From IMG/VR virus record IMGVR_UViG_3300020442_002661, positions 21,963-85,962 of that record: a DNA stretch of 64,000 nucleotides; one strand, written 5' to 3'. Position numbers and translations under genes: made by a program. Shown here piece by piece: positions 1-64,000 of the stretch. Source of the DNA: a virus. How positions within the stretch are numbered: position 1 is the stretch's first letter; every line of letters starts with the position of its first letter. The notes under the pieces were generated by a model, which worked only from the letters and a program-made list of their open reading frames with translations, was not told the DNA's origin and did no database searches.

Positions 1-1
1 T

Positions 2-340
2 GCTTTCTTCAACCTTATAATCATGATGCACACACATAACAGCATATCTATCATCTGCTTGATCAAACAATTCTTGTATGTCTGTTGTCAGAATCATATC
101 ACTATCCATAAACACTGCCCAGCCTTTAAAGTTAGTAAGCTCTGGAATAAGAAAACGTGTAAATGTAAATTCTGTACTTGCAAGTTTATCTATAGGCCTT
201 GTATACCAACCTGCATCTCTTAATTCTTGCTGTTTAAGTGGACGTATATCTACGTTTTCACTTTTAGTTTCAATACTATGTTTACAAACTTGATACGCAA
301 TATCTTCTCTAGTATCATATCCAATAAAAACTTTATTCAT
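2..340 (-). CDS. Glycosyltransferase (GT-A fold, GT8/CDI-like), truncated by window edge
   Basis: Not in the ORF track; hand translation gives MNKVFIGYDTREDIAYQVCKHSI...STEFTFTRFLIPELTNFKGWAVFMDSDM, with a DxD motif. ATG overlaps the upstream stop (TAATG). Confidence 0.8.
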   Translation of the reverse strand, partial: MNKVFIGYDTREDIAYQVCKHSIETKSENVDIRPLKQQELRDAGWYTRPIDKLASTEFTFTRFLIPELTNFKGWAVFMDSDMILTTDIQELFDQADDRYAVMCVHHDYKVEES

Positions 341-1113
341 TAATCCCTTCTTTCTATATCTTCTTCGTAACACTCGCCCCATTGAATTTCTAGTATATGA
401 CTATTTACTTCTCCAGGATTAGATGCTTTATGCCAAACTTCTTTCTCAATTTCATATGGCATACCGTGCGGTTGTAAAGTAACTTCGTTACTTAGACTAT
501 TCCATTCTGTTTTCATATTTACTAGACCCTCTAATATAATCCATTGTTCAGAACGTTTAAAATGTTTTTGATCGCTTAAACTTTTGCCTGGATAAATTAC
601 AAGTTCTTTAACCTTATATCCTTGTGCAGGTTTATCATCTAAAACTCTCCAATACCCCCATTCACGCTCTGTCTTCTGCGTTTTCCATTCATCTAGTATC
701 CAACTACTTGAATTCATTTTATTTTCACCACCAACTCCAAACTTAAAGTCTACCCAAGAAGTGTCCCCATAAGTTTTAAATTCTGGTGTTGTTGTATTTG
801 TTCTATCGCCACCGTTTGCGAATATAACTTTTGTTCCTGAACCATGTGTAGCAAGCGTTTTATATATAGCACCACATGCACTATCGTCTCTGTCATCAAA
901 ACTAATTACTTTATCCACAACTTCAAGAGCTTCTATAATACTTGCCCTATCCTTAAATTGCATAAAAGGTCTACCTTTTTTACGAGTAAGCCATTCGTCA
1001 GAGTTTAGTCCAACATGTAATTCTGCTCCTAAACTTTTTGCGGCTTTAAAGTATTCAATGTGACCTGAATGAAGAGGATCAAATCCTCCTGTAACTAGTA
1101 CGATTCTTTTCAT
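340..1113 (-). CDS. Fusion: HldE-C/TagD-like nucleotidyltransferase plus C-terminal cupin (type II phosphomannose-isomerase-like)
   Basis: GGFDPLHSGH (HxGH), GLNSDEWL and NGGDR in the N-terminal part; REWG..VKELVIYPGKSLSDQKHFKRSEQW and WHKASN cupin in the C-terminal part. Confidence 0.8.
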   Translation of the reverse strand: MKRIVLVTGGFDPLHSGHIEYFKAAKSLGAELHVGLNSDEWLTRKKGRPFMQFKDRASIIEALEVVDKVISFDDRDDSACGAIYKTLATHGSGTKVIFANGGDRTNTTTPEFKTYGDTSWVDFKFGVGGENKMNSSSWILDEWKTQKTEREWGYWRVLDDKPAQGYKVKELVIYPGKSLSDQKHFKRSEQWIILEGLVNMKTEWNSLSNEVTLQPHGMPYEIEKEVWHKASNPGEVNSHILEIQWGECYEEDIERRD

Positions 1114-1118
1114 ACTGA

Positions 1119-1126
1119 TATTTATA
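1119..1126 (-). promoter_or_regulatory. T4-type late promoter TATAAATA, 5 nt before ATG at 1113
   Basis: Exact T4 late consensus; no SD present. Confidence 0.7.
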
Positions 1127-1139
1127 TACGTAGTTTACA

Positions 1140-1147
1140 CATAAATA
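1140..1147 (+). promoter_or_regulatory. Late promoter CATAAATA, 5 nt before ATG at 1153 (divergent pair)
   Basis: TAAATA core with the same 5-nt spacing. Confidence 0.6.
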
Positions 1148-1152
1148 ATTTT

Positions 1153-1761
1153 ATGGTTGAGATCAAACAATTATGGACAGGAAGTAAACATACAGTTATA
1201 AGTTTTTCTGGTATTGGAACTACTATCGAAGGTGCCAATCAAGAATTTTATAATTTAAAAAACAACGGTTACAATGTAATATGGGTCATTGATAAAGATA
1301 ATAGTTACTTCACATCTATCAATCCGCAAGACATAATAAGCCAAATTAAAACGGAAAATGTCTACACAATAGGTCAAAGTATGGGCGGCTTTAATGCAAT
1401 AACATTTGCAAGTTTATATAATATTAAAAAAGTTTTGGCATTTACTCCCCAATATAGTATGGATCCTGAGATTGTTCCTTGGGAAACTAGATGGCGGAAA
1501 CAAATCAAAAGAATAAATTTCAAATATAAAAAATTAAACTTTGTAAATTGGACTGACTATACTATTATTACAGGTCATAAAGGTGCAGATAAAAAACATA
1601 TAGATATGATCCCTAAGCAAAAAAATATTAATATCCAACAGGTTTACGGGCATCATACAGTTGCACAAAACTTTAAAAAAGCTGGTACAATGTATAAACT
1701 AATTAATGATTATTTCCTGAATGATGTAAAAATAACAAAAGATTATTTGGCAGGCTTATAA
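1153..1761 (+). CDS. Alpha/beta hydrolase-fold protein
   Basis: GQSMGG nucleophile elbow, with candidate Asp and His (GHH) downstream. Confidence 0.7.
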   Translation: MVEIKQLWTGSKHTVISFSGIGTTIEGANQEFYNLKNNGYNVIWVIDKDNSYFTSINPQDIISQIKTENVYTIGQSMGGFNAITFASLYNIKKVLAFTPQYSMDPEIVPWETRWRKQIKRINFKYKKLNFVNWTDYTIITGHKGADKKHIDMIPKQKNINIQQVYGHHTVAQNFKKAGTMYKLINDYFLNDVKITKDYLAGL

Positions 1762-2231
1762 CATTCTACATATAAATGTTTATTAGTAACCTTCTTCAAA
1801 CTCTTAATATCGCGAAAGTTGTAGTCTTTAAGTAGTTGTTCAAGCAACTGAAAATCGTACCCACTTTTGTGAACGTCCCAAAGATCAAATTCGCCTTCTC
1901 TTTGCCAACCCCAAAAGCCTGCCTTTGCATGATCCATATTAGATCTTTGTAGCCATTGGTTAATATGAAATGCCATATTAGGCAACATCATTGACATTTT
2001 GCCGCCTGGCTTTAATATATTATACCATGCTTGTAATACTTTTTCGCCTTGAATGAAAGTAAGATGTTCAAAAAAATGTCTAGAAAATATTTCGTCTACA
2101 GTGTTTAGTTCAACATGTCTTTCAATTTCCCATGCTGGACATACAAAATCTACACCTGGTACATTCCTTATGTCGCATGTTTTGAATCCTGCCATTGTAG
2201 GATTCTCTCCCGAACCAAACTCTATATTCAT
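1743..2231 (-). CDS. SAM-dependent methyltransferase
   Basis: EFGSG motif I, HFFEHL, ILKPGG. Confidence 0.8.
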   Translation of the reverse strand: MNIEFGSGENPTMAGFKTCDIRNVPGVDFVCPAWEIERHVELNTVDEIFSRHFFEHLTFIQGEKVLQAWYNILKPGGKMSMMLPNMAFHINQWLQRSNMDHAKAGFWGWQREGEFDLWDVHKSGYDFQLLEQLLKDYNFRDIKSLKKVTNKHLYVECYKPAK

Positions 2232-3127
2232 TCATATTTCTTTCTTAAATGTTCCCATGGCAAGCCAGCAATACATTCGTCTTCTCGCCATTGACAGTAT
2301 CCTAAATTATTTAACCATTGTTGCCTTTCAAACATTACTGGTTGTTCAATCAATTTTAAACTTTTATTTGAAACATCATATGCCATACAACTTGGACACA
2401 TGCTAAAAGTAGGAATGCCTTCCATTGCACTTTCTGTTAAGGCATTACTGTTAAATCCAACAACACACCAAGCATCATCAAAGTCTCTTTGTAAACCTGC
2501 TCCGCCTTCTAGTAATCCTGCACCATCTGTATTTTTGCTTATCTCTACATCAAAGTCTTTTAGAACTTCCATTTGTCTGTCTTGCCTTAACGGATGCATA
2601 CGCACACGTATTGGTCTATCTGTATAAGTTTGTATCTCTTTAAGCGTATGACTAACAAACCCTTTATAAGTTCCGTGCTTTTTAAGTAAATTTACAAGAC
2701 TACTATCGCCAGGACGTTGTAAAATAACAAGAACATAGTCGCCATTAGATTGCCAATCTTTTACAGTTAAATTTTGATCTTGTTTAATTTGTTCCCATCT
2801 ATCGCTTGGACTATTTTCATTACAGTAATCACCTTCATCTCTAAAATAACTTGTCCAACTGTATCTATGATATGCCATTGGATTTGGTGGTGCTGGCATA
2901 TTTTTTCTAAACACTGCGCTTTCTGTAACAATATAAGGCTTGCCAGAATCCTTTACATATTTGTATATGTGTCCAATTTTCTTTTCTTTTTTTGATCCTG
3001 ATTGGTTACTTTGCACAAGCACGTCTGCTGTTTCTATAGAATCTACATCTGCAAATGGAACCGTTATCCAATCTTTAGGTAGCGGATGATAACTCCACAT
3101 TAATTCTTCAATAGCGACTATTTTCAA
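2228..3127 (-). CDS. Capsule-synthesis-like (KpsS/KpsC-like, GT-B) glycosyltransferase
   Basis: LQRPGD, RMHP and FNSNALTESAMEGIP motifs. Confidence 0.55.
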   Translation of the reverse strand: MKIVAIEELMWSYHPLPKDWITVPFADVDSIETADVLVQSNQSGSKKEKKIGHIYKYVKDSGKPYIVTESAVFRKNMPAPPNPMAYHRYSWTSYFRDEGDYCNENSPSDRWEQIKQDQNLTVKDWQSNGDYVLVILQRPGDSSLVNLLKKHGTYKGFVSHTLKEIQTYTDRPIRVRMHPLRQDRQMEVLKDFDVEISKNTDGAGLLEGGAGLQRDFDDAWCVVGFNSNALTESAMEGIPTFSMCPSCMAYDVSNKSLKLIEQPVMFERQQWLNNLGYCQWREDECIAGLPWEHLRKKYE

Positions 3128-3668
3128 AGAACAATCCTCTGTTTCTTACAAATGCTTTTTTACTTCTATGTGCATTCATAGTGCTTGCTTGTCTAATAAA
3201 CTTTGTGTACGTTTGATTATGAAAGAATCCATATTCTTTAAATTTGTCTATCCAGTATTGCTCTTCTTGTAAGTTTACATGATGATGCCCTTTCCAACCT
3301 GGAGGTGCATATGTCATAATAACATACTTACATTGTTGAAACGCTGGCATATAATTTGGTTGATATTGTTCGTATACATGTTCAACAAATTCTACACTCC
3401 AACCTAAATCAAATTTCTCTTTGATAGGAGCAGGACCTTTTGTAAAATCGTGTAATAAAAAATTGCTTGAATTTTTTCTTTCTAGTGTATAGTCACCGTC
3501 AACACCTAAAACTTTTAATCCTTTTTGTTCAGCAAGCTCAACCATACCTCCTGGGCCACATCCAATATCGAGATATGTTTCAATACCTAATGTATCAAGA
3601 CACCAATTAATGACACCTTCATCTAGGTGTGTTTTATTTCCGTGTCCGCCTAAATGTTCTTCAAGCAT
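3108..3668 (-). CDS. SAM-dependent methyltransferase
   Basis: LDIGCGPG, SVEFVEHV, GHHHVN. Confidence 0.85.
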   Translation of the reverse strand: MLEEHLGGHGNKTHLDEGVINWCLDTLGIETYLDIGCGPGGMVELAEQKGLKVLGVDGDYTLERKNSSNFLLHDFTKGPAPIKEKFDLGWSVEFVEHVYEQYQPNYMPAFQQCKYVIMTYAPPGWKGHHHVNLQEEQYWIDKFKEYGFFHNQTYTKFIRQASTMNAHRSKKAFVRNRGLFFENSRY

Positions 3669-4455
3669 GTTTAGGATCCTTACCTCTAGCTTCTTGCAAT
3701 AAAAATCTTTTCATAAATTTGTGTTGCAAACGTTCTTTATTCTTACCTTTTGTATGTACCATAAATTCATTTATGCCGCTGTTGTTAAAAGGACTTTTGT
3801 TATCTTTAGGTGTTGGATTTAAATTATGAAACATGCTTTGATCTTCATATCCTAGTCTAAGTTGAAAGAAAATCCAACTGTCATGTGTTTCACGCAGATG
3901 TTCTAATCCATTTTTGTATTCATTTTCATATTTTTCTAAAAAGATTTTTGCGAAAGGTAGTTTTAAATTAAAGCTCATAAGTCCACACTCGTCATAAGTG
4001 TCTGGTCTACCTAAATATGATATTGCTTTTGTCTGCGGAAATAAACTAGATAATCTTGCATCGGTTACAGGTTGATGCATTAGTACATCTGCATCTAACC
4101 AAACTACTGTATTTGATACTTGCTGTTTTGCTTCAGCAAAAATTGCAAATGTTTTGTGAGCAAACTTAATTGCATTCCATTTGAATGCTTTTGAACTACC
4201 TTCTAGTTTGCGTCCTATTTGTCCATTGTAGTGTGGATTGTCTTTGTATTTTTCTTTGAATTCTAACAACTGAGGACAACTTTTATACAAGTCTTTTGTT
4301 GTTACTCTATTACTAAATGCATCTAAGTTAATATTATCTTCTGTGTAAATTATAATTTCGCAACTGTCAGAAAGATATTTGTCCCAACTTAGTAAGTTAG
4401 TTTTTGATGTAGATTTCCAATATTCTTGATTTAAACTTGTAACAAATGTGTACAT
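3661..4455 (-). CDS. Glycosyltransferase-like protein (GT-A, DxD)
   Basis: VVWLDADV, KFAHK, HDSWIF and HTKG, typical of phage GT-like proteins. Confidence 0.6.
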   Translation of the reverse strand: MYTFVTSLNQEYWKSTSKTNLLSWDKYLSDSCEIIIYTEDNINLDAFSNRVTTKDLYKSCPQLLEFKEKYKDNPHYNGQIGRKLEGSSKAFKWNAIKFAHKTFAIFAEAKQQVSNTVVWLDADVLMHQPVTDARLSSLFPQTKAISYLGRPDTYDECGLMSFNLKLPFAKIFLEKYENEYKNGLEHLRETHDSWIFFQLRLGYEDQSMFHNLNPTPKDNKSPFNNSGINEFMVHTKGKNKERLQHKFMKRFLLQEARGKDPKHA

Positions 4456-4910
4456 TATAACGTAGCGTCCTCCATACCAGCAACTCTCAGCTTGACAATA
4501 TTAGTTATCTGCCATTGCTTCTGGTCTAGAGCTTTTAAGACTCCTAACCATTTGTTACGTAGTAAGGCGAACTCGTTAATAATCTTTTCATAGTCAACAA
4601 CATCTGCTTCGCCGTCGACATATTTTTCAACGTCACGACTTGATAATGCTCGTTGATAATTTTCTAAATATTTTTTGAAATACGAGCTACGCAATCTACG
4701 TAGCTCGATATTCATATAGTTTAGTATAGCTTCAATTTCTTGAAGTTGGTTAAATCGGTGTTCAACAATACCCGGCATAGCCGCAGATGCTCTTTCAACA
4801 TTGCCACTAAGTTTACATTCTACTTTTGCATCTTCAAGTTCACTTTCAAAGAACTGAATTGCAGTAGGTATCTTACCAATGTCTCTTGATATCTCGCTAT
4901 ACCAACCCAT
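4455..4910 (-). CDS. uvsY: UvsY recombination mediator
   Basis: Helical protein with KYVDGEADVV and KALDQKQWQITNIVKLR; next to uvsX. Confidence 0.75.
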   Translation of the reverse strand: MGWYSEISRDIGKIPTAIQFFESELEDAKVECKLSGNVERASAAMPGIVEHRFNQLQEIEAILNYMNIELRRLRSSYFKKYLENYQRALSSRDVEKYVDGEADVVDYEKIINEFALLRNKWLGVLKALDQKQWQITNIVKLRVAGMEDATL

Positions 4911-5149
4911 TATTCATCCCAATCAAAACCGTCTTCGTTGTCATACACTTCTTCTGCATCTTCATCCAAATAATAGTGTATTGCATTATCGAGTATGTTA
5001 TCTGCACCTAGGGCTTCTCTAAAAGTGTTATCTTCTGTACCCATATCTGCAAGCAAATCAACATAGCGTTCTGCGGCTGTGTCAATATGCTTCTTATCTA
5101 AATACTCTTTAAAGCACATCCAAAACTCTTGAATCTGTTCTTCAGTCAT
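4910..5149 (-). CDS. Small acidic hypothetical protein
   Basis: 79-aa ORF translationally coupled on both sides. Confidence 0.7.
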   Translation of the reverse strand: MTEEQIQEFWMCFKEYLDKKHIDTAAERYVDLLADMGTEDNTFREALGADNILDNAIHYYLDEDAEEVYDNEDGFDWDE

Positions 5150-6233
5150 TAATTACAGGCTCCTCAACGTGATTTTCGATTTCGACTGTGTCGTCGTCTT
5201 CGGTATTTACCACGGAAGCCTCTTTTTGTAGGTAATCTGACATAACTTTGTCAAGAAGTTCACCTGACCAATTTTTACGATATTCAAGTAATTCTTCGCC
5301 TGCTGTTGTAACATATTTTAAACGATTGCCTTGCTTTTCGATAACACCTTTTTTCTCAAAAAGTTCAAGTAGTCCACTGTAAGGATTCATACCTGTTTCG
5401 TATGGAATCTTTACCTGTACACCTTCGAAAGGCTTAGCGTAACGTGTTTTCATTACCTTACAACCTGCACGAATACCACGTACTTCGCTGATCTTGTTGC
5501 CATCTTCATCTTCTTTTAGTTTTAGTTTTTTCATTGCTACAACAATTGAAGATGCATAGATAAAGCCTTGACCACCTGAAATCTTATCATCTGGATCAAA
5601 CATGTCTTGCGATGCATATGTGTGGTTAGTACATACAAGTCCTACATTATGTGAACCAATCATGTTAACTGTGTTACGAACAAGTGCAGTCAATGCCTTA
5701 GGCTTACGACCCATATCACCTTTCATATCACCTTTGTTAAACTGATCAACATCTGTAGGTGTTAGTAACATACCTAAACTATCAATAACAAACAACACTT
5801 TAGGGCGTTCTTCTTCTGCCATTGCTTTATAGTCTGTCATAAACACACTAATAGTTTTAGCAACGTCATCAATCATTGACATGTTTAATTTAAGTAGTTT
5901 ATCTTCACTTGTATCTACATCTAGTGCATGTAGCCAAGTTTCATCAAGTGCGTTCTCTGAGTCAATAAGAACTACAAAGATACCTTGTTCTTGTGCGGCT
6001 TTTACGATATTGCCTGCACAAATGTAACTTTTACCTGCACCACTTTCGCCTGCAAATACAGTTACCTTACCTAGTGGAACACCTTTGTGAAAGTCTCCTG
6101 ATACTAGATAGTTGAGTGCATAATTACCTGTACCAATCCAATCAGTAGGATCGTTAAATCCTGCACTCATGCCTGAAATAGATTTAGTTAGTTGTGTCCT
6201 AAACTTAGTAGGATCAAACGACTTTGTTGCCAT
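5142..6233 (-). CDS. uvsX: UvsX/RecA-like recombinase
   Basis: Walker A GESGAGKS, DSENA, VIDSLGML, NHTY, ISGG. Confidence 0.95.
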   Translation of the reverse strand: MATKSFDPTKFRTQLTKSISGMSAGFNDPTDWIGTGNYALNYLVSGDFHKGVPLGKVTVFAGESGAGKSYICAGNIVKAAQEQGIFVVLIDSENALDETWLHALDVDTSEDKLLKLNMSMIDDVAKTISVFMTDYKAMAEEERPKVLFVIDSLGMLLTPTDVDQFNKGDMKGDMGRKPKALTALVRNTVNMIGSHNVGLVCTNHTYASQDMFDPDDKISGGQGFIYASSIVVAMKKLKLKEDEDGNKISEVRGIRAGCKVMKTRYAKPFEGVQVKIPYETGMNPYSGLLELFEKKGVIEKQGNRLKYVTTAGEELLEYRKNWSGELLDKVMSDYLQKEASVVNTEDDDTVEIENHVEEPVIND

Positions 6234-6258
6234 AATTACTCCTATATTAAAAAGCCTT

Positions 6259-6280
6259 AGTAGGGGATTGCTCCCCTACT
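6259..6280 (-). terminator. Hairpin AGTAGGGGA-GCAA-TCCCCTACT after gp32
   Basis: Perfect 9-bp stem, GNRA loop, T-run shortly after. Confidence 0.7.
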
Positions 6281-6289
6281 GTGTTAATT

Positions 6290-7291
6290 TTACTGTGACT
6301 GTCTTGCACGAATCATTGCTAAAATGTCTTGTGCATTACCACCTTCTGCAGGTGCCGCTTCAGCCGCTGGTGCTGGAGTTGCTTCTGCTACTGGAGCCGC
6401 CGGAGCCGCTTCAGGTGCTGGTGTTGCCTCAGGTGCTGGTGTTGCCGCTGGAGCAGGAGTTGTCGGAGCCGCTTGCGCTACCGGATCACCTGTTCTTGCC
6501 GCCATACCCGCTGGACGGAAGTATTGTCCCCAACGGTCCATGTCATATGCTTCACCATCTACTGATGCTTCAAACATTTCTTGCATGACCTTAAGTTCTA
6601 CTTCACCTGGCTTTTTAGGCAGGAAGTCATTAAGATTAAACAAGCCGTGTGTATTAACTGCTTGCATCTCTGCATCACTAAGTGGACGTTCTCTACGTGC
6701 CCAAGTACTAGTGCTATAGTCTGCATAGCCACCTTTACTTGCTTTGTTAAGACGGAAGTCTACACCAGCAGTATAATCTGTTGGCAGTTCTTCCATATCT
6801 GGATCCATAAGCGCCTGCTTGATGATTTGAAAAATTTGTGGGCCAATAATAAACCTACGGATTGGATTTTCCGGAGTTCTATCTTCTTGTAACGGATTAT
6901 CTGTTACAAACCCTTGGAAGATATACGAACGTTTCTTCCAATATTTACGACCCATGTCTTCTAAACTTGGATCTTTAAACCAGCCACGTACTTCATTAAG
7001 AATGTTACATGTCTCGCCGTACATTTCCATACATGGAATTTGTACTTGTACTGGACGACTGTCTGTTTCGCCTTTTACACCAGCGAATGGAAGTTTGATC
7101 AACAAACGCTCTTTCCAGAAGAAAGTGTTGTCTGCATCTCCATCAGGAAGGAATCGCATTGTACTGCTTTCGCCTTCTTTCATATTCCAAAATGGGTAAA
7201 TTGCGTTATCGCCGCCGCCGCTGTTAGAGTTACCACTTGTGCGGTTCTCTTGTTCTTTGAGCTTTGCTCGGATCTCAGCTAATGATGCCAT
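6290..7291 (-). CDS. gp32: Single-stranded DNA-binding protein (gp32-like)
   Basis: RFLP, CMEMYGETC, YWKKRSY, GVDFRL, YADYSTS. Start moved to MASLAEIR because AGGAGG lies upstream. Confidence 0.85.
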   Translation of the reverse strand: MASLAEIRAKLKEQENRTSGNSNSGGGDNAIYPFWNMKEGESSTMRFLPDGDADNTFFWKERLLIKLPFAGVKGETDSRPVQVQIPCMEMYGETCNILNEVRGWFKDPSLEDMGRKYWKKRSYIFQGFVTDNPLQEDRTPENPIRRFIIGPQIFQIIKQALMDPDMEELPTDYTAGVDFRLNKASKGGYADYSTSTWARRERPLSDAEMQAVNTHGLFNLNDFLPKKPGEVELKVMQEMFEASVDGEAYDMDRWGQYFRPAGMAARTGDPVAQAAPTTPAPAATPAPEATPAPEAAPAAPVAEATPAPAAEAAPAEGGNAQDILAMIRARQSQ

Positions 7292-7352
7292 AGTATGCCT
7301 CCTTTTATATTGCCTATGTGCTTTGTGCCTTTTTGTATATAGCACATTATGT

Positions 7353-7381
7353 ACTATACACAACTATATAGCAGAAGTCAA
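7353..7381 (-). promoter_or_regulatory. Sigma70-type early promoter TTGACT-17-TATAGT for gp32/uvsX/uvsY
   Basis: Near-consensus -35 and -10 with 17-nt spacer, intergenic. Confidence 0.75.
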
Positions 7382-7411
7382 GTGAAATCTGCTAAATTCT
7401 TGATTTTTTTA

Positions 7412-9370
7412 CTAAATTCCTGCTAGAGCCTTAAGAGTTTCAACTGCCGCCATAGCCTTTTTGTCCTTTTCTAGCTCGGCTTGCCGTTTCATAAGCTCTT
7501 TTTTCAGCTCTGGGTCTTTAGTTGTGTTGGGGTCCTTCTTAATATCTTGAAGTGCCTTCAACTTCGCTTTCAGATCCTTATCATCTTTGGTATCTGTAGC
7601 ATATTCAATTTGCATATCGCCCTCACCTCTTACAGGTTTATCATATGATGGATCATCTGCTTTTGACAGGTCATCAACATCTTCTTCATCTAAATTGTAC
7701 TTTTTCATTATAGCATTGATTGTAGAAAACATTTTAGCTGTAATAGGACTCGTGCCTGTTTTGTTTGAAATAAAGTCTTCATGATCATCTCCATCCCAAC
7801 TTGTATCAAGCTCGTCTGTTGGATAACCTTTCATTTTGTTAAATGCTTCAACTTCATTTTCCTCAAAGGCATCTGCCGTAATACCTGAGTCCAATTTAGC
7901 ACGTATCCATCCTTGTGCTAGATCATCGCCATTTGTTCCTTTGTATTGGTTAAATTTTTCGAACCAATCTTGTACTTCTATTTGGCCTTGTTTCATTGCG
8001 CCTTCTTGAACCGCATCCATAGGAATCATTACTTCTTCATATTTTTGCATAATACGTTCAATAAAGTCTTTTGCAGATTCGATCTTATCTTCACCGTAGT
8101 CTTTTTCGACTGCTGTCAGCACTGCTGTTTCGCCTTTTGGAAACTTGCCAGTTTCTCTATCAAACATTGTTAGAATAAATTCAGTCATTGGTAGTTTTGG
8201 CTTTTCAGCTTTTGGGTTACCGTCCATTTTAGATAGCGCACCGTCTGGACCAATTTTTACATCCATTGGTCCGTCCATGTCGTCATGCTTTTCTGCAAAC
8301 TGTCCCATCATTTTTTCAAATGCATATTCTATATCATCTGTTGTAGGAATATCTACAGATTCACTCTCTGATCTTTCAGCTACAGTATCTTTATCGCCTT
8401 CACCTAATAAATCTTCCGGACCTAGTTCTACTGCTTTTGTTGCTTCACTTACTAACTTATAGATATAAGGAAATACATCTTTTAGTTCTTCGTTAAACTG
8501 ACGAATTGTAAGTTGGTCAATCCAATCACCTGCAACATCTTCTGGTACTTCTTGTAGATCAGTTTTTACAAAGTTTCTAAATGCTTCTGTGTAATAACCT
8601 TTACGCTGTAGTCTCATTACACTGTCTTTTACTAGATCAATACGTTCATTTACAATATCCATATAACCTAACAAGCCCTCGGCCATGACTCCGCTTCTTG
8701 CCATATATGTTTTAAATTTACGTAGTTTGTTTAATTCTTCTGAAAGACCTAATACGTGCTTACCAAAATCATCGTATTGGTTTCCGCCTTCTGCAACATG
8801 ACGTGCCATTGCTCTTGCACCATTTAGATGTTTGTAAGGATACTTAAATCTTTCACCATCTTTATTTTCAATATAAATGGCGCCAATTTTTTGTGTTCTG
8901 TTTTCACTGACGCTTTCTGTATGTTTTATTACAATACGAGCTGAGTCAATGTCTTGATAACTTAGCCTTGATGTACCGTATAATTTAGATTCTGTCATGG
9001 TATTGTCTCCGGTATTTTTTGCTAAAAATTTATAATCTCTTCTATTTAAGTTTGACTTTTGAATATCTCTGACGTCAAAGTTTAGCAGTCTTTTTCTAGC
9101 AAATGTACGTAGCTCTTTCAAAAAATCATACCAGTGTTTCTTTGTTGCTGGTTGATCGTTATCAAACAAAGCGTCACTATACATTACGCTAATTTTATCA
9201 TCGTCTAAACTTACACTAACTTTTGAGTCTTTATTGTACTCAAATTCATAAAAACGTGATTCGCTAGGTACGTTTGTAACTTGACCCTGCTCATTGCCAA
9301 TGGTCATACGCTTAAACCTACCACGTAGTTTAGAAAATAATTCTTCGCCTATTTTATCCAAGTCTTTCAT
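7412..9370 (-). CDS. Hypothetical protein, possibly a head-associated/internal protein
   Basis: Long charged ORF after terminase; late promoter GATAAATA (9376-9383) 5 nt before MKDLDK; ends in LKALAGI. Confidence 0.6.
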   Translation of the reverse strand: MKDLDKIGEELFSKLRGRFKRMTIGNEQGQVTNVPSESRFYEFEYNKDSKVSVSLDDDKISVMYSDALFDNDQPATKKHWYDFLKELRTFARKRLLNFDVRDIQKSNLNRRDYKFLAKNTGDNTMTESKLYGTSRLSYQDIDSARIVIKHTESVSENRTQKIGAIYIENKDGERFKYPYKHLNGARAMARHVAEGGNQYDDFGKHVLGLSEELNKLRKFKTYMARSGVMAEGLLGYMDIVNERIDLVKDSVMRLQRKGYYTEAFRNFVKTDLQEVPEDVAGDWIDQLTIRQFNEELKDVFPYIYKLVSEATKAVELGPEDLLGEGDKDTVAERSESESVDIPTTDDIEYAFEKMMGQFAEKHDDMDGPMDVKIGPDGALSKMDGNPKAEKPKLPMTEFILTMFDRETGKFPKGETAVLTAVEKDYGEDKIESAKDFIERIMQKYEEVMIPMDAVQEGAMKQGQIEVQDWFEKFNQYKGTNGDDLAQGWIRAKLDSGITADAFEENEVEAFNKMKGYPTDELDTSWDGDDHEDFISNKTGTSPITAKMFSTINAIMKKYNLDEEDVDDLSKADDPSYDKPVRGEGDMQIEYATDTKDDKDLKAKLKALQDIKKDPNTTKDPELKKELMKRQAELEKDKKAMAAVETLKALAGI

Positions 9371-9381
9371 ATTAGTATTTA

Positions 9382-10962
9382 TCAATAGTTGCTACTTATG
9401 AAGATAGGCATCGGCGGCTCATAATCTTCATCAGTTTCTGCCTGATTGAAGGTATTATACACCCTAGGATCCCAATCTTTGAGTACGCTCATCATTCTAA
9501 TTGCTAACAGTGTTGCACTAATAAGATCGTCTGTAGTTCCTACTTTTGCATTATAACTGCTTCCTGTAGCAACAAAGTTTTTAAGTTCTGATATAAGTGC
9601 ATTTGAATTTACTATCATTTTATCACTTTCGATCATACTTTTTAACCTGCTACATGCTGTAACTTTTGTGCTGTGTGTTGTATTAAATCCTTTGCGGAAC
9701 TTGCGTACATGTCCTTTACGAATTGGTTCACTTACAAACAAGCCCGGTATATTTTCTTCACCAAAGTCGTTGATAACAATAAGTGCCGCTTCACCTAGTC
9801 CGTTGTTCTCAACACTCCAGTAAATACTTTGTGGTGAATTAGTTGTGCTTTCAATATACTTACAAATATCTGCAAGCACACGTATTTGTCCTGGTATAGC
9901 TGTTTGGTTGTGTCGCCATTCTGCAACTTGTGTATAACTAGGTAGTTCAAATACTTGAATAGCACTGTAGTCTCCACCTGTGCCCATACTAGGATCAAGT
10001 GCTACAGCATAGGTAAATTCTGATGTTGGCTTTTTATACCAACGAGTTTGCCCCATGTTTATTACAGGTTGTATTCCTTCTAACACTGATAATTTTATAC
10101 TGTTGATAAGTGTTTCATCAAATACTAGGAATTCACAACCATATTCTCTTCTAAATTTTTCTTCACCAATACGTCCAATTTCATCATCTTTCCATTGTTC
10201 ATCTCTATCTGGATGTTCATCCCAACTAGCTCTAAAACTGTGAAAGCCGTTTATACCTACATCTTGCTCATTACCGTTAGCATCAAACTTTTCTTCTGCT
10301 TGTTTCCAAATAGTTGCAAATGTATCTTCGTCTGAATTAGGTGTGCTTGTAATAATAGCACGACCACCTGTTGCTAGTGTAGGTGATATTGATGTCCAAA
10401 ATTCATCTGCAATCGTAGGTTGTACAAACGCAAACTCATCACAATATAATAATGATATAGACATACCTCTACCAGTATTTCCAGTAGTTGTAGCACTCAT
10501 AATCCTGCTACCATTTTCAAATTCTATACTACCTTTGTTATAACTTGTTACACCTGCTCTTATAAAGTCAGGACAAGTTTCATACACATATCTAATACGT
10601 GTCATAATTTCCTGTGCGCCTGTATACTTGTGTGCCGCAATAAGCACAGTTTGATCTGGATTAAACATTGCATACCAAGCTAGGTAGATTGCCGCACAGG
10701 TAGTTTTTCCTGTTTGTCTTGGCATCATATTAATATTAAATCTATATGTATGATAACTATGCATCAATCTAAGTTGATACTCATAAGGTTTAAATAATAA
10801 TTTACCTTCTACAGGATGCTGTATGTATGCAAAGTGTTCAGCAAAATATAGATACCCTTTATCGGGATCCATACATTTAGATAAATGCTGTATTTGTTCT
10901 TCTGTGAATGTTTCTCGTGTATTGGCTTTTTTGGTTAATACACCGTCTAAACTCTTACTCAT
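9382..10962 (-). CDS. gp17: Terminase large subunit
   Basis: PRQTGKTT Walker A, LLYCDEFAF Walker B, TSTPN, ALDPSMG nuclease motif, DDL. Confidence 0.95.
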   Translation of the reverse strand: MSKSLDGVLTKKANTRETFTEEQIQHLSKCMDPDKGYLYFAEHFAYIQHPVEGKLLFKPYEYQLRLMHSYHTYRFNINMMPRQTGKTTCAAIYLAWYAMFNPDQTVLIAAHKYTGAQEIMTRIRYVYETCPDFIRAGVTSYNKGSIEFENGSRIMSATTTGNTGRGMSISLLYCDEFAFVQPTIADEFWTSISPTLATGGRAIITSTPNSDEDTFATIWKQAEEKFDANGNEQDVGINGFHSFRASWDEHPDRDEQWKDDEIGRIGEEKFRREYGCEFLVFDETLINSIKLSVLEGIQPVINMGQTRWYKKPTSEFTYAVALDPSMGTGGDYSAIQVFELPSYTQVAEWRHNQTAIPGQIRVLADICKYIESTTNSPQSIYWSVENNGLGEAALIVINDFGEENIPGLFVSEPIRKGHVRKFRKGFNTTHSTKVTACSRLKSMIESDKMIVNSNALISELKNFVATGSSYNAKVGTTDDLISATLLAIRMMSVLKDWDPRVYNTFNQAETDEDYEPPMPIFISSNY

Positions 10963-10981
10963 GGAAATATTTAGTCAAGAA

Positions 10982-11003
10982 AATAGGGCCCGTAGGCCCT
11001 ATT
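10982..11003 (-). terminator. Hairpin AATAGGGCC-TACG-GGCCCTATT, T-rich after
   Basis: C(UNCG)G tetraloop typical of T4-like terminators; lies just upstream of the gp17 promoter ACTAAATA (10968-10975). Confidence 0.75.
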
Positions 11004-11011
11004 GAATTTGT

Positions 11012-11650
11012 TTAACCGCAGTGTGCGGCAAATAATTTTTCGAATTTACCTTTATCGCAACCGTATTCGTCTTGTACTTTCTTAAACATTTCATGTTTAG
11101 CACAACCGCTTGCGTAAAGTTTTTTCATCTCGCCTACACAGCCTGCTTCGTCAAAGTCTGCATCTGCTGGTGCCATTTTTTCTGCTAGTGCTTTGGCTAA
11201 TTCGCTTCTAAGCTCATCTTCCATTGCCATTGCATTGTCACCTCTGTTTGCGGCTTTGTATTGATTTTTCTCTCTATTAGCACCGCCTGAAAGATCTTTT
11301 GTCATATAGTGTTGATCTTTGTAATCTTCGTCTGGTGAATTATCCCATTCTTCTTTTGACTCTTCGTCACCCATCAAATCTTTTTTCATATCCATAGGTG
11401 GTTTTGGTCCAACAATAGCTTTTAGTTTGCTCATTGGTGGATTAATCATATCCATATCAACTGGCTTAGCATCTGGTGCTCCACCGCCTTGCATAATTTT
11501 TAACAAACTTGCAACTTCACTAGCACTGTCACCTGACATACTGATGTTCATTGATGCACCTTCGTCAATGCGTTTTACTTCTGCCGGAGTTGGATCTGTT
11601 GTTTCATCAATTCTATCTAACTCGGCTAATTTTTCAAGTAGTTCTTTCAT
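11012..11650 (-). CDS. Hypothetical acidic protein (possible prohead core/internal protein)
   Basis: GGAGG precedes MKELLEKL; D/E/M/K-rich. Confidence 0.6.
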   Translation of the reverse strand: MKELLEKLAELDRIDETTDPTPAEVKRIDEGASMNISMSGDSASEVASLLKIMQGGGAPDAKPVDMDMINPPMSKLKAIVGPKPPMDMKKDLMGDEESKEEWDNSPDEDYKDQHYMTKDLSGGANREKNQYKAANRGDNAMAMEDELRSELAKALAEKMAPADADFDEAGCVGEMKKLYASGCAKHEMFKKVQDEYGCDKGKFEKLFAAHCG

Positions 11651-11651
11651 A

Positions 11652-12224
11652 TTAGCCTCCAATAACTGCTTTTGTGTTTTCGCTGGCATCGATGTCTTTG
11701 CTTTCACCTTTTGGTGCGCCTTCTTGAGGATCAATGTTTCTTTCTTTACGAGCTGTTTCTAACTCTTTTAAAAGATCCATTACTCTGTTGCCAGCAACTT
11801 TATCTTGTGCGTCTGGATCTGCTTGTTCCATTTCCTCTGTTTCTAATTTAGTTTCATATGGTTCGCTAGGCTGTTTTGCATAGTTGTCATCTGCTCTATC
11901 ATCATTCATGTTACGCACAATTACATGACTTGGTTCACATGGGCAACATTTTTCAATGTAATCTTCTAGCATCTGGGGGGTAGTTGGATAGTTTAAAGAT
12001 ACTTCGTAATATGTTACTTCCATGTTTTGTAGTTGAGGGAAATCTAAAGGACGTTCTTGAATTGGTGTTTTCTTACCTGCTGACATTTCTACAATATCAA
12101 ATTTTTTCAAACATGTTTCTAAATGATCTACAAAGCCTTCTGCAAGATCACCTGCTACACCTATTTGAAATTGGTATACCTTATTGTTATAAACTTCATT
12201 TAATACTTCTGTAAATTTACCCAT
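11652..12224 (-). CDS. Hypothetical late protein
   Basis: 190 aa; GATAAATA (12246-12253) and SD upstream. Confidence 0.7.
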   Translation of the reverse strand: MGKFTEVLNEVYNNKVYQFQIGVAGDLAEGFVDHLETCLKKFDIVEMSAGKKTPIQERPLDFPQLQNMEVTYYEVSLNYPTTPQMLEDYIEKCCPCEPSHVIVRNMNDDRADDNYAKQPSEPYETKLETEEMEQADPDAQDKVAGNRVMDLLKELETARKERNIDPQEGAPKGESKDIDASENTKAVIGG

Positions 12225-12244
12225 AGTTTTCTTCCTCTATATAA

Positions 12245-12748
12245 CTATTTATCCTCTGACATGCCTTTTAGCTTGGCAATTAAGGAGTTTCTATCTGTAA
12301 CAATAGCACCTTGTCCAGTTATCATTTCGCCTGAATCGCCATTGTCTTTGTCTTGTTTTTCTTTTTTAAGTTGCAATTCAATCATTTTAAGTTTCTTATC
12401 CATCTTTGCAACTTTAGCATCTAAACTAGTTTTAAGCATAGAACCAGCAACTTCAAACACCCTGCCTGAATAACGGCTTTCTACGTTCATACCCAGATCC
12501 ATCAAATCTTCATAACTTTGTAAAGCACGATCTGCTATGTCTTCTAGTTCTGTATCTGCTTTTTCACCCAAGCCTTTTACTTGTGGTAGGGCGGCCGCAA
12601 TTTTATCAAATTCAGCCATATCACGAAAAGTATCTTGCTGAGTAGCTACTGCTTTTGTTTTTTCTTTTTTGACTTCTTGAGACTTTGCATCACTAATAAT
12701 TTCTTGTGAATCTGGCATGTCTAATAGGTCTTGCAATTTCTTTGTCAT
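12245..12748 (-). CDS. gp16: Probable terminase small subunit (gp16-like)
   Basis: RVFEVAGSMLK resembles the RAYEVAGQLIK-type motif of T4-like gp16; helical; near gp17. Confidence 0.55.
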   Translation of the reverse strand: MTKKLQDLLDMPDSQEIISDAKSQEVKKEKTKAVATQQDTFRDMAEFDKIAAALPQVKGLGEKADTELEDIADRALQSYEDLMDLGMNVESRYSGRVFEVAGSMLKTSLDAKVAKMDKKLKMIELQLKKEKQDKDNGDSGEMITGQGAIVTDRNSLIAKLKGMSEDK

Positions 12749-12763
12749 TATATACTACTTTAA

Positions 12764-13381
12764 CTATCTTAATGTATTTAGCCATTGTTCTTTGGTAATA
12801 TGAAAATACCAGGCTCTATATGGTTTGCCTAATCCTTCAGTAATTCTGGGATTAAACCAAAACGGACCTAAGCCTGCACTAGTCAACGGTCCATTTTTTC
12901 CTGAATGGTTACACTTAATATAAATCTCGTTAAAATATTGAAATGCATCTTCACAGAAAAAATCCCAATTAAAATGTGTGCCAGGCTTCAATGATTCCCT
13001 ATCAAATTCAGTACGCTGTGCTAACAATATATCATACTTGCCAGGCCAGTCAGTTGGTTTATTGTTTTCTATATACAGTTCATATCTTTTTAATTTAATT
13101 AAATTACAGCATCTTGTAAACAAAGGTTCATTATAAATTGCTTCTTTAATATCTGTTGCTTCAACGTGTATACCTTTTTGTTGTAATTGAAAACATGTCA
13201 TACCTACACCTGTTCCTATGTCTAGTGCAGTTTTTTTATTTGACCAATCTATTTTATCAAGGTAATATTCTTTTTCACTCCAATGTTTGTCCCATTCTCT
13301 GATATATTTTGCTCCCCTATGTTTTTTAGGAAAGTCATACATTATATCAAACATCTTTTCTTTGTATTCTAATGCGTTCAT
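12764..13381 (-). CDS. SAM-dependent methyltransferase-like protein
   Basis: ALDIGTGVG motif I, ATDI, YDILLA. Confidence 0.65.
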   Translation of the reverse strand: MNALEYKEKMFDIMYDFPKKHRGAKYIREWDKHWSEKEYYLDKIDWSNKKTALDIGTGVGMTCFQLQQKGIHVEATDIKEAIYNEPLFTRCCNLIKLKRYELYIENNKPTDWPGKYDILLAQRTEFDRESLKPGTHFNWDFFCEDAFQYFNEIYIKCNHSGKNGPLTSAGLGPFWFNPRITEGLGKPYRAWYFHITKEQWLNTLR

Positions 13382-13818
13382 CTTTTCCGCCTTCCATTAT
13401 GGAAAATATCTTGCTCGTTAATAATTCTAAATCTTATGCCTCGTTGTTTGCACCATTTGCTCGCCGCTTCCCACTTTGCTTGGTTAACAACATAAGCCGC
13501 TTGGTTGTGTCTTGAACGCCCTACTTTTTCTCTTAATGTTTGGTTTGCTGGTTTTACTTCTATAAGTTCAACATGTTGCTTACTTTTTTTGTCGGCATAC
13601 ACAATAAAGAAGTCAGGAACATAAATTGTATGCTTACCTGTCAAAGGATTTCTATATGGAATTTTTATTGATTCACTTGCCCATTTACTAACACTAGGAT
13701 GGTTATCTAAAAACTGCATGAAAGTAAATTCCCAACTGGATCTATATGTAGGAGTTCTATTACCTAGAAATTTATCTGGATTTTTTAGTTCGAATTTTCC
13801 TTGTGCAAATCTAGGCAT
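13378..13818 (-). CDS. gp4: Head completion nuclease (gp4, TnsA-like)
   Basis: YRSSWE, WASE, YVPDF, IEVKP, NQAKWEAA. Confidence 0.9.
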   Translation of the reverse strand: MPRFAQGKFELKNPDKFLGNRTPTYRSSWEFTFMQFLDNHPSVSKWASESIKIPYRNPLTGKHTIYVPDFFIVYADKKSKQHVELIEVKPANQTLREKVGRSRHNQAAYVVNQAKWEAASKWCKQRGIRFRIINEQDIFHNGRRKR

Positions 13819-13819
13819 G

Positions 13820-14179
13820 TCATGCTACTATATTTCTTAGCTCTACACGATTTGCAGTATCAATTTTAAAACCTATTATACTATTTTTTGATCTGTTGTA
13901 ATTCAAAACTTCTGCTACAAGTCCACTAATTTGAACATCGTCTAAGCCTTTAAGTGTATCAAGCAGTGTAAATATTTCTACATTATCAATTATGGATTGT
14001 TGTATGAGTACTGTAGCAACATTAGCCGCGCTTATATCGTCAAATCCTCTTTTTTCAAAAAACCCTACAACAGCATCTATCTTGTTTGAAGATACACTTA
14101 TTTTTTCTGTAAAATATTTGTTGTAAAATTCTTTTACTTCTTCTCCACTATCTATTGGTTTAATTTTAAACTCGCTCAT
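13820..14179 (-). CDS. Hypothetical protein
   Basis: 119-aa ORF coupled to its neighbours. Confidence 0.7.
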   Translation of the reverse strand: MSEFKIKPIDSGEEVKEFYNKYFTEKISVSSNKIDAVVGFFEKRGFDDISAANVATVLIQQSIIDNVEIFTLLDTLKGLDDVQISGLVAEVLNYNRSKNSIIGFKIDTANRVELRNIVA

Positions 14180-15345
14180 ATTTGATCGTTACCTCCAAGA
14201 ATGTCTGACCTTAGTGTATTAGAACTAGGTGCGTTACCTTGTAGTTGTAAAATTTTATCTTGGTATACTGTGCTTGTGTTATTAACATTTCCACCGTTAG
14301 TTGTTGTTACTGACGCATTGCCACCATTACCTGTTTGTTTAGGGAAGTTGACATCACTCAGTCCGCCTACAGCTTCTTTTGTAATATTACCTAAAGCACT
14401 TTTTATAATACTGTATCCTTCTTGACGTAAACCTTCTTTTGTAAGTGCTTTTGCATTTTTGTAAGTATTAAAAACTGTTAATGCTGTGCCTAAATTAAAT
14501 TGACCGCCTGCAATGTCGCCAATAATATCACTTATACCTCCAACAACACCTCCTTGTCCAAGTAGTGATGTTGTGCCACCACCACCCAATGATAGTGGGC
14601 TTGGTGTAGAATCATAATGTATAGTTCCAAATCCTGCAGGATTATCTTCACCTACTGGTCCTCTACTATAGAATACAGTTTCATATGCTACTGTCATTTG
14701 GTTTTGTGTAACTTCACTACCTGCATTAGAATCCATTTGATCATGTGTAAGTCCTGTAACAAGAGGATTTACAAGTGTGTATGCAATATATTCTTTTCTT
14801 GCCATTTGATAGATTGTAATTTTATTAAAGAATGGTTCTGTGTGATCGTTATCTAAACCATACCTATAATTTTGTGATGCAGGTGTACCATATGTGTTAC
14901 GAGGTGCATAAGGAGGACTTACTCCGCCTGTGTTGTAATTTCCATCTCTATAATAATATCTATAATAGGCTTCCATTAATGTAGTTGTCAATCCTAAATT
15001 ATCATCATGAAATGTTATGTTGACAGGATCATATTCCAATGTTGTTTGTAAATTCTTTTTTCTATTGTACATGTTTTTTGTTACAGTTTGTACAGAAAAT
15101 TTTGGTAAGTCGACTGCCTTCACAAGCATGTTTAATTCAAGTTTATGACGTTGATCTAATTGAGGCATAACTTTTTGTGCTGATGCACTCAATTCAAATA
15201 CAGTGTAAAAGAGAAATTTTGATTTAGGTGAAAGTCTAAATCCGTCGTCGTTAAACAAACGTGCGGCATGTTGATAATCTTTTAGATTACCGCCAGGATT
15301 AAGAGCGCCTTGGAATACGTTATTTAGAAAACCTTTGAACTTCAT
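14176..15345 (-). CDS. Tail-tube-fold baseplate protein (gp54/gp48-like)
   Basis: VDLPKF..YNRK..YDPVNITFHDD resembles gp19/gp54; GATAAATA 5 nt before MKFKGF. Confidence 0.7.
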   Translation of the reverse strand: MKFKGFLNNVFQGALNPGGNLKDYQHAARLFNDDGFRLSPKSKFLFYTVFELSASAQKVMPQLDQRHKLELNMLVKAVDLPKFSVQTVTKNMYNRKKNLQTTLEYDPVNITFHDDNLGLTTTLMEAYYRYYYRDGNYNTGGVSPPYAPRNTYGTPASQNYRYGLDNDHTEPFFNKITIYQMARKEYIAYTLVNPLVTGLTHDQMDSNAGSEVTQNQMTVAYETVFYSRGPVGEDNPAGFGTIHYDSTPSPLSLGGGGTTSLLGQGGVVGGISDIIGDIAGGQFNLGTALTVFNTYKNAKALTKEGLRQEGYSIIKSALGNITKEAVGGLSDVNFPKQTGNGGNASVTTTNGGNVNNTSTVYQDKILQLQGNAPSSNTLRSDILGGNDQI

Positions 15346-15386
15346 ACTAATATTTATCCTGGAGAGAAAAGTGCGTATAAAAAGAA

Positions 15387-15410
15387 AAAGGGTGACCGAA
15401 GCCACCCTTT
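15387..15410 (-). terminator. Terminator AAAGGGTGGC-TTCG-GTCACCCTTT plus T-run after gp19
   Basis: UUCG tetraloop, GC stem, U tract. Confidence 0.85.
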
Positions 15411-15436
15411 AAAATCTATGGCAATTTGTTTAGGTA

Positions 15437-16069
15437 TTAGCCAATACCGCCGCCACCAGTAACTAGACTGTTAAGCGTTCTACCAACTGCTGTACCAATT
15501 CCTTCACCTTGTGGTGATTGAACAGCATTATCAAATCTAATTGATAGTGTAATTGATACTGGGTCGTTTGCACTATAAGTTAATTGGTTATAGTTTGCGT
15601 TTTGAATGAAACAACCGTATAATTCGAATGTTTCTAAAATGTTTGGTGTGTTTGCACCATTACCACCATCTAGTACTTCAATTCTTGTTGTAAATTTATA
15701 ATCAATACCAGATGCCGCAGTTGACATTTCAAAGAAGTCAAACTGTTTCTGAAGTTGTTCACCAACAAGTTTTTGAACACTGTTGTTTACATCTTCACGT
15801 AAGTTTAGTGTAATAGGTTCAAATGTATGTCTACCTGCTAGATAAGCACGTGAGTTATACACTGGAATCTCTACTTCCTCAAATGTAACACTTGGGCGTG
15901 TCACATCCATAACTTGCTTGGTTAATTCTGTTGTTGGTGTTGATACACCAAAGTTCTCTAGCATCACTCTAAAGCGATACTGTAGTTTTGGCATCAACAT
16001 ACCTTGGGTTGATGCACTACTGTCAGATGCTAAAGGAACTGTAATTTTTGATAATGTTGAAATTGCCAT
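15437..16069 (-). CDS. gp19: Tail tube protein
   Basis: PKLQYRFRV, RPSVTF, YLAGRHTFEPITL, FELYGCF; follows the sheath gene; late promoter and SD. Confidence 0.9.
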   Translation of the reverse strand: MAISTLSKITVPLASDSSASTQGMLMPKLQYRFRVMLENFGVSTPTTELTKQVMDVTRPSVTFEEVEIPVYNSRAYLAGRHTFEPITLNLREDVNNSVQKLVGEQLQKQFDFFEMSTAASGIDYKFTTRIEVLDGGNGANTPNILETFELYGCFIQNANYNQLTYSANDPVSITLSIRFDNAVQSPQGEGIGTAVGRTLNSLVTGGGGIG

Positions 16070-16102
16070 ATGTTTCTCCTGTTACAGTATTTATCAATTA
16101 AC

Positions 16103-16124
16103 GGACCCCATATTTCAGGGGTCC
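16103..16124 (-). terminator. Hairpin GGACCCC-N8-GGGGTCC between sheath and tube genes
   Basis: 7-bp GC stem directly upstream of GATAAATA (16088-16095); weak U tract. Confidence 0.5.
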
Positions 16125-16134
16125 ATTTAAACTA

Positions 16135-19100
16135 TTATAATCCTGCAATTTCTCCTGTATTCTTAAGTCTCAGTGGAATGTAAATAAATTCCACAGCCTT
16201 AACCGGTTCAATAGCAATATCTAAATATAGTTCGTTTCTATCAATTCTACTTGGAGTATTGTTTGATTCGTCACAAACTACAATATAGTCATATAGTGCT
16301 CTTGATCCAACAAGTTCTAGCATTAAACTTTCAGCCGCTTGTTTGATCTCATCACGTGTGATCTTATCATTTGGCTCAAAAATGTAAGGCTTAGCAAGTT
16401 TGTTAAGCTGACTACGTAGGTAAATTACAAGTCTAGCAACGTTGACTCTATCTAGTGAACTTGCGTTCTTAGCTCTAGTCTTTTGACCAAAACATACTAG
16501 TCCTGCACCTGTGATAAACGTAATTGGGTTAACACTAATACCATAAAGTGTATCACGTTGCCCTTCGTTTAATGCAACACTTACAAATTCGCCTTCATTG
16601 TCAATGTAGCCTGTTGCTGTAGCATTTGTAATGCCACCGCGTCTTGTTCCTGCTGGTGCAAACCATGGAAACGATACTTGGTCGCTTAATGCGATAGTAC
16701 GTAGCATCATGTGTGACGGTGGAACAACAATATTGTTTCCTAAGTTGTCACTTGTGAATCCCCATGGATAATAAACGCCTAAGTACTCATCTCTGCTTAC
16801 AAGTCCATCTGCATTATCTTCAACTGCTTGGTTAACGTTAGTTCCCCACTCATTTAATGATGTTGCATTTGGTAGTAATGTGCTAGGTGAGTCACCTACA
16901 ACAAATGCTGTTAAGCCTCTGTCATAGTTTAGGCTAATCATTTCACCAATTAGTTCTGGATATCCAGGTGTTGCAAGTACGTTGAAGATTCTTGATTCAT
17001 CATCTCTAATCTCGTCATTGCTATTCATAACTGCTTGTAGGCTTTGTACTACAACAGCTCTTTGCGCTGACTGACCAAAACGACCTGAACCATCTTCATT
17101 GTTTGCAGATTCTGTTACCCAACGATGCTCATAGTAACCTGTCATAGGTGCATCGTTCATACGCTTGTTTTCTGCGTTTGTATCGATGTAATTACGTACA
17201 AATTTCTTAACATTAAAACCACTTCTACGTGTGTTGAATAACAACATACCTTTTGGATATAGTGCTGGATCTGGAGCGTCTGGATCTAAGAAATTGCTAG
17301 TTAGCAAGTCTTTGATTGTAGCCGCATCAGCATTAGCGCCTGCTGTACTATAACGTGCATCAGCAAACAATACACCGTCTGATGTAGTTTGATCTGATGA
17401 GTCTAATTGTACCCAAGCACTCTTAGCATTGCTCCATCTGTAAATTTCTGGATACTTGTCTAAGTTAGCTGTGTTAATCCAAATGTCGCCGTTCTTAAGT
17501 GCAGTTTTGTCTGACTGGCCGTTTGTAGCCGCAGGTTCTGTAGCACTTACAATTGGACCATTTGGATCAGTTTGATCGCCAGCACCTGCCGCATAGTACG
17601 GAGATGTGCTATCTAAGTAACCTACCCAAGTTGTTCCATTGTGTACCATTATATCTGCTTCGTCAACAATTGAATTGTACCATAGTGTACCATCTGCCGC
17701 TAGTGCAGTTGGTGCTGTTGCACTGTTTGTTGCACTTAGAACTTTCCATAGTGTAGCAACAAAATCATGTGTTGTATCACCTGCTGGAGCATCATACAAG
17801 TTTGTTGTTGCACCTGTACCAGAAGTAGCATAACCTGCTTCTGCTAAGTGTCCACTTGTATCTGCAATTCTAAATTCACCGCCTAGTGCATGACTAATAA
17901 CAATTCTATTTGCACTGTCAACTGACGCACTAACATTTGTTAATGTAGAAGTATTAATTGCATTTGCAATATCTTCTGCATCGTCTGCGTCACCTGCCAC
18001 TGATACACTTATTGCTACTGCACTTTGTAAATTAGCATTGCCTTTAATAGATTCGCTAATTGAAAATGATGCAGTACCACTTGATAATTGTGTTGCAATT
18101 ATGCTTGAAGTGATTGATGTTGCTCCTGTTGAGTTTCTTTTGTAAACTTTAAAGTTTGCAACAAGGTCACTTGCTTCAGCATCATTGTATCTAACAAATA
18201 CAGCGTCTTGGCTAATGTTTGCTCCGCCGCCGTCTTTGTCCATGTTAAAGATTGCAGTTGCTCTATCTTTGTATATTGAAGCACTCTTTGTCTCCCAAAG
18301 TTTTGTATTTCCATTCCATTCTTTGATTGACCATGCCGCACCTTTATTTGGATTTGTTGTTTTGACCCAAACAGATCCAGTAGGACGCGGTGTTGTATCG
18401 TCTGTACCGAATTCAGGAACACTTGTATGTGGATCAATATTCAATGCAGGTGCATAGTAAGTACCAGCTGTTAGACCTAAGTCTGCCATTAAGCCTGTAC
18501 CTTCTGCGATTACTACGTTTGCTCCTGTGCTAAAGATTCTAACAATATTGTTGCTATCTTTATCAGCAGTTACACCAGAGATAGATGCTCCGTTAATTGC
18601 AGTTACAGCCGCATCTGCGTCTGTACCAGCTGTAGTAATAGTTGTGCTGTTAATTGTAAAATTTTCGCCTGATGTTGTAGCTGGGTTAGCAGAACCTTTT
18701 GTTACTGCCCAACTAGATTTCCAAGCACTGCTTCCTACTTCTACCCATGTACCACTTTCGTTTTTGTAGTATGTTTTGAATAGTGTAGTTGTTGCTACTA
18801 CTGCATAGTCACCTTTTGAGCCAACTGAGCCTTTTGGTGCTCCGCCAGTTACAAGTGTGCTATCTGTAATAACAATTGGTGCTTTGTTAGTAAATGATTG
18901 GCCGCCTGTTGTAGAAGCCGCCGCGCCATTCCATTCAAAGATACCAAATAGTGTACTTGCTGTATCTACCCAATATGTTCCGTCTGATGGATCACTTGTA
19001 GGAGCACTTGATGTTGCAGTAATCGCACCTAAGTCAATTCCTGCTCTTACAACATATGCTCTGTTGCTTACACCTAATAGACTGTAAGCCGCTTGTAATC

Positions 19101-19377
19101 CGTATTCATTCAATTCACCGCCGTGTATTGGGTTATTGTTTGTATCTGTGTAGAACTTAGGTTCTCCAAATGTTTCTACTAAATCCCTTTGTGATGTAAT
19201 TAGGTAGGGCTTACCTACATTTGCCGCTTCAGTACCGGCCGCAGTTCCTGTGCCTGCACCGTTAGTTTTGTTCTCTGCTGTTGCAACAAATATCATTGGT
19301 ACGGTGCCGGGTTCGGCTGGCGTGTAGAAACTTTCGTCAATTACCTTAACCTCAACACCTGGTGATGATAATGCCAT
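16135..19377 (-). CDS. gp18: Tail sheath protein (about 1080 aa, large internal insertion)
   Basis: SPGVEVKVIDES N-terminus; PWFAPAGTRRG, RVNVARL, FEPND, CDESNNTP and IEPVKAVEFIYI C-terminus. Confidence 0.95.
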   Translation of the reverse strand: MALSSPGVEVKVIDESFYTPAEPGTVPMIFVATAENKTNGAGTGTAAGTEAANVGKPYLITSQRDLVETFGEPKFYTDTNNNPIHGGELNEYGLQAAYSLLGVSNRAYVVRAGIDLGAITATSSAPTSDPSDGTYWVDTASTLFGIFEWNGAAASTTGGQSFTNKAPIVITDSTLVTGGAPKGSVGSKGDYAVVATTTLFKTYYKNESGTWVEVGSSAWKSSWAVTKGSANPATTSGENFTINSTTITTAGTDADAAVTAINGASISGVTADKDSNNIVRIFSTGANVVIAEGTGLMADLGLTAGTYYAPALNIDPHTSVPEFGTDDTTPRPTGSVWVKTTNPNKGAAWSIKEWNGNTKLWETKSASIYKDRATAIFNMDKDGGGANISQDAVFVRYNDAEASDLVANFKVYKRNSTGATSITSSIIATQLSSGTASFSISESIKGNANLQSAVAISVSVAGDADDAEDIANAINTSTLTNVSASVDSANRIVISHALGGEFRIADTSGHLAEAGYATSGTGATTNLYDAPAGDTTHDFVATLWKVLSATNSATAPTALAADGTLWYNSIVDEADIMVHNGTTWVGYLDSTSPYYAAGAGDQTDPNGPIVSATEPAATNGQSDKTALKNGDIWINTANLDKYPEIYRWSNAKSAWVQLDSSDQTTSDGVLFADARYSTAGANADAATIKDLLTSNFLDPDAPDPALYPKGMLLFNTRRSGFNVKKFVRNYIDTNAENKRMNDAPMTGYYEHRWVTESANNEDGSGRFGQSAQRAVVVQSLQAVMNSNDEIRDDESRIFNVLATPGYPELIGEMISLNYDRGLTAFVVGDSPSTLLPNATSLNEWGTNVNQAVEDNADGLVSRDEYLGVYYPWGFTSDNLGNNIVVPPSHMMLRTIALSDQVSFPWFAPAGTRRGGITNATATGYIDNEGEFVSVALNEGQRDTLYGISVNPITFITGAGLVCFGQKTRAKNASSLDRVNVARLVIYLRSQLNKLAKPYIFEPNDKITRDEIKQAAESLMLELVGSRALYDYIVVCDESNNTPSRIDRNELYLDIAIEPVKAVEFIYIPLRLKNTGEIAGL

Positions 19378-19486
19378 ATTCATTCTCCTTTTGGAATAAG
19401 TGTTCATTAGTATTTATGTGTTTTGTAATTAATTTGCCTATAATAGCACCAGAAAAAGGGGTCAAAAAGGTATGGTAAATAACAAT

Positions 19487-19825
19487 ATGAGACCATTATG
19501 TGTTTGTAAACAAAGACCTGCGGCGGTAAACTATAAAAAAGAAGGCAAAGTATACTACAGAAAAAAATGTGAAGTGTGCCTTAAAGGAAACCGTATAGGT
19601 GTAGGAATACCAAAGTGGAAGTTATCAGGATATATCAAAAAAGATACTTGTGAAAAATGTGGATTCAAAAGCAGACACAAAGAACAGTTCAATGTCTATC
19701 ATATTGATGGAGATTTGAATAATTGTTTGCCAAACAATTTAAAAACTGTATGTGCTAACTGTCAACGAATTATGCAGAAACAAGGCGTTCGTTGGAAGCA
19801 AGGAGACCTAACACCTGACTTCTAA
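19487..19825 (+). CDS. Small Zn-finger/HNH-like protein
   Basis: CVC, CEVC, CEKCG, HIDGDLNN, CANC; GGTAAATA 5 nt before MRPLC. Confidence 0.7.
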   Translation: MRPLCVCKQRPAAVNYKKEGKVYYRKKCEVCLKGNRIGVGIPKWKLSGYIKKDTCEKCGFKSRHKEQFNVYHIDGDLNNCLPNNLKTVCANCQRIMQKQGVRWKQGDLTPDF

Positions 19826-20378
19826 GTTCATCCATAGTACCGTTGTTGTGTATTGTTAGGGTGTATCCTGCATTTGCCCAACGCCATTCGCTTTCATGTA
19901 TGTCCTTAGGTTCTACACCAATATCTTGATACATTCTGAACCATACAGGATCAATGCCACGTTGTACACGCCATACTTTGCCGCCAATTTCTTTAATCAT
20001 TTTAATTTCATTTGGAAAACGTACATCTGGGATTATAAAGTTTTTATTAGGATTTTGTAGTATGTGTTGTTTTGTAAGGCTAACCCAAATACCATCATAA
20101 AAGCCCTTACGCATACAATCTGTGCCATATTCTTGTAGCACTAATCTTGGAGTGATTGTTCTGCCTGTTTCTTGTGTCCAAAAAGTATCAACTGTTTCTC
20201 GCCATTCACGACTTTCGTCAGTATCGCCTTCTAGCATTTGCCTATCCCAATTAAAGACACTTGCTACACCGTCTTTTAATTTGTCAGCAAAACTTATTTT
20301 TTCATAACCTTGTTCAACAAGTACATCAGCAACAGTACCTTTACCACTGCCTATCAAGCCACATAAGCCAATTATCAT
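19770..20378 (-). CDS. gp1: Deoxynucleoside monophosphate kinase
   Basis: GLIGSGKGT, SFADKLK, PRLVLQEYGT, DVRFPNE, HESE. Confidence 0.9.
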   Translation of the reverse strand: MIIGLCGLIGSGKGTVADVLVEQGYEKISFADKLKDGVASVFNWDRQMLEGDTDESREWRETVDTFWTQETGRTITPRLVLQEYGTDCMRKGFYDGIWVSLTKQHILQNPNKNFIIPDVRFPNEIKMIKEIGGKVWRVQRGIDPVWFRMYQDIGVEPKDIHESEWRWANAGYTLTIHNNGTMDELRSQVLGLLASNERLVSA

Positions 20379-20992
20379 ACACGCAACTCCGACGTTCCTT
20401 CCCCTACATGTCCTCTTGGAAAGTAGTTAAATGCCAAGCTATATCTAGGAGTATCTGTAAGATTAGGTGTTACCATGTGTTCTAAGTGACTTGGAAATAA
20501 CACTATATCTCCTGCTCTTGGCGTAATAAAAAATTCATTTGTATTATGTATATTAGTCTCTTTGTAGCTCATTCTCACTGTATCGTGGAACAAGTTATTC
20601 CAAAGATGTGATTTTTGGAACACAATATCACCTGCTCCTTCCGCACTATCTACATAGTATACACCACTCAACATAGCGTTACTATGCCAGTGTAGTGTAT
20701 TGTGTTCACCTTTTGCATGCCTGTTTACCCAGCTATTCTCAAGACCAAACTTTACATTATCATTTACTTGTAATACTTCGTGTACAAAATGCTGTACAGC
20801 ATCGTCTATTTGCTTTGCTAATACTTCAAGTGTAGCATCATTGAGTATATACTTGTTTGCTGTATGATCATGTCCTGCGGCTTCGTCAGGATATTCAAAG
20901 TTTTTGATTACATTTTTTACGTCAGCGTCTAGCTCTCCAATATTAGAATAAAATAACGGAATGCTAAACAGTTGTATTAGATTATGTTTCAT
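20375..20992 (-). CDS. 2OG-Fe(II) oxygenase-like protein (TIGR02466-type)
   Basis: LFSIP, SWVN, HWH..LSGVYY, FPSHLEH, RYSLAFN. Confidence 0.85.
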   Translation of the reverse strand: MKHNLIQLFSIPLFYSNIGELDADVKNVIKNFEYPDEAAGHDHTANKYILNDATLEVLAKQIDDAVQHFVHEVLQVNDNVKFGLENSWVNRHAKGEHNTLHWHSNAMLSGVYYVDSAEGAGDIVFQKSHLWNNLFHDTVRMSYKETNIHNTNEFFITPRAGDIVLFPSHLEHMVTPNLTDTPRYSLAFNYFPRGHVGEGTSELRV

Positions 20993-21633
20993 ATTGTTAA
21001 CCTTACTGAATTTTCACCTACAGTACCTTTAGGAAAATAATTAAATGCCAAACTGTATCTATCTTGTTTATCTTGACTTTTAGCTACTTGATGTTCTAAA
21101 TGGCTTGGAAAAATTAAACAATCTCCAGTCATAGGCTGAACAGTCCACGAACCAGTAGTGTATTGGGACCAATTATCATTTGTGTTCGGTCGTACATGTT
21201 CTGGAAAAGTATTAAGATGTTGTCTATTCTTCTTAAATGTTATAGGATTTGCAGTTGGTCCAATATCAGGATAGTATACTCCACTTACTAATGCGTTTGC
21301 ATGATTGTGTAATTCAATATCACTACCTGTATTCATTTTGTTAATCCAACTTGTAGTTAGTACAAATTCTGTTTCATCTGTTACATCACAGATTGTGTAA
21401 ACAAAATGATCAACTGCCTTTTTAATTAAATTTTGTAAATTTTGTAATTTTGATTGACGTAAAACGTCAAAGCCTCTTTCCCAAGGATTTAAATCTTCTT
21501 CTCCTTGGTATTGTGCTACAGAATTTGTAGGATATTCTAAATTTTTAAGCCATGCTAAAGTAATTGGATCTAGTGGACCGATATGAGTCTTTAATAACGG
21601 AGTAGAAAATAGAGGTGTAATTTCATAGTGCAT
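20989..21633 (-). CDS. 2OG-Fe(II) oxygenase-like protein (TIGR02466-type), tandem paralog
   Basis: LFSTP, SWIN, HNH..VSGVYY, FPSHLEH, RYSLAFN. Confidence 0.85.
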   Translation of the reverse strand: MHYEITPLFSTPLLKTHIGPLDPITLAWLKNLEYPTNSVAQYQGEEDLNPWERGFDVLRQSKLQNLQNLIKKAVDHFVYTICDVTDETEFVLTTSWINKMNTGSDIELHNHANALVSGVYYPDIGPTANPITFKKNRQHLNTFPEHVRPNTNDNWSQYTTGSWTVQPMTGDCLIFPSHLEHQVAKSQDKQDRYSLAFNYFPKGTVGENSVRLTI

Positions 21634-21639
21634 TTATAT

Positions 21640-21668
21640 AATATAGCACCTAAAAATACGTTTGTCAA
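21640..21668 (-). promoter_or_regulatory. Sigma70-type promoter TTGACA-17-TATATT (TGn extended), 6 nt before ATG
   Basis: Perfect -35 and 17-nt spacer; would drive the oxygenases and gp1. Confidence 0.75.
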
Positions 21669-21675
21669 GTATAAA

Positions 21676-22434
21676 TTAACCTATAAGGAAACCGTAGCCT
21701 GCACCACCTGCTACTTGTGTTGAAACATCAGCTTCTAGTTTCTCCATCTCAGCTTGTGCTTCTGCTTTAAGTGCATCACCATTAAGTGCAGAGCCGCCTT
21801 GTGGTCCTGCTATCTGTGCAAACTTACTTCGTGCTTCACCTAACATATATTTGCAAGTTGCAACAGTATAATCTTTAATCCATTGTTTTGCTAGATAATC
21901 TTCTAGTAAGTTTTCATCTGGCCGATAGTTGTAAGCCATAAGCAATAGTGTTTCGTCTGTTCTTGGACGTTGAAGAAGTGTTATTTCTTTTGTGACTGTA
22001 TTCCATTTAAATTCTATAAACGAACCAAACATACGCCCTACTAGTTCTTGATATTGAGAGAAAAGATCATATGTTGCAAGTCCTCCCATGTTAGATGAAC
22101 TTAGCAAATAGGTGTTAGTATATGCCATGTTGAAAGGTTCAAATAAAGTACCACCATCACCTCCGCCAGTGCGTGAGCCAATTGATCTACGGAATATTTT
22201 ACGTACTTCAATTACTTCATTTGGCAATGTATATGTATTTTCATCTGTCAAAGTTTTCATAAACAAGTAAGATTCTTCTACGCTATTGTCAGAACGTTGT
22301 CTAAATTTTGATAGAGCTTTACTTAATGCTGTTTCATAATGCACTGGATCAAGCTCAACATCAACCATGCCGCCACCTAACATAGCGTTTACATAGTCAA
22401 ATACTTCTTGCTTTTTAGTTTGTAGTGTGGCCAT
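21676..22434 (-). CDS. gp13: Neck protein gp13-like
   Basis: LGGGMVDVEL, WIKDY..CKYMLGEARSKF, GPQGG.LNG; late promoter (22453-22460) and GGAG SD. Confidence 0.85.
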   Translation of the reverse strand: MATLQTKKQEVFDYVNAMLGGGMVDVELDPVHYETALSKALSKFRQRSDNSVEESYLFMKTLTDENTYTLPNEVIEVRKIFRRSIGSRTGGGDGGTLFEPFNMAYTNTYLLSSSNMGGLATYDLFSQYQELVGRMFGSFIEFKWNTVTKEITLLQRPRTDETLLLMAYNYRPDENLLEDYLAKQWIKDYTVATCKYMLGEARSKFAQIAGPQGGSALNGDALKAEAQAEMEKLEADVSTQVAGGAGYGFLIG

Positions 22435-22477
22435 ATAAAAGTTCTCCAATAGTATTTATCGTAAGATAAATATGTTT

Positions 22478-23635
22478 ATGCCAAGACTATCTTTATATAA
22501 ACCAGAAAAAGGCAGGGATTATCATTTCTTAGACAGACAAATTCAAGAAATGTTTACTGTGGGCGGAACAGACATATTTGTTCACAAATACCTCGGGCCT
22601 GAAAATCCAGCAGAAGCAGATGCTACAGCAGATCAGCCTCGTTATGATGCTGTCAAAAGTACAAATATACAGGACATGCTATTTTTAGAAAATAGAGATC
22701 GAAAGTATGATCCAGACATTTATACTATGCGAGCTGTATATAATGTTCAAGACATAGACTTTGATTTGAGTCAATTTGGTATGTTTTTGAGTAACGATAC
22801 ATTGTTCATGACAATACATATAAACAGTAGTGTAAAGACACTTGGTAGGAAAATTATGAGTGGCGATGTAATTGAACTACCACATTTGAAAGACGAGTAT
22901 GCACTAAATGATCATACAATAGCATTAAAACGCTTTTACGTTGTTGAAGATGTTAATAGAGCCGCTGAAGGTTTTTCACCTAGTTGGTATCCACATTTAT
23001 ATAGATTAAAATTAAAACAGATTGTTGATTCACAAGAATTCAAAGAAATACTTGATCTTCCAGCAGAAGAAGGTTCAGACAACACACTAAGAGACTTGCT
23101 TTCTACATATGAAAAAGAAATGCAAATTAACAATGCAGTTGTAGATCAAGCAGAAGTAGATGCTAAAAAATCAGGATATGATATTAGCCATTATTACACT
23201 TTAGCAACAAATGATGATGGCACAGTTGCTTTAACTACTGCTGATGAAACAGATATTGATGCAAGTAGCGTAGGATCAAATGCAAGTGATGTACATGAGA
23301 AACCTAGTAGATTAGGCTATCAAGGTTATTTACTTGGCGTTGAAGAAGGACCAAACGGTGCTCCATATGGTATGGGCATAAGTTTTCCATCGCAACCAGA
23401 AACAGGTGATTACTTTTTACGTACTGATTACATGCCAAAAAGATTATTTAAATATGATGGAGGTAGATGGGTGAAAATGCAAGATGGTGTTCGTGTTGAC
23501 CTTACAAACACAGATACAAGAAATACTCAAAAAACTACATTCATTAACAATACAAAAACAAATACTATTGGTGGTGAACAAGTTCAAGAAAGACAAAGTC
23601 TTTCAAAAGCACTTAGACCTAAGGCAGATAATTAA
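22478..23635 (+). CDS. gp14: Neck/head-closure protein gp14-like
   Basis: DLSQFGMFL, GDVIELPHL, YRLKLK; GATAAATA 5 nt before MPRLSL. Confidence 0.75.
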   Translation: MPRLSLYKPEKGRDYHFLDRQIQEMFTVGGTDIFVHKYLGPENPAEADATADQPRYDAVKSTNIQDMLFLENRDRKYDPDIYTMRAVYNVQDIDFDLSQFGMFLSNDTLFMTIHINSSVKTLGRKIMSGDVIELPHLKDEYALNDHTIALKRFYVVEDVNRAAEGFSPSWYPHLYRLKLKQIVDSQEFKEILDLPAEEGSDNTLRDLLSTYEKEMQINNAVVDQAEVDAKKSGYDISHYYTLATNDDGTVALTTADETDIDASSVGSNASDVHEKPSRLGYQGYLLGVEEGPNGAPYGMGISFPSQPETGDYFLRTDYMPKRLFKYDGGRWVKMQDGVRVDLTNTDTRNTQKTTFINNTKTNTIGGEQVQERQSLSKALRPKADN

Positions 23636-25107
23636 TGCAACATTTTTATGATGGACAAATAAGAAGATACGTTACTCAAATGGTAAGACTTATGAGTAAT
23701 TTCTCTGTAAAAGATGGTTCAGGTACATTAAAACAAGTTCCTGTTATGTATGGTGATTTAACTAGACAGGTTGCAAGTATTATACGAGATAATAGTGAAA
23801 ACAAAATACCTAGTGCTCCACGTATGGCAGTTTATATAAATTCATTAGAAATGGATAGGTCTAGAACAGCTGATGCAAGTTATGTTAGCAAAGTAAATAT
23901 CCGTGAACGTGCTTATGATGAAAACAACGAGGAATATCTAAATACACAAGGTAAAAATTATACTGTAGAACGACTTATGCCAACGCCTTACACCCTTGGC
24001 TTTACTGTTGATATATGGAGTTCAAACACAGATCAAAAATTACAGATTATGGAACAAATACTTACATTGTTCAATCCTAGTTTAGAAATACAAACAACAG
24101 ACAACTATATAGACTGGACAAGTTTAAGTGTTGTTAATATGGAAGGCATTACATTTAGTTCAAGAAGTATTCCTGTAGGTGTTGACAGTGACATTGATGT
24201 TGCTAACATGACATTTACAACACCTATCTATTTGTCACCTCCTATTAAGGTTAAGAGACTAGGTGTTATTACAAATATTATAACAAGTGTATTCAACGAA
24301 GATAAAGGTACAATAGATTTAAGTTTGAGTAGACCTGAATTAAAAGCATATGATGATAGTGTAATAGCTGGATCTAAACCTACAACAGATGGTAACACTG
24401 AAACTGTAAACGACAGTAACGCTATACCTGTTAACGTAAGTCATAAAAATTATGGTATTTACATCACAGGTACTATGGCGCAATTAGTTGCAAACAATAG
24501 AGTAGGTAGCACTAATTGGCGCAATGTAATTGATACTTACCCTGGTCAATATCAAGATGATATTAGCAGGTTGTACATAAGACGCAGTGACGAAAATAGA
24601 GATGTTACAGGAACAATTAGTTTAAATCCAAATGATGAAACACAATTAATGGTAAATTGGGATTTAGATTCATTCCCAAGTAATACTATAATAAATGGAC
24701 CTACTAGATTAAATGCACAATGGACAAGCATAGATTACATAATAGATCCATTAAAAACTAATCCTATTACAGAAAACATGCGTGGACTTGGATCTCGTAT
24801 ATTATTGTTAAATGATATAGGTGATGCTGATAACGGAAATGAAGGTCCATCAGCATGGGATGGTAATTTCCAAGGTACTGATCTTGTTGCAAGTAAAGAT
24901 GATATTGTTGAATGGGATGGTAATCAGTGGCGCATTGTATTTGATGCAAGTGAAAATAAATTAGTATACAACGATGAAGTTTTAACCACAGTATACACAA
25001 CTAACCTAAAAACAGGTATACAATATCGTTGGGATGGTTCAGATTGGCTATTAAGTGTTGAAGGACTCTATCCAAACGGTACCTGGCGTCTAAGCCTAAA
25101 CGGCTAA
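23635..25107 (+). CDS. gp15: Tail terminator/sheath stabilizer gp15-like with C-terminal extension
   Basis: HFYDGQIRRY, VPVMYG, PRMA, PTPY, QIMEQILTLFNPS. Confidence 0.85.
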   Translation: MQHFYDGQIRRYVTQMVRLMSNFSVKDGSGTLKQVPVMYGDLTRQVASIIRDNSENKIPSAPRMAVYINSLEMDRSRTADASYVSKVNIRERAYDENNEEYLNTQGKNYTVERLMPTPYTLGFTVDIWSSNTDQKLQIMEQILTLFNPSLEIQTTDNYIDWTSLSVVNMEGITFSSRSIPVGVDSDIDVANMTFTTPIYLSPPIKVKRLGVITNIITSVFNEDKGTIDLSLSRPELKAYDDSVIAGSKPTTDGNTETVNDSNAIPVNVSHKNYGIYITGTMAQLVANNRVGSTNWRNVIDTYPGQYQDDISRLYIRRSDENRDVTGTISLNPNDETQLMVNWDLDSFPSNTIINGPTRLNAQWTSIDYIIDPLKTNPITENMRGLGSRILLLNDIGDADNGNEGPSAWDGNFQGTDLVASKDDIVEWDGNQWRIVFDASENKLVYNDEVLTTVYTTNLKTGIQYRWDGSDWLLSVEGLYPNGTWRLSLNG

Positions 25108-25115
25108 TTATTTTT

Positions 25116-25556
25116 ATGGACAAGATTATTTGCAGTGGAACTCTCTTTTATAGCCTCTCGAGTAAACGTTATTTGTTACTTAGACGTTGTGAAGGTAGAA
25201 CTAAAGGTACATGGGGACTTGTAGGCGGAACAAACGAAACTACAGAAACTCCTTGGGAAGCATTGAAAAGAGAAATATCTGAAGAAATAGGAAAACTGCC
25301 TGATATTCAAAAAACAATTCCACTTGAAACTTTTATTAGTACAGATCAAAAATTTCATTTTCACACTTATCTTTGTACAGTTCAAGAAGAATTTATTCCA
25401 GTGTTAAACAAAGAACATGACGGGTATGCGTGGGTTACTTCAGGTGGTTGGCCAAAGCCTTTACACCAAGGTTTGCGTAATACACTTAATAGTAAAATTA
25501 ATCAAGAAAAATTAGAAACAGTAACAAAAGTTCTTGATTTAATGTCTCAAATGTAG
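25116..25556 (+). CDS. NUDIX hydrolase
   Basis: Nudix box GGTNETTETPWEALKREISEEIG; EHDGYAW. Confidence 0.9.
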   Translation: MDKIICSGTLFYSLSSKRYLLLRRCEGRTKGTWGLVGGTNETTETPWEALKREISEEIGKLPDIQKTIPLETFISTDQKFHFHTYLCTVQEEFIPVLNKEHDGYAWVTSGGWPKPLHQGLRNTLNSKINQEKLETVTKVLDLMSQM

Positions 25557-25562
25557 TATAGT
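25534..25562 (+). promoter_or_regulatory. Sigma70-type promoter TTGATT-17-TATAGT, 5 nt before the hldE ATG
   Basis: Near-consensus with 17-nt spacer; no SD. Confidence 0.6.
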
Positions 25563-25567
25563 AAATT

Positions 25568-26815
25568 ATGATAAGAGTATATGGCGATATAATGCTAGAC
25601 AGGTGGATTAAAGGAGTATCACAGCGTGTTAGTCCTGAAGCACCAGTCCTTGTGTTACAAGAAGAAGAACAAATATTCTGCCCAGGCGGAGCAGGTAATC
25701 TTGCATTAAATATTGCAAGTCTTAATGGTAGTGTAAATGTATATGGTAGTATTGCACCAGATAAAGAAGGTTATAGAATTATTGATTGCTTTGAAAAGCA
25801 TCCAAAAATTAATTTTGCCGCTACACTAGATAGTAAAATTACAACTACAAAAAATAGATTAGTAGGTCAAGGAGGGCAACATATTGTACGTTGGGATAGA
25901 GAAGAACTTTATACCGGCGACGAAGCATACGAAAGATGTATAACAGATATAACAACAAAAGACATTGTGGTTGTAAGTGACTATGCAAAGGGAACTGTAA
26001 AAGAAAAAACTGTTTGGAATTTTGCTAGACGCTGTAAAACACTAGTAGATCCTAAACAAGCCCCTGCATATTATCAAGGAGCATATCTTGTAAAACCTAA
26101 TATGAAAGAATATGAAGGTTGGTTCGGAACATTCAATAAACTAGATGCATTAGATCATATTAAAACTTACGAATGGACCTATCTTGTTGTTACAGATGGT
26201 GCAAACGGTATGCATGTGTTAAGCGATGATGGAAGATATGAACATATTCAAGAAGAAGCAAAAGAAGTAGCAGACGTTACTGGTGCTGGAGACACTGTAC
26301 TGGCTGTCATTGCATACTTTATTGAACAAGGTTTAGATATGTTTGATGCTTGTAGGAAAGCATGTTATGCCGCGGCAAGAGCTGTAGAACACAGAGGAGT
26401 TCATGTAGTTACACATAACGACCTAGAAAAAGTAGTTTTTACAAACGGTGTTTTTGATATCTTGCACAAAGGACATTTACACTTATTGAAAGAAGCACGT
26501 AGTTTAGGTAATAAACTGATTGTAGCAATTAATACAGACGCAAGTGTACAAAGATTAAAAGGAAACGGCCGTCCTATTAACGATGTTCAAACAAGACAAG
26601 CACAATTAGAAGTATTGCCTTGGGTAGATGAGGTCATTACATTTACAGATGATACGCCTTTAGAACTTATTAATAAAATTAAACCAGATTTAATTGTCAA
26701 GGGTGGCGATTATAAAGTTGAAGATGTTGTTGGCCATGAGATTGCAGATGTGCATATTGTGCCTATAATAGACGGATTGTCGACATCTAATATAGTAGAA
26801 AAAATTACAATATGA
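25568..26815 (+). CDS. hldE: Bifunctional heptose-7-phosphate kinase / heptose-1-phosphate adenylyltransferase
   Basis: GDIMLD, RVSPEAPV, GGAGN, SDYAKG, DVTGAGDT kinase domain; FTNGVFDILHKGH, RLKG..RP, KGGDY transferase domain. Confidence 0.95.
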   Translation: MIRVYGDIMLDRWIKGVSQRVSPEAPVLVLQEEEQIFCPGGAGNLALNIASLNGSVNVYGSIAPDKEGYRIIDCFEKHPKINFAATLDSKITTTKNRLVGQGGQHIVRWDREELYTGDEAYERCITDITTKDIVVVSDYAKGTVKEKTVWNFARRCKTLVDPKQAPAYYQGAYLVKPNMKEYEGWFGTFNKLDALDHIKTYEWTYLVVTDGANGMHVLSDDGRYEHIQEEAKEVADVTGAGDTVLAVIAYFIEQGLDMFDACRKACYAAARAVEHRGVHVVTHNDLEKVVFTNGVFDILHKGHLHLLKEARSLGNKLIVAINTDASVQRLKGNGRPINDVQTRQAQLEVLPWVDEVITFTDDTPLELINKIKPDLIVKGGDYKVEDVVGHEIADVHIVPIIDGLSTSNIVEKITI

Positions 26816-27636
26816 ACTTACTAATTACTGGCTCAAACGGATTTATAGGAAAAAATCTTGTAAATTATTTTGTTGATGAAGGACATACAGTTGCAGAATA
26901 TGATTACATAGAAAATGTAATTCCTGATTGTAGTCCTTTTGATCATGTTATTCATATGGGTGCTATTAGTTCTACAACAGAACGTAACGTAGAACAAGTC
27001 TTAACACAAAACTTAGATTTTAGTCATAGACTTTTACAAATTTGCGAAATGCAAGGAGTAAATTTAATTTATGCATCAAGTGCAAGCGTTTATGGAGATA
27101 CAGGCGTATTTAAAGAATATGGGCCCGTATATCCACAAAGTGCATATGCATGGAGCAAATACTTGTTTGACAGAACAATAAATCAAGTTGATAAAAAAGA
27201 TTGGATGTGCAACGTAAAAGGATTAAGATTCTTTAATGTTTACGGAGAGCATGAGGAAGATAAAGGTGATCAAATGAGTGTTTTTCATAAATTTAAAAAC
27301 CAAGCATTAGACACAGGAAAAGTTCATCCATTTGAAAATAGTAAAGAATATTTGAGAGATTTTATATATGTCGGCGATGTATGTAAAATTGTAGATAAGT
27401 TGTTAGATGTAGATGATAGTGGCATATACAATGTAGGTACAGGTACACCACGTAGTTTTCAAAGCATTGCAGAAGCAGTTGCAGAAAAATACAATGCAGA
27501 CATAGAACCAATACCTATGCCAGAAATACTTAAACAACAATATCAAAAATATACTTGTAGTGACAATACAAGACTACTTAAAGCAATAGGTAAATTTAAT
27601 TTTACAACACCGGAGGAATGGATATGCAAAGACTAG
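26812..27636 (+). CDS. hldD: ADP-L-glycero-D-manno-heptose 6-epimerase
   Basis: TGSNGFIG, HMGAISSTTE, YASSASVYG, YAWSK, RFFNVYG, RDFIYV, YQKYTC. Confidence 0.9.
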   Translation: MNLLITGSNGFIGKNLVNYFVDEGHTVAEYDYIENVIPDCSPFDHVIHMGAISSTTERNVEQVLTQNLDFSHRLLQICEMQGVNLIYASSASVYGDTGVFKEYGPVYPQSAYAWSKYLFDRTINQVDKKDWMCNVKGLRFFNVYGEHEEDKGDQMSVFHKFKNQALDTGKVHPFENSKEYLRDFIYVGDVCKIVDKLLDVDDSGIYNVGTGTPRSFQSIAEAVAEKYNADIEPIPMPEILKQQYQKYTCSDNTRLLKAIGKFNFTTPEEWICKD

Positions 27637-28046
27637 AAGGTAAAGTAGATAAAGGTTGGGGCTACGAAATAATTTGGGCCACAAATGAAAAATACTGTGG
27701 TAAAATACTTTTCTTTAACAAAAAAGGTTCAAAGTTTAGTATGCACTTTCATAGAGAAAAAGACGAAACATGGTTTGTTAACAACGGCAGTTTTGTTGTA
27801 CGCTGGATAGATACAAAAACAGCAACATTGTTTAGCCAAGTTCTTAAAGAAGGACAAACTTGGCATAATCCACCATTGCAACCACATCAATTAGAAGCAA
27901 TGGAAGATGGAAGCAGTATTACAGAAGTCAGCACAGCAGATAGTGTTGAAGACAACTACAGAGTAATTCCAGGTGATAGTCAATCGGAATTAACAACAAA
28001 AATTAAAGAGGTGGCAGATGCGCAGTCCAACGATAACGTGGAGTAA
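27624..28046 (+). CDS. Cupin-fold protein, sugar-isomerase-like
   Basis: KGWGYE, YCGKIL, FSMHFHREKDETW, PHQL, EVST, DNYR; GGAGG 7 nt before MQRL. Confidence 0.75.
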   Translation: MQRLEGKVDKGWGYEIIWATNEKYCGKILFFNKKGSKFSMHFHREKDETWFVNNGSFVVRWIDTKTATLFSQVLKEGQTWHNPPLQPHQLEAMEDGSSITEVSTADSVEDNYRVIPGDSQSELTTKIKEVADAQSNDNVE

Positions 28047-28653
28047 TGATGTAAACATTGATTTCTACAAACCAGATTATATTGCACCAAAGTGTGTTGT
28101 AGGTTTAGATAGAGATGGTGTTATTAATGTAGATATTGGAGATTACGTTTACAAAAAAAGTGACTGGAAATTTGAAGAGGGCAGTTTAGAAGCAATAGTA
28201 AAATTACGTAAATTAGGACACAAGATAGTTATTATAACTAATCAAGGCGGTATAGAAAAAGGTATCTACACACAAGAAGATGTAGAAAAATTACATGCAC
28301 ATATGTTTGAAGAATTTGGTAAGGCAGGTTGTCCTAGTATAGATGGATTGTACTACAGTGCATCAAGTGCAAAGAATGATATGTATGCAAAACCTAATAC
28401 AGGAATGTTTAAGCGTTGCGAAAAAGAAGTTCCTCATGTGAAATTTTCCCAAGGATATTATGTTGGTGATAGAATAAGAGATTTAAAGGCAGGATTAAAG
28501 ATGGGTGCGAAACCAATTCTAGTCCGAACTGGACATGGTAAAGAAACAGAAGAATTAATTAACAAAAGATTCACATATAAAAATATTAGGAAAGCAACAA
28601 AAGTATTTGATAACCTAGCCGCATTTGTTGATAGTTTAGATGATAATAGTTAG
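28018..28653 (+). CDS. gmhB: D-glycero-D-manno-heptose 1,7-bisphosphate phosphatase (HAD)
   Basis: LDRDGVIN, ITNQGGI, KPNTGM, VGDRIRD, LVRTGHG. Confidence 0.9.
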   Translation: MRSPTITWSNDVNIDFYKPDYIAPKCVVGLDRDGVINVDIGDYVYKKSDWKFEEGSLEAIVKLRKLGHKIVIITNQGGIEKGIYTQEDVEKLHAHMFEEFGKAGCPSIDGLYYSASSAKNDMYAKPNTGMFKRCEKEVPHVKFSQGYYVGDRIRDLKAGLKMGAKPILVRTGHGKETEELINKRFTYKNIRKATKVFDNLAAFVDSLDDNS

Positions 28654-29200
28654 AGACGATTACATTCCACAACATATACAAGATTATTTACATACAGCAG
28701 TATTTGGTACTGAAGAAATAAATGCTATGTTGCCCTTAACTGCAAAAGTAGAGCCCACAGCATATGATGGCGAAAATCCTTTGCCTGTTAGTTTTCAACA
28801 TGTGTTTATGAGTAGTACAAGTCACACAGAATGGTTTGGAAATTTTAGTAAAATACCACAAATAGTATGTAAGAAAATGGAAGTAGAGCTAATAGATATT
28901 ATTGCCGCAAGACTTTTTATAACTGTTCCGCACAAAACTAAATTAGAACATTATGCACCGCACACAGATAGACCAGAACCTCATCTTGGCTTAATTTATT
29001 ATGTAAACGATAGCGACGGAGACACACTTTTCTTTGACGATCCTAGTTTAGAAAACAATTGGAAACCAGAGATTATAGAAAGAGTAAGTCCAAAAAAAGG
29101 ACGTATTGTCTTGTTTGATGGTAGTCATTTACATGCAGGTGGATATCCTACTGATGTGCCTCGCTGTATTGTAAATTACAACATTAGAGCTGAACGTTAA
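28640..29200 (+). CDS. 2OG-Fe(II) oxygenase
   Basis: PHTD, IYYVNDSDGDT, PKKGRIVLFDG..H, distal Arg. Confidence 0.8.
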   Translation: MIIVRDDYIPQHIQDYLHTAVFGTEEINAMLPLTAKVEPTAYDGENPLPVSFQHVFMSSTSHTEWFGNFSKIPQIVCKKMEVELIDIIAARLFITVPHKTKLEHYAPHTDRPEPHLGLIYYVNDSDGDTLFFDDPSLENNWKPEIIERVSPKKGRIVLFDGSHLHAGGYPTDVPRCIVNYNIRAER

Positions 29201-32200
29201 GCCTGTGCTTCACCCCATCTTAGAATTAAATTAGCATTTACATCTGAACCTGCTGTTTTATAAACATTAATTGCAAGAACGTCAGGTCCATTCGGGAATG
29301 TTCCTCTACCACCTAGTGTAGTATTAGTTAATTCTTTCAATTCACCAAGATCGATAGCGGCACGTTCTCCTGGTTGTGCAATAAATGATAGCACAGTTTC
29401 ACCTGGTTGTCCGTATGCTGGTGCACTAAATTCTAGTGTAATTGTTCCACTTCCTTGTGTAAGTGTACCTTGGCTGGCATTGTTAAAGTCAACTTCATAA
29501 TATTCGGTTCCTGCAAAGTCAACTAATTTAACATTGTTAATAATTGTGTTTGCAGGCCAACTTGGACTTGCACTTGTACTAGATACTGGTGTGCCGTTAG
29601 TTGCTCCGCTTGCTTCCCAACTTGACTTTGTTATAAATGCATAAGGTACGTTAGAGATATCAGCATGTGATTGAATTGTAAACGCATTTGCTGTATTTGC
29701 ATTAATATTACCTGTTAAGGATTGTGAAAAGAAGAAATATCCATAGTTACTACTTGGCGAAATATATCCGCCTGTAATTGTTGTACCCGCTGGCAATCTG
29801 TTACTTACAACAACTTTACCTAGCACAGGATCAATATTATCAGTGCCAAATGTAGATCTATAATCAGTTCCGCTTACATATGCAAAACTGTTACCATTCC
29901 TTGATCTACTTTGACCACTGTCTAGTATTGCATTTACAGTTGCTTGAGCAGTTAAGTTTGTAGTTGTTGTTGTAGCACCTGTAGACCACTGAATACCTGA
30001 ACCCGAAGCTACTTGGGCAAAGCTAGGTTGTCCACCTTGAGCAAGTGTGCTTAGACCTGTCCATGTTATCAATCCAGGGTTAACTGGATAGTTTTGAGGG
30101 TTAAGAATTCCTTCTACAACAATAGCACCTGTAGCGTTTGCTTCTGATGTAACTTCTAATCCTTGAAGTAATAATTGCGCTCTATTTAGAAGCTCTCTAT
30201 CACCTAAATCTCCCGGTATAGCATTAGAAACACTAGGTGCAAGTCTAATCATAAATGCAGTTTGTCTTGCATTTGTAACTGTTACACCTTGTTCAGTGTA
30301 ACTAAAGATATAACCTCTATCTTCATCGAACCCACCATCTGTTAAGAATGCTGATCCCCAATGTGATATAAGTGGTGTTGTAGTTTGACTTACAAGCACA
30401 ACACCTGTTCTTGCAGTATGGCTAGTAGCCCCTCCAGCTGTGTATGTTCTTGAAGCACCTGCTTGGAAGTTTGTTAAATTAGCACTTCTTGTACAGCCTG
30501 TAAGTTCATTAGTTGTACTATTTGTTGATGTATAACTAATAAGCTCGTTGTCTATATATACTGTACCTGCTGTTGGTAAGAAACTTACGCTTTCTACTGG
30601 AATAGTTGTTACAGCATCATCAATATCTGATTGTAATTTTGTATTTTGTCCTTCGTTAGTGACTTCGTAACGCACAGGCAAGTTTCCTGAACGCATAAAT
30701 GCTTCAGTGTTTACGTTTGAATTTCTAATTCTGTGTGCATATACAAATTCACCATTTGCTCCACGTACCATGTAGTCAATAAAACCAGCACCATACCATG
30801 AATACTCAATTCCAATCATCTGCATTTTGCTGTAAACAAAGTTATAACCACTTGGTCCAGTTCCGTCTAAACCATCTCTATTAAATTCACTTTGCTTAAC
30901 TTTTGTGTCGCTTATCAAACATACTTTTGTACCAGATGCAGTGTTAACACCTCTATAGTCTGGAGTAACAGTCATTGTTGTTTGGTCAGCAATATTTGTT
31001 ACAACGTGTGTCATTCCGCGGATAACAATTCTATCTCCTGCTTTTAATTGATCTCTGAACCTTGTGTTTACACCTGTTATACTATTACTGTCCGGATTAG
31101 CAGTTACCGTTCCTGCAATCTGTTTAGTTGCTGTTCTTAGACAAGCATATAAGTTGGTACCATCATATTCCCAATAGATACCATTTTGATCATCAAACAC
31201 TCCTGAACGAACAGTTGCACCATGCCATTTAAAGGTACTCATCTGTGCACCAAAACTTAATGTACCTGTAGTGCCACCTAATCTTTGATTTGATGTTACT
31301 TCAAAAGTTCTTTCGTCTGTAATGTCACTTACAGTGTATGTACCATCATATCCTTCAGTTTCAACACCGATAATTTGTATCTGTGCACCAATCTGTAGTC
31401 CATGATCATTATCATCTGTTGTAACAGTGATAGTTGAACCAATTTCAATACCGTCTGATGATATGCTACGTAAATCATAACTCGGTGCAAATAGTGCACC
31501 TGTTGTATACATAATACCTTTACCTGATTGATATCTAATATATTTTTTACTTTGACGTATTGCCTGTGCACCATGTTGTGGTCCGCCTGTACCTAATTGA
31601 ACACCACCGTCAAATGGTCTATGTATAAAGAACGAATCAGGTCTTGGATAAACAGTTCCTAGAATTGTATCAGTAGTTGTATCAATAGCACCTGCGGCTC
31701 TGGCTGTGAACGTTAATTGATTTAATTGTGGTACTGATGTAACTAAGAATGATCCTGCCGCTAATTTATGGTTATTTGTACCACCATCTTCTGTATCATC
31801 TGAATCAATACCTGTTATAAATGTATCACCAGGAACCAGTCCATGATTATTAGTAAATGTAATTAATAAAGTTGCTAATGCACTGAAACTAATATCTAGT
31901 GTAGTTGCAAGTTCTCCAGTTGATACTGCATCCATTGTAAATGTACTGTATAAATCTAAACTATCACCTGCATAAGCATCACCTTCGTGTGAAATAGTAA
32001 TAATGCCACCCATTGAATCTACACTATCTACAGTGATTGTCATGTCATTAGTTACTGTTGTACCGCCTAAGAATCCGCCATCAATTTTAATTTTATTTCC
32101 TGCCGCATAATCTTGGCCTGGAGAATTTAAAGATACTGTATATGTACCAACAGTTGAATCAGCTGTTGTTCCATCTCTTAGAATGTTAAAGTTACCACCA

Positions 32201-35200
32201 TTACCTGTTGCACCTGCGGCGTTTGCTACAACTGCTGAGAAACTTCCAACATCTGTTGATGCAGTACCACTTGATGACACACCTGTAATTGCACCACTAG
32301 CATCTACACCACTTATTGTGATTGTTAAATCATTTGTCGGAGTAGCACCTGCTAGACTTGTACCTAAAACTGTAAATGTTTGATCTACAAAGTAATCGTT
32401 ACCACCTGTTAATACAGAGGCTGTATATGAACCGCTACCTGCAACAATATTGAAACTTGCACCATTACCAGCTAAGTTTGTAGATGCTTTATCATTTGCA
32501 GTACCTGAGTTTACTGCTGTACCTGCCGTGCTAAACGTAAGAATTTGTCCCGTGCCATCAACTGTCAATACTGTAATTGTACAGTTGTTTGTAGGAGTTG
32601 CACCGCCTAAGTTTTCACCATTAAAAGTAAGTGTGTCGTTTTGAGCGTAGTTTGCACCTCCACTAGCCATGTTTGCTGTGTAAGTTGTACCAGTTCTGTT
32701 AATATCAAATTGTGCATTTGTACCACTTCCGCTGGTACCATCTTGCGATAAACCTGTGTAATCTACGTTTGCATTTGGAGCAGTACCAGTTATACTTGTT
32801 CCTGTAATTCCTCCATCTACATCAACGCCTGTAACTTCAATTGTTAAATCATTAGTTGTATCTGCGCCGCCTGGAAATTCACTACCATTAATTCTTAATC
32901 TATCTGCAACTGTAAATCCGCTTGTCGCTTTTTGTGCAGTTCCTGAAACACTTACAGTAGCAACTCCACCTGCACTTAATGTACTATCGTTGTTAACATC
33001 TGTAATTGTCATTGTCAAATCATTAGCAGGACTTTGACCACCTATTAAGTCTCCAGCAATTTCTAGTGTTTGATCAACACCATAATTATCACCAGCTTGG
33101 TTAACTGTGACCAAATAATTTCCTGTCAATCCATTGACTTCAATATCAAATCTTGCACCGCTACCAATTAAGTTATTTTGATTGTTTACATTGTTTACTG
33201 AAAAACTGTTTACTGCTGTACCTGACACTGTGTAAGTTAAAATTTCGCCACCTGTGTCAACAGTGTTAATTGTAATTGTTACATCGTTTGTGCTGTTTGC
33301 ACCACCTACTTGTGTTCCCAAGATTGTAATTGTATCATTTACTTGGAATCCTGTACCAGTTTGACTAAATGTTGCAGTATAAGTTGTACCGTTTGTGTTA
33401 ATATTAATTTGGGCACCAATACCACTATTGTTAGTTGAATAAGATACTGCTGTGTATGTATTTGTTGCATCAGGTGCTACACCTGTAACCCCGTATGTTA
33501 AAGGAACACCATTACTATCAACAGTATTAATTGTAATTTGGGCGTTGTTGTCTGGAGTAATACCTTGTAAGTCACCACCTACAACTTCAATAATATCGTT
33601 AGGAGCATAGCCTGTTACACCGTTAGTTTGTGGATCAATAGTTACACTATAACTTCCGTTTGTGGCTACAAAGTTCCAAATAGCACCTGTACCTTGACCA
33701 ACTGTCTGTGTAGCTTGTTGATTAGGATATGTAGGATTGCTTGCAGTAATACTGAATACATTATTAGTAAATGATACGTCCCATATACCGCCACTACCAT
33801 TACCGTGATTGTATGTTCCTGTTTCTGTAAATGTACCATTACCAGCATATGCACTACCACTTATTGTTGCTGTTAAAATTTCACCACCAGTATCTACTGT
33901 ATTGACTGTGATTTGTGCATCGTTTGTTCCAGTAATACCACCTAGACTTTCACCTGGGATTTCTAAAATATCATTTACTTCATAATCTTGACCGCCGTTC
34001 GCAATAGCAACTAATGTATAAGTTCCTCCAGCTCTGTCTACATCAAATAATGCGCCAAAACCTAAACTAATTACGTTTTGTCCTTCAATAGCACTATAGT
34101 TAACAAGGTTTCCTGCAAAAGTATCTTCTAGTCCTTGATTAAATGTAATTGTGTTACCAACCACAGTGTTTACAAGCATAGCTTGTCCATCACCTCTATC
34201 TGCGGCTAAGTTTTGTTGTACATCAGTTGTTGATTGAACATCAATTTGTGTGTCGCCTATGTTATAATCGTCTGTTACCACAGGTGTTACAACAACACCG
34301 CCATCGCCAACACGACCAGTTACCTGAGCACCTGTTGAAATACCAGAGCTTGCTGATAAAGGAGCACCAATTTCAGGAGCCGCTCCAACTGTAACAGTGT
34401 AAGGTACTACATCTTCTCCAATAGGCACTGTTAACGCAGGACGCACAGTTCCGCTTGAACCTTGACTTGATACACTAAAAGTTGGTGTACCAATACTTGC
34501 ACCTGTATAAAAACCTGCTTTTCTTAGTTGTGTAGTTGGTGTATCAATTCTTGTACCATCGCTTGTACCAACCTTAGCTTTTGCATAATATTGAAAACTA
34601 ATACCGTTTGGTACATTGATAATAATAAATGCACCTTCACCTCTACTATAACCTGTAACAGCTTGATCAAAACCTTTAATTGTAATAGCATCACCGATTT
34701 CAAATCCGTGTGCACCAGCAGTTGTAACTGTTATTAGAGAACTACCAATATCATTTGTGCCTGCACTTGCATCTGTTGTAATACTAGTTACATCTGTTTC
34801 AGTACCTGGCACTTCGTATACTGAAGGATATCCACGCATAGTGCTAATTGCACTCCATTTAGTAGGCTGAAGTCCGTATTCAAAGTCAGCATCAAGCATT
34901 GATAATGGATTTGCTGTACGCTGTCTTTCAATTGCATCAGTTCCAAATTCGTATGGTCTAACTAATAATTCATCTGTATCTACAAAAATTTGTAAAGGAT
35001 TACTAGAATGAGATGTTTCTGTATTTGTGTTAAAGTATATCTTTGTAATTGCATCTGTGACTTGTTTGTATTGTGGGAAATCTGTATCTTCGTCATAAAC
35101 AACACCATTGGTAGATGTTAATGCTGTGTTTTCTACCTTACCGCCAGTGTTAGTATCGTTGAAAGAATATACTACTCTATTTTCTACAGTATCTGTAATA

Positions 35201-36624
35201 AGCAAAATATCACTTGAATCATAATTGCCCATAAACTTAACATAGCCTGCACCAGTATCTTCAAATGCAGGTCTTGCACTTAATCCTGATGTAATAGTAT
35301 CTACAACAATTCCTACTAATGTATCTATCCTTGCATCTGCATCTGTCTCTGCATCGCTACCTGTGATTGTTTGTGTTGTTGCAGTTTGTTCTGCTGGATA
35401 AGTTGTTTTGTCAAAAATATAAGATTTAATAATTGTTTTTATATGACTGTGTGTATCAGTTTCAGGGTATCTTGTACCGTCAACTTGTGCTACATCACCT
35501 TCCCAATATTTTCCTGCATAATCCCAAGTTTTACTATTACCACCATATTGTAAATCATTAAGATATGCACTTAAAACAAAGTTCACATCTCTTTCACATT
35601 TTTCTTGATTGTAAGTATAGTTTAAGAATGCGTTTACATTTCCTTGATTAGCTTCTGTATCTGCCACATATGCCAAAATATCTGTCAATGCACTTTGATC
35701 TGCAACATCTTGGCTTGTTACATCAGGTGCAATATCTGCGGGCAAACTATTTGTTGATCCGTTAGCAATTACTGTTTGTACATTTAATGTCAATACTTCA
35801 GCATCCGCTCCGATGCTTGCTACAGGACTTGTTCCTGAAGTGTCTTGCGATGCAGTATTTCCAGTTTGTGGTGAGACTGTTGTACCTATTAAGACTTTCT
35901 CAACAACATCACCTAAATGTGTAAAGCCGTTACCTAATAAAGTTCTATTTGTAGAAAGTGTATTTACAAAAATTTCTGTAGCAATAGCATTTGTTAAATG
36001 GTTAGTGTTATAAAATATGTCATGAGTCAGAACATTTATAAACATTTTAATATCTGATTCAAAATCTGTTGCTGAAGTTATTGTGTTTGCAGGATCTGCT
36101 TCATTTATAAAATATTTTATTTCTTGGAATAAAAAGTCTTTGTTGTTAATAAGTCTTGATTTTGCATTAGATCTATCTAAATCTACACTACCAGGGTCTG
36201 TGTATACTAAAGTAGGAATTGGATCGCCGTTTGATATGTTATTAACTTCTGTTACACCTGCAACAAAATCAGTTTCGCTGTCTCCTGTGACATTGGTTTT
36301 TGTTATAACTACATCTTTTGCTCTAATAAGTGTTCTTTGACGTGTGCCTTTAGTTGTAGCTCTTTCTTTAGATTCTACATATCCTCTAAATACTTGTCCT
36401 ACATTCGTTGACATAACCATATCGTAACCTATGTCACGGATAGTTTCTTCTAATTGAATCTGATAGGCAGATGCACCAGATACACGTGATTGTATAAATT
36501 GAGCAACTTCGTCAATTAACCAAATTTTATTATTTTTAAGTAATGAATGAGCATTAGGAAATTTATTTTCTGTGTAACCTATGCCCGGTTTAAACTTATA
36601 CTGATTAATTTTTCTTTTTGCCAT
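29197..36624 (-). CDS. Giant virion structural/fibre protein (2475 aa) with beta-rich repeats
   Basis: T/G/S/N-rich; KCERD motif; RYQSGKG and YSWYGAG lectin-like segment; ~75-aa repeats. Confidence 0.75.
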   Translation of the reverse strand: MAKRKINQYKFKPGIGYTENKFPNAHSLLKNNKIWLIDEVAQFIQSRVSGASAYQIQLEETIRDIGYDMVMSTNVGQVFRGYVESKERATTKGTRQRTLIRAKDVVITKTNVTGDSETDFVAGVTEVNNISNGDPIPTLVYTDPGSVDLDRSNAKSRLINNKDFLFQEIKYFINEADPANTITSATDFESDIKMFINVLTHDIFYNTNHLTNAIATEIFVNTLSTNRTLLGNGFTHLGDVVEKVLIGTTVSPQTGNTASQDTSGTSPVASIGADAEVLTLNVQTVIANGSTNSLPADIAPDVTSQDVADQSALTDILAYVADTEANQGNVNAFLNYTYNQEKCERDVNFVLSAYLNDLQYGGNSKTWDYAGKYWEGDVAQVDGTRYPETDTHSHIKTIIKSYIFDKTTYPAEQTATTQTITGSDAETDADARIDTLVGIVVDTITSGLSARPAFEDTGAGYVKFMGNYDSSDILLITDTVENRVVYSFNDTNTGGKVENTALTSTNGVVYDEDTDFPQYKQVTDAITKIYFNTNTETSHSSNPLQIFVDTDELLVRPYEFGTDAIERQRTANPLSMLDADFEYGLQPTKWSAISTMRGYPSVYEVPGTETDVTSITTDASAGTNDIGSSLITVTTAGAHGFEIGDAITIKGFDQAVTGYSRGEGAFIIINVPNGISFQYYAKAKVGTSDGTRIDTPTTQLRKAGFYTGASIGTPTFSVSSQGSSGTVRPALTVPIGEDVVPYTVTVGAAPEIGAPLSASSGISTGAQVTGRVGDGGVVVTPVVTDDYNIGDTQIDVQSTTDVQQNLAADRGDGQAMLVNTVVGNTITFNQGLEDTFAGNLVNYSAIEGQNVISLGFGALFDVDRAGGTYTLVAIANGGQDYEVNDILEIPGESLGGITGTNDAQITVNTVDTGGEILTATISGSAYAGNGTFTETGTYNHGNGSGGIWDVSFTNNVFSITASNPTYPNQQATQTVGQGTGAIWNFVATNGSYSVTIDPQTNGVTGYAPNDIIEVVGGDLQGITPDNNAQITINTVDSNGVPLTYGVTGVAPDATNTYTAVSYSTNNSGIGAQININTNGTTYTATFSQTGTGFQVNDTITILGTQVGGANSTNDVTITINTVDTGGEILTYTVSGTAVNSFSVNNVNNQNNLIGSGARFDIEVNGLTGNYLVTVNQAGDNYGVDQTLEIAGDLIGGQSPANDLTMTITDVNNDSTLSAGGVATVSVSGTAQKATSGFTVADRLRINGSEFPGGADTTNDLTIEVTGVDVDGGITGTSITGTAPNANVDYTGLSQDGTSGSGTNAQFDINRTGTTYTANMASGGANYAQNDTLTFNGENLGGATPTNNCTITVLTVDGTGQILTFSTAGTAVNSGTANDKASTNLAGNGASFNIVAGSGSYTASVLTGGNDYFVDQTFTVLGTSLAGATPTNDLTITISGVDASGAITGVSSSGTASTDVGSFSAVVANAAGATGNGGNFNILRDGTTADSTVGTYTVSLNSPGQDYAAGNKIKIDGGFLGGTTVTNDMTITVDSVDSMGGIITISHEGDAYAGDSLDLYSTFTMDAVSTGELATTLDISFSALATLLITFTNNHGLVPGDTFITGIDSDDTEDGGTNNHKLAAGSFLVTSVPQLNQLTFTARAAGAIDTTTDTILGTVYPRPDSFFIHRPFDGGVQLGTGGPQHGAQAIRQSKKYIRYQSGKGIMYTTGALFAPSYDLRSISSDGIEIGSTITVTTDDNDHGLQIGAQIQIIGVETEGYDGTYTVSDITDERTFEVTSNQRLGGTTGTLSFGAQMSTFKWHGATVRSGVFDDQNGIYWEYDGTNLYACLRTATKQIAGTVTANPDSNSITGVNTRFRDQLKAGDRIVIRGMTHVVTNIADQTTMTVTPDYRGVNTASGTKVCLISDTKVKQSEFNRDGLDGTGPSGYNFVYSKMQMIGIEYSWYGAGFIDYMVRGANGEFVYAHRIRNSNVNTEAFMRSGNLPVRYEVTNEGQNTKLQSDIDDAVTTIPVESVSFLPTAGTVYIDNELISYTSTNSTTNELTGCTRSANLTNFQAGASRTYTAGGATSHTARTGVVLVSQTTTPLISHWGSAFLTDGGFDEDRGYIFSYTEQGVTVTNARQTAFMIRLAPSVSNAIPGDLGDRELLNRAQLLLQGLEVTSEANATGAIVVEGILNPQNYPVNPGLITWTGLSTLAQGGQPSFAQVASGSGIQWSTGATTTTTNLTAQATVNAILDSGQSRSRNGNSFAYVSGTDYRSTFGTDNIDPVLGKVVVSNRLPAGTTITGGYISPSSNYGYFFFSQSLTGNINANTANAFTIQSHADISNVPYAFITKSSWEASGATNGTPVSSTSASPSWPANTIINNVKLVDFAGTEYYEVDFNNASQGTLTQGSGTITLEFSAPAYGQPGETVLSFIAQPGERAAIDLGELKELTNTTLGGRGTFPNGPDVLAINVYKTAGSDVNANLILRWGEAQA
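31980..34070 (-). repeat. About 8 copies of a ~75-aa repeat (GxGAxFxI..Y..GG.Y...D.I.I.G..LGG.T..ND.TITV..VD..G.I)
   Basis: Visible in translation: seven intact copies and one split copy. Boundaries approximate. Confidence 0.75.
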
Positions 36625-36626
36625 TA

Positions 36627-37550
36627 CTAAATTCCTAGTGCTACTGCTAATGCTGTCGCAGTATTATCTGTATATACTTTGTTACTTATCTGATTTTTTG
36701 TAGTTGGTTGTGCTAACACGGATGCTTCGCTGAATGTTGCTGTGCTAGGTTCTGTCCCGCCAATTATAGTATTATCAATAGTTGTATCAATTACTCTTAA
36801 TGTGCTACCATCTAAGCCAATAGTGCCTTTTGTAATTGAATCAATCTTAAATTCTATAGCGTTGCCAGCTGATAACACAATATTTGTACCTGCATTCATT
36901 TCAGCAACACCTAATCCATCAATATTTAAACTGTTTGCAGTAAGTGTACCTTCAACTTCAAAAGTTCCTGTAACTGTACCGTTACCATTAAGTGTCAATT
37001 CAGTTGCTGTAAGAGCTTGTACAGTTGATGCTCCTGTCACTGTCAAATCAGAAGCAGTAATATTAACTGCAATAGGGTCTTCTACATTAATTGTACCTTT
37101 TGGATCATAATCTGCATCACCATAATATAGTAAGTCGGGTGCAGTTCCAGGTACTTCAATAGTAAATGTACCACTTGTTTTAGCTTGAGCCGCCGCTCCT
37201 GTTGATATAGTATCATCGTCTGCTTGGTGTTGGATACCTGTATTATACAGTACATTAGAACCGTCAAAAAGATTAAAACTACCAGCACTAATATCTAACG
37301 AGAAAGAATAAGTTGTACCTCTTCTTAGTGTTAATGTTGGATTATCTCCTGCATCTACAATAACTGTATTACTGGTAATTCTAAAATTACCACCTGTAGT
37401 CGTAACGCTGTAGTCACCTGTTTGGGTTCCGCCACCGCCAGCACCAGCGGCATTGATAGAAGTTGCTGTGATGTTTCCTAGTGCATCAACAGTAAATCCT
37501 GGGCTCTTAAAACCAAACTCTGATTCAAACGGTCTTTGGGTGACTGCCAT
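36627..37550 (-). CDS. Virion structural protein
   Basis: NPTLTLRRGTTYSF..APDLLYY domain; ends in ALAVALGI; late promoter at 37571-37578. Confidence 0.7.
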   Translation of the reverse strand: MAVTQRPFESEFGFKSPGFTVDALGNITATSINAAGAGGGGTQTGDYSVTTTGGNFRITSNTVIVDAGDNPTLTLRRGTTYSFSLDISAGSFNLFDGSNVLYNTGIQHQADDDTISTGAAAQAKTSGTFTIEVPGTAPDLLYYGDADYDPKGTINVEDPIAVNITASDLTVTGASTVQALTATELTLNGNGTVTGTFEVEGTLTANSLNIDGLGVAEMNAGTNIVLSAGNAIEFKIDSITKGTIGLDGSTLRVIDTTIDNTIIGGTEPSTATFSEASVLAQPTTKNQISNKVYTDNTATALAVALGI

Positions 37551-37588
37551 ATAATGTCTCCAATTTTATATATTTATCCGTATGCAAT

Positions 37589-37981
37589 TTAGGTATGACT
37601 TCTAAAATATGATGCTGAAAAGAACGCTTTTGCACCTTTTTCAGAGTCGGTTTTTGGATTTAATATAAGCTCTACATAAGAATTTGTTACTTGTGCAGTA
37701 ACACTTACTAAATCAGTTGTAGTGCTTGCCCTACCATATACAACAACTGTTGCTTCATTTGGAGATGCTGTCAATAAACACTTGATTACTTCCTTTTTAT
37801 CTCGCCCTAATTCAATGTTAATTGTATATTCTGCACTTGCAAAATCGCCCATATGCCATCTGTCTATAGCAAGATTACTATATACTTCTTGCCAACGTCC
37901 TTCATAAGAGAATTGTGCACCATTTGCTAGTGCTACAGTTTTCCTTAAACCTTTTCTAAAATACTTGGATAAATCTATCAT
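37589..37981 (-). CDS. Small virion/fibre-associated protein
   Basis: SAEYTI..E..YG beta domain; late promoter at 38000-38007. Confidence 0.6.
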   Translation of the reverse strand: MIDLSKYFRKGLRKTVALANGAQFSYEGRWQEVYSNLAIDRWHMGDFASAEYTINIELGRDKKEVIKCLLTASPNEATVVVYGRASTTTDLVSVTAQVTNSYVELILNPKTDSEKGAKAFFSASYFRSHT

Positions 37982-38018
37982 TACAAACTCACTTTAATAT
38001 ATTTATCGGAGTTTGTAA
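37981..38018 (-). promoter_or_regulatory. 10-bp hairpin covering the start region, with late promoter in the loop
   Basis: TTACAAACTC-cGATAAATAtattaaagt-GAGTTTGTAA(TG). Confidence 0.7.
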
Positions 38019-38024
38019 AAACAC

Positions 38025-39830
38025 TTAGGTGTTTTTTACAGTGATTAATTTGCCGTATTCAGGTAGATACAAGTACTCAATTTCACTATTTTGCAAGGTC
38101 CAAATAGCATCTTCAAGTTTTTCTACTAGAGGATCACCACCTAAATTAAAACTTGTATTGAATATAATAGGTAATCCTGTCTTTTCTTTGAATACTTTTA
38201 TAAGATCATAGTAATGCGGATTCTGTTCATGTGTTACTGTTTGAATACGACAAGTGCCATCTACATGTATAATACTAGGAATTTTTTCTGCTATTCCTTC
38301 TTGACAGTTGACAGCATACATCATATGCGGACTGTCGTCCATTCCACGTAGATCGAACCATTCATGCACATCTTCTTGTAGTATAGATCCTGCAAATGGA
38401 CGGAAATATTCTCTACGTTTTACTTTGTTAACATAATCTTTGCCATCTTCAAAACTAGGATCAAATAAAATACTTCTATTACCTAATGCTCTTGGACCGT
38501 TCTCGCTTTGGCCTTGGAAAATAGTTACAATATTCTTTTTTGTAAGCAATTCTACAACTTCTTCATGTGTAGAATCTTTCATTTCAACATCATCTGCACT
38601 AGTAAGCTCTTGTAATTGATCTTCAGTGTATGAATATTTTGGTCCTAAATATAATGTTTGTGTTTGACGCTTTTCAGTTTCGTCTTCTAGCCCATACCAA
38701 AACATCATTGCGGCACCCATTGCAGTACCAGCATCATTTGACACAGGCTCTACATACATTTCAATTCCTTTTTCACGTAACGTTTCTAAGTAATAATAGT
38801 TTGCAACACAATTTAATCCATATCCGCCACTCACTACTACTTTTTTCTTGCCTGTCATTTCGACTGCTTTTAGTATAAGATCTAAAACTTTTTCTTGTGT
38901 TTGTGTTTGCACAGCATATGCAATGTCTCTTCTACTTTGCAATAGAGTAACATCTTCTCCTTGGCGTGCAGGTTCTTTTAATTCATCGTATAAACCAGCG
39001 TTTATAAATGCGCCATTTGGATAATTTGGTACAACAATATTTCTATTTGTTAAAGGATACACTGCACCTTCTTCAAATAATTTTGGAAATTTATCATTTG
39101 GTTTACCATATGGAAACAAGCCCATTGTTTTTCCTGCTTCAATACTTGACCAACCGCAGTACATAGTTGCCGCTTCATATGCCTTTACAATTCCTGCTCT
39201 GTCATGTACAACTGCTGAGTGTGTTTTTCCATTTTCACCAAACATACTACTATCCATTTGAATAGCGGCACCTGTTACAGGTTCTCTTGTTCCATAAACT
39301 TTGTGTAGTGTAGAAAAGTTTGCAGGATATTCGCAATCAATAATACTTTCTGTTTCCCATGTCATGACTTGTTCTTCATTGATAGACAAAGGAATAAAAG
39401 TTCCTGCGCCATCAACAATAACACTTACTGCACTATCAAATCCTGAACGATAAAATGCACATGCACTATGAAGTTTGTGGTGCATAAATGCTAAATCTAT
39501 TACTTGTGGATGTTCGTATGTAGTAGAGTTAGACTTTTGATCTATCAATCCTAATTTTCTAGCAAGTCCTGTGTACACATCATCACCACTATAGTCAACT
39601 CTACCAGCAGTATCTCTCAATGATTGAGTATGTGCAACTACAAGATAATCTAACTTATCTGTATACTCTAAAATTTTGACCATACTTGCAAATGGTCCAC
39701 CGTCATATTTTTGTCTGCTTAATCTTTCTTCTTCAATAGAAAATATTACTTCTCCATCTTTAAGCAAGCATACGCCAGCATTGTGTCCTCTTGCAATACC
39801 TGCTATCCAAACTGGTTTTTTATCGCTCAT
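38025..39830 (-). CDS. Carbamoyltransferase (NodU/CmcH/TobZ family)
   Basis: EEERLSRQK, HHKLH, VDGAG, GKTMGL, GGYGLNCVAN, DAGTAMG, GPRALGNRS, FRPFA, HVDGTCRIQTV, NTSFN. Confidence 0.95.
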   Translation of the reverse strand: MSDKKPVWIAGIARGHNAGVCLLKDGEVIFSIEEERLSRQKYDGGPFASMVKILEYTDKLDYLVVAHTQSLRDTAGRVDYSGDDVYTGLARKLGLIDQKSNSTTYEHPQVIDLAFMHHKLHSACAFYRSGFDSAVSVIVDGAGTFIPLSINEEQVMTWETESIIDCEYPANFSTLHKVYGTREPVTGAAIQMDSSMFGENGKTHSAVVHDRAGIVKAYEAATMYCGWSSIEAGKTMGLFPYGKPNDKFPKLFEEGAVYPLTNRNIVVPNYPNGAFINAGLYDELKEPARQGEDVTLLQSRRDIAYAVQTQTQEKVLDLILKAVEMTGKKKVVVSGGYGLNCVANYYYLETLREKGIEMYVEPVSNDAGTAMGAAMMFWYGLEDETEKRQTQTLYLGPKYSYTEDQLQELTSADDVEMKDSTHEEVVELLTKKNIVTIFQGQSENGPRALGNRSILFDPSFEDGKDYVNKVKRREYFRPFAGSILQEDVHEWFDLRGMDDSPHMMYAVNCQEGIAEKIPSIIHVDGTCRIQTVTHEQNPHYYDLIKVFKEKTGLPIIFNTSFNLGGDPLVEKLEDAIWTLQNSEIEYLYLPEYGKLITVKNT

Positions 39831-40697
39831 TTAAAATCCTCTGTAATAATTACCCCAACCTTTAAGTTGTTTTCCTATACTATCAACAAAATAATCAAAA
39901 TCACCGTGTGTGCTAGTATAGCAGTTGTTTACTATATCTATCCATTTTTCTACTTGTTCAGGAGTATTCTGGCTTATATTTAATTTTGGTTTAACAACAT
40001 AATTCACGTAATCTGCATGTTGATTAATAGTAGGATGCCTATCTATATTAGGAGTAACACTATTTCTTATAATAAATTTGTATGGTTTTTCTGTATGTGT
40101 CCATGCAAAAACTCCAATAGGTTTTAACCATCTATCATTAAATATTTTATCTTTGTATTGTTTCAATTTAGGAATATCTTTCCATACATCTATTTTATTT
40201 GTGCTTTCTCCTTCACCGTTTCCGTCTTGAGGATAGTCACTATTCATTTTATTAATATACCCCATGCTTGTCATGTAATAATTAACACCAATACCTTCTA
40301 GAAACTTTTGTGTAAGCAGTATGTTATTAAGCGTATGCATCATATAACTATGTTCATCGAAAAAAGTTTTTATCCACTTTTCGTCATACAAATTTGCATT
40401 TATAAAATTAAAAATACTGCCAGATGTTTTCCAACCAACACCTGGTTGTGTATCATGACGCTGATCAAGTGTGTGCCAGTCATGTCTTAGATGACTTGTC
40501 CATTGTATTATTACTGTATCTTCTGGTGTTAATGTTTCTGATGCATGTAAATTAGCAACACGTTCTGCGATAGCTCTGTTGCCTAGTCCAGGATAAGCCC
40601 AATTTTCGTATGTGTCAAACTCACAACCTAGTATATCAGCCCAAGTAGGCCAAGCATAGTTTGTAAAAGAACACCCTAGTGCATAAAAACGTTTCAT
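39831..40697 (-). CDS. Hypothetical SGNH-like protein
   Basis: LGCSFT, GLGN, IQWT and DRHP motifs. Confidence 0.6.
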   Translation of the reverse strand: MKRFYALGCSFTNYAWPTWADILGCEFDTYENWAYPGLGNRAIAERVANLHASETLTPEDTVIIQWTSHLRHDWHTLDQRHDTQPGVGWKTSGSIFNFINANLYDEKWIKTFFDEHSYMMHTLNNILLTQKFLEGIGVNYYMTSMGYINKMNSDYPQDGNGEGESTNKIDVWKDIPKLKQYKDKIFNDRWLKPIGVFAWTHTEKPYKFIIRNSVTPNIDRHPTINQHADYVNYVVKPKLNISQNTPEQVEKWIDIVNNCYTSTHGDFDYFVDSIGKQLKGWGNYYRGF

Positions 40698-41641
40698 TAT
40701 TCTGCGTCTGGATCATTTTCTCTTTTGATAACGCCAACAATATATTCACGCAGATTATCATCCATTTGCATTATACCTTCGTTAGCTCTATTAACAGTTT
40801 CGTCAACTGTAATTCTAATAGGATCGTATTGTCTATCTTTCATTCCCATGTCTACAATTTTTAATTTTTCTTGTCCTGGATATGATATGTTAATCGGAAA
40901 AGTAGATCCAACAACAACAGTAGTTTCTGTATCAACAGCATATGACAAATGTTGTCCAACACTATCACAACCTAAGAAATGATCTGCGGCTTTGATTACA
41001 CTTGTCCACTGCCTTAATCCTAGCCCCTCTGGCATAGCAACTTCGTTTTTCAATCCTTCACCTTTGAGCTCCATTTTCAATTCGCTCATCATAATAATTC
41101 CGTAATCTTTTTCTATAAGTTTTAATAACCTTTTTACATCAGCCCATTCAAAACTTCTTCCTGTTGAGTCCATAGGTGTTTCATTAATAATTTCTACACC
41201 TCTACCAAAAGGTTGGAATACTAATACTTTATCTTTTTTTAATTTTTGTTTTACTTCGTCAACTATTTGACGTCCTACAAGTATTTCATTATGACTTAAT
41301 TTTACAAAAGGTTTATCTAAATCTCTGACTCCTTTTTCATTAAGTAGAATATCAAATGCTTGTGATAAATTACATTTTTGATTATAGTATTCCCATACTT
41401 GATATGGTTCTGGGTTTACTACTTGCCTATGTTTTATTTCGCTTTCAAAAAGATTTTTATGCCAAGGATCGTATGCACGTTTATGTAGTGTAGGATGACC
41501 TTTAAACATATCTGTGCCACCTTCACATACGATAATAAAATCTTTATCTCCTGATTCTTCTTCATATTTTTCTAGTGCAGGAATAGAACACAGCATACGC
41601 CCAGCGCCGCCATTTAGAAAAAATGCCTTCGATCTTGTCAT
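40697..41641 (-). CDS. GT9 (ADP-heptose heptosyltransferase)-like glycosyltransferase
   Basis: GGAGRMLCSIPAL N-terminus, VFQPFG, IKAADHFLGCDSVGQHLSYA (compare the GT9 DSGPxHLAxA motif). Confidence 0.7.
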   Translation of the reverse strand: MTRSKAFFLNGGAGRMLCSIPALEKYEEESGDKDFIIVCEGGTDMFKGHPTLHKRAYDPWHKNLFESEIKHRQVVNPEPYQVWEYYNQKCNLSQAFDILLNEKGVRDLDKPFVKLSHNEILVGRQIVDEVKQKLKKDKVLVFQPFGRGVEIINETPMDSTGRSFEWADVKRLLKLIEKDYGIIMMSELKMELKGEGLKNEVAMPEGLGLRQWTSVIKAADHFLGCDSVGQHLSYAVDTETTVVVGSTFPINISYPGQEKLKIVDMGMKDRQYDPIRITVDETVNRANEGIMQMDDNLREYIVGVIKRENDPDAE

Positions 41642-41664
41642 ATTATAATTACTCCATTAAAAAA

Positions 41665-41710
41665 GGTCGGACTCAACATTATATATTAAAGTATAGTGTT
41701 AAGTCCGACC
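41665..41710 (-). terminator. Long imperfect hairpin followed by T6, upstream of the GT9 SD
   Basis: GGTCGGACT/AGTCCGACC outer arms extended by AACACTATA/TATAATGTT. Confidence 0.6.
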
Positions 41711-41739
41711 CAAATTGGATAGAGAATTTTTTTTAAATT

Positions 41740-42444
41740 TTATGCTTCGCCTGCATCTGGTGGATTAGGATCATCCCAATCTGGAAGTGTTTCTTCTGAG
41801 AAAGGCCATTTCCAGTGATTAACATTAGCGTATTTACGTGGTGCATCATCTAACCAATCTGCATGGTTAGTAAGTGTAGTTCTTTCATCGTCTGTGAAAG
41901 TTTGGTTTGTGTCCGCTAAAGCACGTCTAATCGCATCTGATTGTCCCTCTAAACTGTCAAGAACACTTTGTCTTGAGTTATTGTGTTCTCTAAATTGAGG
42001 TTCTCTCCATGTGTCTGTTTCATGCGTGTATAGTAAACTGTCTTGGTAGTAAATGTGTGCCAACATACCTGTTGTACCTTCGTACACATGATTCCAAGTC
42101 CATTTATTACCGTCTGCATCAGTACATTCTTCTGTATAATCAGCGACATCTGGGTGTGTATACTCATCTGTCATAAATGCGGCGTAACGAGCTTTGTCGT
42201 CACTTTCCCATGCATCTAGCAATACATAATCGTAATCGTCTTGTTCGTATCCTGCTGGATCTAATGCTGGATCTGTTTTTTCATCTCCACGTCCCGCTTC
42301 GCGACACTGATTGTCATCTTTGTCCACTTGGACTAAGATATAACGAGGTCCAATATAGGTACACTCGAAAGTGTTACCATCCTCAGTCGTAGTATGATAC
42401 GGCTGATCGGGGTAGGTAACTGTAAATGTTTTTGTTTTAGCCAT
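41740..42444 (-). CDS. Acidic protein, possible fibre assembly chaperone
   Basis: C-terminal WLDDAPRKY..WKWPF resembles tail-assembly chaperone ends; follows adhesin-like genes. Confidence 0.45.
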   Translation of the reverse strand: MAKTKTFTVTYPDQPYHTTTEDGNTFECTYIGPRYILVQVDKDDNQCREAGRGDEKTDPALDPAGYEQDDYDYVLLDAWESDDKARYAAFMTDEYTHPDVADYTEECTDADGNKWTWNHVYEGTTGMLAHIYYQDSLLYTHETDTWREPQFREHNNSRQSVLDSLEGQSDAIRRALADTNQTFTDDERTTLTNHADWLDDAPRKYANVNHWKWPFSEETLPDWDDPNPPDAGEA

Positions 42445-42458
42445 TCTCTATCTCCGTT

Positions 42459-43415
42459 TTAGCTTTCTATATATTTAATTCGAACGATGCTATCACCACC
42501 GGCCCATCCATTATCTCTAACACCTGAACATGGTGTAGCCGCTGGACCACCTGATCCGTGTGGTACAAACATCGAACACCCTTGTGTTTGGTAACAACCA
42601 CAATGTCTATTACCGTCCCAACATTCAGTCCAATGACTTCCTGTGCCTGGCATTCTAGACAAACTATTTAGTGCGTTAATATAGCCTTGTATAGCCATTC
42701 CGGACCAATCTGATTGTCCATTGTCTGAGTCTAATGAATATGTTGCTACGCCACCGCACTCACTAAACATGCCTGGTGGTAATGCTGTATGGTGTTGTGT
42801 TGAACAGTTACAATTTGGATAGCAGTGCCAAAAAGTTACACAACTATATACTGTATCTCTGTTTACGTCTCCGCCGTAAGCATTTGCTTGCCAACTGTTA
42901 GCACATCTGTTACAAATGATACCGCAGTATCCGTTATACCTAGTTGAGCACCAGTTATTTGCTGAAAAACAGCACCAACGAGCTGTACCAGTTGTACACC
43001 AACTTGCACCACTCCATCCGCCTTCTGCACAAATACATCCATTGTTTCCTGAATTTCCTTGCCAGCATACTCTACCTGCTTCTGAACAACCTCTGTGACA
43101 TAAACTACCGTTACGACAACTCTTACCTGCATAACCACAAATCCAACATGTAGCCGCTACGTTAATTGTTTTCTTTGCATATGCACCAGAATTACCTGAA
43201 ATTGTTGCAGAACAACAGCACATTCTTGAAGCCGATCCGCCAGCGCCGATAACTTCTAATTCTACAGTTGCACTGCCCGGTGATATCCAACAAAAACATC
43301 CTGGGTATGTTGAGTAAGTTGCAACTTGTGAGTAGGACCAAATTTTTCCTTTTTCCAAGTTCTCCTCAACGCTGGCTGGACTTCTGCTCTGTAATAATGA
43401 TCTTAATCCTGCCAT
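42459..43415 (-). CDS. Cys-rich, glycine-rich adhesin-like protein (30 Cys in 318 aa by hand count)
   Basis: EVIGAGGS..CCC..GNSGAYAKK and GGDSIVRIKY glycine-rich-domain frame. Confidence 0.6.
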   Translation of the reverse strand: MAGLRSLLQSRSPASVEENLEKGKIWSYSQVATYSTYPGCFCWISPGSATVELEVIGAGGSASRMCCCSATISGNSGAYAKKTINVAATCWICGYAGKSCRNGSLCHRGCSEAGRVCWQGNSGNNGCICAEGGWSGASWCTTGTARWCCFSANNWCSTRYNGYCGIICNRCANSWQANAYGGDVNRDTVYSCVTFWHCYPNCNCSTQHHTALPPGMFSECGGVATYSLDSDNGQSDWSGMAIQGYINALNSLSRMPGTGSHWTECWDGNRHCGCYQTQGCSMFVPHGSGGPAATPCSGVRDNGWAGGDSIVRIKYIES

Positions 43416-43417
43416 GT

Positions 43418-44374
43418 TTAACTCTCCACAAACTTAATTCTAATTGCGCCCATTCCACCTCTAACAGCATGATCTCTCACGCCTGGGCAAGGCTGAGGTC
43501 CTGGTCCGCCAACTCCGTATGGTAACATACTTTGACAACCGTTAGTGTGATAACAACCACAACTTGTGTCGTTTCTAAAACAACCTTTCCATTGTGTACC
43601 CATTCCTGGGGATTTTCCTGTACCGTTAATTGCGGCTAATGCACTGCCCCAACCCATACCCGACCAATTCGAGTGAGCTGAATCACTATCCATTCCGTAA
43701 CCAACAACGCCTCCACATTCTGCAATCATGCCTGGAGGAAATGCAACAAAGCCTCTAAATAAACAAATACATGATGGGCGGCAACCATGGAAGCCCATAC
43801 ATGAAATGTTTCCGCATCTGTTTACGTCTCCGCCATATGCAATAGCGTCCCATTGTCCTGTACATTGATTACAAATTGTACCACAGTTTGGTCCTGTATT
43901 TGTATGACAGAAACCGCCTGCTCTAAAACAACAGTACATACTTGATCCGGTTGAACAATAACTTACTCCGCCTTTACCGCCTCTTGCACACATACAACCG
44001 TTTGTTGATGAGCTAAACCAGCAAAGCATAGTAGGTTCTGAACAACCTCTAAAGCATAATGCGTCTGAATTTCCACAAGCAAAACCTACACAACCGTATA
44101 TGTAGTTGCTTGTTCCCATTGTAATTGTTCTTTTACTGTAAGAACCGGAGTTACCTGGTAAACCATTACCACAACAGCACATTTTAGCACCAGAACCACC
44201 AGCACCCCACATTTCAATTGTCACTGTTCCTGTGGCAGTTGGACACCAACAAATACATTTACAAAACTTAGTATATGTATTGCCCTCCGCAAAGCTATAG
44301 ACTCTTCCAGTTTCTAGGTTATCTTCACCTTTACTCGGAACCTTAGCTTTAATTAGTGTTTCTAATGATGCCAT
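43418..44374 (-). CDS. Cys-rich, glycine-rich adhesin-like paralog (32 Cys in 318 aa by hand count)
   Basis: EMWGAGGSG..CCC..GNSGSYSKR and GGMGAIRIKF. Confidence 0.6.
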   Translation of the reverse strand: MASLETLIKAKVPSKGEDNLETGRVYSFAEGNTYTKFCKCICWCPTATGTVTIEMWGAGGSGAKMCCCGNGLPGNSGSYSKRTITMGTSNYIYGCVGFACGNSDALCFRGCSEPTMLCWFSSSTNGCMCARGGKGGVSYCSTGSSMYCCFRAGGFCHTNTGPNCGTICNQCTGQWDAIAYGGDVNRCGNISCMGFHGCRPSCICLFRGFVAFPPGMIAECGGVVGYGMDSDSAHSNWSGMGWGSALAAINGTGKSPGMGTQWKGCFRNDTSCGCYHTNGCQSMLPYGVGGPGPQPCPGVRDHAVRGGMGAIRIKFVES

Positions 44375-44405
44375 TTACTTCTCCTGTTATGACAGTATAA
44401 AAAAA

Positions 44406-44738
44406 TTATACTGCTCCAATAATCCAACCATATGTTGAACCACTGTAAATAAGTGTAACAATAGCGCCACTAACATCAATTGTTAGATTGTCAGCCGCGT
44501 TATTAATCTCACTGCCGTTACGATCAACTGTAATGTTGTTCGTTGCCGCGTTGTTTGCAATATCAATGATTTGAATTGTATCATCTACTAGCAAACTTGC
44601 ATTAGCAGGGAGTGTTACAGTATAAGCACCGCCAGCAGTATCAACTAATAATCTATCGTTGACTGCCGCTGAGTAGTTTCCGCTTACTGTTCTAGTTGTA
44701 ACACCAGCTGTACCAGTTGTTGTAATATATCTTCCCAT
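44406..44738 (-). CDS. Small fibre-domain protein
   Basis: VDTAGGAYTVTLPA..ITVDRNGSEI..LIYSG..GW, like T4-type fibre repeat units; late promoter at 44761-44768. Confidence 0.65.
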   Translation of the reverse strand: MGRYITTTGTAGVTTRTVSGNYSAAVNDRLLVDTAGGAYTVTLPANASLLVDDTIQIIDIANNAATNNITVDRNGSEINNAADNLTIDVSGAIVTLIYSGSTYGWIIGAV

Positions 44739-44763
44739 GGTTTTATCCTTCTCCTATATGTAT

Positions 44764-45084
44764 TTATGCAGTTGATGTCTCAATGCCCATAGCTACAGCA
44801 GAAATATTTGCACTCGATGAGTACGCTACTATTTTCTGCCCTGCCGCTAAGACAATACCAGTGCGCTCTAGCACACCTTTTGATAAAATTTCAACACCGT
44901 ATTCGATGTATTCACCGTCTGTTGGGGTATCTGCCGCCGCCACTGCAATCCTAATTGCACTAGCCTGGTTACCCCTGTTACACAAGTTTAAACTTGCTAC
45001 CGCGTATGTATCTGCTGGACAGGTGTAAACAGTTACGTTAGCACCCGCTGTCAAATCATTTGCGCCTAGTCTTCCTGTTGCCAT
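44764..45084 (-). CDS. Small virion protein (106 aa, beta-sandwich-like)
   Basis: VYTCPA, LNLCN, LERTGIVL; similar to 56771-57100. Confidence 0.65.
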   Translation of the reverse strand: MATGRLGANDLTAGANVTVYTCPADTYAVASLNLCNRGNQASAIRIAVAAADTPTDGEYIEYGVEILSKGVLERTGIVLAAGQKIVAYSSSANISAVAMGIETSTA

Positions 45085-45099
45085 TTTTTACTTCTCCAT

Positions 45100-48000
45100 T
45101 TAGTTTAGTAAGAACATGTTTAGTGCTACTGGTGCACCGTCTATTCCACCTGTAAAGTTTACTCTATCTTCTATATTTATCTTAGCATCGGATGTGGTAG
45201 AAATTGTGTCTCCTGTAATTTCTATGACACCTGCTGTTACACTGTTAACGTTCAATGTAGCAACACCACCACCAATTTGTGATGTGATGTAAGTTTTAAT
45301 AGCTTTTTGTGTTGGTACAATACTATCACTATCTGCACTAAACGTACCATCAGTACTGAATTCTGTAATTACAGCTCCAGCACCTCCTAGTGCAACACTA
45401 CCTAATTGTAGTTCGTTCAACCCTGAGATGTTAAACGCTTCAACGTTAAGTGTAGCAATACCAGTTGCCTGTTCAACGTTAAACAATCCACCAACTCTAA
45501 AGTTACCGTCTTGGTCGGTGGATGTGTAGAACACTCTTCCTCCACCAAAATCATTTGTTTCTCTATCTGGTATCGGATCACTTAAAGGATCACCTGGATA
45601 GTTTGTATTACCAAAGTTACCAGTACCAATATCTAGGAAGTCATGTCCTGTTAGACGCACCTGTGAATATCTACGTCTAATTGTAATTGCATCTTGATGT
45701 GGAGGTCTTTCATCCGCTTCAAGTTTAGGACTAATTTGTAATATTGCGCTGTAAGGTCCTGCGCCAATTAGGCTTGTGACACTTACAAGTTTGTACCATG
45801 TATTTGGTCTACTTGCAAATTCTACGTTAGCACCTTTTTGTGGAATAGCATCTAAATTGTCAACTCTAATCTTTGTTCCAGTTTGTCTAATATCAGATAA
45901 ACCATCACCTACAACTGTTGCACTTGCTGTAACAAAACCTGTTCCTCTATTTGAGAATGTAGGTTGTCCAAGAACACCATCGCCAACTCTTACTGTATGT
46001 GGAACTAGCACAGTTGCGTTTGGATCGACAACAGTCATTTGTGGAGGATTATTTGCATCATATCCTGAACCAGGTTCAATAATTTTAACCTCAACTACTT
46101 TTTCATCAGCTACTCTTGCTCTTCCTCTTGCTCTTATACCACTAGCTGGTGCATCAAAAATTATTCTAGGAGTAATATCGTACTGTGAAGTAGCATCAAG
46201 TGTTGCTTCAATCGACGCACCTGTAATGTGTTCAAAGCCGCTTGTACCATCTGATTCTTTTTCAATAGTTGCAATTTTTGTACTTGCGTTGAATGATGTA
46301 ATTACGCCATACTGTCCAGCACCAAGTCCGCTTACAATGTATAGCATCATGCCGTTGTATGCACCTGTCGGTTGAACGTCTGTTGCCGCTAGTGTAATAC
46401 TTGTAGCATTACCTGCCTGTGCCGCACTATTTGTAGTTAAGAAACCATCACCGCCATATACAGTTGAGTCTTCTTCAAGTTGCACTTCAAACACTCCGCC
46501 ATCGCGTAATGTAATTCCACTTACTGCCGCACCAAAGCCTTCACCACTAATAGTATATCTAGTTGCTTCGCCTATTGTTTGTACGTCAAATGTTAGGTTG
46601 GCGCCGCCGCCGCCACCGAGTGAACTATCATTAATTGTAATTGTATCACTTATTGCATGACCTGTACCACCTTTGATAACTGTTACAGTTGCTCCACCTG
46701 TTGATGAAACTTCAACATCAAATTCTTGTCCTGTTCCTGAGCCAGCACTCGAACCTGTAATACCTTTATAAGTTCCTGCTGTACGGTTAGCATCGTTACC
46801 GCTTACATTGTGTACTGTAAGAATTGCTGTGCTTGTATTAGTATATCCTTGTCCTGCGTTTTGATATTCAAGTTGTAAGATTTCGTCTGCACCGTCTGTT
46901 TGAACAAAACTTATAATTGCTTCTAACTGTTGGTTGTCAACTTCACCTGTTACTGGAGTTTCTGTATCATCAATACCTTCAGCAACTGAACCAAAGTCAC
47001 CGTAAGAGTTGTTTCCGTTTGTAGCACGAATCTTACCACCATTCTCTGCAAGATATCCCATGTGACAATAGTATGTAAACACTGAAACAAGTTCTGAACG
47101 TCCTAGGTTTGTAACCCAATAACCAATACCATCACTCAATATCTGTGTAAAGTCGTTAGCAACAATACTGTCATTACCTGCTTGGTGTAAGTCACCATCA
47201 ACTTTCATTCCAATACATGCTGTACCAAATGTTGATACGTTTTGCACGTAAGGCGATTTATTTGTAATATGTACTCTAGTATCATATGGATTATATCCTG
47301 GATCTAGTGATACATAAGCACCTGCTGTTGGACGTTTTGTACCATAAGTATTTGCTGAACCCAATGTTCCTGTCAATCCACTTGTAGTACAGTTACGTAA
47401 ACCAGTACCATTTCTCATGTAGAACATATCATATAATATACTACCGTTTACAGCATTTGCATAGAACGTAGCGTTCATTAGCGTTGAATAATTACCTGTG
47501 TAAATTAAGTCATATTTTAGTCCATCGATATAATTTCTTACATCTCTTGAACAAGCCGCTATATCATATGTATAACTTGGATACTGCACACCTATGTATG
47601 CATGTACTTCTGCTACTAAGAAATCTTTGTTTTGTTCTAAAATTTCAACAGCATATGTGTGTGTTGTTGCTGTTTCTGGTGTATTAGTACCGCAGAAAAT
47701 AGGAGCAACATCACCTGAGCTAGATGTTTCAGCATCAATTTTGTATGCTAACATATCTAATAATTCAAATGCTTCTGCACCTGCACCGTTTGCCGCTATA
47801 AGTGCCGCTTTTGCTCTAATATGTCTTACAGCTGATTTTTGTCCAACTAATTGATCGTTGTAAACTTTTTGTGCTGATGCATTTACTCTAAAGTATGAGT
47901 TACCAGCTGTTACTGATCTATAATTTGTATTAAATGCCATATCATAACTAATAGCATCAACCATTAATTGACTATCTCTGTTACATAATGTTTCGTTGAA

Positions 48001-51000
48001 AACAAAATCTTGTGATGCTTTTACATGATGTACTGTGTGGTTAGCAATTTCTGCTTTTGCATCTTGAAGTTCTGTGTGTGAACTTTGTATTGCACTTGAC
48101 GCCCAAGTAATTACAGGTGTTGTTTCTGCATCTTGTCCTGTTAAGTTTCCTGCATTTACTGTTGTTTGTATATTTGTTAGTAAGTTTGAAACTTCAGTAC
48201 CTTCAGTTGATGATGCCGCTGTACCTGATGTATCTTGTGTTTCAGAGTTTCCTGTTGATTTTGTAACTGCTGTTTCTTGTACAATTTGACTTGCAACAGT
48301 TGCTAAACGTCCATAAGCCGCCGCTACTGCTGTTTTTTGACCTGAAGGAGTATAAGGAGCACCATTAGGATCAAACTTAGTACCTTTGTTGTGTCTATGA
48401 GTAGCAGAATTACCACCATATTGTACATCGTAACTTGCCGCATCAATTGCATAACCTATTTCTTTTTCAAACGCATTTGTATCTGTAACAATACCTGCAT
48501 AATTTACAGCTAACCATGCTGTAATTTCTGCTACCATAAAAGCTCTGTTTGCTTGTAATTGTTCTCTAGCAAAACGCTTGTTATTATCTACACCAGGATC
48601 ACTAAAATATATTTCACGTCCTGTAAATCCTTCACCACCGTCAAGAATATCAAGAATAGTGTCAGCCATATCCTTAACTCTATCTCTTGCAGTATCACTA
48701 CCTGCACTACCTGCTGGTCTTGAAGTTACTTGAGATTCTGCATTACCTGTGCTTTTTGTAATACTTGTATTTGTAATAACATCTGAAACAACATCTCTCA
48801 ACCTACCAATTGCCGCTAAACTATATGTTATATCACTAGTGTCAACTGAGGATGGAGCAGGTTTAATACGAGTAGAACGTAATTCGTCACCTACAACTGC
48901 TGTATCTTCAGGAACTCTAATTGGATGATTTTCTAAATATTCACCTGTTTTTACAAAAATTGTTTTTTGCGCTTTTAATATTGCAGGCACACCGTTTGTG
49001 TTTCCTGCTGTAATAGCATTTGTAATAATATCAATTAAATTTGCAATAGTTGTGTTTACACCTGTTGTTTTATCAAATCCGCTTGGCTTGATTTGTGTAA
49101 TAGGACTTGCAACACTATTAAGTGTTTGATAATTCGCCGCTGGATCTTCTTTATTTAGAACATTTCCTATAACTGTTTCTAAATAATTAATTGCCGCTAC
49201 GGTTTCATCTTCTTGTCCATTAATATAACTTAATCCACCAGTTGTAAAATATGCTAAAGCCGCTTCTCTTGAACGTACATTACCTCCGTGACTTAAATCC
49301 CAAATAATAGCATCAATAATAATACCTGTATCTCTGCGACATTTTTCTTTATTGTATGTAAACGATCCTGTGAATGGAGAAATAACGTTTGCAATTTGAT
49401 AATCAACCCATTCAACAACTTCTGCTTGCATAAATGCACGGTTGACTTCCATTAAATATTTGTCTTCGTAACTGTTTGCACCCTTTTCAATCCAATCAGC
49501 CGCATATCTTACAGTTTTGTAAGGTCTGTCTAGTGTAATACCACGTTTAGGTGGACGATCGTCCACACCGTCTTCGGCGTCAACAAAATACACATGATTG
49601 ATTTGTCCAAAGTATGTCCACTCTGGTGCATCTGCCGCATCGTTAACTTTCAATACTTGTCCAGGTTTACCAACTGGTAAACGTGTTGGTCCTGATCCGC
49701 CGTAGTAAACGATATCACCAGCAGTTGTTAAGTTACCTGCTTCAGTACCACCACTAAAGAAATTCCAATAATCTCCTGCTGTATCTTGGTCTGGTCTATT
49801 TTGATCTGTAACTTGATCAGCTGTGTGTGCATCAACACAAACATATGCGTTAACACCATGTGTAACTGTATCACCTAGTACGTATGCTGTACCGTTTGCC
49901 CAAGCCGATCTAAAATTAAAACCTTCATTAAGTTTTTCCCAGTAGCTTGTGTTAGGTGGTTGTTGACCGTTTGAGTTTGCTGTTGCAAGATAAGTGTAAC
50001 CACCTAATGTAACAACGTCACCTGTTTTGTAGTCTTGGTTAGTTGAGTCTGAACCCCATTCGCCTCTTAAGTTAAATCCTGTAATGAATACGTCCCAATC
50101 ATTTGGCGATTCTGCAGGTTTCTTCTCACTGTTGTTTGTTTTTGCGACATAAGTGTACCCACCGTATGTTACAATGTCACCAACTTGGTATTCACTGTAT
50201 GGTCCCCATGTGTCTTCAAATTCTAAACCTGGAATAAACACACTCCAGTTAGCCTCATCTGGCGTTAAGTTTTCACTTACACTTGATGTGTGATAAGTTG
50301 TACAAATCCAAATTGTACCTGAATCTTTAACTACATCATTTACTTTGTAACGTGTAGCACTTGTCCAGTCACCTAAGTATTCAATACCTTTATGGAAGTA
50401 ATCCCACTTAGCCTGGTCTGCTTCAAGACCTAAAGTATTAGTTGCCGCAGATGTGTGACCTGTATTACAACTATAAACTTGTCCACCATACTTAACAAGA
50501 TCATTTACTTTGTATCTTGTGTTTACTGTCCAATCTGTTTTCCAGTCAAAGCCGTCACTAAATGTATCCCACTTGTTTTGATCTAATTCTAAACCATTAG
50601 CAAGAACTGCTGTACTTGAATGATATGCTGTACAAATATAAAGTTTTGCACCGTATTTTACAATATCATTTACTTTATAACGTGTGCTGATTGCCCAATC
50701 ACCTTTGTAATCAAAGCCTTCGCCAAATAAATCCCAATACGCAGAAGTACTATCATCGCCTAAGTTACTTTCCAGACCACCAATGGCACTTGAGTCTGAA
50801 ATATGTCCTGTGTTTGCAATGTAAAGTTGCCCGCCGTATTTTACAATATCGTTAATTTTATAAACTGTACCTGTTGCCCAGTCGCCTCTCCAAGTTTGCC
50901 CATCTGCAAACTGTTGCCACTTAGGTGTTGAATCATTCAAATCCAACATGAAATCTGTTTGTGCTATATGCCCTACTACACATATAAATGTACGGCCGCC

Positions 51001-51093
51001 GTATCTTACTACGTCATCCTTATAATAGGTGGTATTCTCAGACCATTCGTCTTTCCAAATAAATCTAATTCTACCTAATTTAAACTCTGCCAT
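45100..51093 (-). CDS. Giant virion protein (1997 aa): N-terminal Trp/Tyr CBM5/12-like repeats, beta-helix-like core, conserved C-terminal domain
   Basis: W....Y...D.V.YGG..Y.C...H repeats; VGDELRS, SPYVQN, RLTGHDFLDIGTG, TSTDQDGNFRVG. Confidence 0.75.
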   Translation of the reverse strand: MAEFKLGRIRFIWKDEWSENTTYYKDDVVRYGGRTFICVVGHIAQTDFMLDLNDSTPKWQQFADGQTWRGDWATGTVYKINDIVKYGGQLYIANTGHISDSSAIGGLESNLGDDSTSAYWDLFGEGFDYKGDWAISTRYKVNDIVKYGAKLYICTAYHSSTAVLANGLELDQNKWDTFSDGFDWKTDWTVNTRYKVNDLVKYGGQVYSCNTGHTSAATNTLGLEADQAKWDYFHKGIEYLGDWTSATRYKVNDVVKDSGTIWICTTYHTSSVSENLTPDEANWSVFIPGLEFEDTWGPYSEYQVGDIVTYGGYTYVAKTNNSEKKPAESPNDWDVFITGFNLRGEWGSDSTNQDYKTGDVVTLGGYTYLATANSNGQQPPNTSYWEKLNEGFNFRSAWANGTAYVLGDTVTHGVNAYVCVDAHTADQVTDQNRPDQDTAGDYWNFFSGGTEAGNLTTAGDIVYYGGSGPTRLPVGKPGQVLKVNDAADAPEWTYFGQINHVYFVDAEDGVDDRPPKRGITLDRPYKTVRYAADWIEKGANSYEDKYLMEVNRAFMQAEVVEWVDYQIANVISPFTGSFTYNKEKCRRDTGIIIDAIIWDLSHGGNVRSREAALAYFTTGGLSYINGQEDETVAAINYLETVIGNVLNKEDPAANYQTLNSVASPITQIKPSGFDKTTGVNTTIANLIDIITNAITAGNTNGVPAILKAQKTIFVKTGEYLENHPIRVPEDTAVVGDELRSTRIKPAPSSVDTSDITYSLAAIGRLRDVVSDVITNTSITKSTGNAESQVTSRPAGSAGSDTARDRVKDMADTILDILDGGEGFTGREIYFSDPGVDNNKRFAREQLQANRAFMVAEITAWLAVNYAGIVTDTNAFEKEIGYAIDAASYDVQYGGNSATHRHNKGTKFDPNGAPYTPSGQKTAVAAAYGRLATVASQIVQETAVTKSTGNSETQDTSGTAASSTEGTEVSNLLTNIQTTVNAGNLTGQDAETTPVITWASSAIQSSHTELQDAKAEIANHTVHHVKASQDFVFNETLCNRDSQLMVDAISYDMAFNTNYRSVTAGNSYFRVNASAQKVYNDQLVGQKSAVRHIRAKAALIAANGAGAEAFELLDMLAYKIDAETSSSGDVAPIFCGTNTPETATTHTYAVEILEQNKDFLVAEVHAYIGVQYPSYTYDIAACSRDVRNYIDGLKYDLIYTGNYSTLMNATFYANAVNGSILYDMFYMRNGTGLRNCTTSGLTGTLGSANTYGTKRPTAGAYVSLDPGYNPYDTRVHITNKSPYVQNVSTFGTACIGMKVDGDLHQAGNDSIVANDFTQILSDGIGYWVTNLGRSELVSVFTYYCHMGYLAENGGKIRATNGNNSYGDFGSVAEGIDDTETPVTGEVDNQQLEAIISFVQTDGADEILQLEYQNAGQGYTNTSTAILTVHNVSGNDANRTAGTYKGITGSSAGSGTGQEFDVEVSSTGGATVTVIKGGTGHAISDTITINDSSLGGGGGANLTFDVQTIGEATRYTISGEGFGAAVSGITLRDGGVFEVQLEEDSTVYGGDGFLTTNSAAQAGNATSITLAATDVQPTGAYNGMMLYIVSGLGAGQYGVITSFNASTKIATIEKESDGTSGFEHITGASIEATLDATSQYDITPRIIFDAPASGIRARGRARVADEKVVEVKIIEPGSGYDANNPPQMTVVDPNATVLVPHTVRVGDGVLGQPTFSNRGTGFVTASATVVGDGLSDIRQTGTKIRVDNLDAIPQKGANVEFASRPNTWYKLVSVTSLIGAGPYSAILQISPKLEADERPPHQDAITIRRRYSQVRLTGHDFLDIGTGNFGNTNYPGDPLSDPIPDRETNDFGGGRVFYTSTDQDGNFRVGGLFNVEQATGIATLNVEAFNISGLNELQLGSVALGGAGAVITEFSTDGTFSADSDSIVPTQKAIKTYITSQIGGGVATLNVNSVTAGVIEITGDTISTTSDAKINIEDRVNFTGGIDGAPVALNMFLLN

Positions 51094-51124
51094 TGGTTAA
51101 CTCCGTATTATATTATATTTATCC

Positions 51125-54100
51125 TTATTCAAATTCCCCAGGCTGTCCACCAGGTGCAAATGCCCCTCCACTTTGGAAGTATGACTGTGCCGCCATGTCA
51201 CCCATTGGTTGCCCTTTGATATTTGCAACAGTTGTTATTTTTATTTCTCCGCCTAAAACCTTAAATATTTTTTGTCCTTCAAAACTAATATTACCAGCAT
51301 TAAGTCTGTTTACAGCAACATCAGAACCGCCTGATGAAACCCTTGATTGCACATATGCGCCAATCGCTTTTTGTGTTGGTACAATATTGTTGCTGTTAGC
51401 CGCAAATGTTGGATCAGTGCTAAATTCTCTAATCACAGCACCTGTACCACCTAGCACAACACCGCCCAATCTTAGTTCTTCAAGACCATCTAGTTCAAAG
51501 AAACTTGCATTGATACTAATTGTACCAGTTGCTTGTTCAACTTCAAACAGTTCACCAACTCTAAAGTTACCATCTTGGTCAGTACTTGTGTAGAACACAC
51601 GCCCGCCATCATATTGGCTAACTTCATTAAACTGTTTTGGTTCTTGGTCTTCGTCTGGATTATATCCAAATACATAAAGTCCTGGATAATTTGTATCGCT
51701 AAAATCACCAGTACCAATGTCTAAGAAATCATGTCCTGTCAATCTAATCTGACTGTACTTTTGTCTGATAGTAACTTGTTCACCATGTTGTGGTGATTCT
51801 TTTCTACCTAAGTTTGGACTAATTTGTAACTTTAAGTTGTACGCTCCGCTTACACCAGTTTGCTCTAAAATTTTCACTACAAAATATGTTACGTCATCAA
51901 TACCATTGATACTTACGTTATCACCAGGTCCTGGTAACTTACTGATTCCTTCTAAAATCAATGTATCAGCTATTTGAGCAATTTCTGCAAATCCATCACC
52001 TGCACTAATTTCTGCACTAGATCTAAAGTATCCAGTACCAAAATTTGTTACAGTTGGTTGTGGTAAGACGCCGTTGTTTATTCTAGCATCTACTGTAACA
52101 TCTAAAGTATTACCTGTGTCAAAAACACTTACAGTAGGATTAGTTGTATAATTACTTCCTACTTCGTGTATTAAGAATTTACCAATACGTCCGCTACCAA
52201 CAACTGCTCTAGCTAGTGCAGGGCATCCGTATTCTATTCTGAGTGCATCAGTTTCATTAGCAGTTGCAACTACCCAATTACCATGTGCATAACCAACTAC
52301 TCCTGCTCTTAATTCATTTGCAGTTGTAAGTATTTTACCGTCCCAATGGAACCCGTCTCTACTAAACGCAACAACATCTGACGTAGAACCTGTATCGCTT
52401 TTTACTGCACACCACATACCTTTGTTGTATCCTAAACCGTTCCATTCTCCTGGTTCAGGCATTGTACCTTCGTACCATGTTTTACCGTCAAAGCTAACTG
52501 CGGTTTCTGCAGAACTACTATCTGTTTTATTTGTAGTAGCAACAAATCTATCTTTGCCCCATTCAACTTTGCCCCAAGCACTTGATGCTGGTAATGTAAC
52601 TGCATTCCATGTAGTACCGTTATCTGTTGACCAAAGTGCGTTATTGCTTGTAGCATCTGCTGTACCTGCAAGCATAACCCAAGTATTGATATCTTTTCCG
52701 TATGCAACACTACTCCATTTATCTGCTGTTGGAACTGTCACTGTAGCAAAACTGTTTCCGTTATCTGTACTTACTATTGCTTCAGTTACTGTGCTTGTTG
52801 CAGAAGTTACAGTACCAATAATAACATTTCCATCTCCACCTGCTATACTTGAAACAGTTGCATCACTGACGCCGCCGAGTGCTGGTAAAGTTGCATCATT
52901 AAATGTTGCTAAATCAGCATCAGAAACTTTTACAGCACCTGATGTTGGATCTACAATACAAACCTTATGATCTCCTGCTCCAGAATATGAAGTTGCAATT
53001 AATCCGCCGACTCCTGATAAGTCTGCCGCTGTAAATGAATTACCATCTGTGCTGTAAGAATATTGTCCATTACTTGCAGTAATAACTATTAACTCATTTC
53101 CTTGATATGATCCTTTAGCCATGTCAGTCCATGGAGCACTAGAACCCAAGTTTGTATTTGCAACAGTATAATTTGGTTTTTGTATATCAACCCTTGGTTC
53201 AATGTAATAACGTGTTGTATCATTTAATACTGCTTCAATAGGATATCCTGTAACATGTTCCCATCCAGGCTCTCCGTTTGATTCTTTTATGACTGTAGCA
53301 ATTTTTGTTATAGGACTAAAGCCACCAATTTTTGCATATTGTCCAGTACCTCTACCACTGTATAAGAAAATTCTCATTCCAATATAATTGTCAGGATCGT
53401 CTTCATCGTCAGCTCCGCTGAGTGTAATTTGTGTATTAGTACCAATTTGTGCTTTATTTGCTAAAAATTTATAATTAGAACCACCAATAAAATTGGAATC
53501 TTCTTCAGTAACAAAAAGTTCACTTACTGCACCATCTCTAAATTCGTTGTAAGTACTTGCAAAGTTTTGTCCGTTACCTGTTATTTGAAGTGTTGCATCT
53601 GTGTAGTTTTGTCCTGCATTAACATATGCTACCCCATATATTTTATCTTGGTTAGTATATGTTTGTTCAATCACTGCTTCTTGGCTTTGATTGTTTACTG
53701 TACCTGTAATTGCAATTTCTTCTTCATCATAACCTTCTGCTACACATCCATAATCACCATAAGAGTTGTTTCCGTTAAGTGCTCTAACTTTACCGCCTTC
53801 GGTTGCTAGGTATCCTATATGACAATAGTATGTAAACACTGAAACTAGTTCTGACTTACCTTCACCGTTTGCCCAGTATCCAATACCATCACTTAGTATT
53901 TGTGTAAAATCGTTTGCAACAATAGATTTGTTACCACCATTGTGCAGGTCACCATCAACTTTCATTCCAATACATGCTGTACCAAATGTTGTTACATTTT
54001 GTACGTATGGCGATTTAGTTGAAATCCATGTATAATCAGCGTCAGGACCTGTTCCTGGATCTAAACTACAGTAAGCCCCAGCTGTTGGACGTCTTGTAAG

Positions 54101-56038
54101 GTTTGCATTTAAGTCACCTAGTGTTCCTGTTAGTCCTTGTAGTGTCATATTTCTTAGTCCACTACCATTGTGCATACGGAACATATCTTTTAATTCATCT
54201 CCGTCTGCTGGCATAACAACAGTGCTACGTAATTCATCTCCTACCACTGCTGTATCACGTGGAATAACCATTGGTAATTGTTCTTTAAAAACTCCTGTTC
54301 CTACAAATACTGTTGCAGGTACACGTTCATTTAAATTACCTTGTAAATATTGTAGGGCATACTTTATTGTTTTCCATGGTGTTGCTTTATTTCTTCCGTT
54401 TTCAGGCAAGTCAACACCGTCAGTAGAAACATAATAAACTTTTGTAATTTCGTCTAATGTTTCATAAAATAATTTGTTATCTTCAGTAACTTTTAGTAAA
54501 CTACCTTTTTCACCTATTGCTAGTCTTGACACACCAACTGTACTTCCATCATCACCTGCATAACCATATGTTCTTATGTCACCTTTATAACGCATAACAT
54601 TATTTTGTGCAGAGCTTTCATTTCTTCCGCCATATACAGTCCAATATAAATTTCCTCCTGTTAGAGGAAATGTATCTAATTTAGGTCTAGCTTCAAAAAT
54701 ATCACTGTTGTGTTGTTTTTTACAAATGTATGTGGTAGATTCATCCATAACAACATCGCCTTGATAATATGTTATTATACTACTATCAGTTTGTGTTGAT
54801 TCTCTCCATTCTGCTTTCCAGTTTACACCAGTGTAAATTAAACGCCATTTATCACTTGTATCAGTGTCTGGATCTCCTGGTTCAATTGTTTCTACAGGTA
54901 AAATATTATCTAATGATTCGTAAAGATAACCGCCTTTACGTACAACACTACCTGGTGGATATGTAAGTGTTATGTCCCATTCGCCTTTAAATTTGTATCC
55001 GTCTGTAAGTATTTCCCAATTAGCACCGTCGCCATCTTGTTCAAACCCAAATGCACTAGGATTTGCACCTTGGTTGATTGTCAATGCAACATAGCTATAT
55101 CCGCCGTAAGTTACAATGTCACCTGGTTGGTATAATTCGTTTTCATTCCAAAGTCCTTCAAAACCTAAACCAGGAACCCATATTTCCCAACCTATTTGAT
55201 CATCAAAGGTATCACTACCACTCATACCAATTCTAGCTCTATATAGATTAGGACCATATCTTACAATGTCGTTAGTTTTATACCATTGAGATCCTGACCA
55301 ATCACCAACAAATTCTATGCCTTCTACAATTAATTCCCATTTTGCTACAGTAGAGTCATCACCTAAATCACTACCAATACCTTCTCTAACACCGTCATTA
55401 CTTGTATGACCTATTACACAACGATAAACATTTCCGCCAAATCTAACAACATCATCTTTTACATATCTTGTGTTTACTTGCCATACACCTTTCCAAAAAT
55501 CACTTCTGTTGTACACAGCCCATTTTGCTTGATCTTGTTCTAATCCGTTTGTTACTGTATCACTAGTATGTGCAGTCAAACAAATATAAACAGTACCGCC
55601 ATATTTTACAACATCATTTTCTTTGTAATTTGTAATTGCTGTCCAGTTTTCTAAGTAATTAGGACCTTTTGCCCAGACTGACCAATTAGCACTATTACTT
55701 TCTAAGCCTAATGTAATATTACTTGCACTTGTATGGGCTATAATACATCTGTAAATTATTCCTCTGTACTTAACAATATCGTTTTCTTTATAAAAATTAC
55801 TAGGAATCCAATCGCCTTTCCATTCAGAACCATCATTCATTAGTTCCCATCTTGGTGTAGATTCTCCTGCAACAAGATTATCCAAGTCAGTATAAAAGCT
55901 CGACGCCGCTGTGTGATTTGCAAGTGCTACATAAACTCTACCACCATATTGTACAACATCATCTTTACGATATGCTACGGCAGTTGCCCAGGCACCTTTC
56001 CAATTAAAACGTAATCTATCAATTCTAAATTCAGCCAT
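51125..56038 (-). CDS. Giant virion protein (1637 aa), paralog of 45100-51093, with Asp-box/BNR beta-propeller-like insert
   Basis: Same repeats and core; STDNGNSF, STDNGTTW, SFDGKTW and SRDGFHW Asp-boxes. Confidence 0.75.
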   Translation of the reverse strand: MAEFRIDRLRFNWKGAWATAVAYRKDDVVQYGGRVYVALANHTAASSFYTDLDNLVAGESTPRWELMNDGSEWKGDWIPSNFYKENDIVKYRGIIYRCIIAHTSASNITLGLESNSANWSVWAKGPNYLENWTAITNYKENDVVKYGGTVYICLTAHTSDTVTNGLEQDQAKWAVYNRSDFWKGVWQVNTRYVKDDVVRFGGNVYRCVIGHTSNDGVREGIGSDLGDDSTVAKWELIVEGIEFVGDWSGSQWYKTNDIVRYGPNLYRARIGMSGSDTFDDQIGWEIWVPGLGFEGLWNENELYQPGDIVTYGGYSYVALTINQGANPSAFGFEQDGDGANWEILTDGYKFKGEWDITLTYPPGSVVRKGGYLYESLDNILPVETIEPGDPDTDTSDKWRLIYTGVNWKAEWRESTQTDSSIITYYQGDVVMDESTTYICKKQHNSDIFEARPKLDTFPLTGGNLYWTVYGGRNESSAQNNVMRYKGDIRTYGYAGDDGSTVGVSRLAIGEKGSLLKVTEDNKLFYETLDEITKVYYVSTDGVDLPENGRNKATPWKTIKYALQYLQGNLNERVPATVFVGTGVFKEQLPMVIPRDTAVVGDELRSTVVMPADGDELKDMFRMHNGSGLRNMTLQGLTGTLGDLNANLTRRPTAGAYCSLDPGTGPDADYTWISTKSPYVQNVTTFGTACIGMKVDGDLHNGGNKSIVANDFTQILSDGIGYWANGEGKSELVSVFTYYCHIGYLATEGGKVRALNGNNSYGDYGCVAEGYDEEEIAITGTVNNQSQEAVIEQTYTNQDKIYGVAYVNAGQNYTDATLQITGNGQNFASTYNEFRDGAVSELFVTEEDSNFIGGSNYKFLANKAQIGTNTQITLSGADDEDDPDNYIGMRIFLYSGRGTGQYAKIGGFSPITKIATVIKESNGEPGWEHVTGYPIEAVLNDTTRYYIEPRVDIQKPNYTVANTNLGSSAPWTDMAKGSYQGNELIVITASNGQYSYSTDGNSFTAADLSGVGGLIATSYSGAGDHKVCIVDPTSGAVKVSDADLATFNDATLPALGGVSDATVSSIAGGDGNVIIGTVTSATSTVTEAIVSTDNGNSFATVTVPTADKWSSVAYGKDINTWVMLAGTADATSNNALWSTDNGTTWNAVTLPASSAWGKVEWGKDRFVATTNKTDSSSAETAVSFDGKTWYEGTMPEPGEWNGLGYNKGMWCAVKSDTGSTSDVVAFSRDGFHWDGKILTTANELRAGVVGYAHGNWVVATANETDALRIEYGCPALARAVVGSGRIGKFLIHEVGSNYTTNPTVSVFDTGNTLDVTVDARINNGVLPQPTVTNFGTGYFRSSAEISAGDGFAEIAQIADTLILEGISKLPGPGDNVSINGIDDVTYFVVKILEQTGVSGAYNLKLQISPNLGRKESPQHGEQVTIRQKYSQIRLTGHDFLDIGTGDFSDTNYPGLYVFGYNPDEDQEPKQFNEVSQYDGGRVFYTSTDQDGNFRVGELFEVEQATGTISINASFFELDGLEELRLGGVVLGGTGAVIREFSTDPTFAANSNNIVPTQKAIGAYVQSRVSSGGSDVAVNRLNAGNISFEGQKIFKVLGGEIKITTVANIKGQPMGDMAAQSYFQSGGAFAPGGQPGEFE

Positions 56039-56053
56039 TGTTTTTCCTAATCA

Positions 56054-56758
56054 TTATGTTAGTGTATTTATTTGTCCACCCATTCCTGAATGATTTGTAC
56101 AGTAATAGTAAAGTGTAGGTGCATTGACAGGAACTTTAAATTTAACATAACTTCCTTCAATACCCGGTTGTCCAAATACTGTTACACCATCAGTATATTC
56201 TACACCGCCACCGTGTGTTCCGTTTTTAGTAGTACTCAACCTTAATGGATGAGTATTATTAGAGCTGTCACTTTGTCCAAATGTGTAAGTTTGACCTTCA
56301 TACAAGTTTATTGTTGGTCTTTCAATACCGTTCAAATAAAACTTGCCACCACTTGCTGTAACTTGATAAAAGTTTGGATTATAACTTGTAACACCATCTG
56401 AACTAATATCAGTTGGGTATGTGTAAGGTTTGTTTAATCTCATTACAAACTCACCTGCATCATTAATGTAATAATTTACGTGTCTATCGTCCCAACGCAT
56501 TTGCTCATATTTTAAATTTGAGTAAACAATTTCATGATTTTGATCTCTACCTTCGAAGAAATCAACACCTTGTTCGAATTCATTAAAATTATTAGCAGGA
56601 TCACCTGGTTCATTTACTTGTACTACTGCATTTGGATCCATTTGATCTACTTTTGTAAAAAACAATTCGCCTTGTTCTGTTCTGCGCAAACCGTAAAAAT
56701 ATCTTCCATCAATTTGTCCAGTTACAAAACCTGCATCATTACCTGCGTATTGTGTCAT
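56054..56758 (-). CDS. Virion protein with C-terminal cupredoxin-like motif
   Basis: HPLRLS and APTLYYYCTNHSGMGG (H..C-x2-H-x2-M). Confidence 0.6.
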   Translation of the reverse strand: MTQYAGNDAGFVTGQIDGRYFYGLRRTEQGELFFTKVDQMDPNAVVQVNEPGDPANNFNEFEQGVDFFEGRDQNHEIVYSNLKYEQMRWDDRHVNYYINDAGEFVMRLNKPYTYPTDISSDGVTSYNPNFYQVTASGGKFYLNGIERPTINLYEGQTYTFGQSDSSNNTHPLRLSTTKNGTHGGGVEYTDGVTVFGQPGIEGSYVKFKVPVNAPTLYYYCTNHSGMGGQINTLT

Positions 56759-56770
56759 AGTCTACTCCTT

Positions 56771-57100
56771 TTACGTAATGTCCACATAACTTATTATTAC
56801 ATCGACACTATCTGTAATATCTGATTGTACTAGTATTGAATATCCTGTGGTAAGAATGATCTTTTCACCTCCTATCATTGCTTTAAAAGCTGATTGAGGA
56901 GGAATCATTACATCCTTGACATAAAATGCTTCAACACTTGTGTCATCTCTAATTAAAATACTTGCTTGCACACTAAAAGTAGAAGTGTTAGCTAAGTTCA
57001 TACCAATAATAGTTGCATTGGTTCCTGGCGCTGTTTCAAACGCTTCTATTTTTTGTGTTCCAACATCTTTTACAATTTTTGTTCTAAACGTAGTTGCCAT
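56771..57100 (-). CDS. Small virion protein (109 aa)
   Basis: TIIGMNLAN, GGEKIIL; similar to 44764-45084. Confidence 0.65.
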   Translation of the reverse strand: MATTFRTKIVKDVGTQKIEAFETAPGTNATIIGMNLANTSTFSVQASILIRDDTSVEAFYVKDVMIPPQSAFKAMIGGEKIILTTGYSILVQSDITDSVDVIISYVDIT

Positions 57101-57104
57101 ATTT

Positions 57105-60100
57105 TTATCCTAAAATTAATACATTCTCCAATGCGATTGCTTCTGCATCATTTCTACTAATACCACTTGAACTACCTGCAACACTAGTCCAGTTAGTGCC
57201 ATCAAATATTTCAGTTCTTTCGTCTTCAGTGTTATAACGTAACATACCTGCTTCGCTGTCAACACCTGCTGGTCTTTCAGCGTTATTACCAACCGGAATA
57301 ACAACACCTCTTGTACCTGCGAACTTCCAATAGCCTGTGCCAGTACTATCAAAAGTAAATACTTGATCTGTAGTTGTACTTGTAATTGTACTACCAGTAA
57401 ACTTCATTTCGTCTAGCAATACACCGCCTGTACCGTTGCTTTGTAAAACTAGATCACTATTAGTAGTTATCGTTCTAATAGTATTATCATTAAATTCTAT
57501 GTCATCAACTATTAATTTTTCAACACTTAACCTATTTTCTGTTAAATCTGCTGTAAGATTACCACTGTTGTAGAACCTAATTACATCATCATCTGCACCA
57601 GGAGTTAACTCTGCTGTAATGTATGTATCACTATCTTGATCTTTTAAGCCGTCTGTTAGAGTTTTCCAAGCACCGTTATATCCTTCAAATTGATTAGTGG
57701 TGGTATTATATCTAATCATTCCTGTAACAGGACTTGCATTTCTTTGTGCAGTTGTACCACTTGGTAATGTTAAACTGTCTGTAGTTTCTAATATTACTCT
57801 ACCTGCATTGACTGTAAAATCGCCTGTAGATGTAATAGTGCTATTTGCAAAACTTAAATCATCTATAACAATAACACCTGTTCCGTTAGCACGTAATTCT
57901 AAATTACTATTGCTTTGAGTTGTAGTAATAAAATTATCATCTATTAATATGTCACCTGTGCTAAAACTATTTGCTGTTATTTTACCTGCTGAATCTAGTG
58001 TATTAACAACTAAGTCTCCTTGAATAGTAACATTGTTTTCAACAACAACATCATTATTTGGAATATCTACTATACCTGTACCACTTGCACTAAGTTCTAG
58101 ATCACTATTTGTAAGTGTAGTTGCAATTTTATTTCCTGTAATAACTATATCTTCAAATTGTGCTGTACCATTAACTGAAAGGTTATCAGCAACATCAACA
58201 AAATCAGACGTTAGTGTTTCTACACTACCTGATGCAAGTGTTAAGTTACCGCCAACAGTTAGATCATTTTCAATAACAACATTGTTGTCAGGTATAATAA
58301 CTTCTCCTGTACCACTTGCACGTAATTCTAAATCACTATTACTACTTGTGGTTGTAATAACGTTGTCGTTGATTTCAATATCTTCTAAATTTATTTGCCC
58401 GTTAATAGTTACGTTTTCATTAATAATTAAATCATCTACAGTTACATCTTGGGCAGTTGTATTTTTAAGTGTTGTTGCACCTTCAACTGTAAGATTTTTT
58501 TCTAGTACAACATCATTTTCTGCAACAAGTATTTGACCTGTACCGCTTGCACGTAGTTCTAAGTCGCTGTTTGAAATACTTGTTTGTATAACATTTCCGT
58601 TTACATTAATATCATCAAAGGTTGCTGTACCTAAGATTTCCATATTGTCTGTTGTTAATGTTGTTGTTGTAATAGTGTTTGCACTTGCTGTATTCAAAGC
58701 AATATTACCAGCTACAGTCAAATCTCCAGTAACTTCTAAATCATTATCAGGAATAAGCACTTTACCTGTGCCATTTGCACGTAACTCTAAATCACTGTTT
58801 GATATTGTTGTTGTAATAAAATTATCATTAATTAAAATATTTTCAAATTGTGCTTGTCCGTTTATTGTTGCAGTTCCAGTAGTCATAAACTGTGTTGTAA
58901 CAGTACCACTTGCACTTACGTTTGCATATTGAGCTGTACCAAGAACATTAATATCTCCGCCAACTTCTAAGTCAGCATCTGGTACAGTTACTTTACCAGT
59001 ACCAGCGGCATCTAATTCTAAGTCACTGTTTGATTCTGTTGCTTGTATTAAGTTACCGGAAATGTTTATATTTTCAAACTGCGTTTCGCCTTCAACTGTT
59101 AATATTTTTGCAATAGTTAAATTATCACTTAGGCTTATACTTCCTGCTGTTTGGTTTATTGTGCCGTTTACAGTTAATCCTGCATTGACTGTTACAGCAC
59201 CTTCTAATGTTGTTGTGCCGTCTACAGTTAAATTATTACTTACTGTTACATCATTGTTAGGAACTGTTACTGAACCTGTGCCAGCCGCATCTAAATGTAA
59301 ATCACTGTTTGTATCTATTGTTTCTATCTTATTACCAGCAATATTGATATTACCGTTTGACCAATTGTCACTGTATACGTGATTCCATCTTTTGGTGTTT
59401 GATCCTAAATTAAAAGTTCCGTCTACATTAGGAACAATATTACTGTCTACCTCTGCACCAAATTCAATACTATCTGTATCTTCGTCACCAATAGTAATAT
59501 TTCCTCCGATTGTAACATTACCTGTCACATCTAAATTACCTGTGATATTAGTATTGTCTTGAATGTTAACTTCGCCTGTTGCACTTTCTACATTAAAGTT
59601 ACCGGATGTAGTTTCTATAGTGTTACCACTAATTCTAAAGTTACCAGTTTCAATTTTTGTGCCGTCAATAAATGTTGTGTTTGCACCAGACTCAAATGTA
59701 ATACCATTTGGTGTAACAATGTCTAATGCACTAGCATTAAATACAACTTGTCCTGTTTCTTGATCAACATAAAACTTATCGCCTACTCTAAAATCACCAC
59801 CTTGATCTACACTTGTATATCTAATTCTTGCATTGTTTAATTCTGTAACTTCTTGTGTTTGTTGTACAAGTGTTTCATCATTATCTTCTCTAAGACCTGT
59901 TCCAATGTAGGCAAAGTTATGCCCTATTAGGTACATTAGTACGCCGTTACCATCACCATATGCGCCATAATTACCATAAATGTTTGCACTACCTATAGTT
60001 CTAACTTCTCCCCCAAAATCAGTTCTATCAACTAGATCAATGAAGTTTGCAGTTGCACCTCCGCTAAATTCTATAGTTTGTGAAATTCTAACATCTTCAG

Positions 60101-62207
60101 TAAGTTCTGTATCACCGTCAGCACCGTCTAAGTGTGATAAGAATACTGTGCCTGTTTCTGGTACAACTTGCGAAGTAGGTACTGTGTAACTTCCTGTTTG
60201 GTACCTTGCAAAAGTAGCAATGTGTAAATCATCTAAGTGTCCTGTTAAGAAATTTGATACAGCATGATCTGCACCAAACTTGATAGGCTTAGTTTCACCG
60301 TAGTCATTATTATCAGTATAAGTTGTTCCTATTTGTGTGCCGTCGAGATACATTCTTGTGTATCCTGCAAATCTACTTACAGCAATATGATGCCATGTGT
60401 TTAAAGATACAGTACCTCCACTTATCCTTGTAGTTCCTCCTGAAGAATATTTTACTGTAGTTCCATCTAAAAATACATGTGGAGGATTGTCATTAGCAAT
60501 ACCTGCTCTCATATCAAATAGTGTTTGTGTTCCAGTTACGCTTTGTGCATACAACCAAAATTCTATAGTGAAATCACTTTGTTGAAAACCAAAGTCGTCG
60601 TTTGCACTCATTTGCAGATAGCTATCTGTGCCATTTAAGAGTAAACTGCTTGTGCCAAACTTTTTAATTGCTGTGTCTAATTCTGCGCCACCCTTAAATC
60701 CTAATGTTTTTTTAGTTCTGGTTGTTGCTTCTGCAATACCTGCGGCAAGCCCATTTATAAAAAACTTACCATCTGAATCTTTACTGTCAATAGTGCCACT
60801 GCCTAGTGTGCTACTACCATCAACACTTTTTAATGTAAATGTTTCGCCTGCACTAAAACTTCCTGTTATATCACTAACACGTATTGCCGTTTGACCTGCA
60901 CCTTTTAATCCTGTACTTCCGTTAAGTACATACAATCCTTTGTTTGCAAAATATGTAAAAGAGTTCAACCATTCGACTCTAGTACCGTTTGTAATTGTAA
61001 GGGCATCAACACCCGGTGTAATAAATGTTGCCGCATGAAATAAACAACTTGCTTCTTTACTGCTCGAAGTTGCTACTGATCCATCAAGATATGCACCTTT
61101 ACCTGCATCTCCTTCGTTGAACCCTCTTGGGTCGCTTGCACTTGTTACACTACCTTTTGTAATTACAGATACATTTCTTACATATGGTGAACGTGAAGTT
61201 ACTGTAAAGTTTGGTGCAAAACGAAAAGCATATCCTACATCATTACCGCTATCGTAATAAAAATCTTTTATAGTTAAATCTTCAACTGTAGTTTCACCAT
61301 TTAGATGAATAGCATCTTGGTAATTTAAACTATTAGGTTGTATCGTTGTAGTACGCATACTATGACCGCGTAGTGTTACACCTGCTGGAATAACAAGTGG
61401 AAATACTTCTTCGTATACACCAGGCATAACATGAACTGTGTCTCCTGCACTAACTTGTGTAAGTGCATATTCAATTGTTAAAAATGGTGCTTGTCTATGA
61501 TTACCTATATTTCCATCATGACCATTTTCCGATACATAATACACATTAGGTGTTGTCAAACCAATATCTATTCCGTCAACTTCTAGTGATGCTGTGTTTA
61601 TTGTTCCTGCTGTAACATTATTAATATAAGCACTACTCCAACGTTTTGGACTAGAACCTAAATTGTAAGTATTGTCAGCATCTGGAATGATATCACTTGC
61701 TAATTTTGAATTAAATGTAATACTGTCTGTTGCACTATCACCTATTGTAATATTACCATCAGTGCTAATATTTCCAGTAACATGTAAGTTACCATCTATA
61801 TTTGTATCTGTAAGTATTTCAATAGTGCCTGTGCCATTTGCATCAAATTCAAGATTAGCATTGCTTTCTGTAGTTCTTATAGTATTGTCATTAATTTCAA
61901 TACCGTCTATAGTAAGTTTATCATTGTAAACAACACTGTCTGCTGTTCCAAGATCAATTATACCTGTATCTGAAGTTATGCTGTTACCAGCAAAAGTTAA
62001 ATCTCCTACTTTTGCAGTAGTAGATAATATGTTTGTAGCTCTTACAGTCCCGTTAACATCTAAAGCGTATTGAGGATTATCGGTGTTTATTCCAACTCGA
62101 GAGTTGTTAACATCCAAATATAGAAGATCCGTCTCAAAAGCCAGGTCTATCCCGTTTCTAACGAGATTTGACTTTAAGAGCGGACCGGATATGCGACCTA
62201 CAGCCAT
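57105..62207 (-). CDS. Fibre protein (1700 aa) with beta-helix, LamG/ConA-like lectin domain and shaft repeats
   Basis: YYVSENG..VMPGVYEE; DFTIEFW..WHHIAVSR..LDG; many NSDLELRASGTG repeats; GMIRYN. Confidence 0.75.
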   Translation of the reverse strand: MAVGRISGPLLKSNLVRNGIDLAFETDLLYLDVNNSRVGINTDNPQYALDVNGTVRATNILSTTAKVGDLTFAGNSITSDTGIIDLGTADSVVYNDKLTIDGIEINDNTIRTTESNANLEFDANGTGTIEILTDTNIDGNLHVTGNISTDGNITIGDSATDSITFNSKLASDIIPDADNTYNLGSSPKRWSSAYINNVTAGTINTASLEVDGIDIGLTTPNVYYVSENGHDGNIGNHRQAPFLTIEYALTQVSAGDTVHVMPGVYEEVFPLVIPAGVTLRGHSMRTTTIQPNSLNYQDAIHLNGETTVEDLTIKDFYYDSGNDVGYAFRFAPNFTVTSRSPYVRNVSVITKGSVTSASDPRGFNEGDAGKGAYLDGSVATSSSKEASCLFHAATFITPGVDALTITNGTRVEWLNSFTYFANKGLYVLNGSTGLKGAGQTAIRVSDITGSFSAGETFTLKSVDGSSTLGSGTIDSKDSDGKFFINGLAAGIAEATTRTKKTLGFKGGAELDTAIKKFGTSSLLLNGTDSYLQMSANDDFGFQQSDFTIEFWLYAQSVTGTQTLFDMRAGIANDNPPHVFLDGTTVKYSSGGTTRISGGTVSLNTWHHIAVSRFAGYTRMYLDGTQIGTTYTDNNDYGETKPIKFGADHAVSNFLTGHLDDLHIATFARYQTGSYTVPTSQVVPETGTVFLSHLDGADGDTELTEDVRISQTIEFSGGATANFIDLVDRTDFGGEVRTIGSANIYGNYGAYGDGNGVLMYLIGHNFAYIGTGLREDNDETLVQQTQEVTELNNARIRYTSVDQGGDFRVGDKFYVDQETGQVVFNASALDIVTPNGITFESGANTTFIDGTKIETGNFRISGNTIETTSGNFNVESATGEVNIQDNTNITGNLDVTGNVTIGGNITIGDEDTDSIEFGAEVDSNIVPNVDGTFNLGSNTKRWNHVYSDNWSNGNINIAGNKIETIDTNSDLHLDAAGTGSVTVPNNDVTVSNNLTVDGTTTLEGAVTVNAGLTVNGTINQTAGSISLSDNLTIAKILTVEGETQFENINISGNLIQATESNSDLELDAAGTGKVTVPDADLEVGGDINVLGTAQYANVSASGTVTTQFMTTGTATINGQAQFENILINDNFITTTISNSDLELRANGTGKVLIPDNDLEVTGDLTVAGNIALNTASANTITTTTLTTDNMEILGTATFDDINVNGNVIQTSISNSDLELRASGTGQILVAENDVVLEKNLTVEGATTLKNTTAQDVTVDDLIINENVTINGQINLEDIEINDNVITTTSSNSDLELRASGTGEVIIPDNNVVIENDLTVGGNLTLASGSVETLTSDFVDVADNLSVNGTAQFEDIVITGNKIATTLTNSDLELSASGTGIVDIPNNDVVVENNVTIQGDLVVNTLDSAGKITANSFSTGDILIDDNFITTTQSNSNLELRANGTGVIVIDDLSFANSTITSTGDFTVNAGRVILETTDSLTLPSGTTAQRNASPVTGMIRYNTTTNQFEGYNGAWKTLTDGLKDQDSDTYITAELTPGADDDVIRFYNSGNLTADLTENRLSVEKLIVDDIEFNDNTIRTITTNSDLVLQSNGTGGVLLDEMKFTGSTITSTTTDQVFTFDSTGTGYWKFAGTRGVVIPVGNNAERPAGVDSEAGMLRYNTEDERTEIFDGTNWTSVAGSSSGISRNDAEAIALENVLILG

Positions 62208-62313
62208 CTCTTCTCCTCAACACGGGCATCTTGTGCCACCAACCACCTTGCATTGCGGGTTGACCACAGTATGATAACTCTAGATTTTAGGTCTGACCTA
62301 CAGTTATATAATG
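62208..62313 (-). promoter_or_regulatory. Structured ~100-nt 5' leader downstream of TATAAATA (62314-62321)
   Basis: Inverted repeats TAGGTC/GACCTA, CAACC/GGTTG and GGCA/TGCC; GC-rich relative to its surroundings. Confidence 0.45.
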
Positions 62314-62343
62314 TATTTATATGATTATTAAATATATGGCTGG

Positions 62344-63999
62344 TTAGCCAAAGATAAGAATGAATTCATTCATTATTTCATTCATATCAGCTTCACTTAC
62401 ACCAGCACCTGTACCAGCGGCTGTTACCCAACCTCCTGCTGTGTAATTTTCTAAATATGCAAGATCTGTGTTATAACGAGAGGATCCTACTTCAGGATTT
62501 GGCTCTCTTTCAGCACTTGTACCTATAGGAACACGTAAAGCATTATCTTGATTAAATTTAATATATCCATTGCCTGTAGCGGCTAGTGTACCAATATTTG
62601 TACCTGTTGTATATATAGTTCTGTCTAAAAATTGTATTGCTTCAATTTGTGTTCTACCTGTTCCGCCTTCCGGAAGCAGTATAATATCACCGTTAGTATT
62701 ATTTGTTTGTATGGTGCTACCGTCAATATCAATACCTTGTAGTTCAATTCTATGAGCATATGTTTCGCCAATGCTATTCATCTCCATTACATTGACACCA
62801 TTTACATCAAAGAATATAGCATTGTTGTTGCTGTCTATTCTTACTCTAGTTTGTAAATCGTTACTGTATATGCCGCCGAATACTCTTTGTAATCCACCTT
62901 CTTTACCTACAAATTGATCAATGCTTGTGTCATATCTAATATCTGCATTTGCTGTACTATCTTCATTTAGTGTGAATGTACCTTTTGGAAGTGTAATACT
63001 GTCTGTGCTATCCATTACAAATTTATCAGCACGTATTTCTAATGTTGGAATAGTGCTATCATCTCTATTGGCATACAAAGTATTACCTTTGAAGTGTATA
63101 TCATTTAGATGAATTCTTCCGTCTGCATTACCACGTAGTTCTAAATTACTATTTGATTCTGTGGTAGTAATATAGTTGTCGTTGAAAAGTATATCACTAC
63201 TAGTTTCTATTTCTGTAAATTCAACATCAGCATTCACCGTAATGCCTTGTGTTGAAAGTGTATTGTTTACAGTAAGATTTGGTACTTTTAATCCTTCAAA
63301 TCTAACAACACCTGTGCCACTAGCACCTAGTTCTAAATTACTATTTGTCTGTGTTGTTTGTATTTTATTTCCAGATATATTGATATTTTCAAGTTGTGTT
63401 TGAAATGCATCAAGTCTTCCTACTATAAGTTTGTTCGGACTTGTGGCGGCAGAAGAAATAGTATCAAATGTTGTAAGGCCATTTACTGTTAAGTCTCCTG
63501 ATATATTTGTGTTACTACCTACTCTTACCACACCTGTACCACTAGCTCGTAAATCTAAATCATCATTAGTTCTGTAGGTTGTAATTGTGTTTCCTATAAA
63601 ATCTACACCTTCTAATTTCATATTGCTTGGCATAGAAATATTTTTGTTTACTGTGAGATTGTCTGCTGTAAATGTATCTGCTGTTACGTCTACAAAAGTA
63701 GTATCGCCATTTGTTGTAAGATTTTGCTGAAATTCACTTTGTGTGTTGAAACGCACAACTCCTGTACCACTAGCTCGTAATTCTAAATCTGCATTTGTGG
63801 TTGTTGTTGTAATAAAGTTGCCTGTAAATTCCAAATCTTGCATGTTGAAACTTGGCACATTAAGATCTGTTGTAATAATAGTGCCGCCAACAAAGTTGTT
63901 TACATTAACAGTATTTAAATCCATATTACCATTTACAATAGCATCATTATCTACTTGTAAATTTTCTTGGAATAAAACTTTTCCTGTGCCAGTGGCTCT
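62344..63999 (-). CDS. Fibre protein with NSDLELRASGTG-type repeats, 5' end outside the window
   Basis: Frame stays open to the window edge (RATGTGKVFIQ...); paralogous to the C-terminal part of 57105-62207. Confidence 0.75.
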   Translation of the reverse strand, partial: RATGTGKVLFQENLQVDNDAIVNGNMDLNTVNVNNFVGGTIITTDLNVPSFNMQDLEFTGNFITTTTTNADLELRASGTGVVRFNTQSEFQQNLTTNGDTTFVDVTADTFTADNLTVNKNISMPSNMKLEGVDFIGNTITTYRTNDDLDLRASGTGVVRVGSNTNISGDLTVNGLTTFDTISSAATSPNKLIVGRLDAFQTQLENINISGNKIQTTQTNSNLELGASGTGVVRFEGLKVPNLTVNNTLSTQGITVNADVEFTEIETSSDILFNDNYITTTESNSNLELRGNADGRIHLNDIHFKGNTLYANRDDSTIPTLEIRADKFVMDSTDSITLPKGTFTLNEDSTANADIRYDTSIDQFVGKEGGLQRVFGGIYSNDLQTRVRIDSNNNAIFFDVNGVNVMEMNSIGETYAHRIELQGIDIDGSTIQTNNTNGDIILLPEGGTGRTQIEAIQFLDRTIYTTGTNIGTLAATGNGYIKFNQDNALRVPIGTSAEREPNPEVGSSRYNTDLAYLENYTAGGWVTAAGTGAGVSEADMNEIMNEFILIFG

Positions 64000-64000
64000 T

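Follow-up and report, generated by a model that had tools for sequence, protein, structure and literature searches.

The two enzyme sets and their structural neighbours

The locus lies in a 64,000-nucleotide window (positions 21,963 to 85,962) of the contig IMGVR_UViG_3300020442_002661 (G000), which belongs to a marine jumbo phage of the T4 superfamily and not to a classical cyanophage. Its gp15 is nearest to those of Phosso, Atu_ph07 and PA5oct, psbA was found in none of the five contigs tested (G000, G069, G042, G014 and G071), and the fibre block corresponds to the 'LPS gene' set T4-GC 302-308 known from the cyanomyoviruses P-SSM2, S-CAM1 and S-SSM7. As an initial annotation had proposed, the window encodes HldE-, HldD- and GmhB-like proteins on the plus strand (25568-28653) and GT9-fold, SGNH-fold and NodU/TobZ-type carbamoyltransferase proteins on the minus strand (38025-41641; Table 1). 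The ORF list shows overlapping or abutting ORFs in both sets; the three minus-strand genes are tightly packed after the candidate fibre-tip genes, and the heptose operon is co-oriented with neck and tail-completion genes and closely spaced behind the neck genes. A dNMP kinase and several 2OG oxygenases also lie near the module, and ORFs at 340-4455 encode an NT-cupin fusion and methyltransferases.

Table 1. Features of the locus, with positions given in the window
Feature	Position	Strand	Basis
HldE-like bifunctional heptose-7-phosphate kinase and heptose-1-phosphate adenylyltransferase, 415 aa	25568..26815	+	Pfam, NCBIfam
HldD-like ADP-heptose 6-epimerase, shortened, 274 aa	26812..27636	+	Pfam, NCBIfam
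Small cupin, candidate GmhA stand-in	27618..28046	+	Cupin_1, Cupin_2
GmhB-like heptose-1,7-bisphosphate phosphatase (HAD-IIIA)	28018..28653	+	NCBIfam, HAD-type Pfam matches
2OG-Fe(II) oxygenase, operon end, variable member	28640..29200	+	2OG-FeII_Oxy_3 at 7e-07
Giant fibre-like structural protein between the two enzyme sets, 2475 aa	29197..36624	-	S-CAM1 homology
NodU/TobZ-type O-carbamoyltransferase, 601 aa	38025..39830	-	Pfam above cut-offs, phrog_1601
SGNH/GDSL-fold esterase or acyltransferase-like protein, 288 aa	39831..40697	-	predicted fold
GT9-fold glycosyltransferase-like protein, 314 aa	40697..41641	-	predicted fold, phrog_8954
Terminator-like hairpin and U6	41659..41711	-	folding
Acidic protein, 234 aa	41740..42444	-	phrog_9740 at 6.3e-08; pI 4.24
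Two tandem Cys/Gly-rich paralogues (P0003, P0004), 318 aa each, candidate fibre-tip proteins and acceptors	42459..43415, 43418..44374	-	phrog_4205
Two small fibre-associated proteins, 110 and 106 aa	44406..45084	-	PHROG tail and tail-fibre families
Tail fibre protein with seven CBM_5_12 repeats, 1997 aa	45100..51093	-	CBM_5_12 at 2.3e-39 over 7 stretches

The HldE-like protein matches Pfam PfkB (2.5e-24) and CTP_transf_like (cytidylyltransferase domain, 2e-20), is 37% identical to Salmonella RfaE, and has HldE NF008454 as its top NCBIfam match at 352 bits, below the equivalog cut-off of 521. The HldD-like protein, with a GSNGFIG motif at its N-terminus, matches Pfam Epimerase (1.5e-34) and is 39-41% identical to T4-GC 308 of P-SSM2, S-SSM7 and S-CAM1; its top match, TIGR02197 (ADP-glyceromanno-heptose 6-epimerase), scores 241 bits, short of its cut-off at 274.6, and that of the GmhB-like protein, NF006506, scores 136.8 bits against 178. 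No SIS_2 (GmhA-type) gene was found in G000 or four relatives, including the complete genome G069. We infer that the missing isomerase is replaced by the conserved cupin, which overlaps or abuts the neighbouring heptose genes, is 39-41% identical to cyanophage T4-GC 307, and has a G042 homologue with weak matches to mannose-6-phosphate isomerase and lyxose isomerase. The expectation that the phage makes its own ADP-heptose is supported to the extent of a near-complete set of genes for the route, with family matches below cut-offs and a conserved cupin where a SIS-type GmhA would stand. The 2OG-Fe(II) oxygenase at the operon end likewise overlaps or abuts heptose genes, and none of 80 related loci holds a homologue of it within 10 kb. 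The P-SSM2 and S-SSM7 cassettes also hold 2OG oxygenases.

On the other strand, the tandem paralogues (P0003 and P0004) contain 30 and 32 cysteines in their 318 aa, or about 10%, and the family alignment (A3) displays conserved cysteines and a WGAGGSG...CCC motif. Of the 66 G000 ORFs that reach 150 aa, only 2 are Cys/Gly-rich by the criterion used, and one neighbour cluster of the paralogues in the ESM Atlas is labelled 'Gly_rich_2', on 47% of its members. The GT9-like gene had been described as lying right after these Cys-rich genes. This was not what we found: the 234-aa ORF intervenes, and between it and the GT9-like gene lies the terminator-like hairpin (MFE -31.5 kcal/mol, z -8.47; none of 200 shuffled sequences was as stable). 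A homologue of the 234-aa protein sits 0.8-1.0 kb upstream of the GT9-like gene in 64 of the 80 related loci. The 2475-aa protein matches no Pfam family; it is 32-40% identical to an S-CAM1 'virion structural protein' and has homologues in 73/80 loci. Homologues of the 110- and 106-aa proteins occur in 67/80, and the two are 41-48% identical to P-SSM2 and S-CAM1 ORFs located after the tail fibre gene, while the 1997-aa protein is homologous to tail fibre proteins of P-SSM2, S-CAM1 and S-SSM7.

Predicted chemistry of the minus-strand enzymes

The carbamoyltransferase assignment draws on Carbam_trans_C (7.2e-58) and Carbam_trans_N (8.5e-25), both above Pfam cut-offs, on phrog_1601 (5.4e-170), and on the PDB relatives GdmN, NovN and TobZ (E 1e-42 to 1e-59). 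These solved relatives all act on small molecules, and no protein-glycan case was found. The SGNH-like protein has no family match and no signal peptide; its AF2 model (pLDDT 91.5) has SGNH/GDSL esterases as best Foldseek matches (E 5e-5 to 1e-3), headed by rhamnogalacturonan acetylesterase, TesA and PatB, and S10, G37, G39, N40 and H221 are invariant across 56 sequences.

The GT9-like protein matches phrog_8954 at 3.8e-140 and returned no match in the Pfam search, with PF01075 scoring 15.6 bits, below the cut-off of 22; among its 4523 homologues, some carry PF01075 or the JGI name 'ADP-heptose:LPS heptosyltransferase'. Foldseek ranks 1-25 for its AF2 model (pLDDT 88.1) are GT9 structures only (3tov, TibC, WaaF and WaaC; E 1e-9 to 7.5e-8), so the modelled structure supports the GT9 fold first suggested for this protein. 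G14, R15, D226, S227, G229 and H231 are invariant, and hhalign, in a weak alignment (E 0.012), places R15 on WaaC D13, which we take to be the catalytic base. Because the Pfam GT9 threshold is missed and an invariant arginine occupies the WaaC aspartate position, the donor and chemistry of this enzyme are uncertain. The net charge of its acceptor-side N-domain is approximately +1 (range -3 to +4 in 45 sequences) versus +8 for E. coli WaaC and +5 for WaaF.

Conservation among relatives and the candidate acceptors

The GT9-like gene has the carbamoyltransferase as its neighbour in 80/80 related viral contigs, the latter being the next catalytic gene in each, save that the SGNH-like gene intervenes in 28. 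The proposed tie to fibre genes was also recovered: a tail fibre homologue lies within 10 kb of the GT9-like gene in 76/80 loci, as do Cys/Gly-rich paralogue arrays in 72/80, and in the other eight the contig ends on the side where the array would lie. Even where the array is on the opposite strand, 5-9 kb away (five loci), it is retained. Since it recurs in all 80 loci, this arrangement is more than chance; these loci are related to one another, so the counts are not independent events. Among 11 complete Kyanoviridae genomes, the Cys/Gly-rich family is strongly detected in all three GT9 carriers and absent from seven of the eight non-carriers, with a weak, partial match in Syn9, using a model (A3) built in part from sequences of the three positive genomes. 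Three Kyanoviridae with heptose genes are among these non-carriers.

The ADP-heptose genes, by comparison, are accessory to the GT9-carbamoyltransferase pair. A strong HldE-like match is present in 34/80 contigs and absent from one of the two complete genomes, G042, which holds the GT9-carbamoyltransferase-cupin set; none was found in G071, G070 or G058 either, three contigs that are 40-60% complete. In 33 of these 34 contigs a distance of 2.5-16.3 kb separates the HldE-like gene from the GT9-like gene, with the HldE-like gene on the downstream side every time; in P-SSM2, S-CAM1, S-SSM7 and L046 the heptose genes come immediately after the carbamoyltransferase and are flanked by fibre genes. 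The HldE matches also include each of the 11 distinct isolate or single-virus records in which the GT9-like gene occurs. The co-occurrence expected at the outset held for the inseparable GT9-carbamoyltransferase pair and only in part for the heptose genes. Independent distribution, which had been named as grounds for rejection, applies in part to presence, as some cyanophages carry heptose genes without the GT9-like gene and G042 the reverse, but not to placement.

The module may make a modified sugar and place it on a phage-encoded, fibre-associated target. We tentatively favour carbamoyl-heptose decoration of fibre-tip proteins as the best reading, held at a little under an even chance. The cupin would supply the first step, from sedoheptulose-7-phosphate to heptose-7-phosphate, and the GT9-like enzyme, working in the cytoplasm with ADP-heptose as donor, would transfer the heptose; the carbamoyltransferase may then O-carbamoylate the transferred heptose, much as proposed for WapO on HepII of Pseudomonas LPS, and the SGNH enzyme may add or strip an acyl group. 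The acceptor would be a fibre-tip protein, with the Cys/Gly-rich paralogues as the likeliest candidates, and modification would precede assembly; phages whose hosts do not supply ADP-heptose would carry the pathway themselves. The original interpretation is partly supported, in its ADP-heptose route, GT9 fold, carbamoyltransferase adjacency and fibre linkage. Decoration is favoured because the enzyme pair is accompanied by Cys/Gly-rich arrays and fibre genes and because HldE is positionally linked to it. It is weakened by the hairpin separating the enzyme trio from the structural genes, by heptose genes missing from G042 and the three large fragments and occurring elsewhere without the GT9-like gene, by the small-molecule substrates of the solved carbamoyltransferases, and by the sub-threshold GT9 match with Arg for Asp. 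Physical linkage could also reflect cassette co-transfer rather than an enzyme-substrate relation. The virion proteomes covered in the available text of PMC3037559 (S-SM1, S-PM2 and Syn9) include no carrier of the GT9-like gene.

The main rival, which we consider doubtful, would have carbamoyl-heptose added to the LPS core of the host, or to a different envelope glycan, over a long latent period, blocking superinfection or keeping progeny off lysed cells, with fibre adjacency reflecting only a plastic 'host recognition cluster'. The LPS heptosyltransferases WaaC and WaaF are among the nearest structures to the GT9-like model, the module enzymes are all cytoplasmic like LPS core enzymes, and carriers without heptose genes fit a host-supplied donor. 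A Pseudomonas core-oligosaccharide cluster, as described in the accessible part of PMC8005017, encodes heptosyltransferases together with the putative carbamoyltransferase WapO, and the carbamoyl group is found on HepII. Published readings lean to the host surface as well: Sullivan 2010 lists T4-GC 304, 305, 307 and 308 as 'LPS genes' (PMC3037559), Zaragoza-Solas 2020 places glycosyltransferases and rfaE within a 'host recognition cluster' (PMC7029224), and both, in the portions available, favour or leave open host-surface change over virion decoration. However, the cyanobacterial hosts of close relatives have LPS cores without Kdo and heptose, according to the available text of a review (PMC4390846), so the standard LPS acceptor would be missing. 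The GT9-like enzyme moreover keeps 45-55% identity across different phage backbones and tracks the phage Cys/Gly-rich family rather than any host type, it has an Arg at the Asp13 position, and the heptose genes follow phage neck genes in tight co-orientation. The conserved identity, the heptose-less cores and an N-domain that is near-neutral rather than basic, unlike those of WaaC and WaaF, disfavour an LPS acceptor.

The solved carbamoyltransferase relatives tailor natural products, and the genes interspersed in the S-SSM7 cassette encode a second carbamoyltransferase, a tryptophan halogenase, 2OG oxygenases and a protein with a methyltransferase domain, as might be expected if the product were a soluble or lipid-linked heptose small molecule. 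Alternatively, the GT9-like protein, which is under family thresholds and without the Asp, may work with a different donor or with no donor at all, the heptose genes then feeding other transferases; the HldE-less set of G042 and heptose genes elsewhere without the GT9-like gene fit another product too. We regard these possibilities as unlikely: natural-product-like genes, the halogenase among them, are not kept in the window or in most loci, whereas the position within fibre blocks (80/80), the co-occurrence with the structural-looking Cys/Gly-rich family and the HldE link (33/34) are.

DNA hypermodification, in which a possibly carbamoylated heptose on a modified base would evade restriction, appears highly improbable. 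Reconstituted phage clusters put heptose and Kdo on 5hmC and may lie near structural genes, although the portion of the preprint available describes heptose donor enzymes and glycosyltransferases of different types (bioRxiv 10.1101/2023.12.21.572611). A dNMP kinase and 2OG oxygenases do lie nearby, but the latter are of Oxy_3 and Oxy_5 types in the window, not TET; a TET/JBP gene occurs in G042, approximately 45 kb from the GT9-like gene, and none was found in G000, G069 (complete), G014 or G012. A DNA acceptor is disfavoured because of this and because no ThyA/dCMP-hydroxymethylase family member was found in any of these five contigs. The GT9-like protein is also acidic (pI 5.45), and its fold matches GT9 structures, with no T4 beta-glucosyltransferase among the Foldseek matches listed.

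Comparison with known systems

The closest counterpart to the proposed decoration module is T4-GC 302-308 (PSSM2_307-313 in P-SSM2, SSSM7_120-133 in S-SSM7 and SXBG_00216-00222 in S-CAM1), for which no function is assigned in the available text of PMC3037559. Both lie between tail-fibre genes with Cys/Gly-rich paralogues ahead, and share the GT9-like protein (45-55% identity), carbamoyltransferase (48-64%), cupin and epimerase (39-41% each) and a homologous kinase and nucleotidyltransferase. Here, by contrast, the backbone is that of a jumbo non-cyanophage, HldE is a single fused protein with its domains ordered as in bacteria rather than split, GmhB is present, the SGNH-fold gene is inserted between transferase and carbamoyltransferase, and the heptose genes, next to gp15 and NUDIX, lie 15 kb off on the opposite strand. 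T4-GC 306, the 'phosphoheptose isomerase' of cyanophages, has neither Pfam support nor a homologue in this contig.

DNA glycan hypermodification clusters similarly pair phage sugar activation with a GT-B transferase, and some of them lie close to structural genes; they depend on enzymes that form 5hmC, none of which was found here, and their transferases resemble T4 beta-GT while their donor enzymes differ from those of this module, judging from the available part of bioRxiv 10.1101/2023.12.21.572611. WaaC and WaaF with WapO offer the closest modelled GT-B fold, an ADP-heptose pathway context and, in the accessible text of PMC8005017, a proposed heptose-plus-O-carbamoyl chemistry. Unlike them, the phage enzyme misses the PF01075 threshold, carries Arg at the Asp13 position, has a near-neutral N-domain and is encoded among fibre genes.

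Mycobacteriophages differ in enzyme families, sugars and hosts. Their virion glycosylation by phage-encoded glycosyltransferases has reportedly been studied experimentally, and they are not known to use heptose or a carbamoyl group there or to encode a donor pathway of their own. Phage-encoded glycosyltransferase genes are the common element, and for Maravista the available text suggests glycosylation of a structural protein, the capsid protein (PMC11256854).

The autotransporter heptosyltransferases TibC and AAH O-heptosylate adhesins, and TibC (E 1.7e-9) ranks with the best structural matches, although Foldseek does not separate it from WaaC or WaaF. TibC has an iron site, a dodecameric form and catalytic residues of its own. 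The candidate acceptors here are Cys/Gly-rich rather than beta-helix repeats, and the GT9-like protein has no sequence-level match; the shared idea is the transfer of heptose onto an adhesin in the cytoplasm.

Gene layout and phage identity

On the plus strand, tightly packed ORFs run from a 387-aa ORF through gp15, a NUDIX gene and the heptose genes to a 2OG-Fe(II) oxygenase. The minus strand, read in the order of transcription, encodes three very large fibre proteins, two small fibre-associated ORFs, two Cys-rich paralogues and an acidic 234-aa ORF, followed by a hairpin with a U-run, three abutting enzyme genes, two small ORFs and a 2475-aa fibre-like protein. Every gene reported in the initial annotation (heptose genes, GT9, SGNH, carbamoyltransferase and Cys-rich ORFs) was confirmed at the positions given there.

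Features of the window, with window positions
Feature	Position	Strand	Remarks
Fusion ORF	340-1113	-	257 aa; cytidylyltransferase-like domain + mannose-6-P-isomerase-type cupin
Two methyltransferase-domain ORFs	1743-3668	-	
dNMP kinase, then two tandem 2OG-FeII_Oxy_5 paralogues	19770-21633	-	kinase PF21448
gp15 tail sheath stabiliser	23635-25107	+	PF16724; 490 aa
NUDIX protein	25116-25556	+	
Bifunctional HldE-like protein	25568-26815	+	PfkB kinase + cytidylyltransferase-like domains
HldD-like epimerase	26812-27636	+	TIGR02197 best match
Small cupin	27618-28046	+	
GmhB-like HAD phosphatase	28018-28653	+	NF006506 best match
2OG-Fe(II) oxygenase	28640-29200	+	end of heptose run
Second hairpin	37982-38024	-	before 130-aa ORF; loop contains GATAAATA
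Carbamoyltransferase	38025-39830	-	
SGNH-like gene	39831-40697	-	
GT9-like gene	40697-41641	-	
Hairpin	41659-41711	-	15-bp stem + U6, -31.5 kcal/mol, z -8.47; just before GT9-like start codon
Two Cys/Gly-rich paralogues	42459-44374	-	318 aa each; 30 and 32 Cys
Tail fibre protein	45100-51093	-	1997 aa; seven CBM_5_12 repeats

The window covers bases 21963-85962 of an IMG/VR viral contig of 85,962 bp, which is 24% complete (CheckV), and the fibre block of this phage is common to cyanomyoviruses; megablast of 25000-45000 against the phage collection returned no match. The nearest relatives of gp15 come from Phosso, Atu_ph07 and PA5oct, all jumbo phages (32-33% identity, query coverage 99-100%), a related contig, G069, is complete per CheckV at 364 kb, a psbA-type gene was not found in the window's own contig or in related contigs G069, G042, G014 and G071, and the stretch is present in marine or seawater metagenome runs from several studies. 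Taken together, these observations indicate a marine T4-superfamily phage, probably with a very large genome. The match of gp15 to PF16724 (the T4 gp15 family, profile length 245) is confined to residues 3-224. Its jumbo-phage relatives also have a NUDIX gene behind gp15. We rejected the NUDIX protein as a member of the heptose pathway, given that it is kept beside gp15 in four relatives that lack heptose genes (loci L022, L023, L027 and L054) and in PA5oct-type phages.

Exact matches to the T4 late-promoter octamer TATAAATA numbered 2 in the window versus 8.6 expected, so this promoter was unusable for expression timing here, and the phage may lack wide use of its canonical form. Scans for sigma-70-like and terminator-like signals remained at chance level. 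The two tabulated hairpins look alike and could be attenuators or promoter-in-loop elements. The RNA-library contigs of a single study lie mainly over 43830-45088, with further pieces of ~90-165 nt elsewhere; as they are 90-95% alike to the window they derive from a relative, and, being contigs, they carry no measure of transcription or its level, nor do uncovered bins count as evidence.

Divergent enzymes of the module

Heptose models are the best NCBIfam matches of HldE, HldD and GmhB, although all three score under the equivalog cut-offs (NF008454, 352 bits against 521; TIGR02197, 241.1 against 274.6; NF006506, 136.8 against 178), which marks them as divergent members. A search for GmhA, the SIS-fold sedoheptulose-7-P isomerase (PF13580), found no match in the window's own contig (24% complete), in the complete G069 or in the related contigs G014, G012 and G044. 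The P-SSM2 protein annotated as 'phosphoheptose isomerase' has no Pfam family, the window cupin gave generic PDB matches only (oxalate decarboxylase cupin), and a PDB search with the 2OG oxygenase of the heptose run was without match. Elsewhere in the window, the nucleotidyltransferase (NT)-cupin fusion and the methyltransferase ORFs appear to belong to a second sugar cluster, and ORFs of ~260 aa like the fusion recur in many related contigs; the tandem 2OG-FeII_Oxy_5 paralogues behind the dNMP kinase are homologous to P-SSM2 oxygenases.

The GT9-like protein has no Pfam match at E 0.01 or better. In a six-frame search PF01075 (Glyco_transf_9) reached 15.6 bits, under its cut-off of 22, TIGR02201 matched residues 204-248 only (E 0.0012), and single-sequence and profile searches against PDB sequences gave no meaningful match. 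The family comprises 4523 metagenomic proteins at E 0.001 or better, some bearing a precomputed PF01075 match or the JGI name 'ADP-heptose:LPS heptosyltransferase'. More distant homologues, at ~24% identity, turned up in one Aeromonas phage and in 29 Vibrio phage records (~78 kb). Modelled with AF2 from an alignment of 45 sequences (pLDDT 88.1), the protein matched nothing but GT9 structures at Foldseek ranks 1-25 (E 1e-9 to 7.5e-8, TM 0.49-0.66), the matched structures being 3tov (Veillonella GT9), 4rap/4rb4 TibC, 1psw WaaF and 2gt1/2h1h/6dfe WaaC. The predicted structure is a two-Rossmann GT-B fold nearest the solved GT9 enzymes, with a similarity to TibC/AAH (BAHT) no greater than that to WaaC/WaaF. 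TibC/AAH are iron-binding dodecamers that act on autotransporter passenger domains.

We take the C-terminal D-[ST]-x-G-x-H motif to be the GT9 donor site; D226, S227, G229 and H231 are invariant in the 45 sequences and all lie within the sole stretch matching GT9 models. G14-R15, at the strand-1/helix-1 turn of the model, is likewise invariant in the family, and a weak hhalign alignment to E. coli WaaC (E 0.012, probability 3.65) sets GAGR on SMGD, with R15 at WaaC Asp13. Asp13 is the catalytic base of WaaC, and the GT9-like protein has Arg instead of this N-terminal G-D motif Asp. Its acceptor-side domain has a median net charge of +1, versus +8 for WaaC and +5 for WaaF by rough domain cuts. 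ADP-heptose is the candidate donor, to judge from genomic linkage to HldE-type genes.

The carbamoyltransferase is securely assigned by its domains to the NodU/TobZ-type O-carbamoyltransferases, with 88.3 bits for Carbam_trans_N (Kae1-like; cut-off 24) and 195.3 bits for Carbam_trans_C (YrdC-like; cut-off 27), and GdmN, NovN and TobZ as its solved relatives; its score against the NodU equivalog was 137.7, versus a cut-off of 1000. The SGNH-like protein gave no Pfam match, no family match and no meaningful PDB sequence match in single-sequence or profile searches. Its AF2 model (pLDDT 91.5) matches SGNH/GDSL esterases and acyltransferases, and rhamnogalacturonan acetylesterase and TesA score a Foldseek probability of 1.0 (E 5e-5 to 1e-3), at a TM of just 0.28-0.40. 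Across 56 sequences S10, G37/G39, N40 and H221 do not vary, and Asp lies at H-2, versus the usual H-3. The model and these block residues indicate an SGNH/GDSL superfamily member, which probably lacks a signal peptide since the nucleophile is residue 10.

Linkage among relatives and to a Cys/Gly-rich family

From 578 confirmed IMG/VR loci that encode a relative of the GT9-like protein we took the best 80 (56-85% identity), each with flanks of up to 10 kb, and counted neighbours in tblastn searches with the window proteins (E 1e-5 or better). The carbamoyltransferase lies directly downstream of the GT9-like gene on the same strand in 80/80 loci, with the SGNH-like gene between them in 28. Homologues of the 1997-aa fibre and of the giant 2475-aa protein are present in 76 and 73 loci, respectively, and the 234-aa ORF stands just upstream of the GT9-like gene in 64. 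The seven repeats of the 1997-aa fibre (chitin/carbohydrate-binding module 5/12, 2.3e-39) hint that it binds a polysaccharide.

The same loci were screened by composition for Cys/Gly-rich proteins (6% Cys or more, 10% Gly or more, 180-450 aa). In 67 loci the GT9-like gene adjoins an array of one to three qualifying ORFs on its own strand, a count made on plus-strand ORFs starting at ATG only, with both strands rechecked for the 13 match-less loci and for L039 and L071. Five further loci have the array on the opposite strand, 5-9 kb off, and in the other eight a contig end cuts the side expected to hold it. Only 2 of the 66 ORFs of at least 150 aa on the window's whole contig pass this screen. 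Aligned together, the Cys/Gly-rich proteins from the window, the IMG/VR loci and the cyanophages form a single family that shares conserved Cys positions and a WGAGGSG...CCC motif; tblastn of one window paralogue (P0004) against the phage collection found no match, probably through low-complexity filtering. When a profile of the family was run against 11 complete Kyanoviridae, a small sample of related genomes whose three positives had contributed sequences to the profile, each of the three GT9 carriers gave 2-3 full-length matches (E 1e-51 to 1e-66). No match was found in seven of the eight genomes without a GT9-like gene, and Syn9 gave two weak partial ones; these non-carriers include the heptose-gene phages S-SM2, P-TIM68 and S-T4.

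The heptose genes are accessory. Window HldE found strong matches in 34 of the 80 source contigs, many of which are short, along with one match truncated at a contig end (G075), weak matches in 6 and none in 39. The weak matches (G013, G016, G051, G052, G067 and G078) were set aside as 257-282-aa ORFs holding the nucleotidyltransferase part only, like the NT-cupin fusion of the window. Among contigs at least 40% complete, 6/12 have a strong match, with none in the complete G042 (160 kb), G071 (60%), G070 (45%) or G058 (40%). The G042 module reads Cys-rich x3, 234-aa-like ORF, GT9-like gene, carbamoyltransferase and cupin, then neck, gp15, terminase and sheath genes, and three cytidylyltransferase-like domains lie elsewhere in its genome. 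Of the 34 contigs with a strong HldE-like gene, 33 have it 2.5-16.3 kb downstream of the GT9-like gene (median 12.8 kb) and the remaining one has it 95 kb away, and all 11 distinct isolate or single-virus records with a GT9-like gene are also among the HldE matches.

The initial annotation had proposed to abandon its reading if the GT9 and heptose genes proved independently distributed, and the answer is divided: the heptose genes are absent from a complete GT9 carrier, G042, and near the GT9-like gene in 33 of 34 contigs. Because HldE is accessory yet placed nearby, we regard the two gene sets as linked without being obligatorily coupled. The invariant GT9-like/carbamoyltransferase pair, its strict tie to the Cys/Gly-rich family and the accessory but placed-together heptose genes are the most useful new facts.

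Target of the module and comparison with cyanophage cassettes

The initial interpretation, that the phage makes ADP-heptose and attaches a possibly carbamoylated heptose to its virion, is partly supported. The near-complete heptose gene set, in which GmhA was not found, the GT9 fold, the O-carbamoyltransferase and the fibre linkage bear it out, and the accessory status of the heptose genes makes for a mixed picture. Decoration of a virion or fibre protein with a sugar is our leading reading, at a likelihood approaching even. A fibre-associated acceptor is favoured by the strict linkage of the enzyme pair to a fast-evolving, structural-looking family, even across strand rearrangements, by the 45-55% identity of the GT9-like enzyme across different phage backbones, and by a heptose operon that follows closely on the neck genes in the same orientation. 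Against decoration, no virion of this kind has yet been seen to carry a sugar, the transferase departs from the GT9 norm, the enzymes are parted from the structural genes by a terminator-like hairpin, and linkage can stem from cassette transfer. Every solved carbamoyltransferase relative also acts on small molecules; that the module has some other product or donor is, in our estimate, rather improbable.

Host-envelope remodelling by the module has a precedent in the Pseudomonas core, where a carbamoyl group on HepII is assigned, in a passage of PMC8005017, to the putative carbamoyltransferase WapO. The near-neutral acceptor-side domain speaks for a fibre-associated acceptor, as does a review passage describing cyanobacterial LPS cores without Kdo and heptose (PMC4390846), and we consider remodelling unlikely, though still a serious contender. 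We rate DNA modification as very improbable. Other phages do hypermodify their DNA with heptose or Kdo (bioRxiv 10.1101/2023.12.21.572611); however, no ThyA/dCMP-hydroxymethylase family member was found in five contigs tested, the TET/JBP family was not found in four of these, including the complete G069, and the GT9 fold and acidic charge of the GT9-like protein fit a DNA substrate poorly. G042, the contig of locus L048, which lacks HldE, encodes a TET/JBP-family oxygenase at ~140.1-140.5 kb (463-aa ORF, E 4.6e-25) and so may modify its DNA by a separate route.

Within the decoration reading, we tentatively propose a specific form, which we hold possible but somewhat doubtful: widespread ocean T4-like and jumbo phages would decorate their receptor-binding fibre tips with O-carbamoyl-heptose. 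The Cys/Gly-rich paralogues would be the decorated tips, and the transferase a phage-only GT9 offshoot with its catalytic Asp swapped for an invariant Arg, a swap that could point to an atypical acceptor atom, for instance a Cys thiol or a carboxylate. Where hosts do not make ADP-heptose, the phage would carry the pathway for it, with the cupin in GmhA's place. Were this correct, we would know of no earlier case of a heptosylated virion. Abundant ocean phages would then recognise hosts through sugar modification plus protein sequence, an additional layer of control over the host range of marine phages that would bear on host-range prediction, on the reading of 'auxiliary metabolic genes' in viromes, on GT9 enzymology and on a possible cupin-type heptose isomerase. 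As cultured carriers exist (P-SSM2, S-CAM1 and S-SSM7), the question is directly testable.

Neither the gene set nor its linkage to fibre genes is new, since both are already in published cyanophage genomes and papers, where the module genes have stood since 2005-2010 as 'LPS genes' or hypothetical proteins. A passage of Sullivan et al. 2010 (PMC3037559) calls T4-GC 304, 305, 307 and 308 co-occurring 'LPS genes' of unknown functioning, and part of Zaragoza-Solas et al. 2020 (PMC7029224) describes a pelagimyophage 'host recognition cluster' holding glycosyltransferases and rfaE, read as host O-chain modifiers. Our literature search, with subscription journals and supplements outside its coverage, found nothing on a heptosylated phage virion or on T4-GC 302/303 function. 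The module is a member of this published set.

Annotations and tblastn place one gene run, flanked by tail-fibre genes, in P-SSM2, S-CAM1 and S-SSM7, comprising the GT9-like gene (T4-GC 302), carbamoyltransferase (303), a split nucleotidyltransferase (304) and kinase (305), cupin (307) and epimerase (308). In the S-SSM7 cassette (locus L004, 13390-16998) the carbamoyltransferase and the heptose genes are set apart by further genes, for a second carbamoyltransferase, a 2OG oxygenase, denV and a tryptophan halogenase, which give the cassette a natural-product-like flavour. The window has no homologue of T4-GC 306, whereas homologues of GC 302, 303, 304/305, 307 and 308 are all present and linked to tail-fibre genes, and it differs from the cyanophage cassette in that the phage backbone is new and the layout split.
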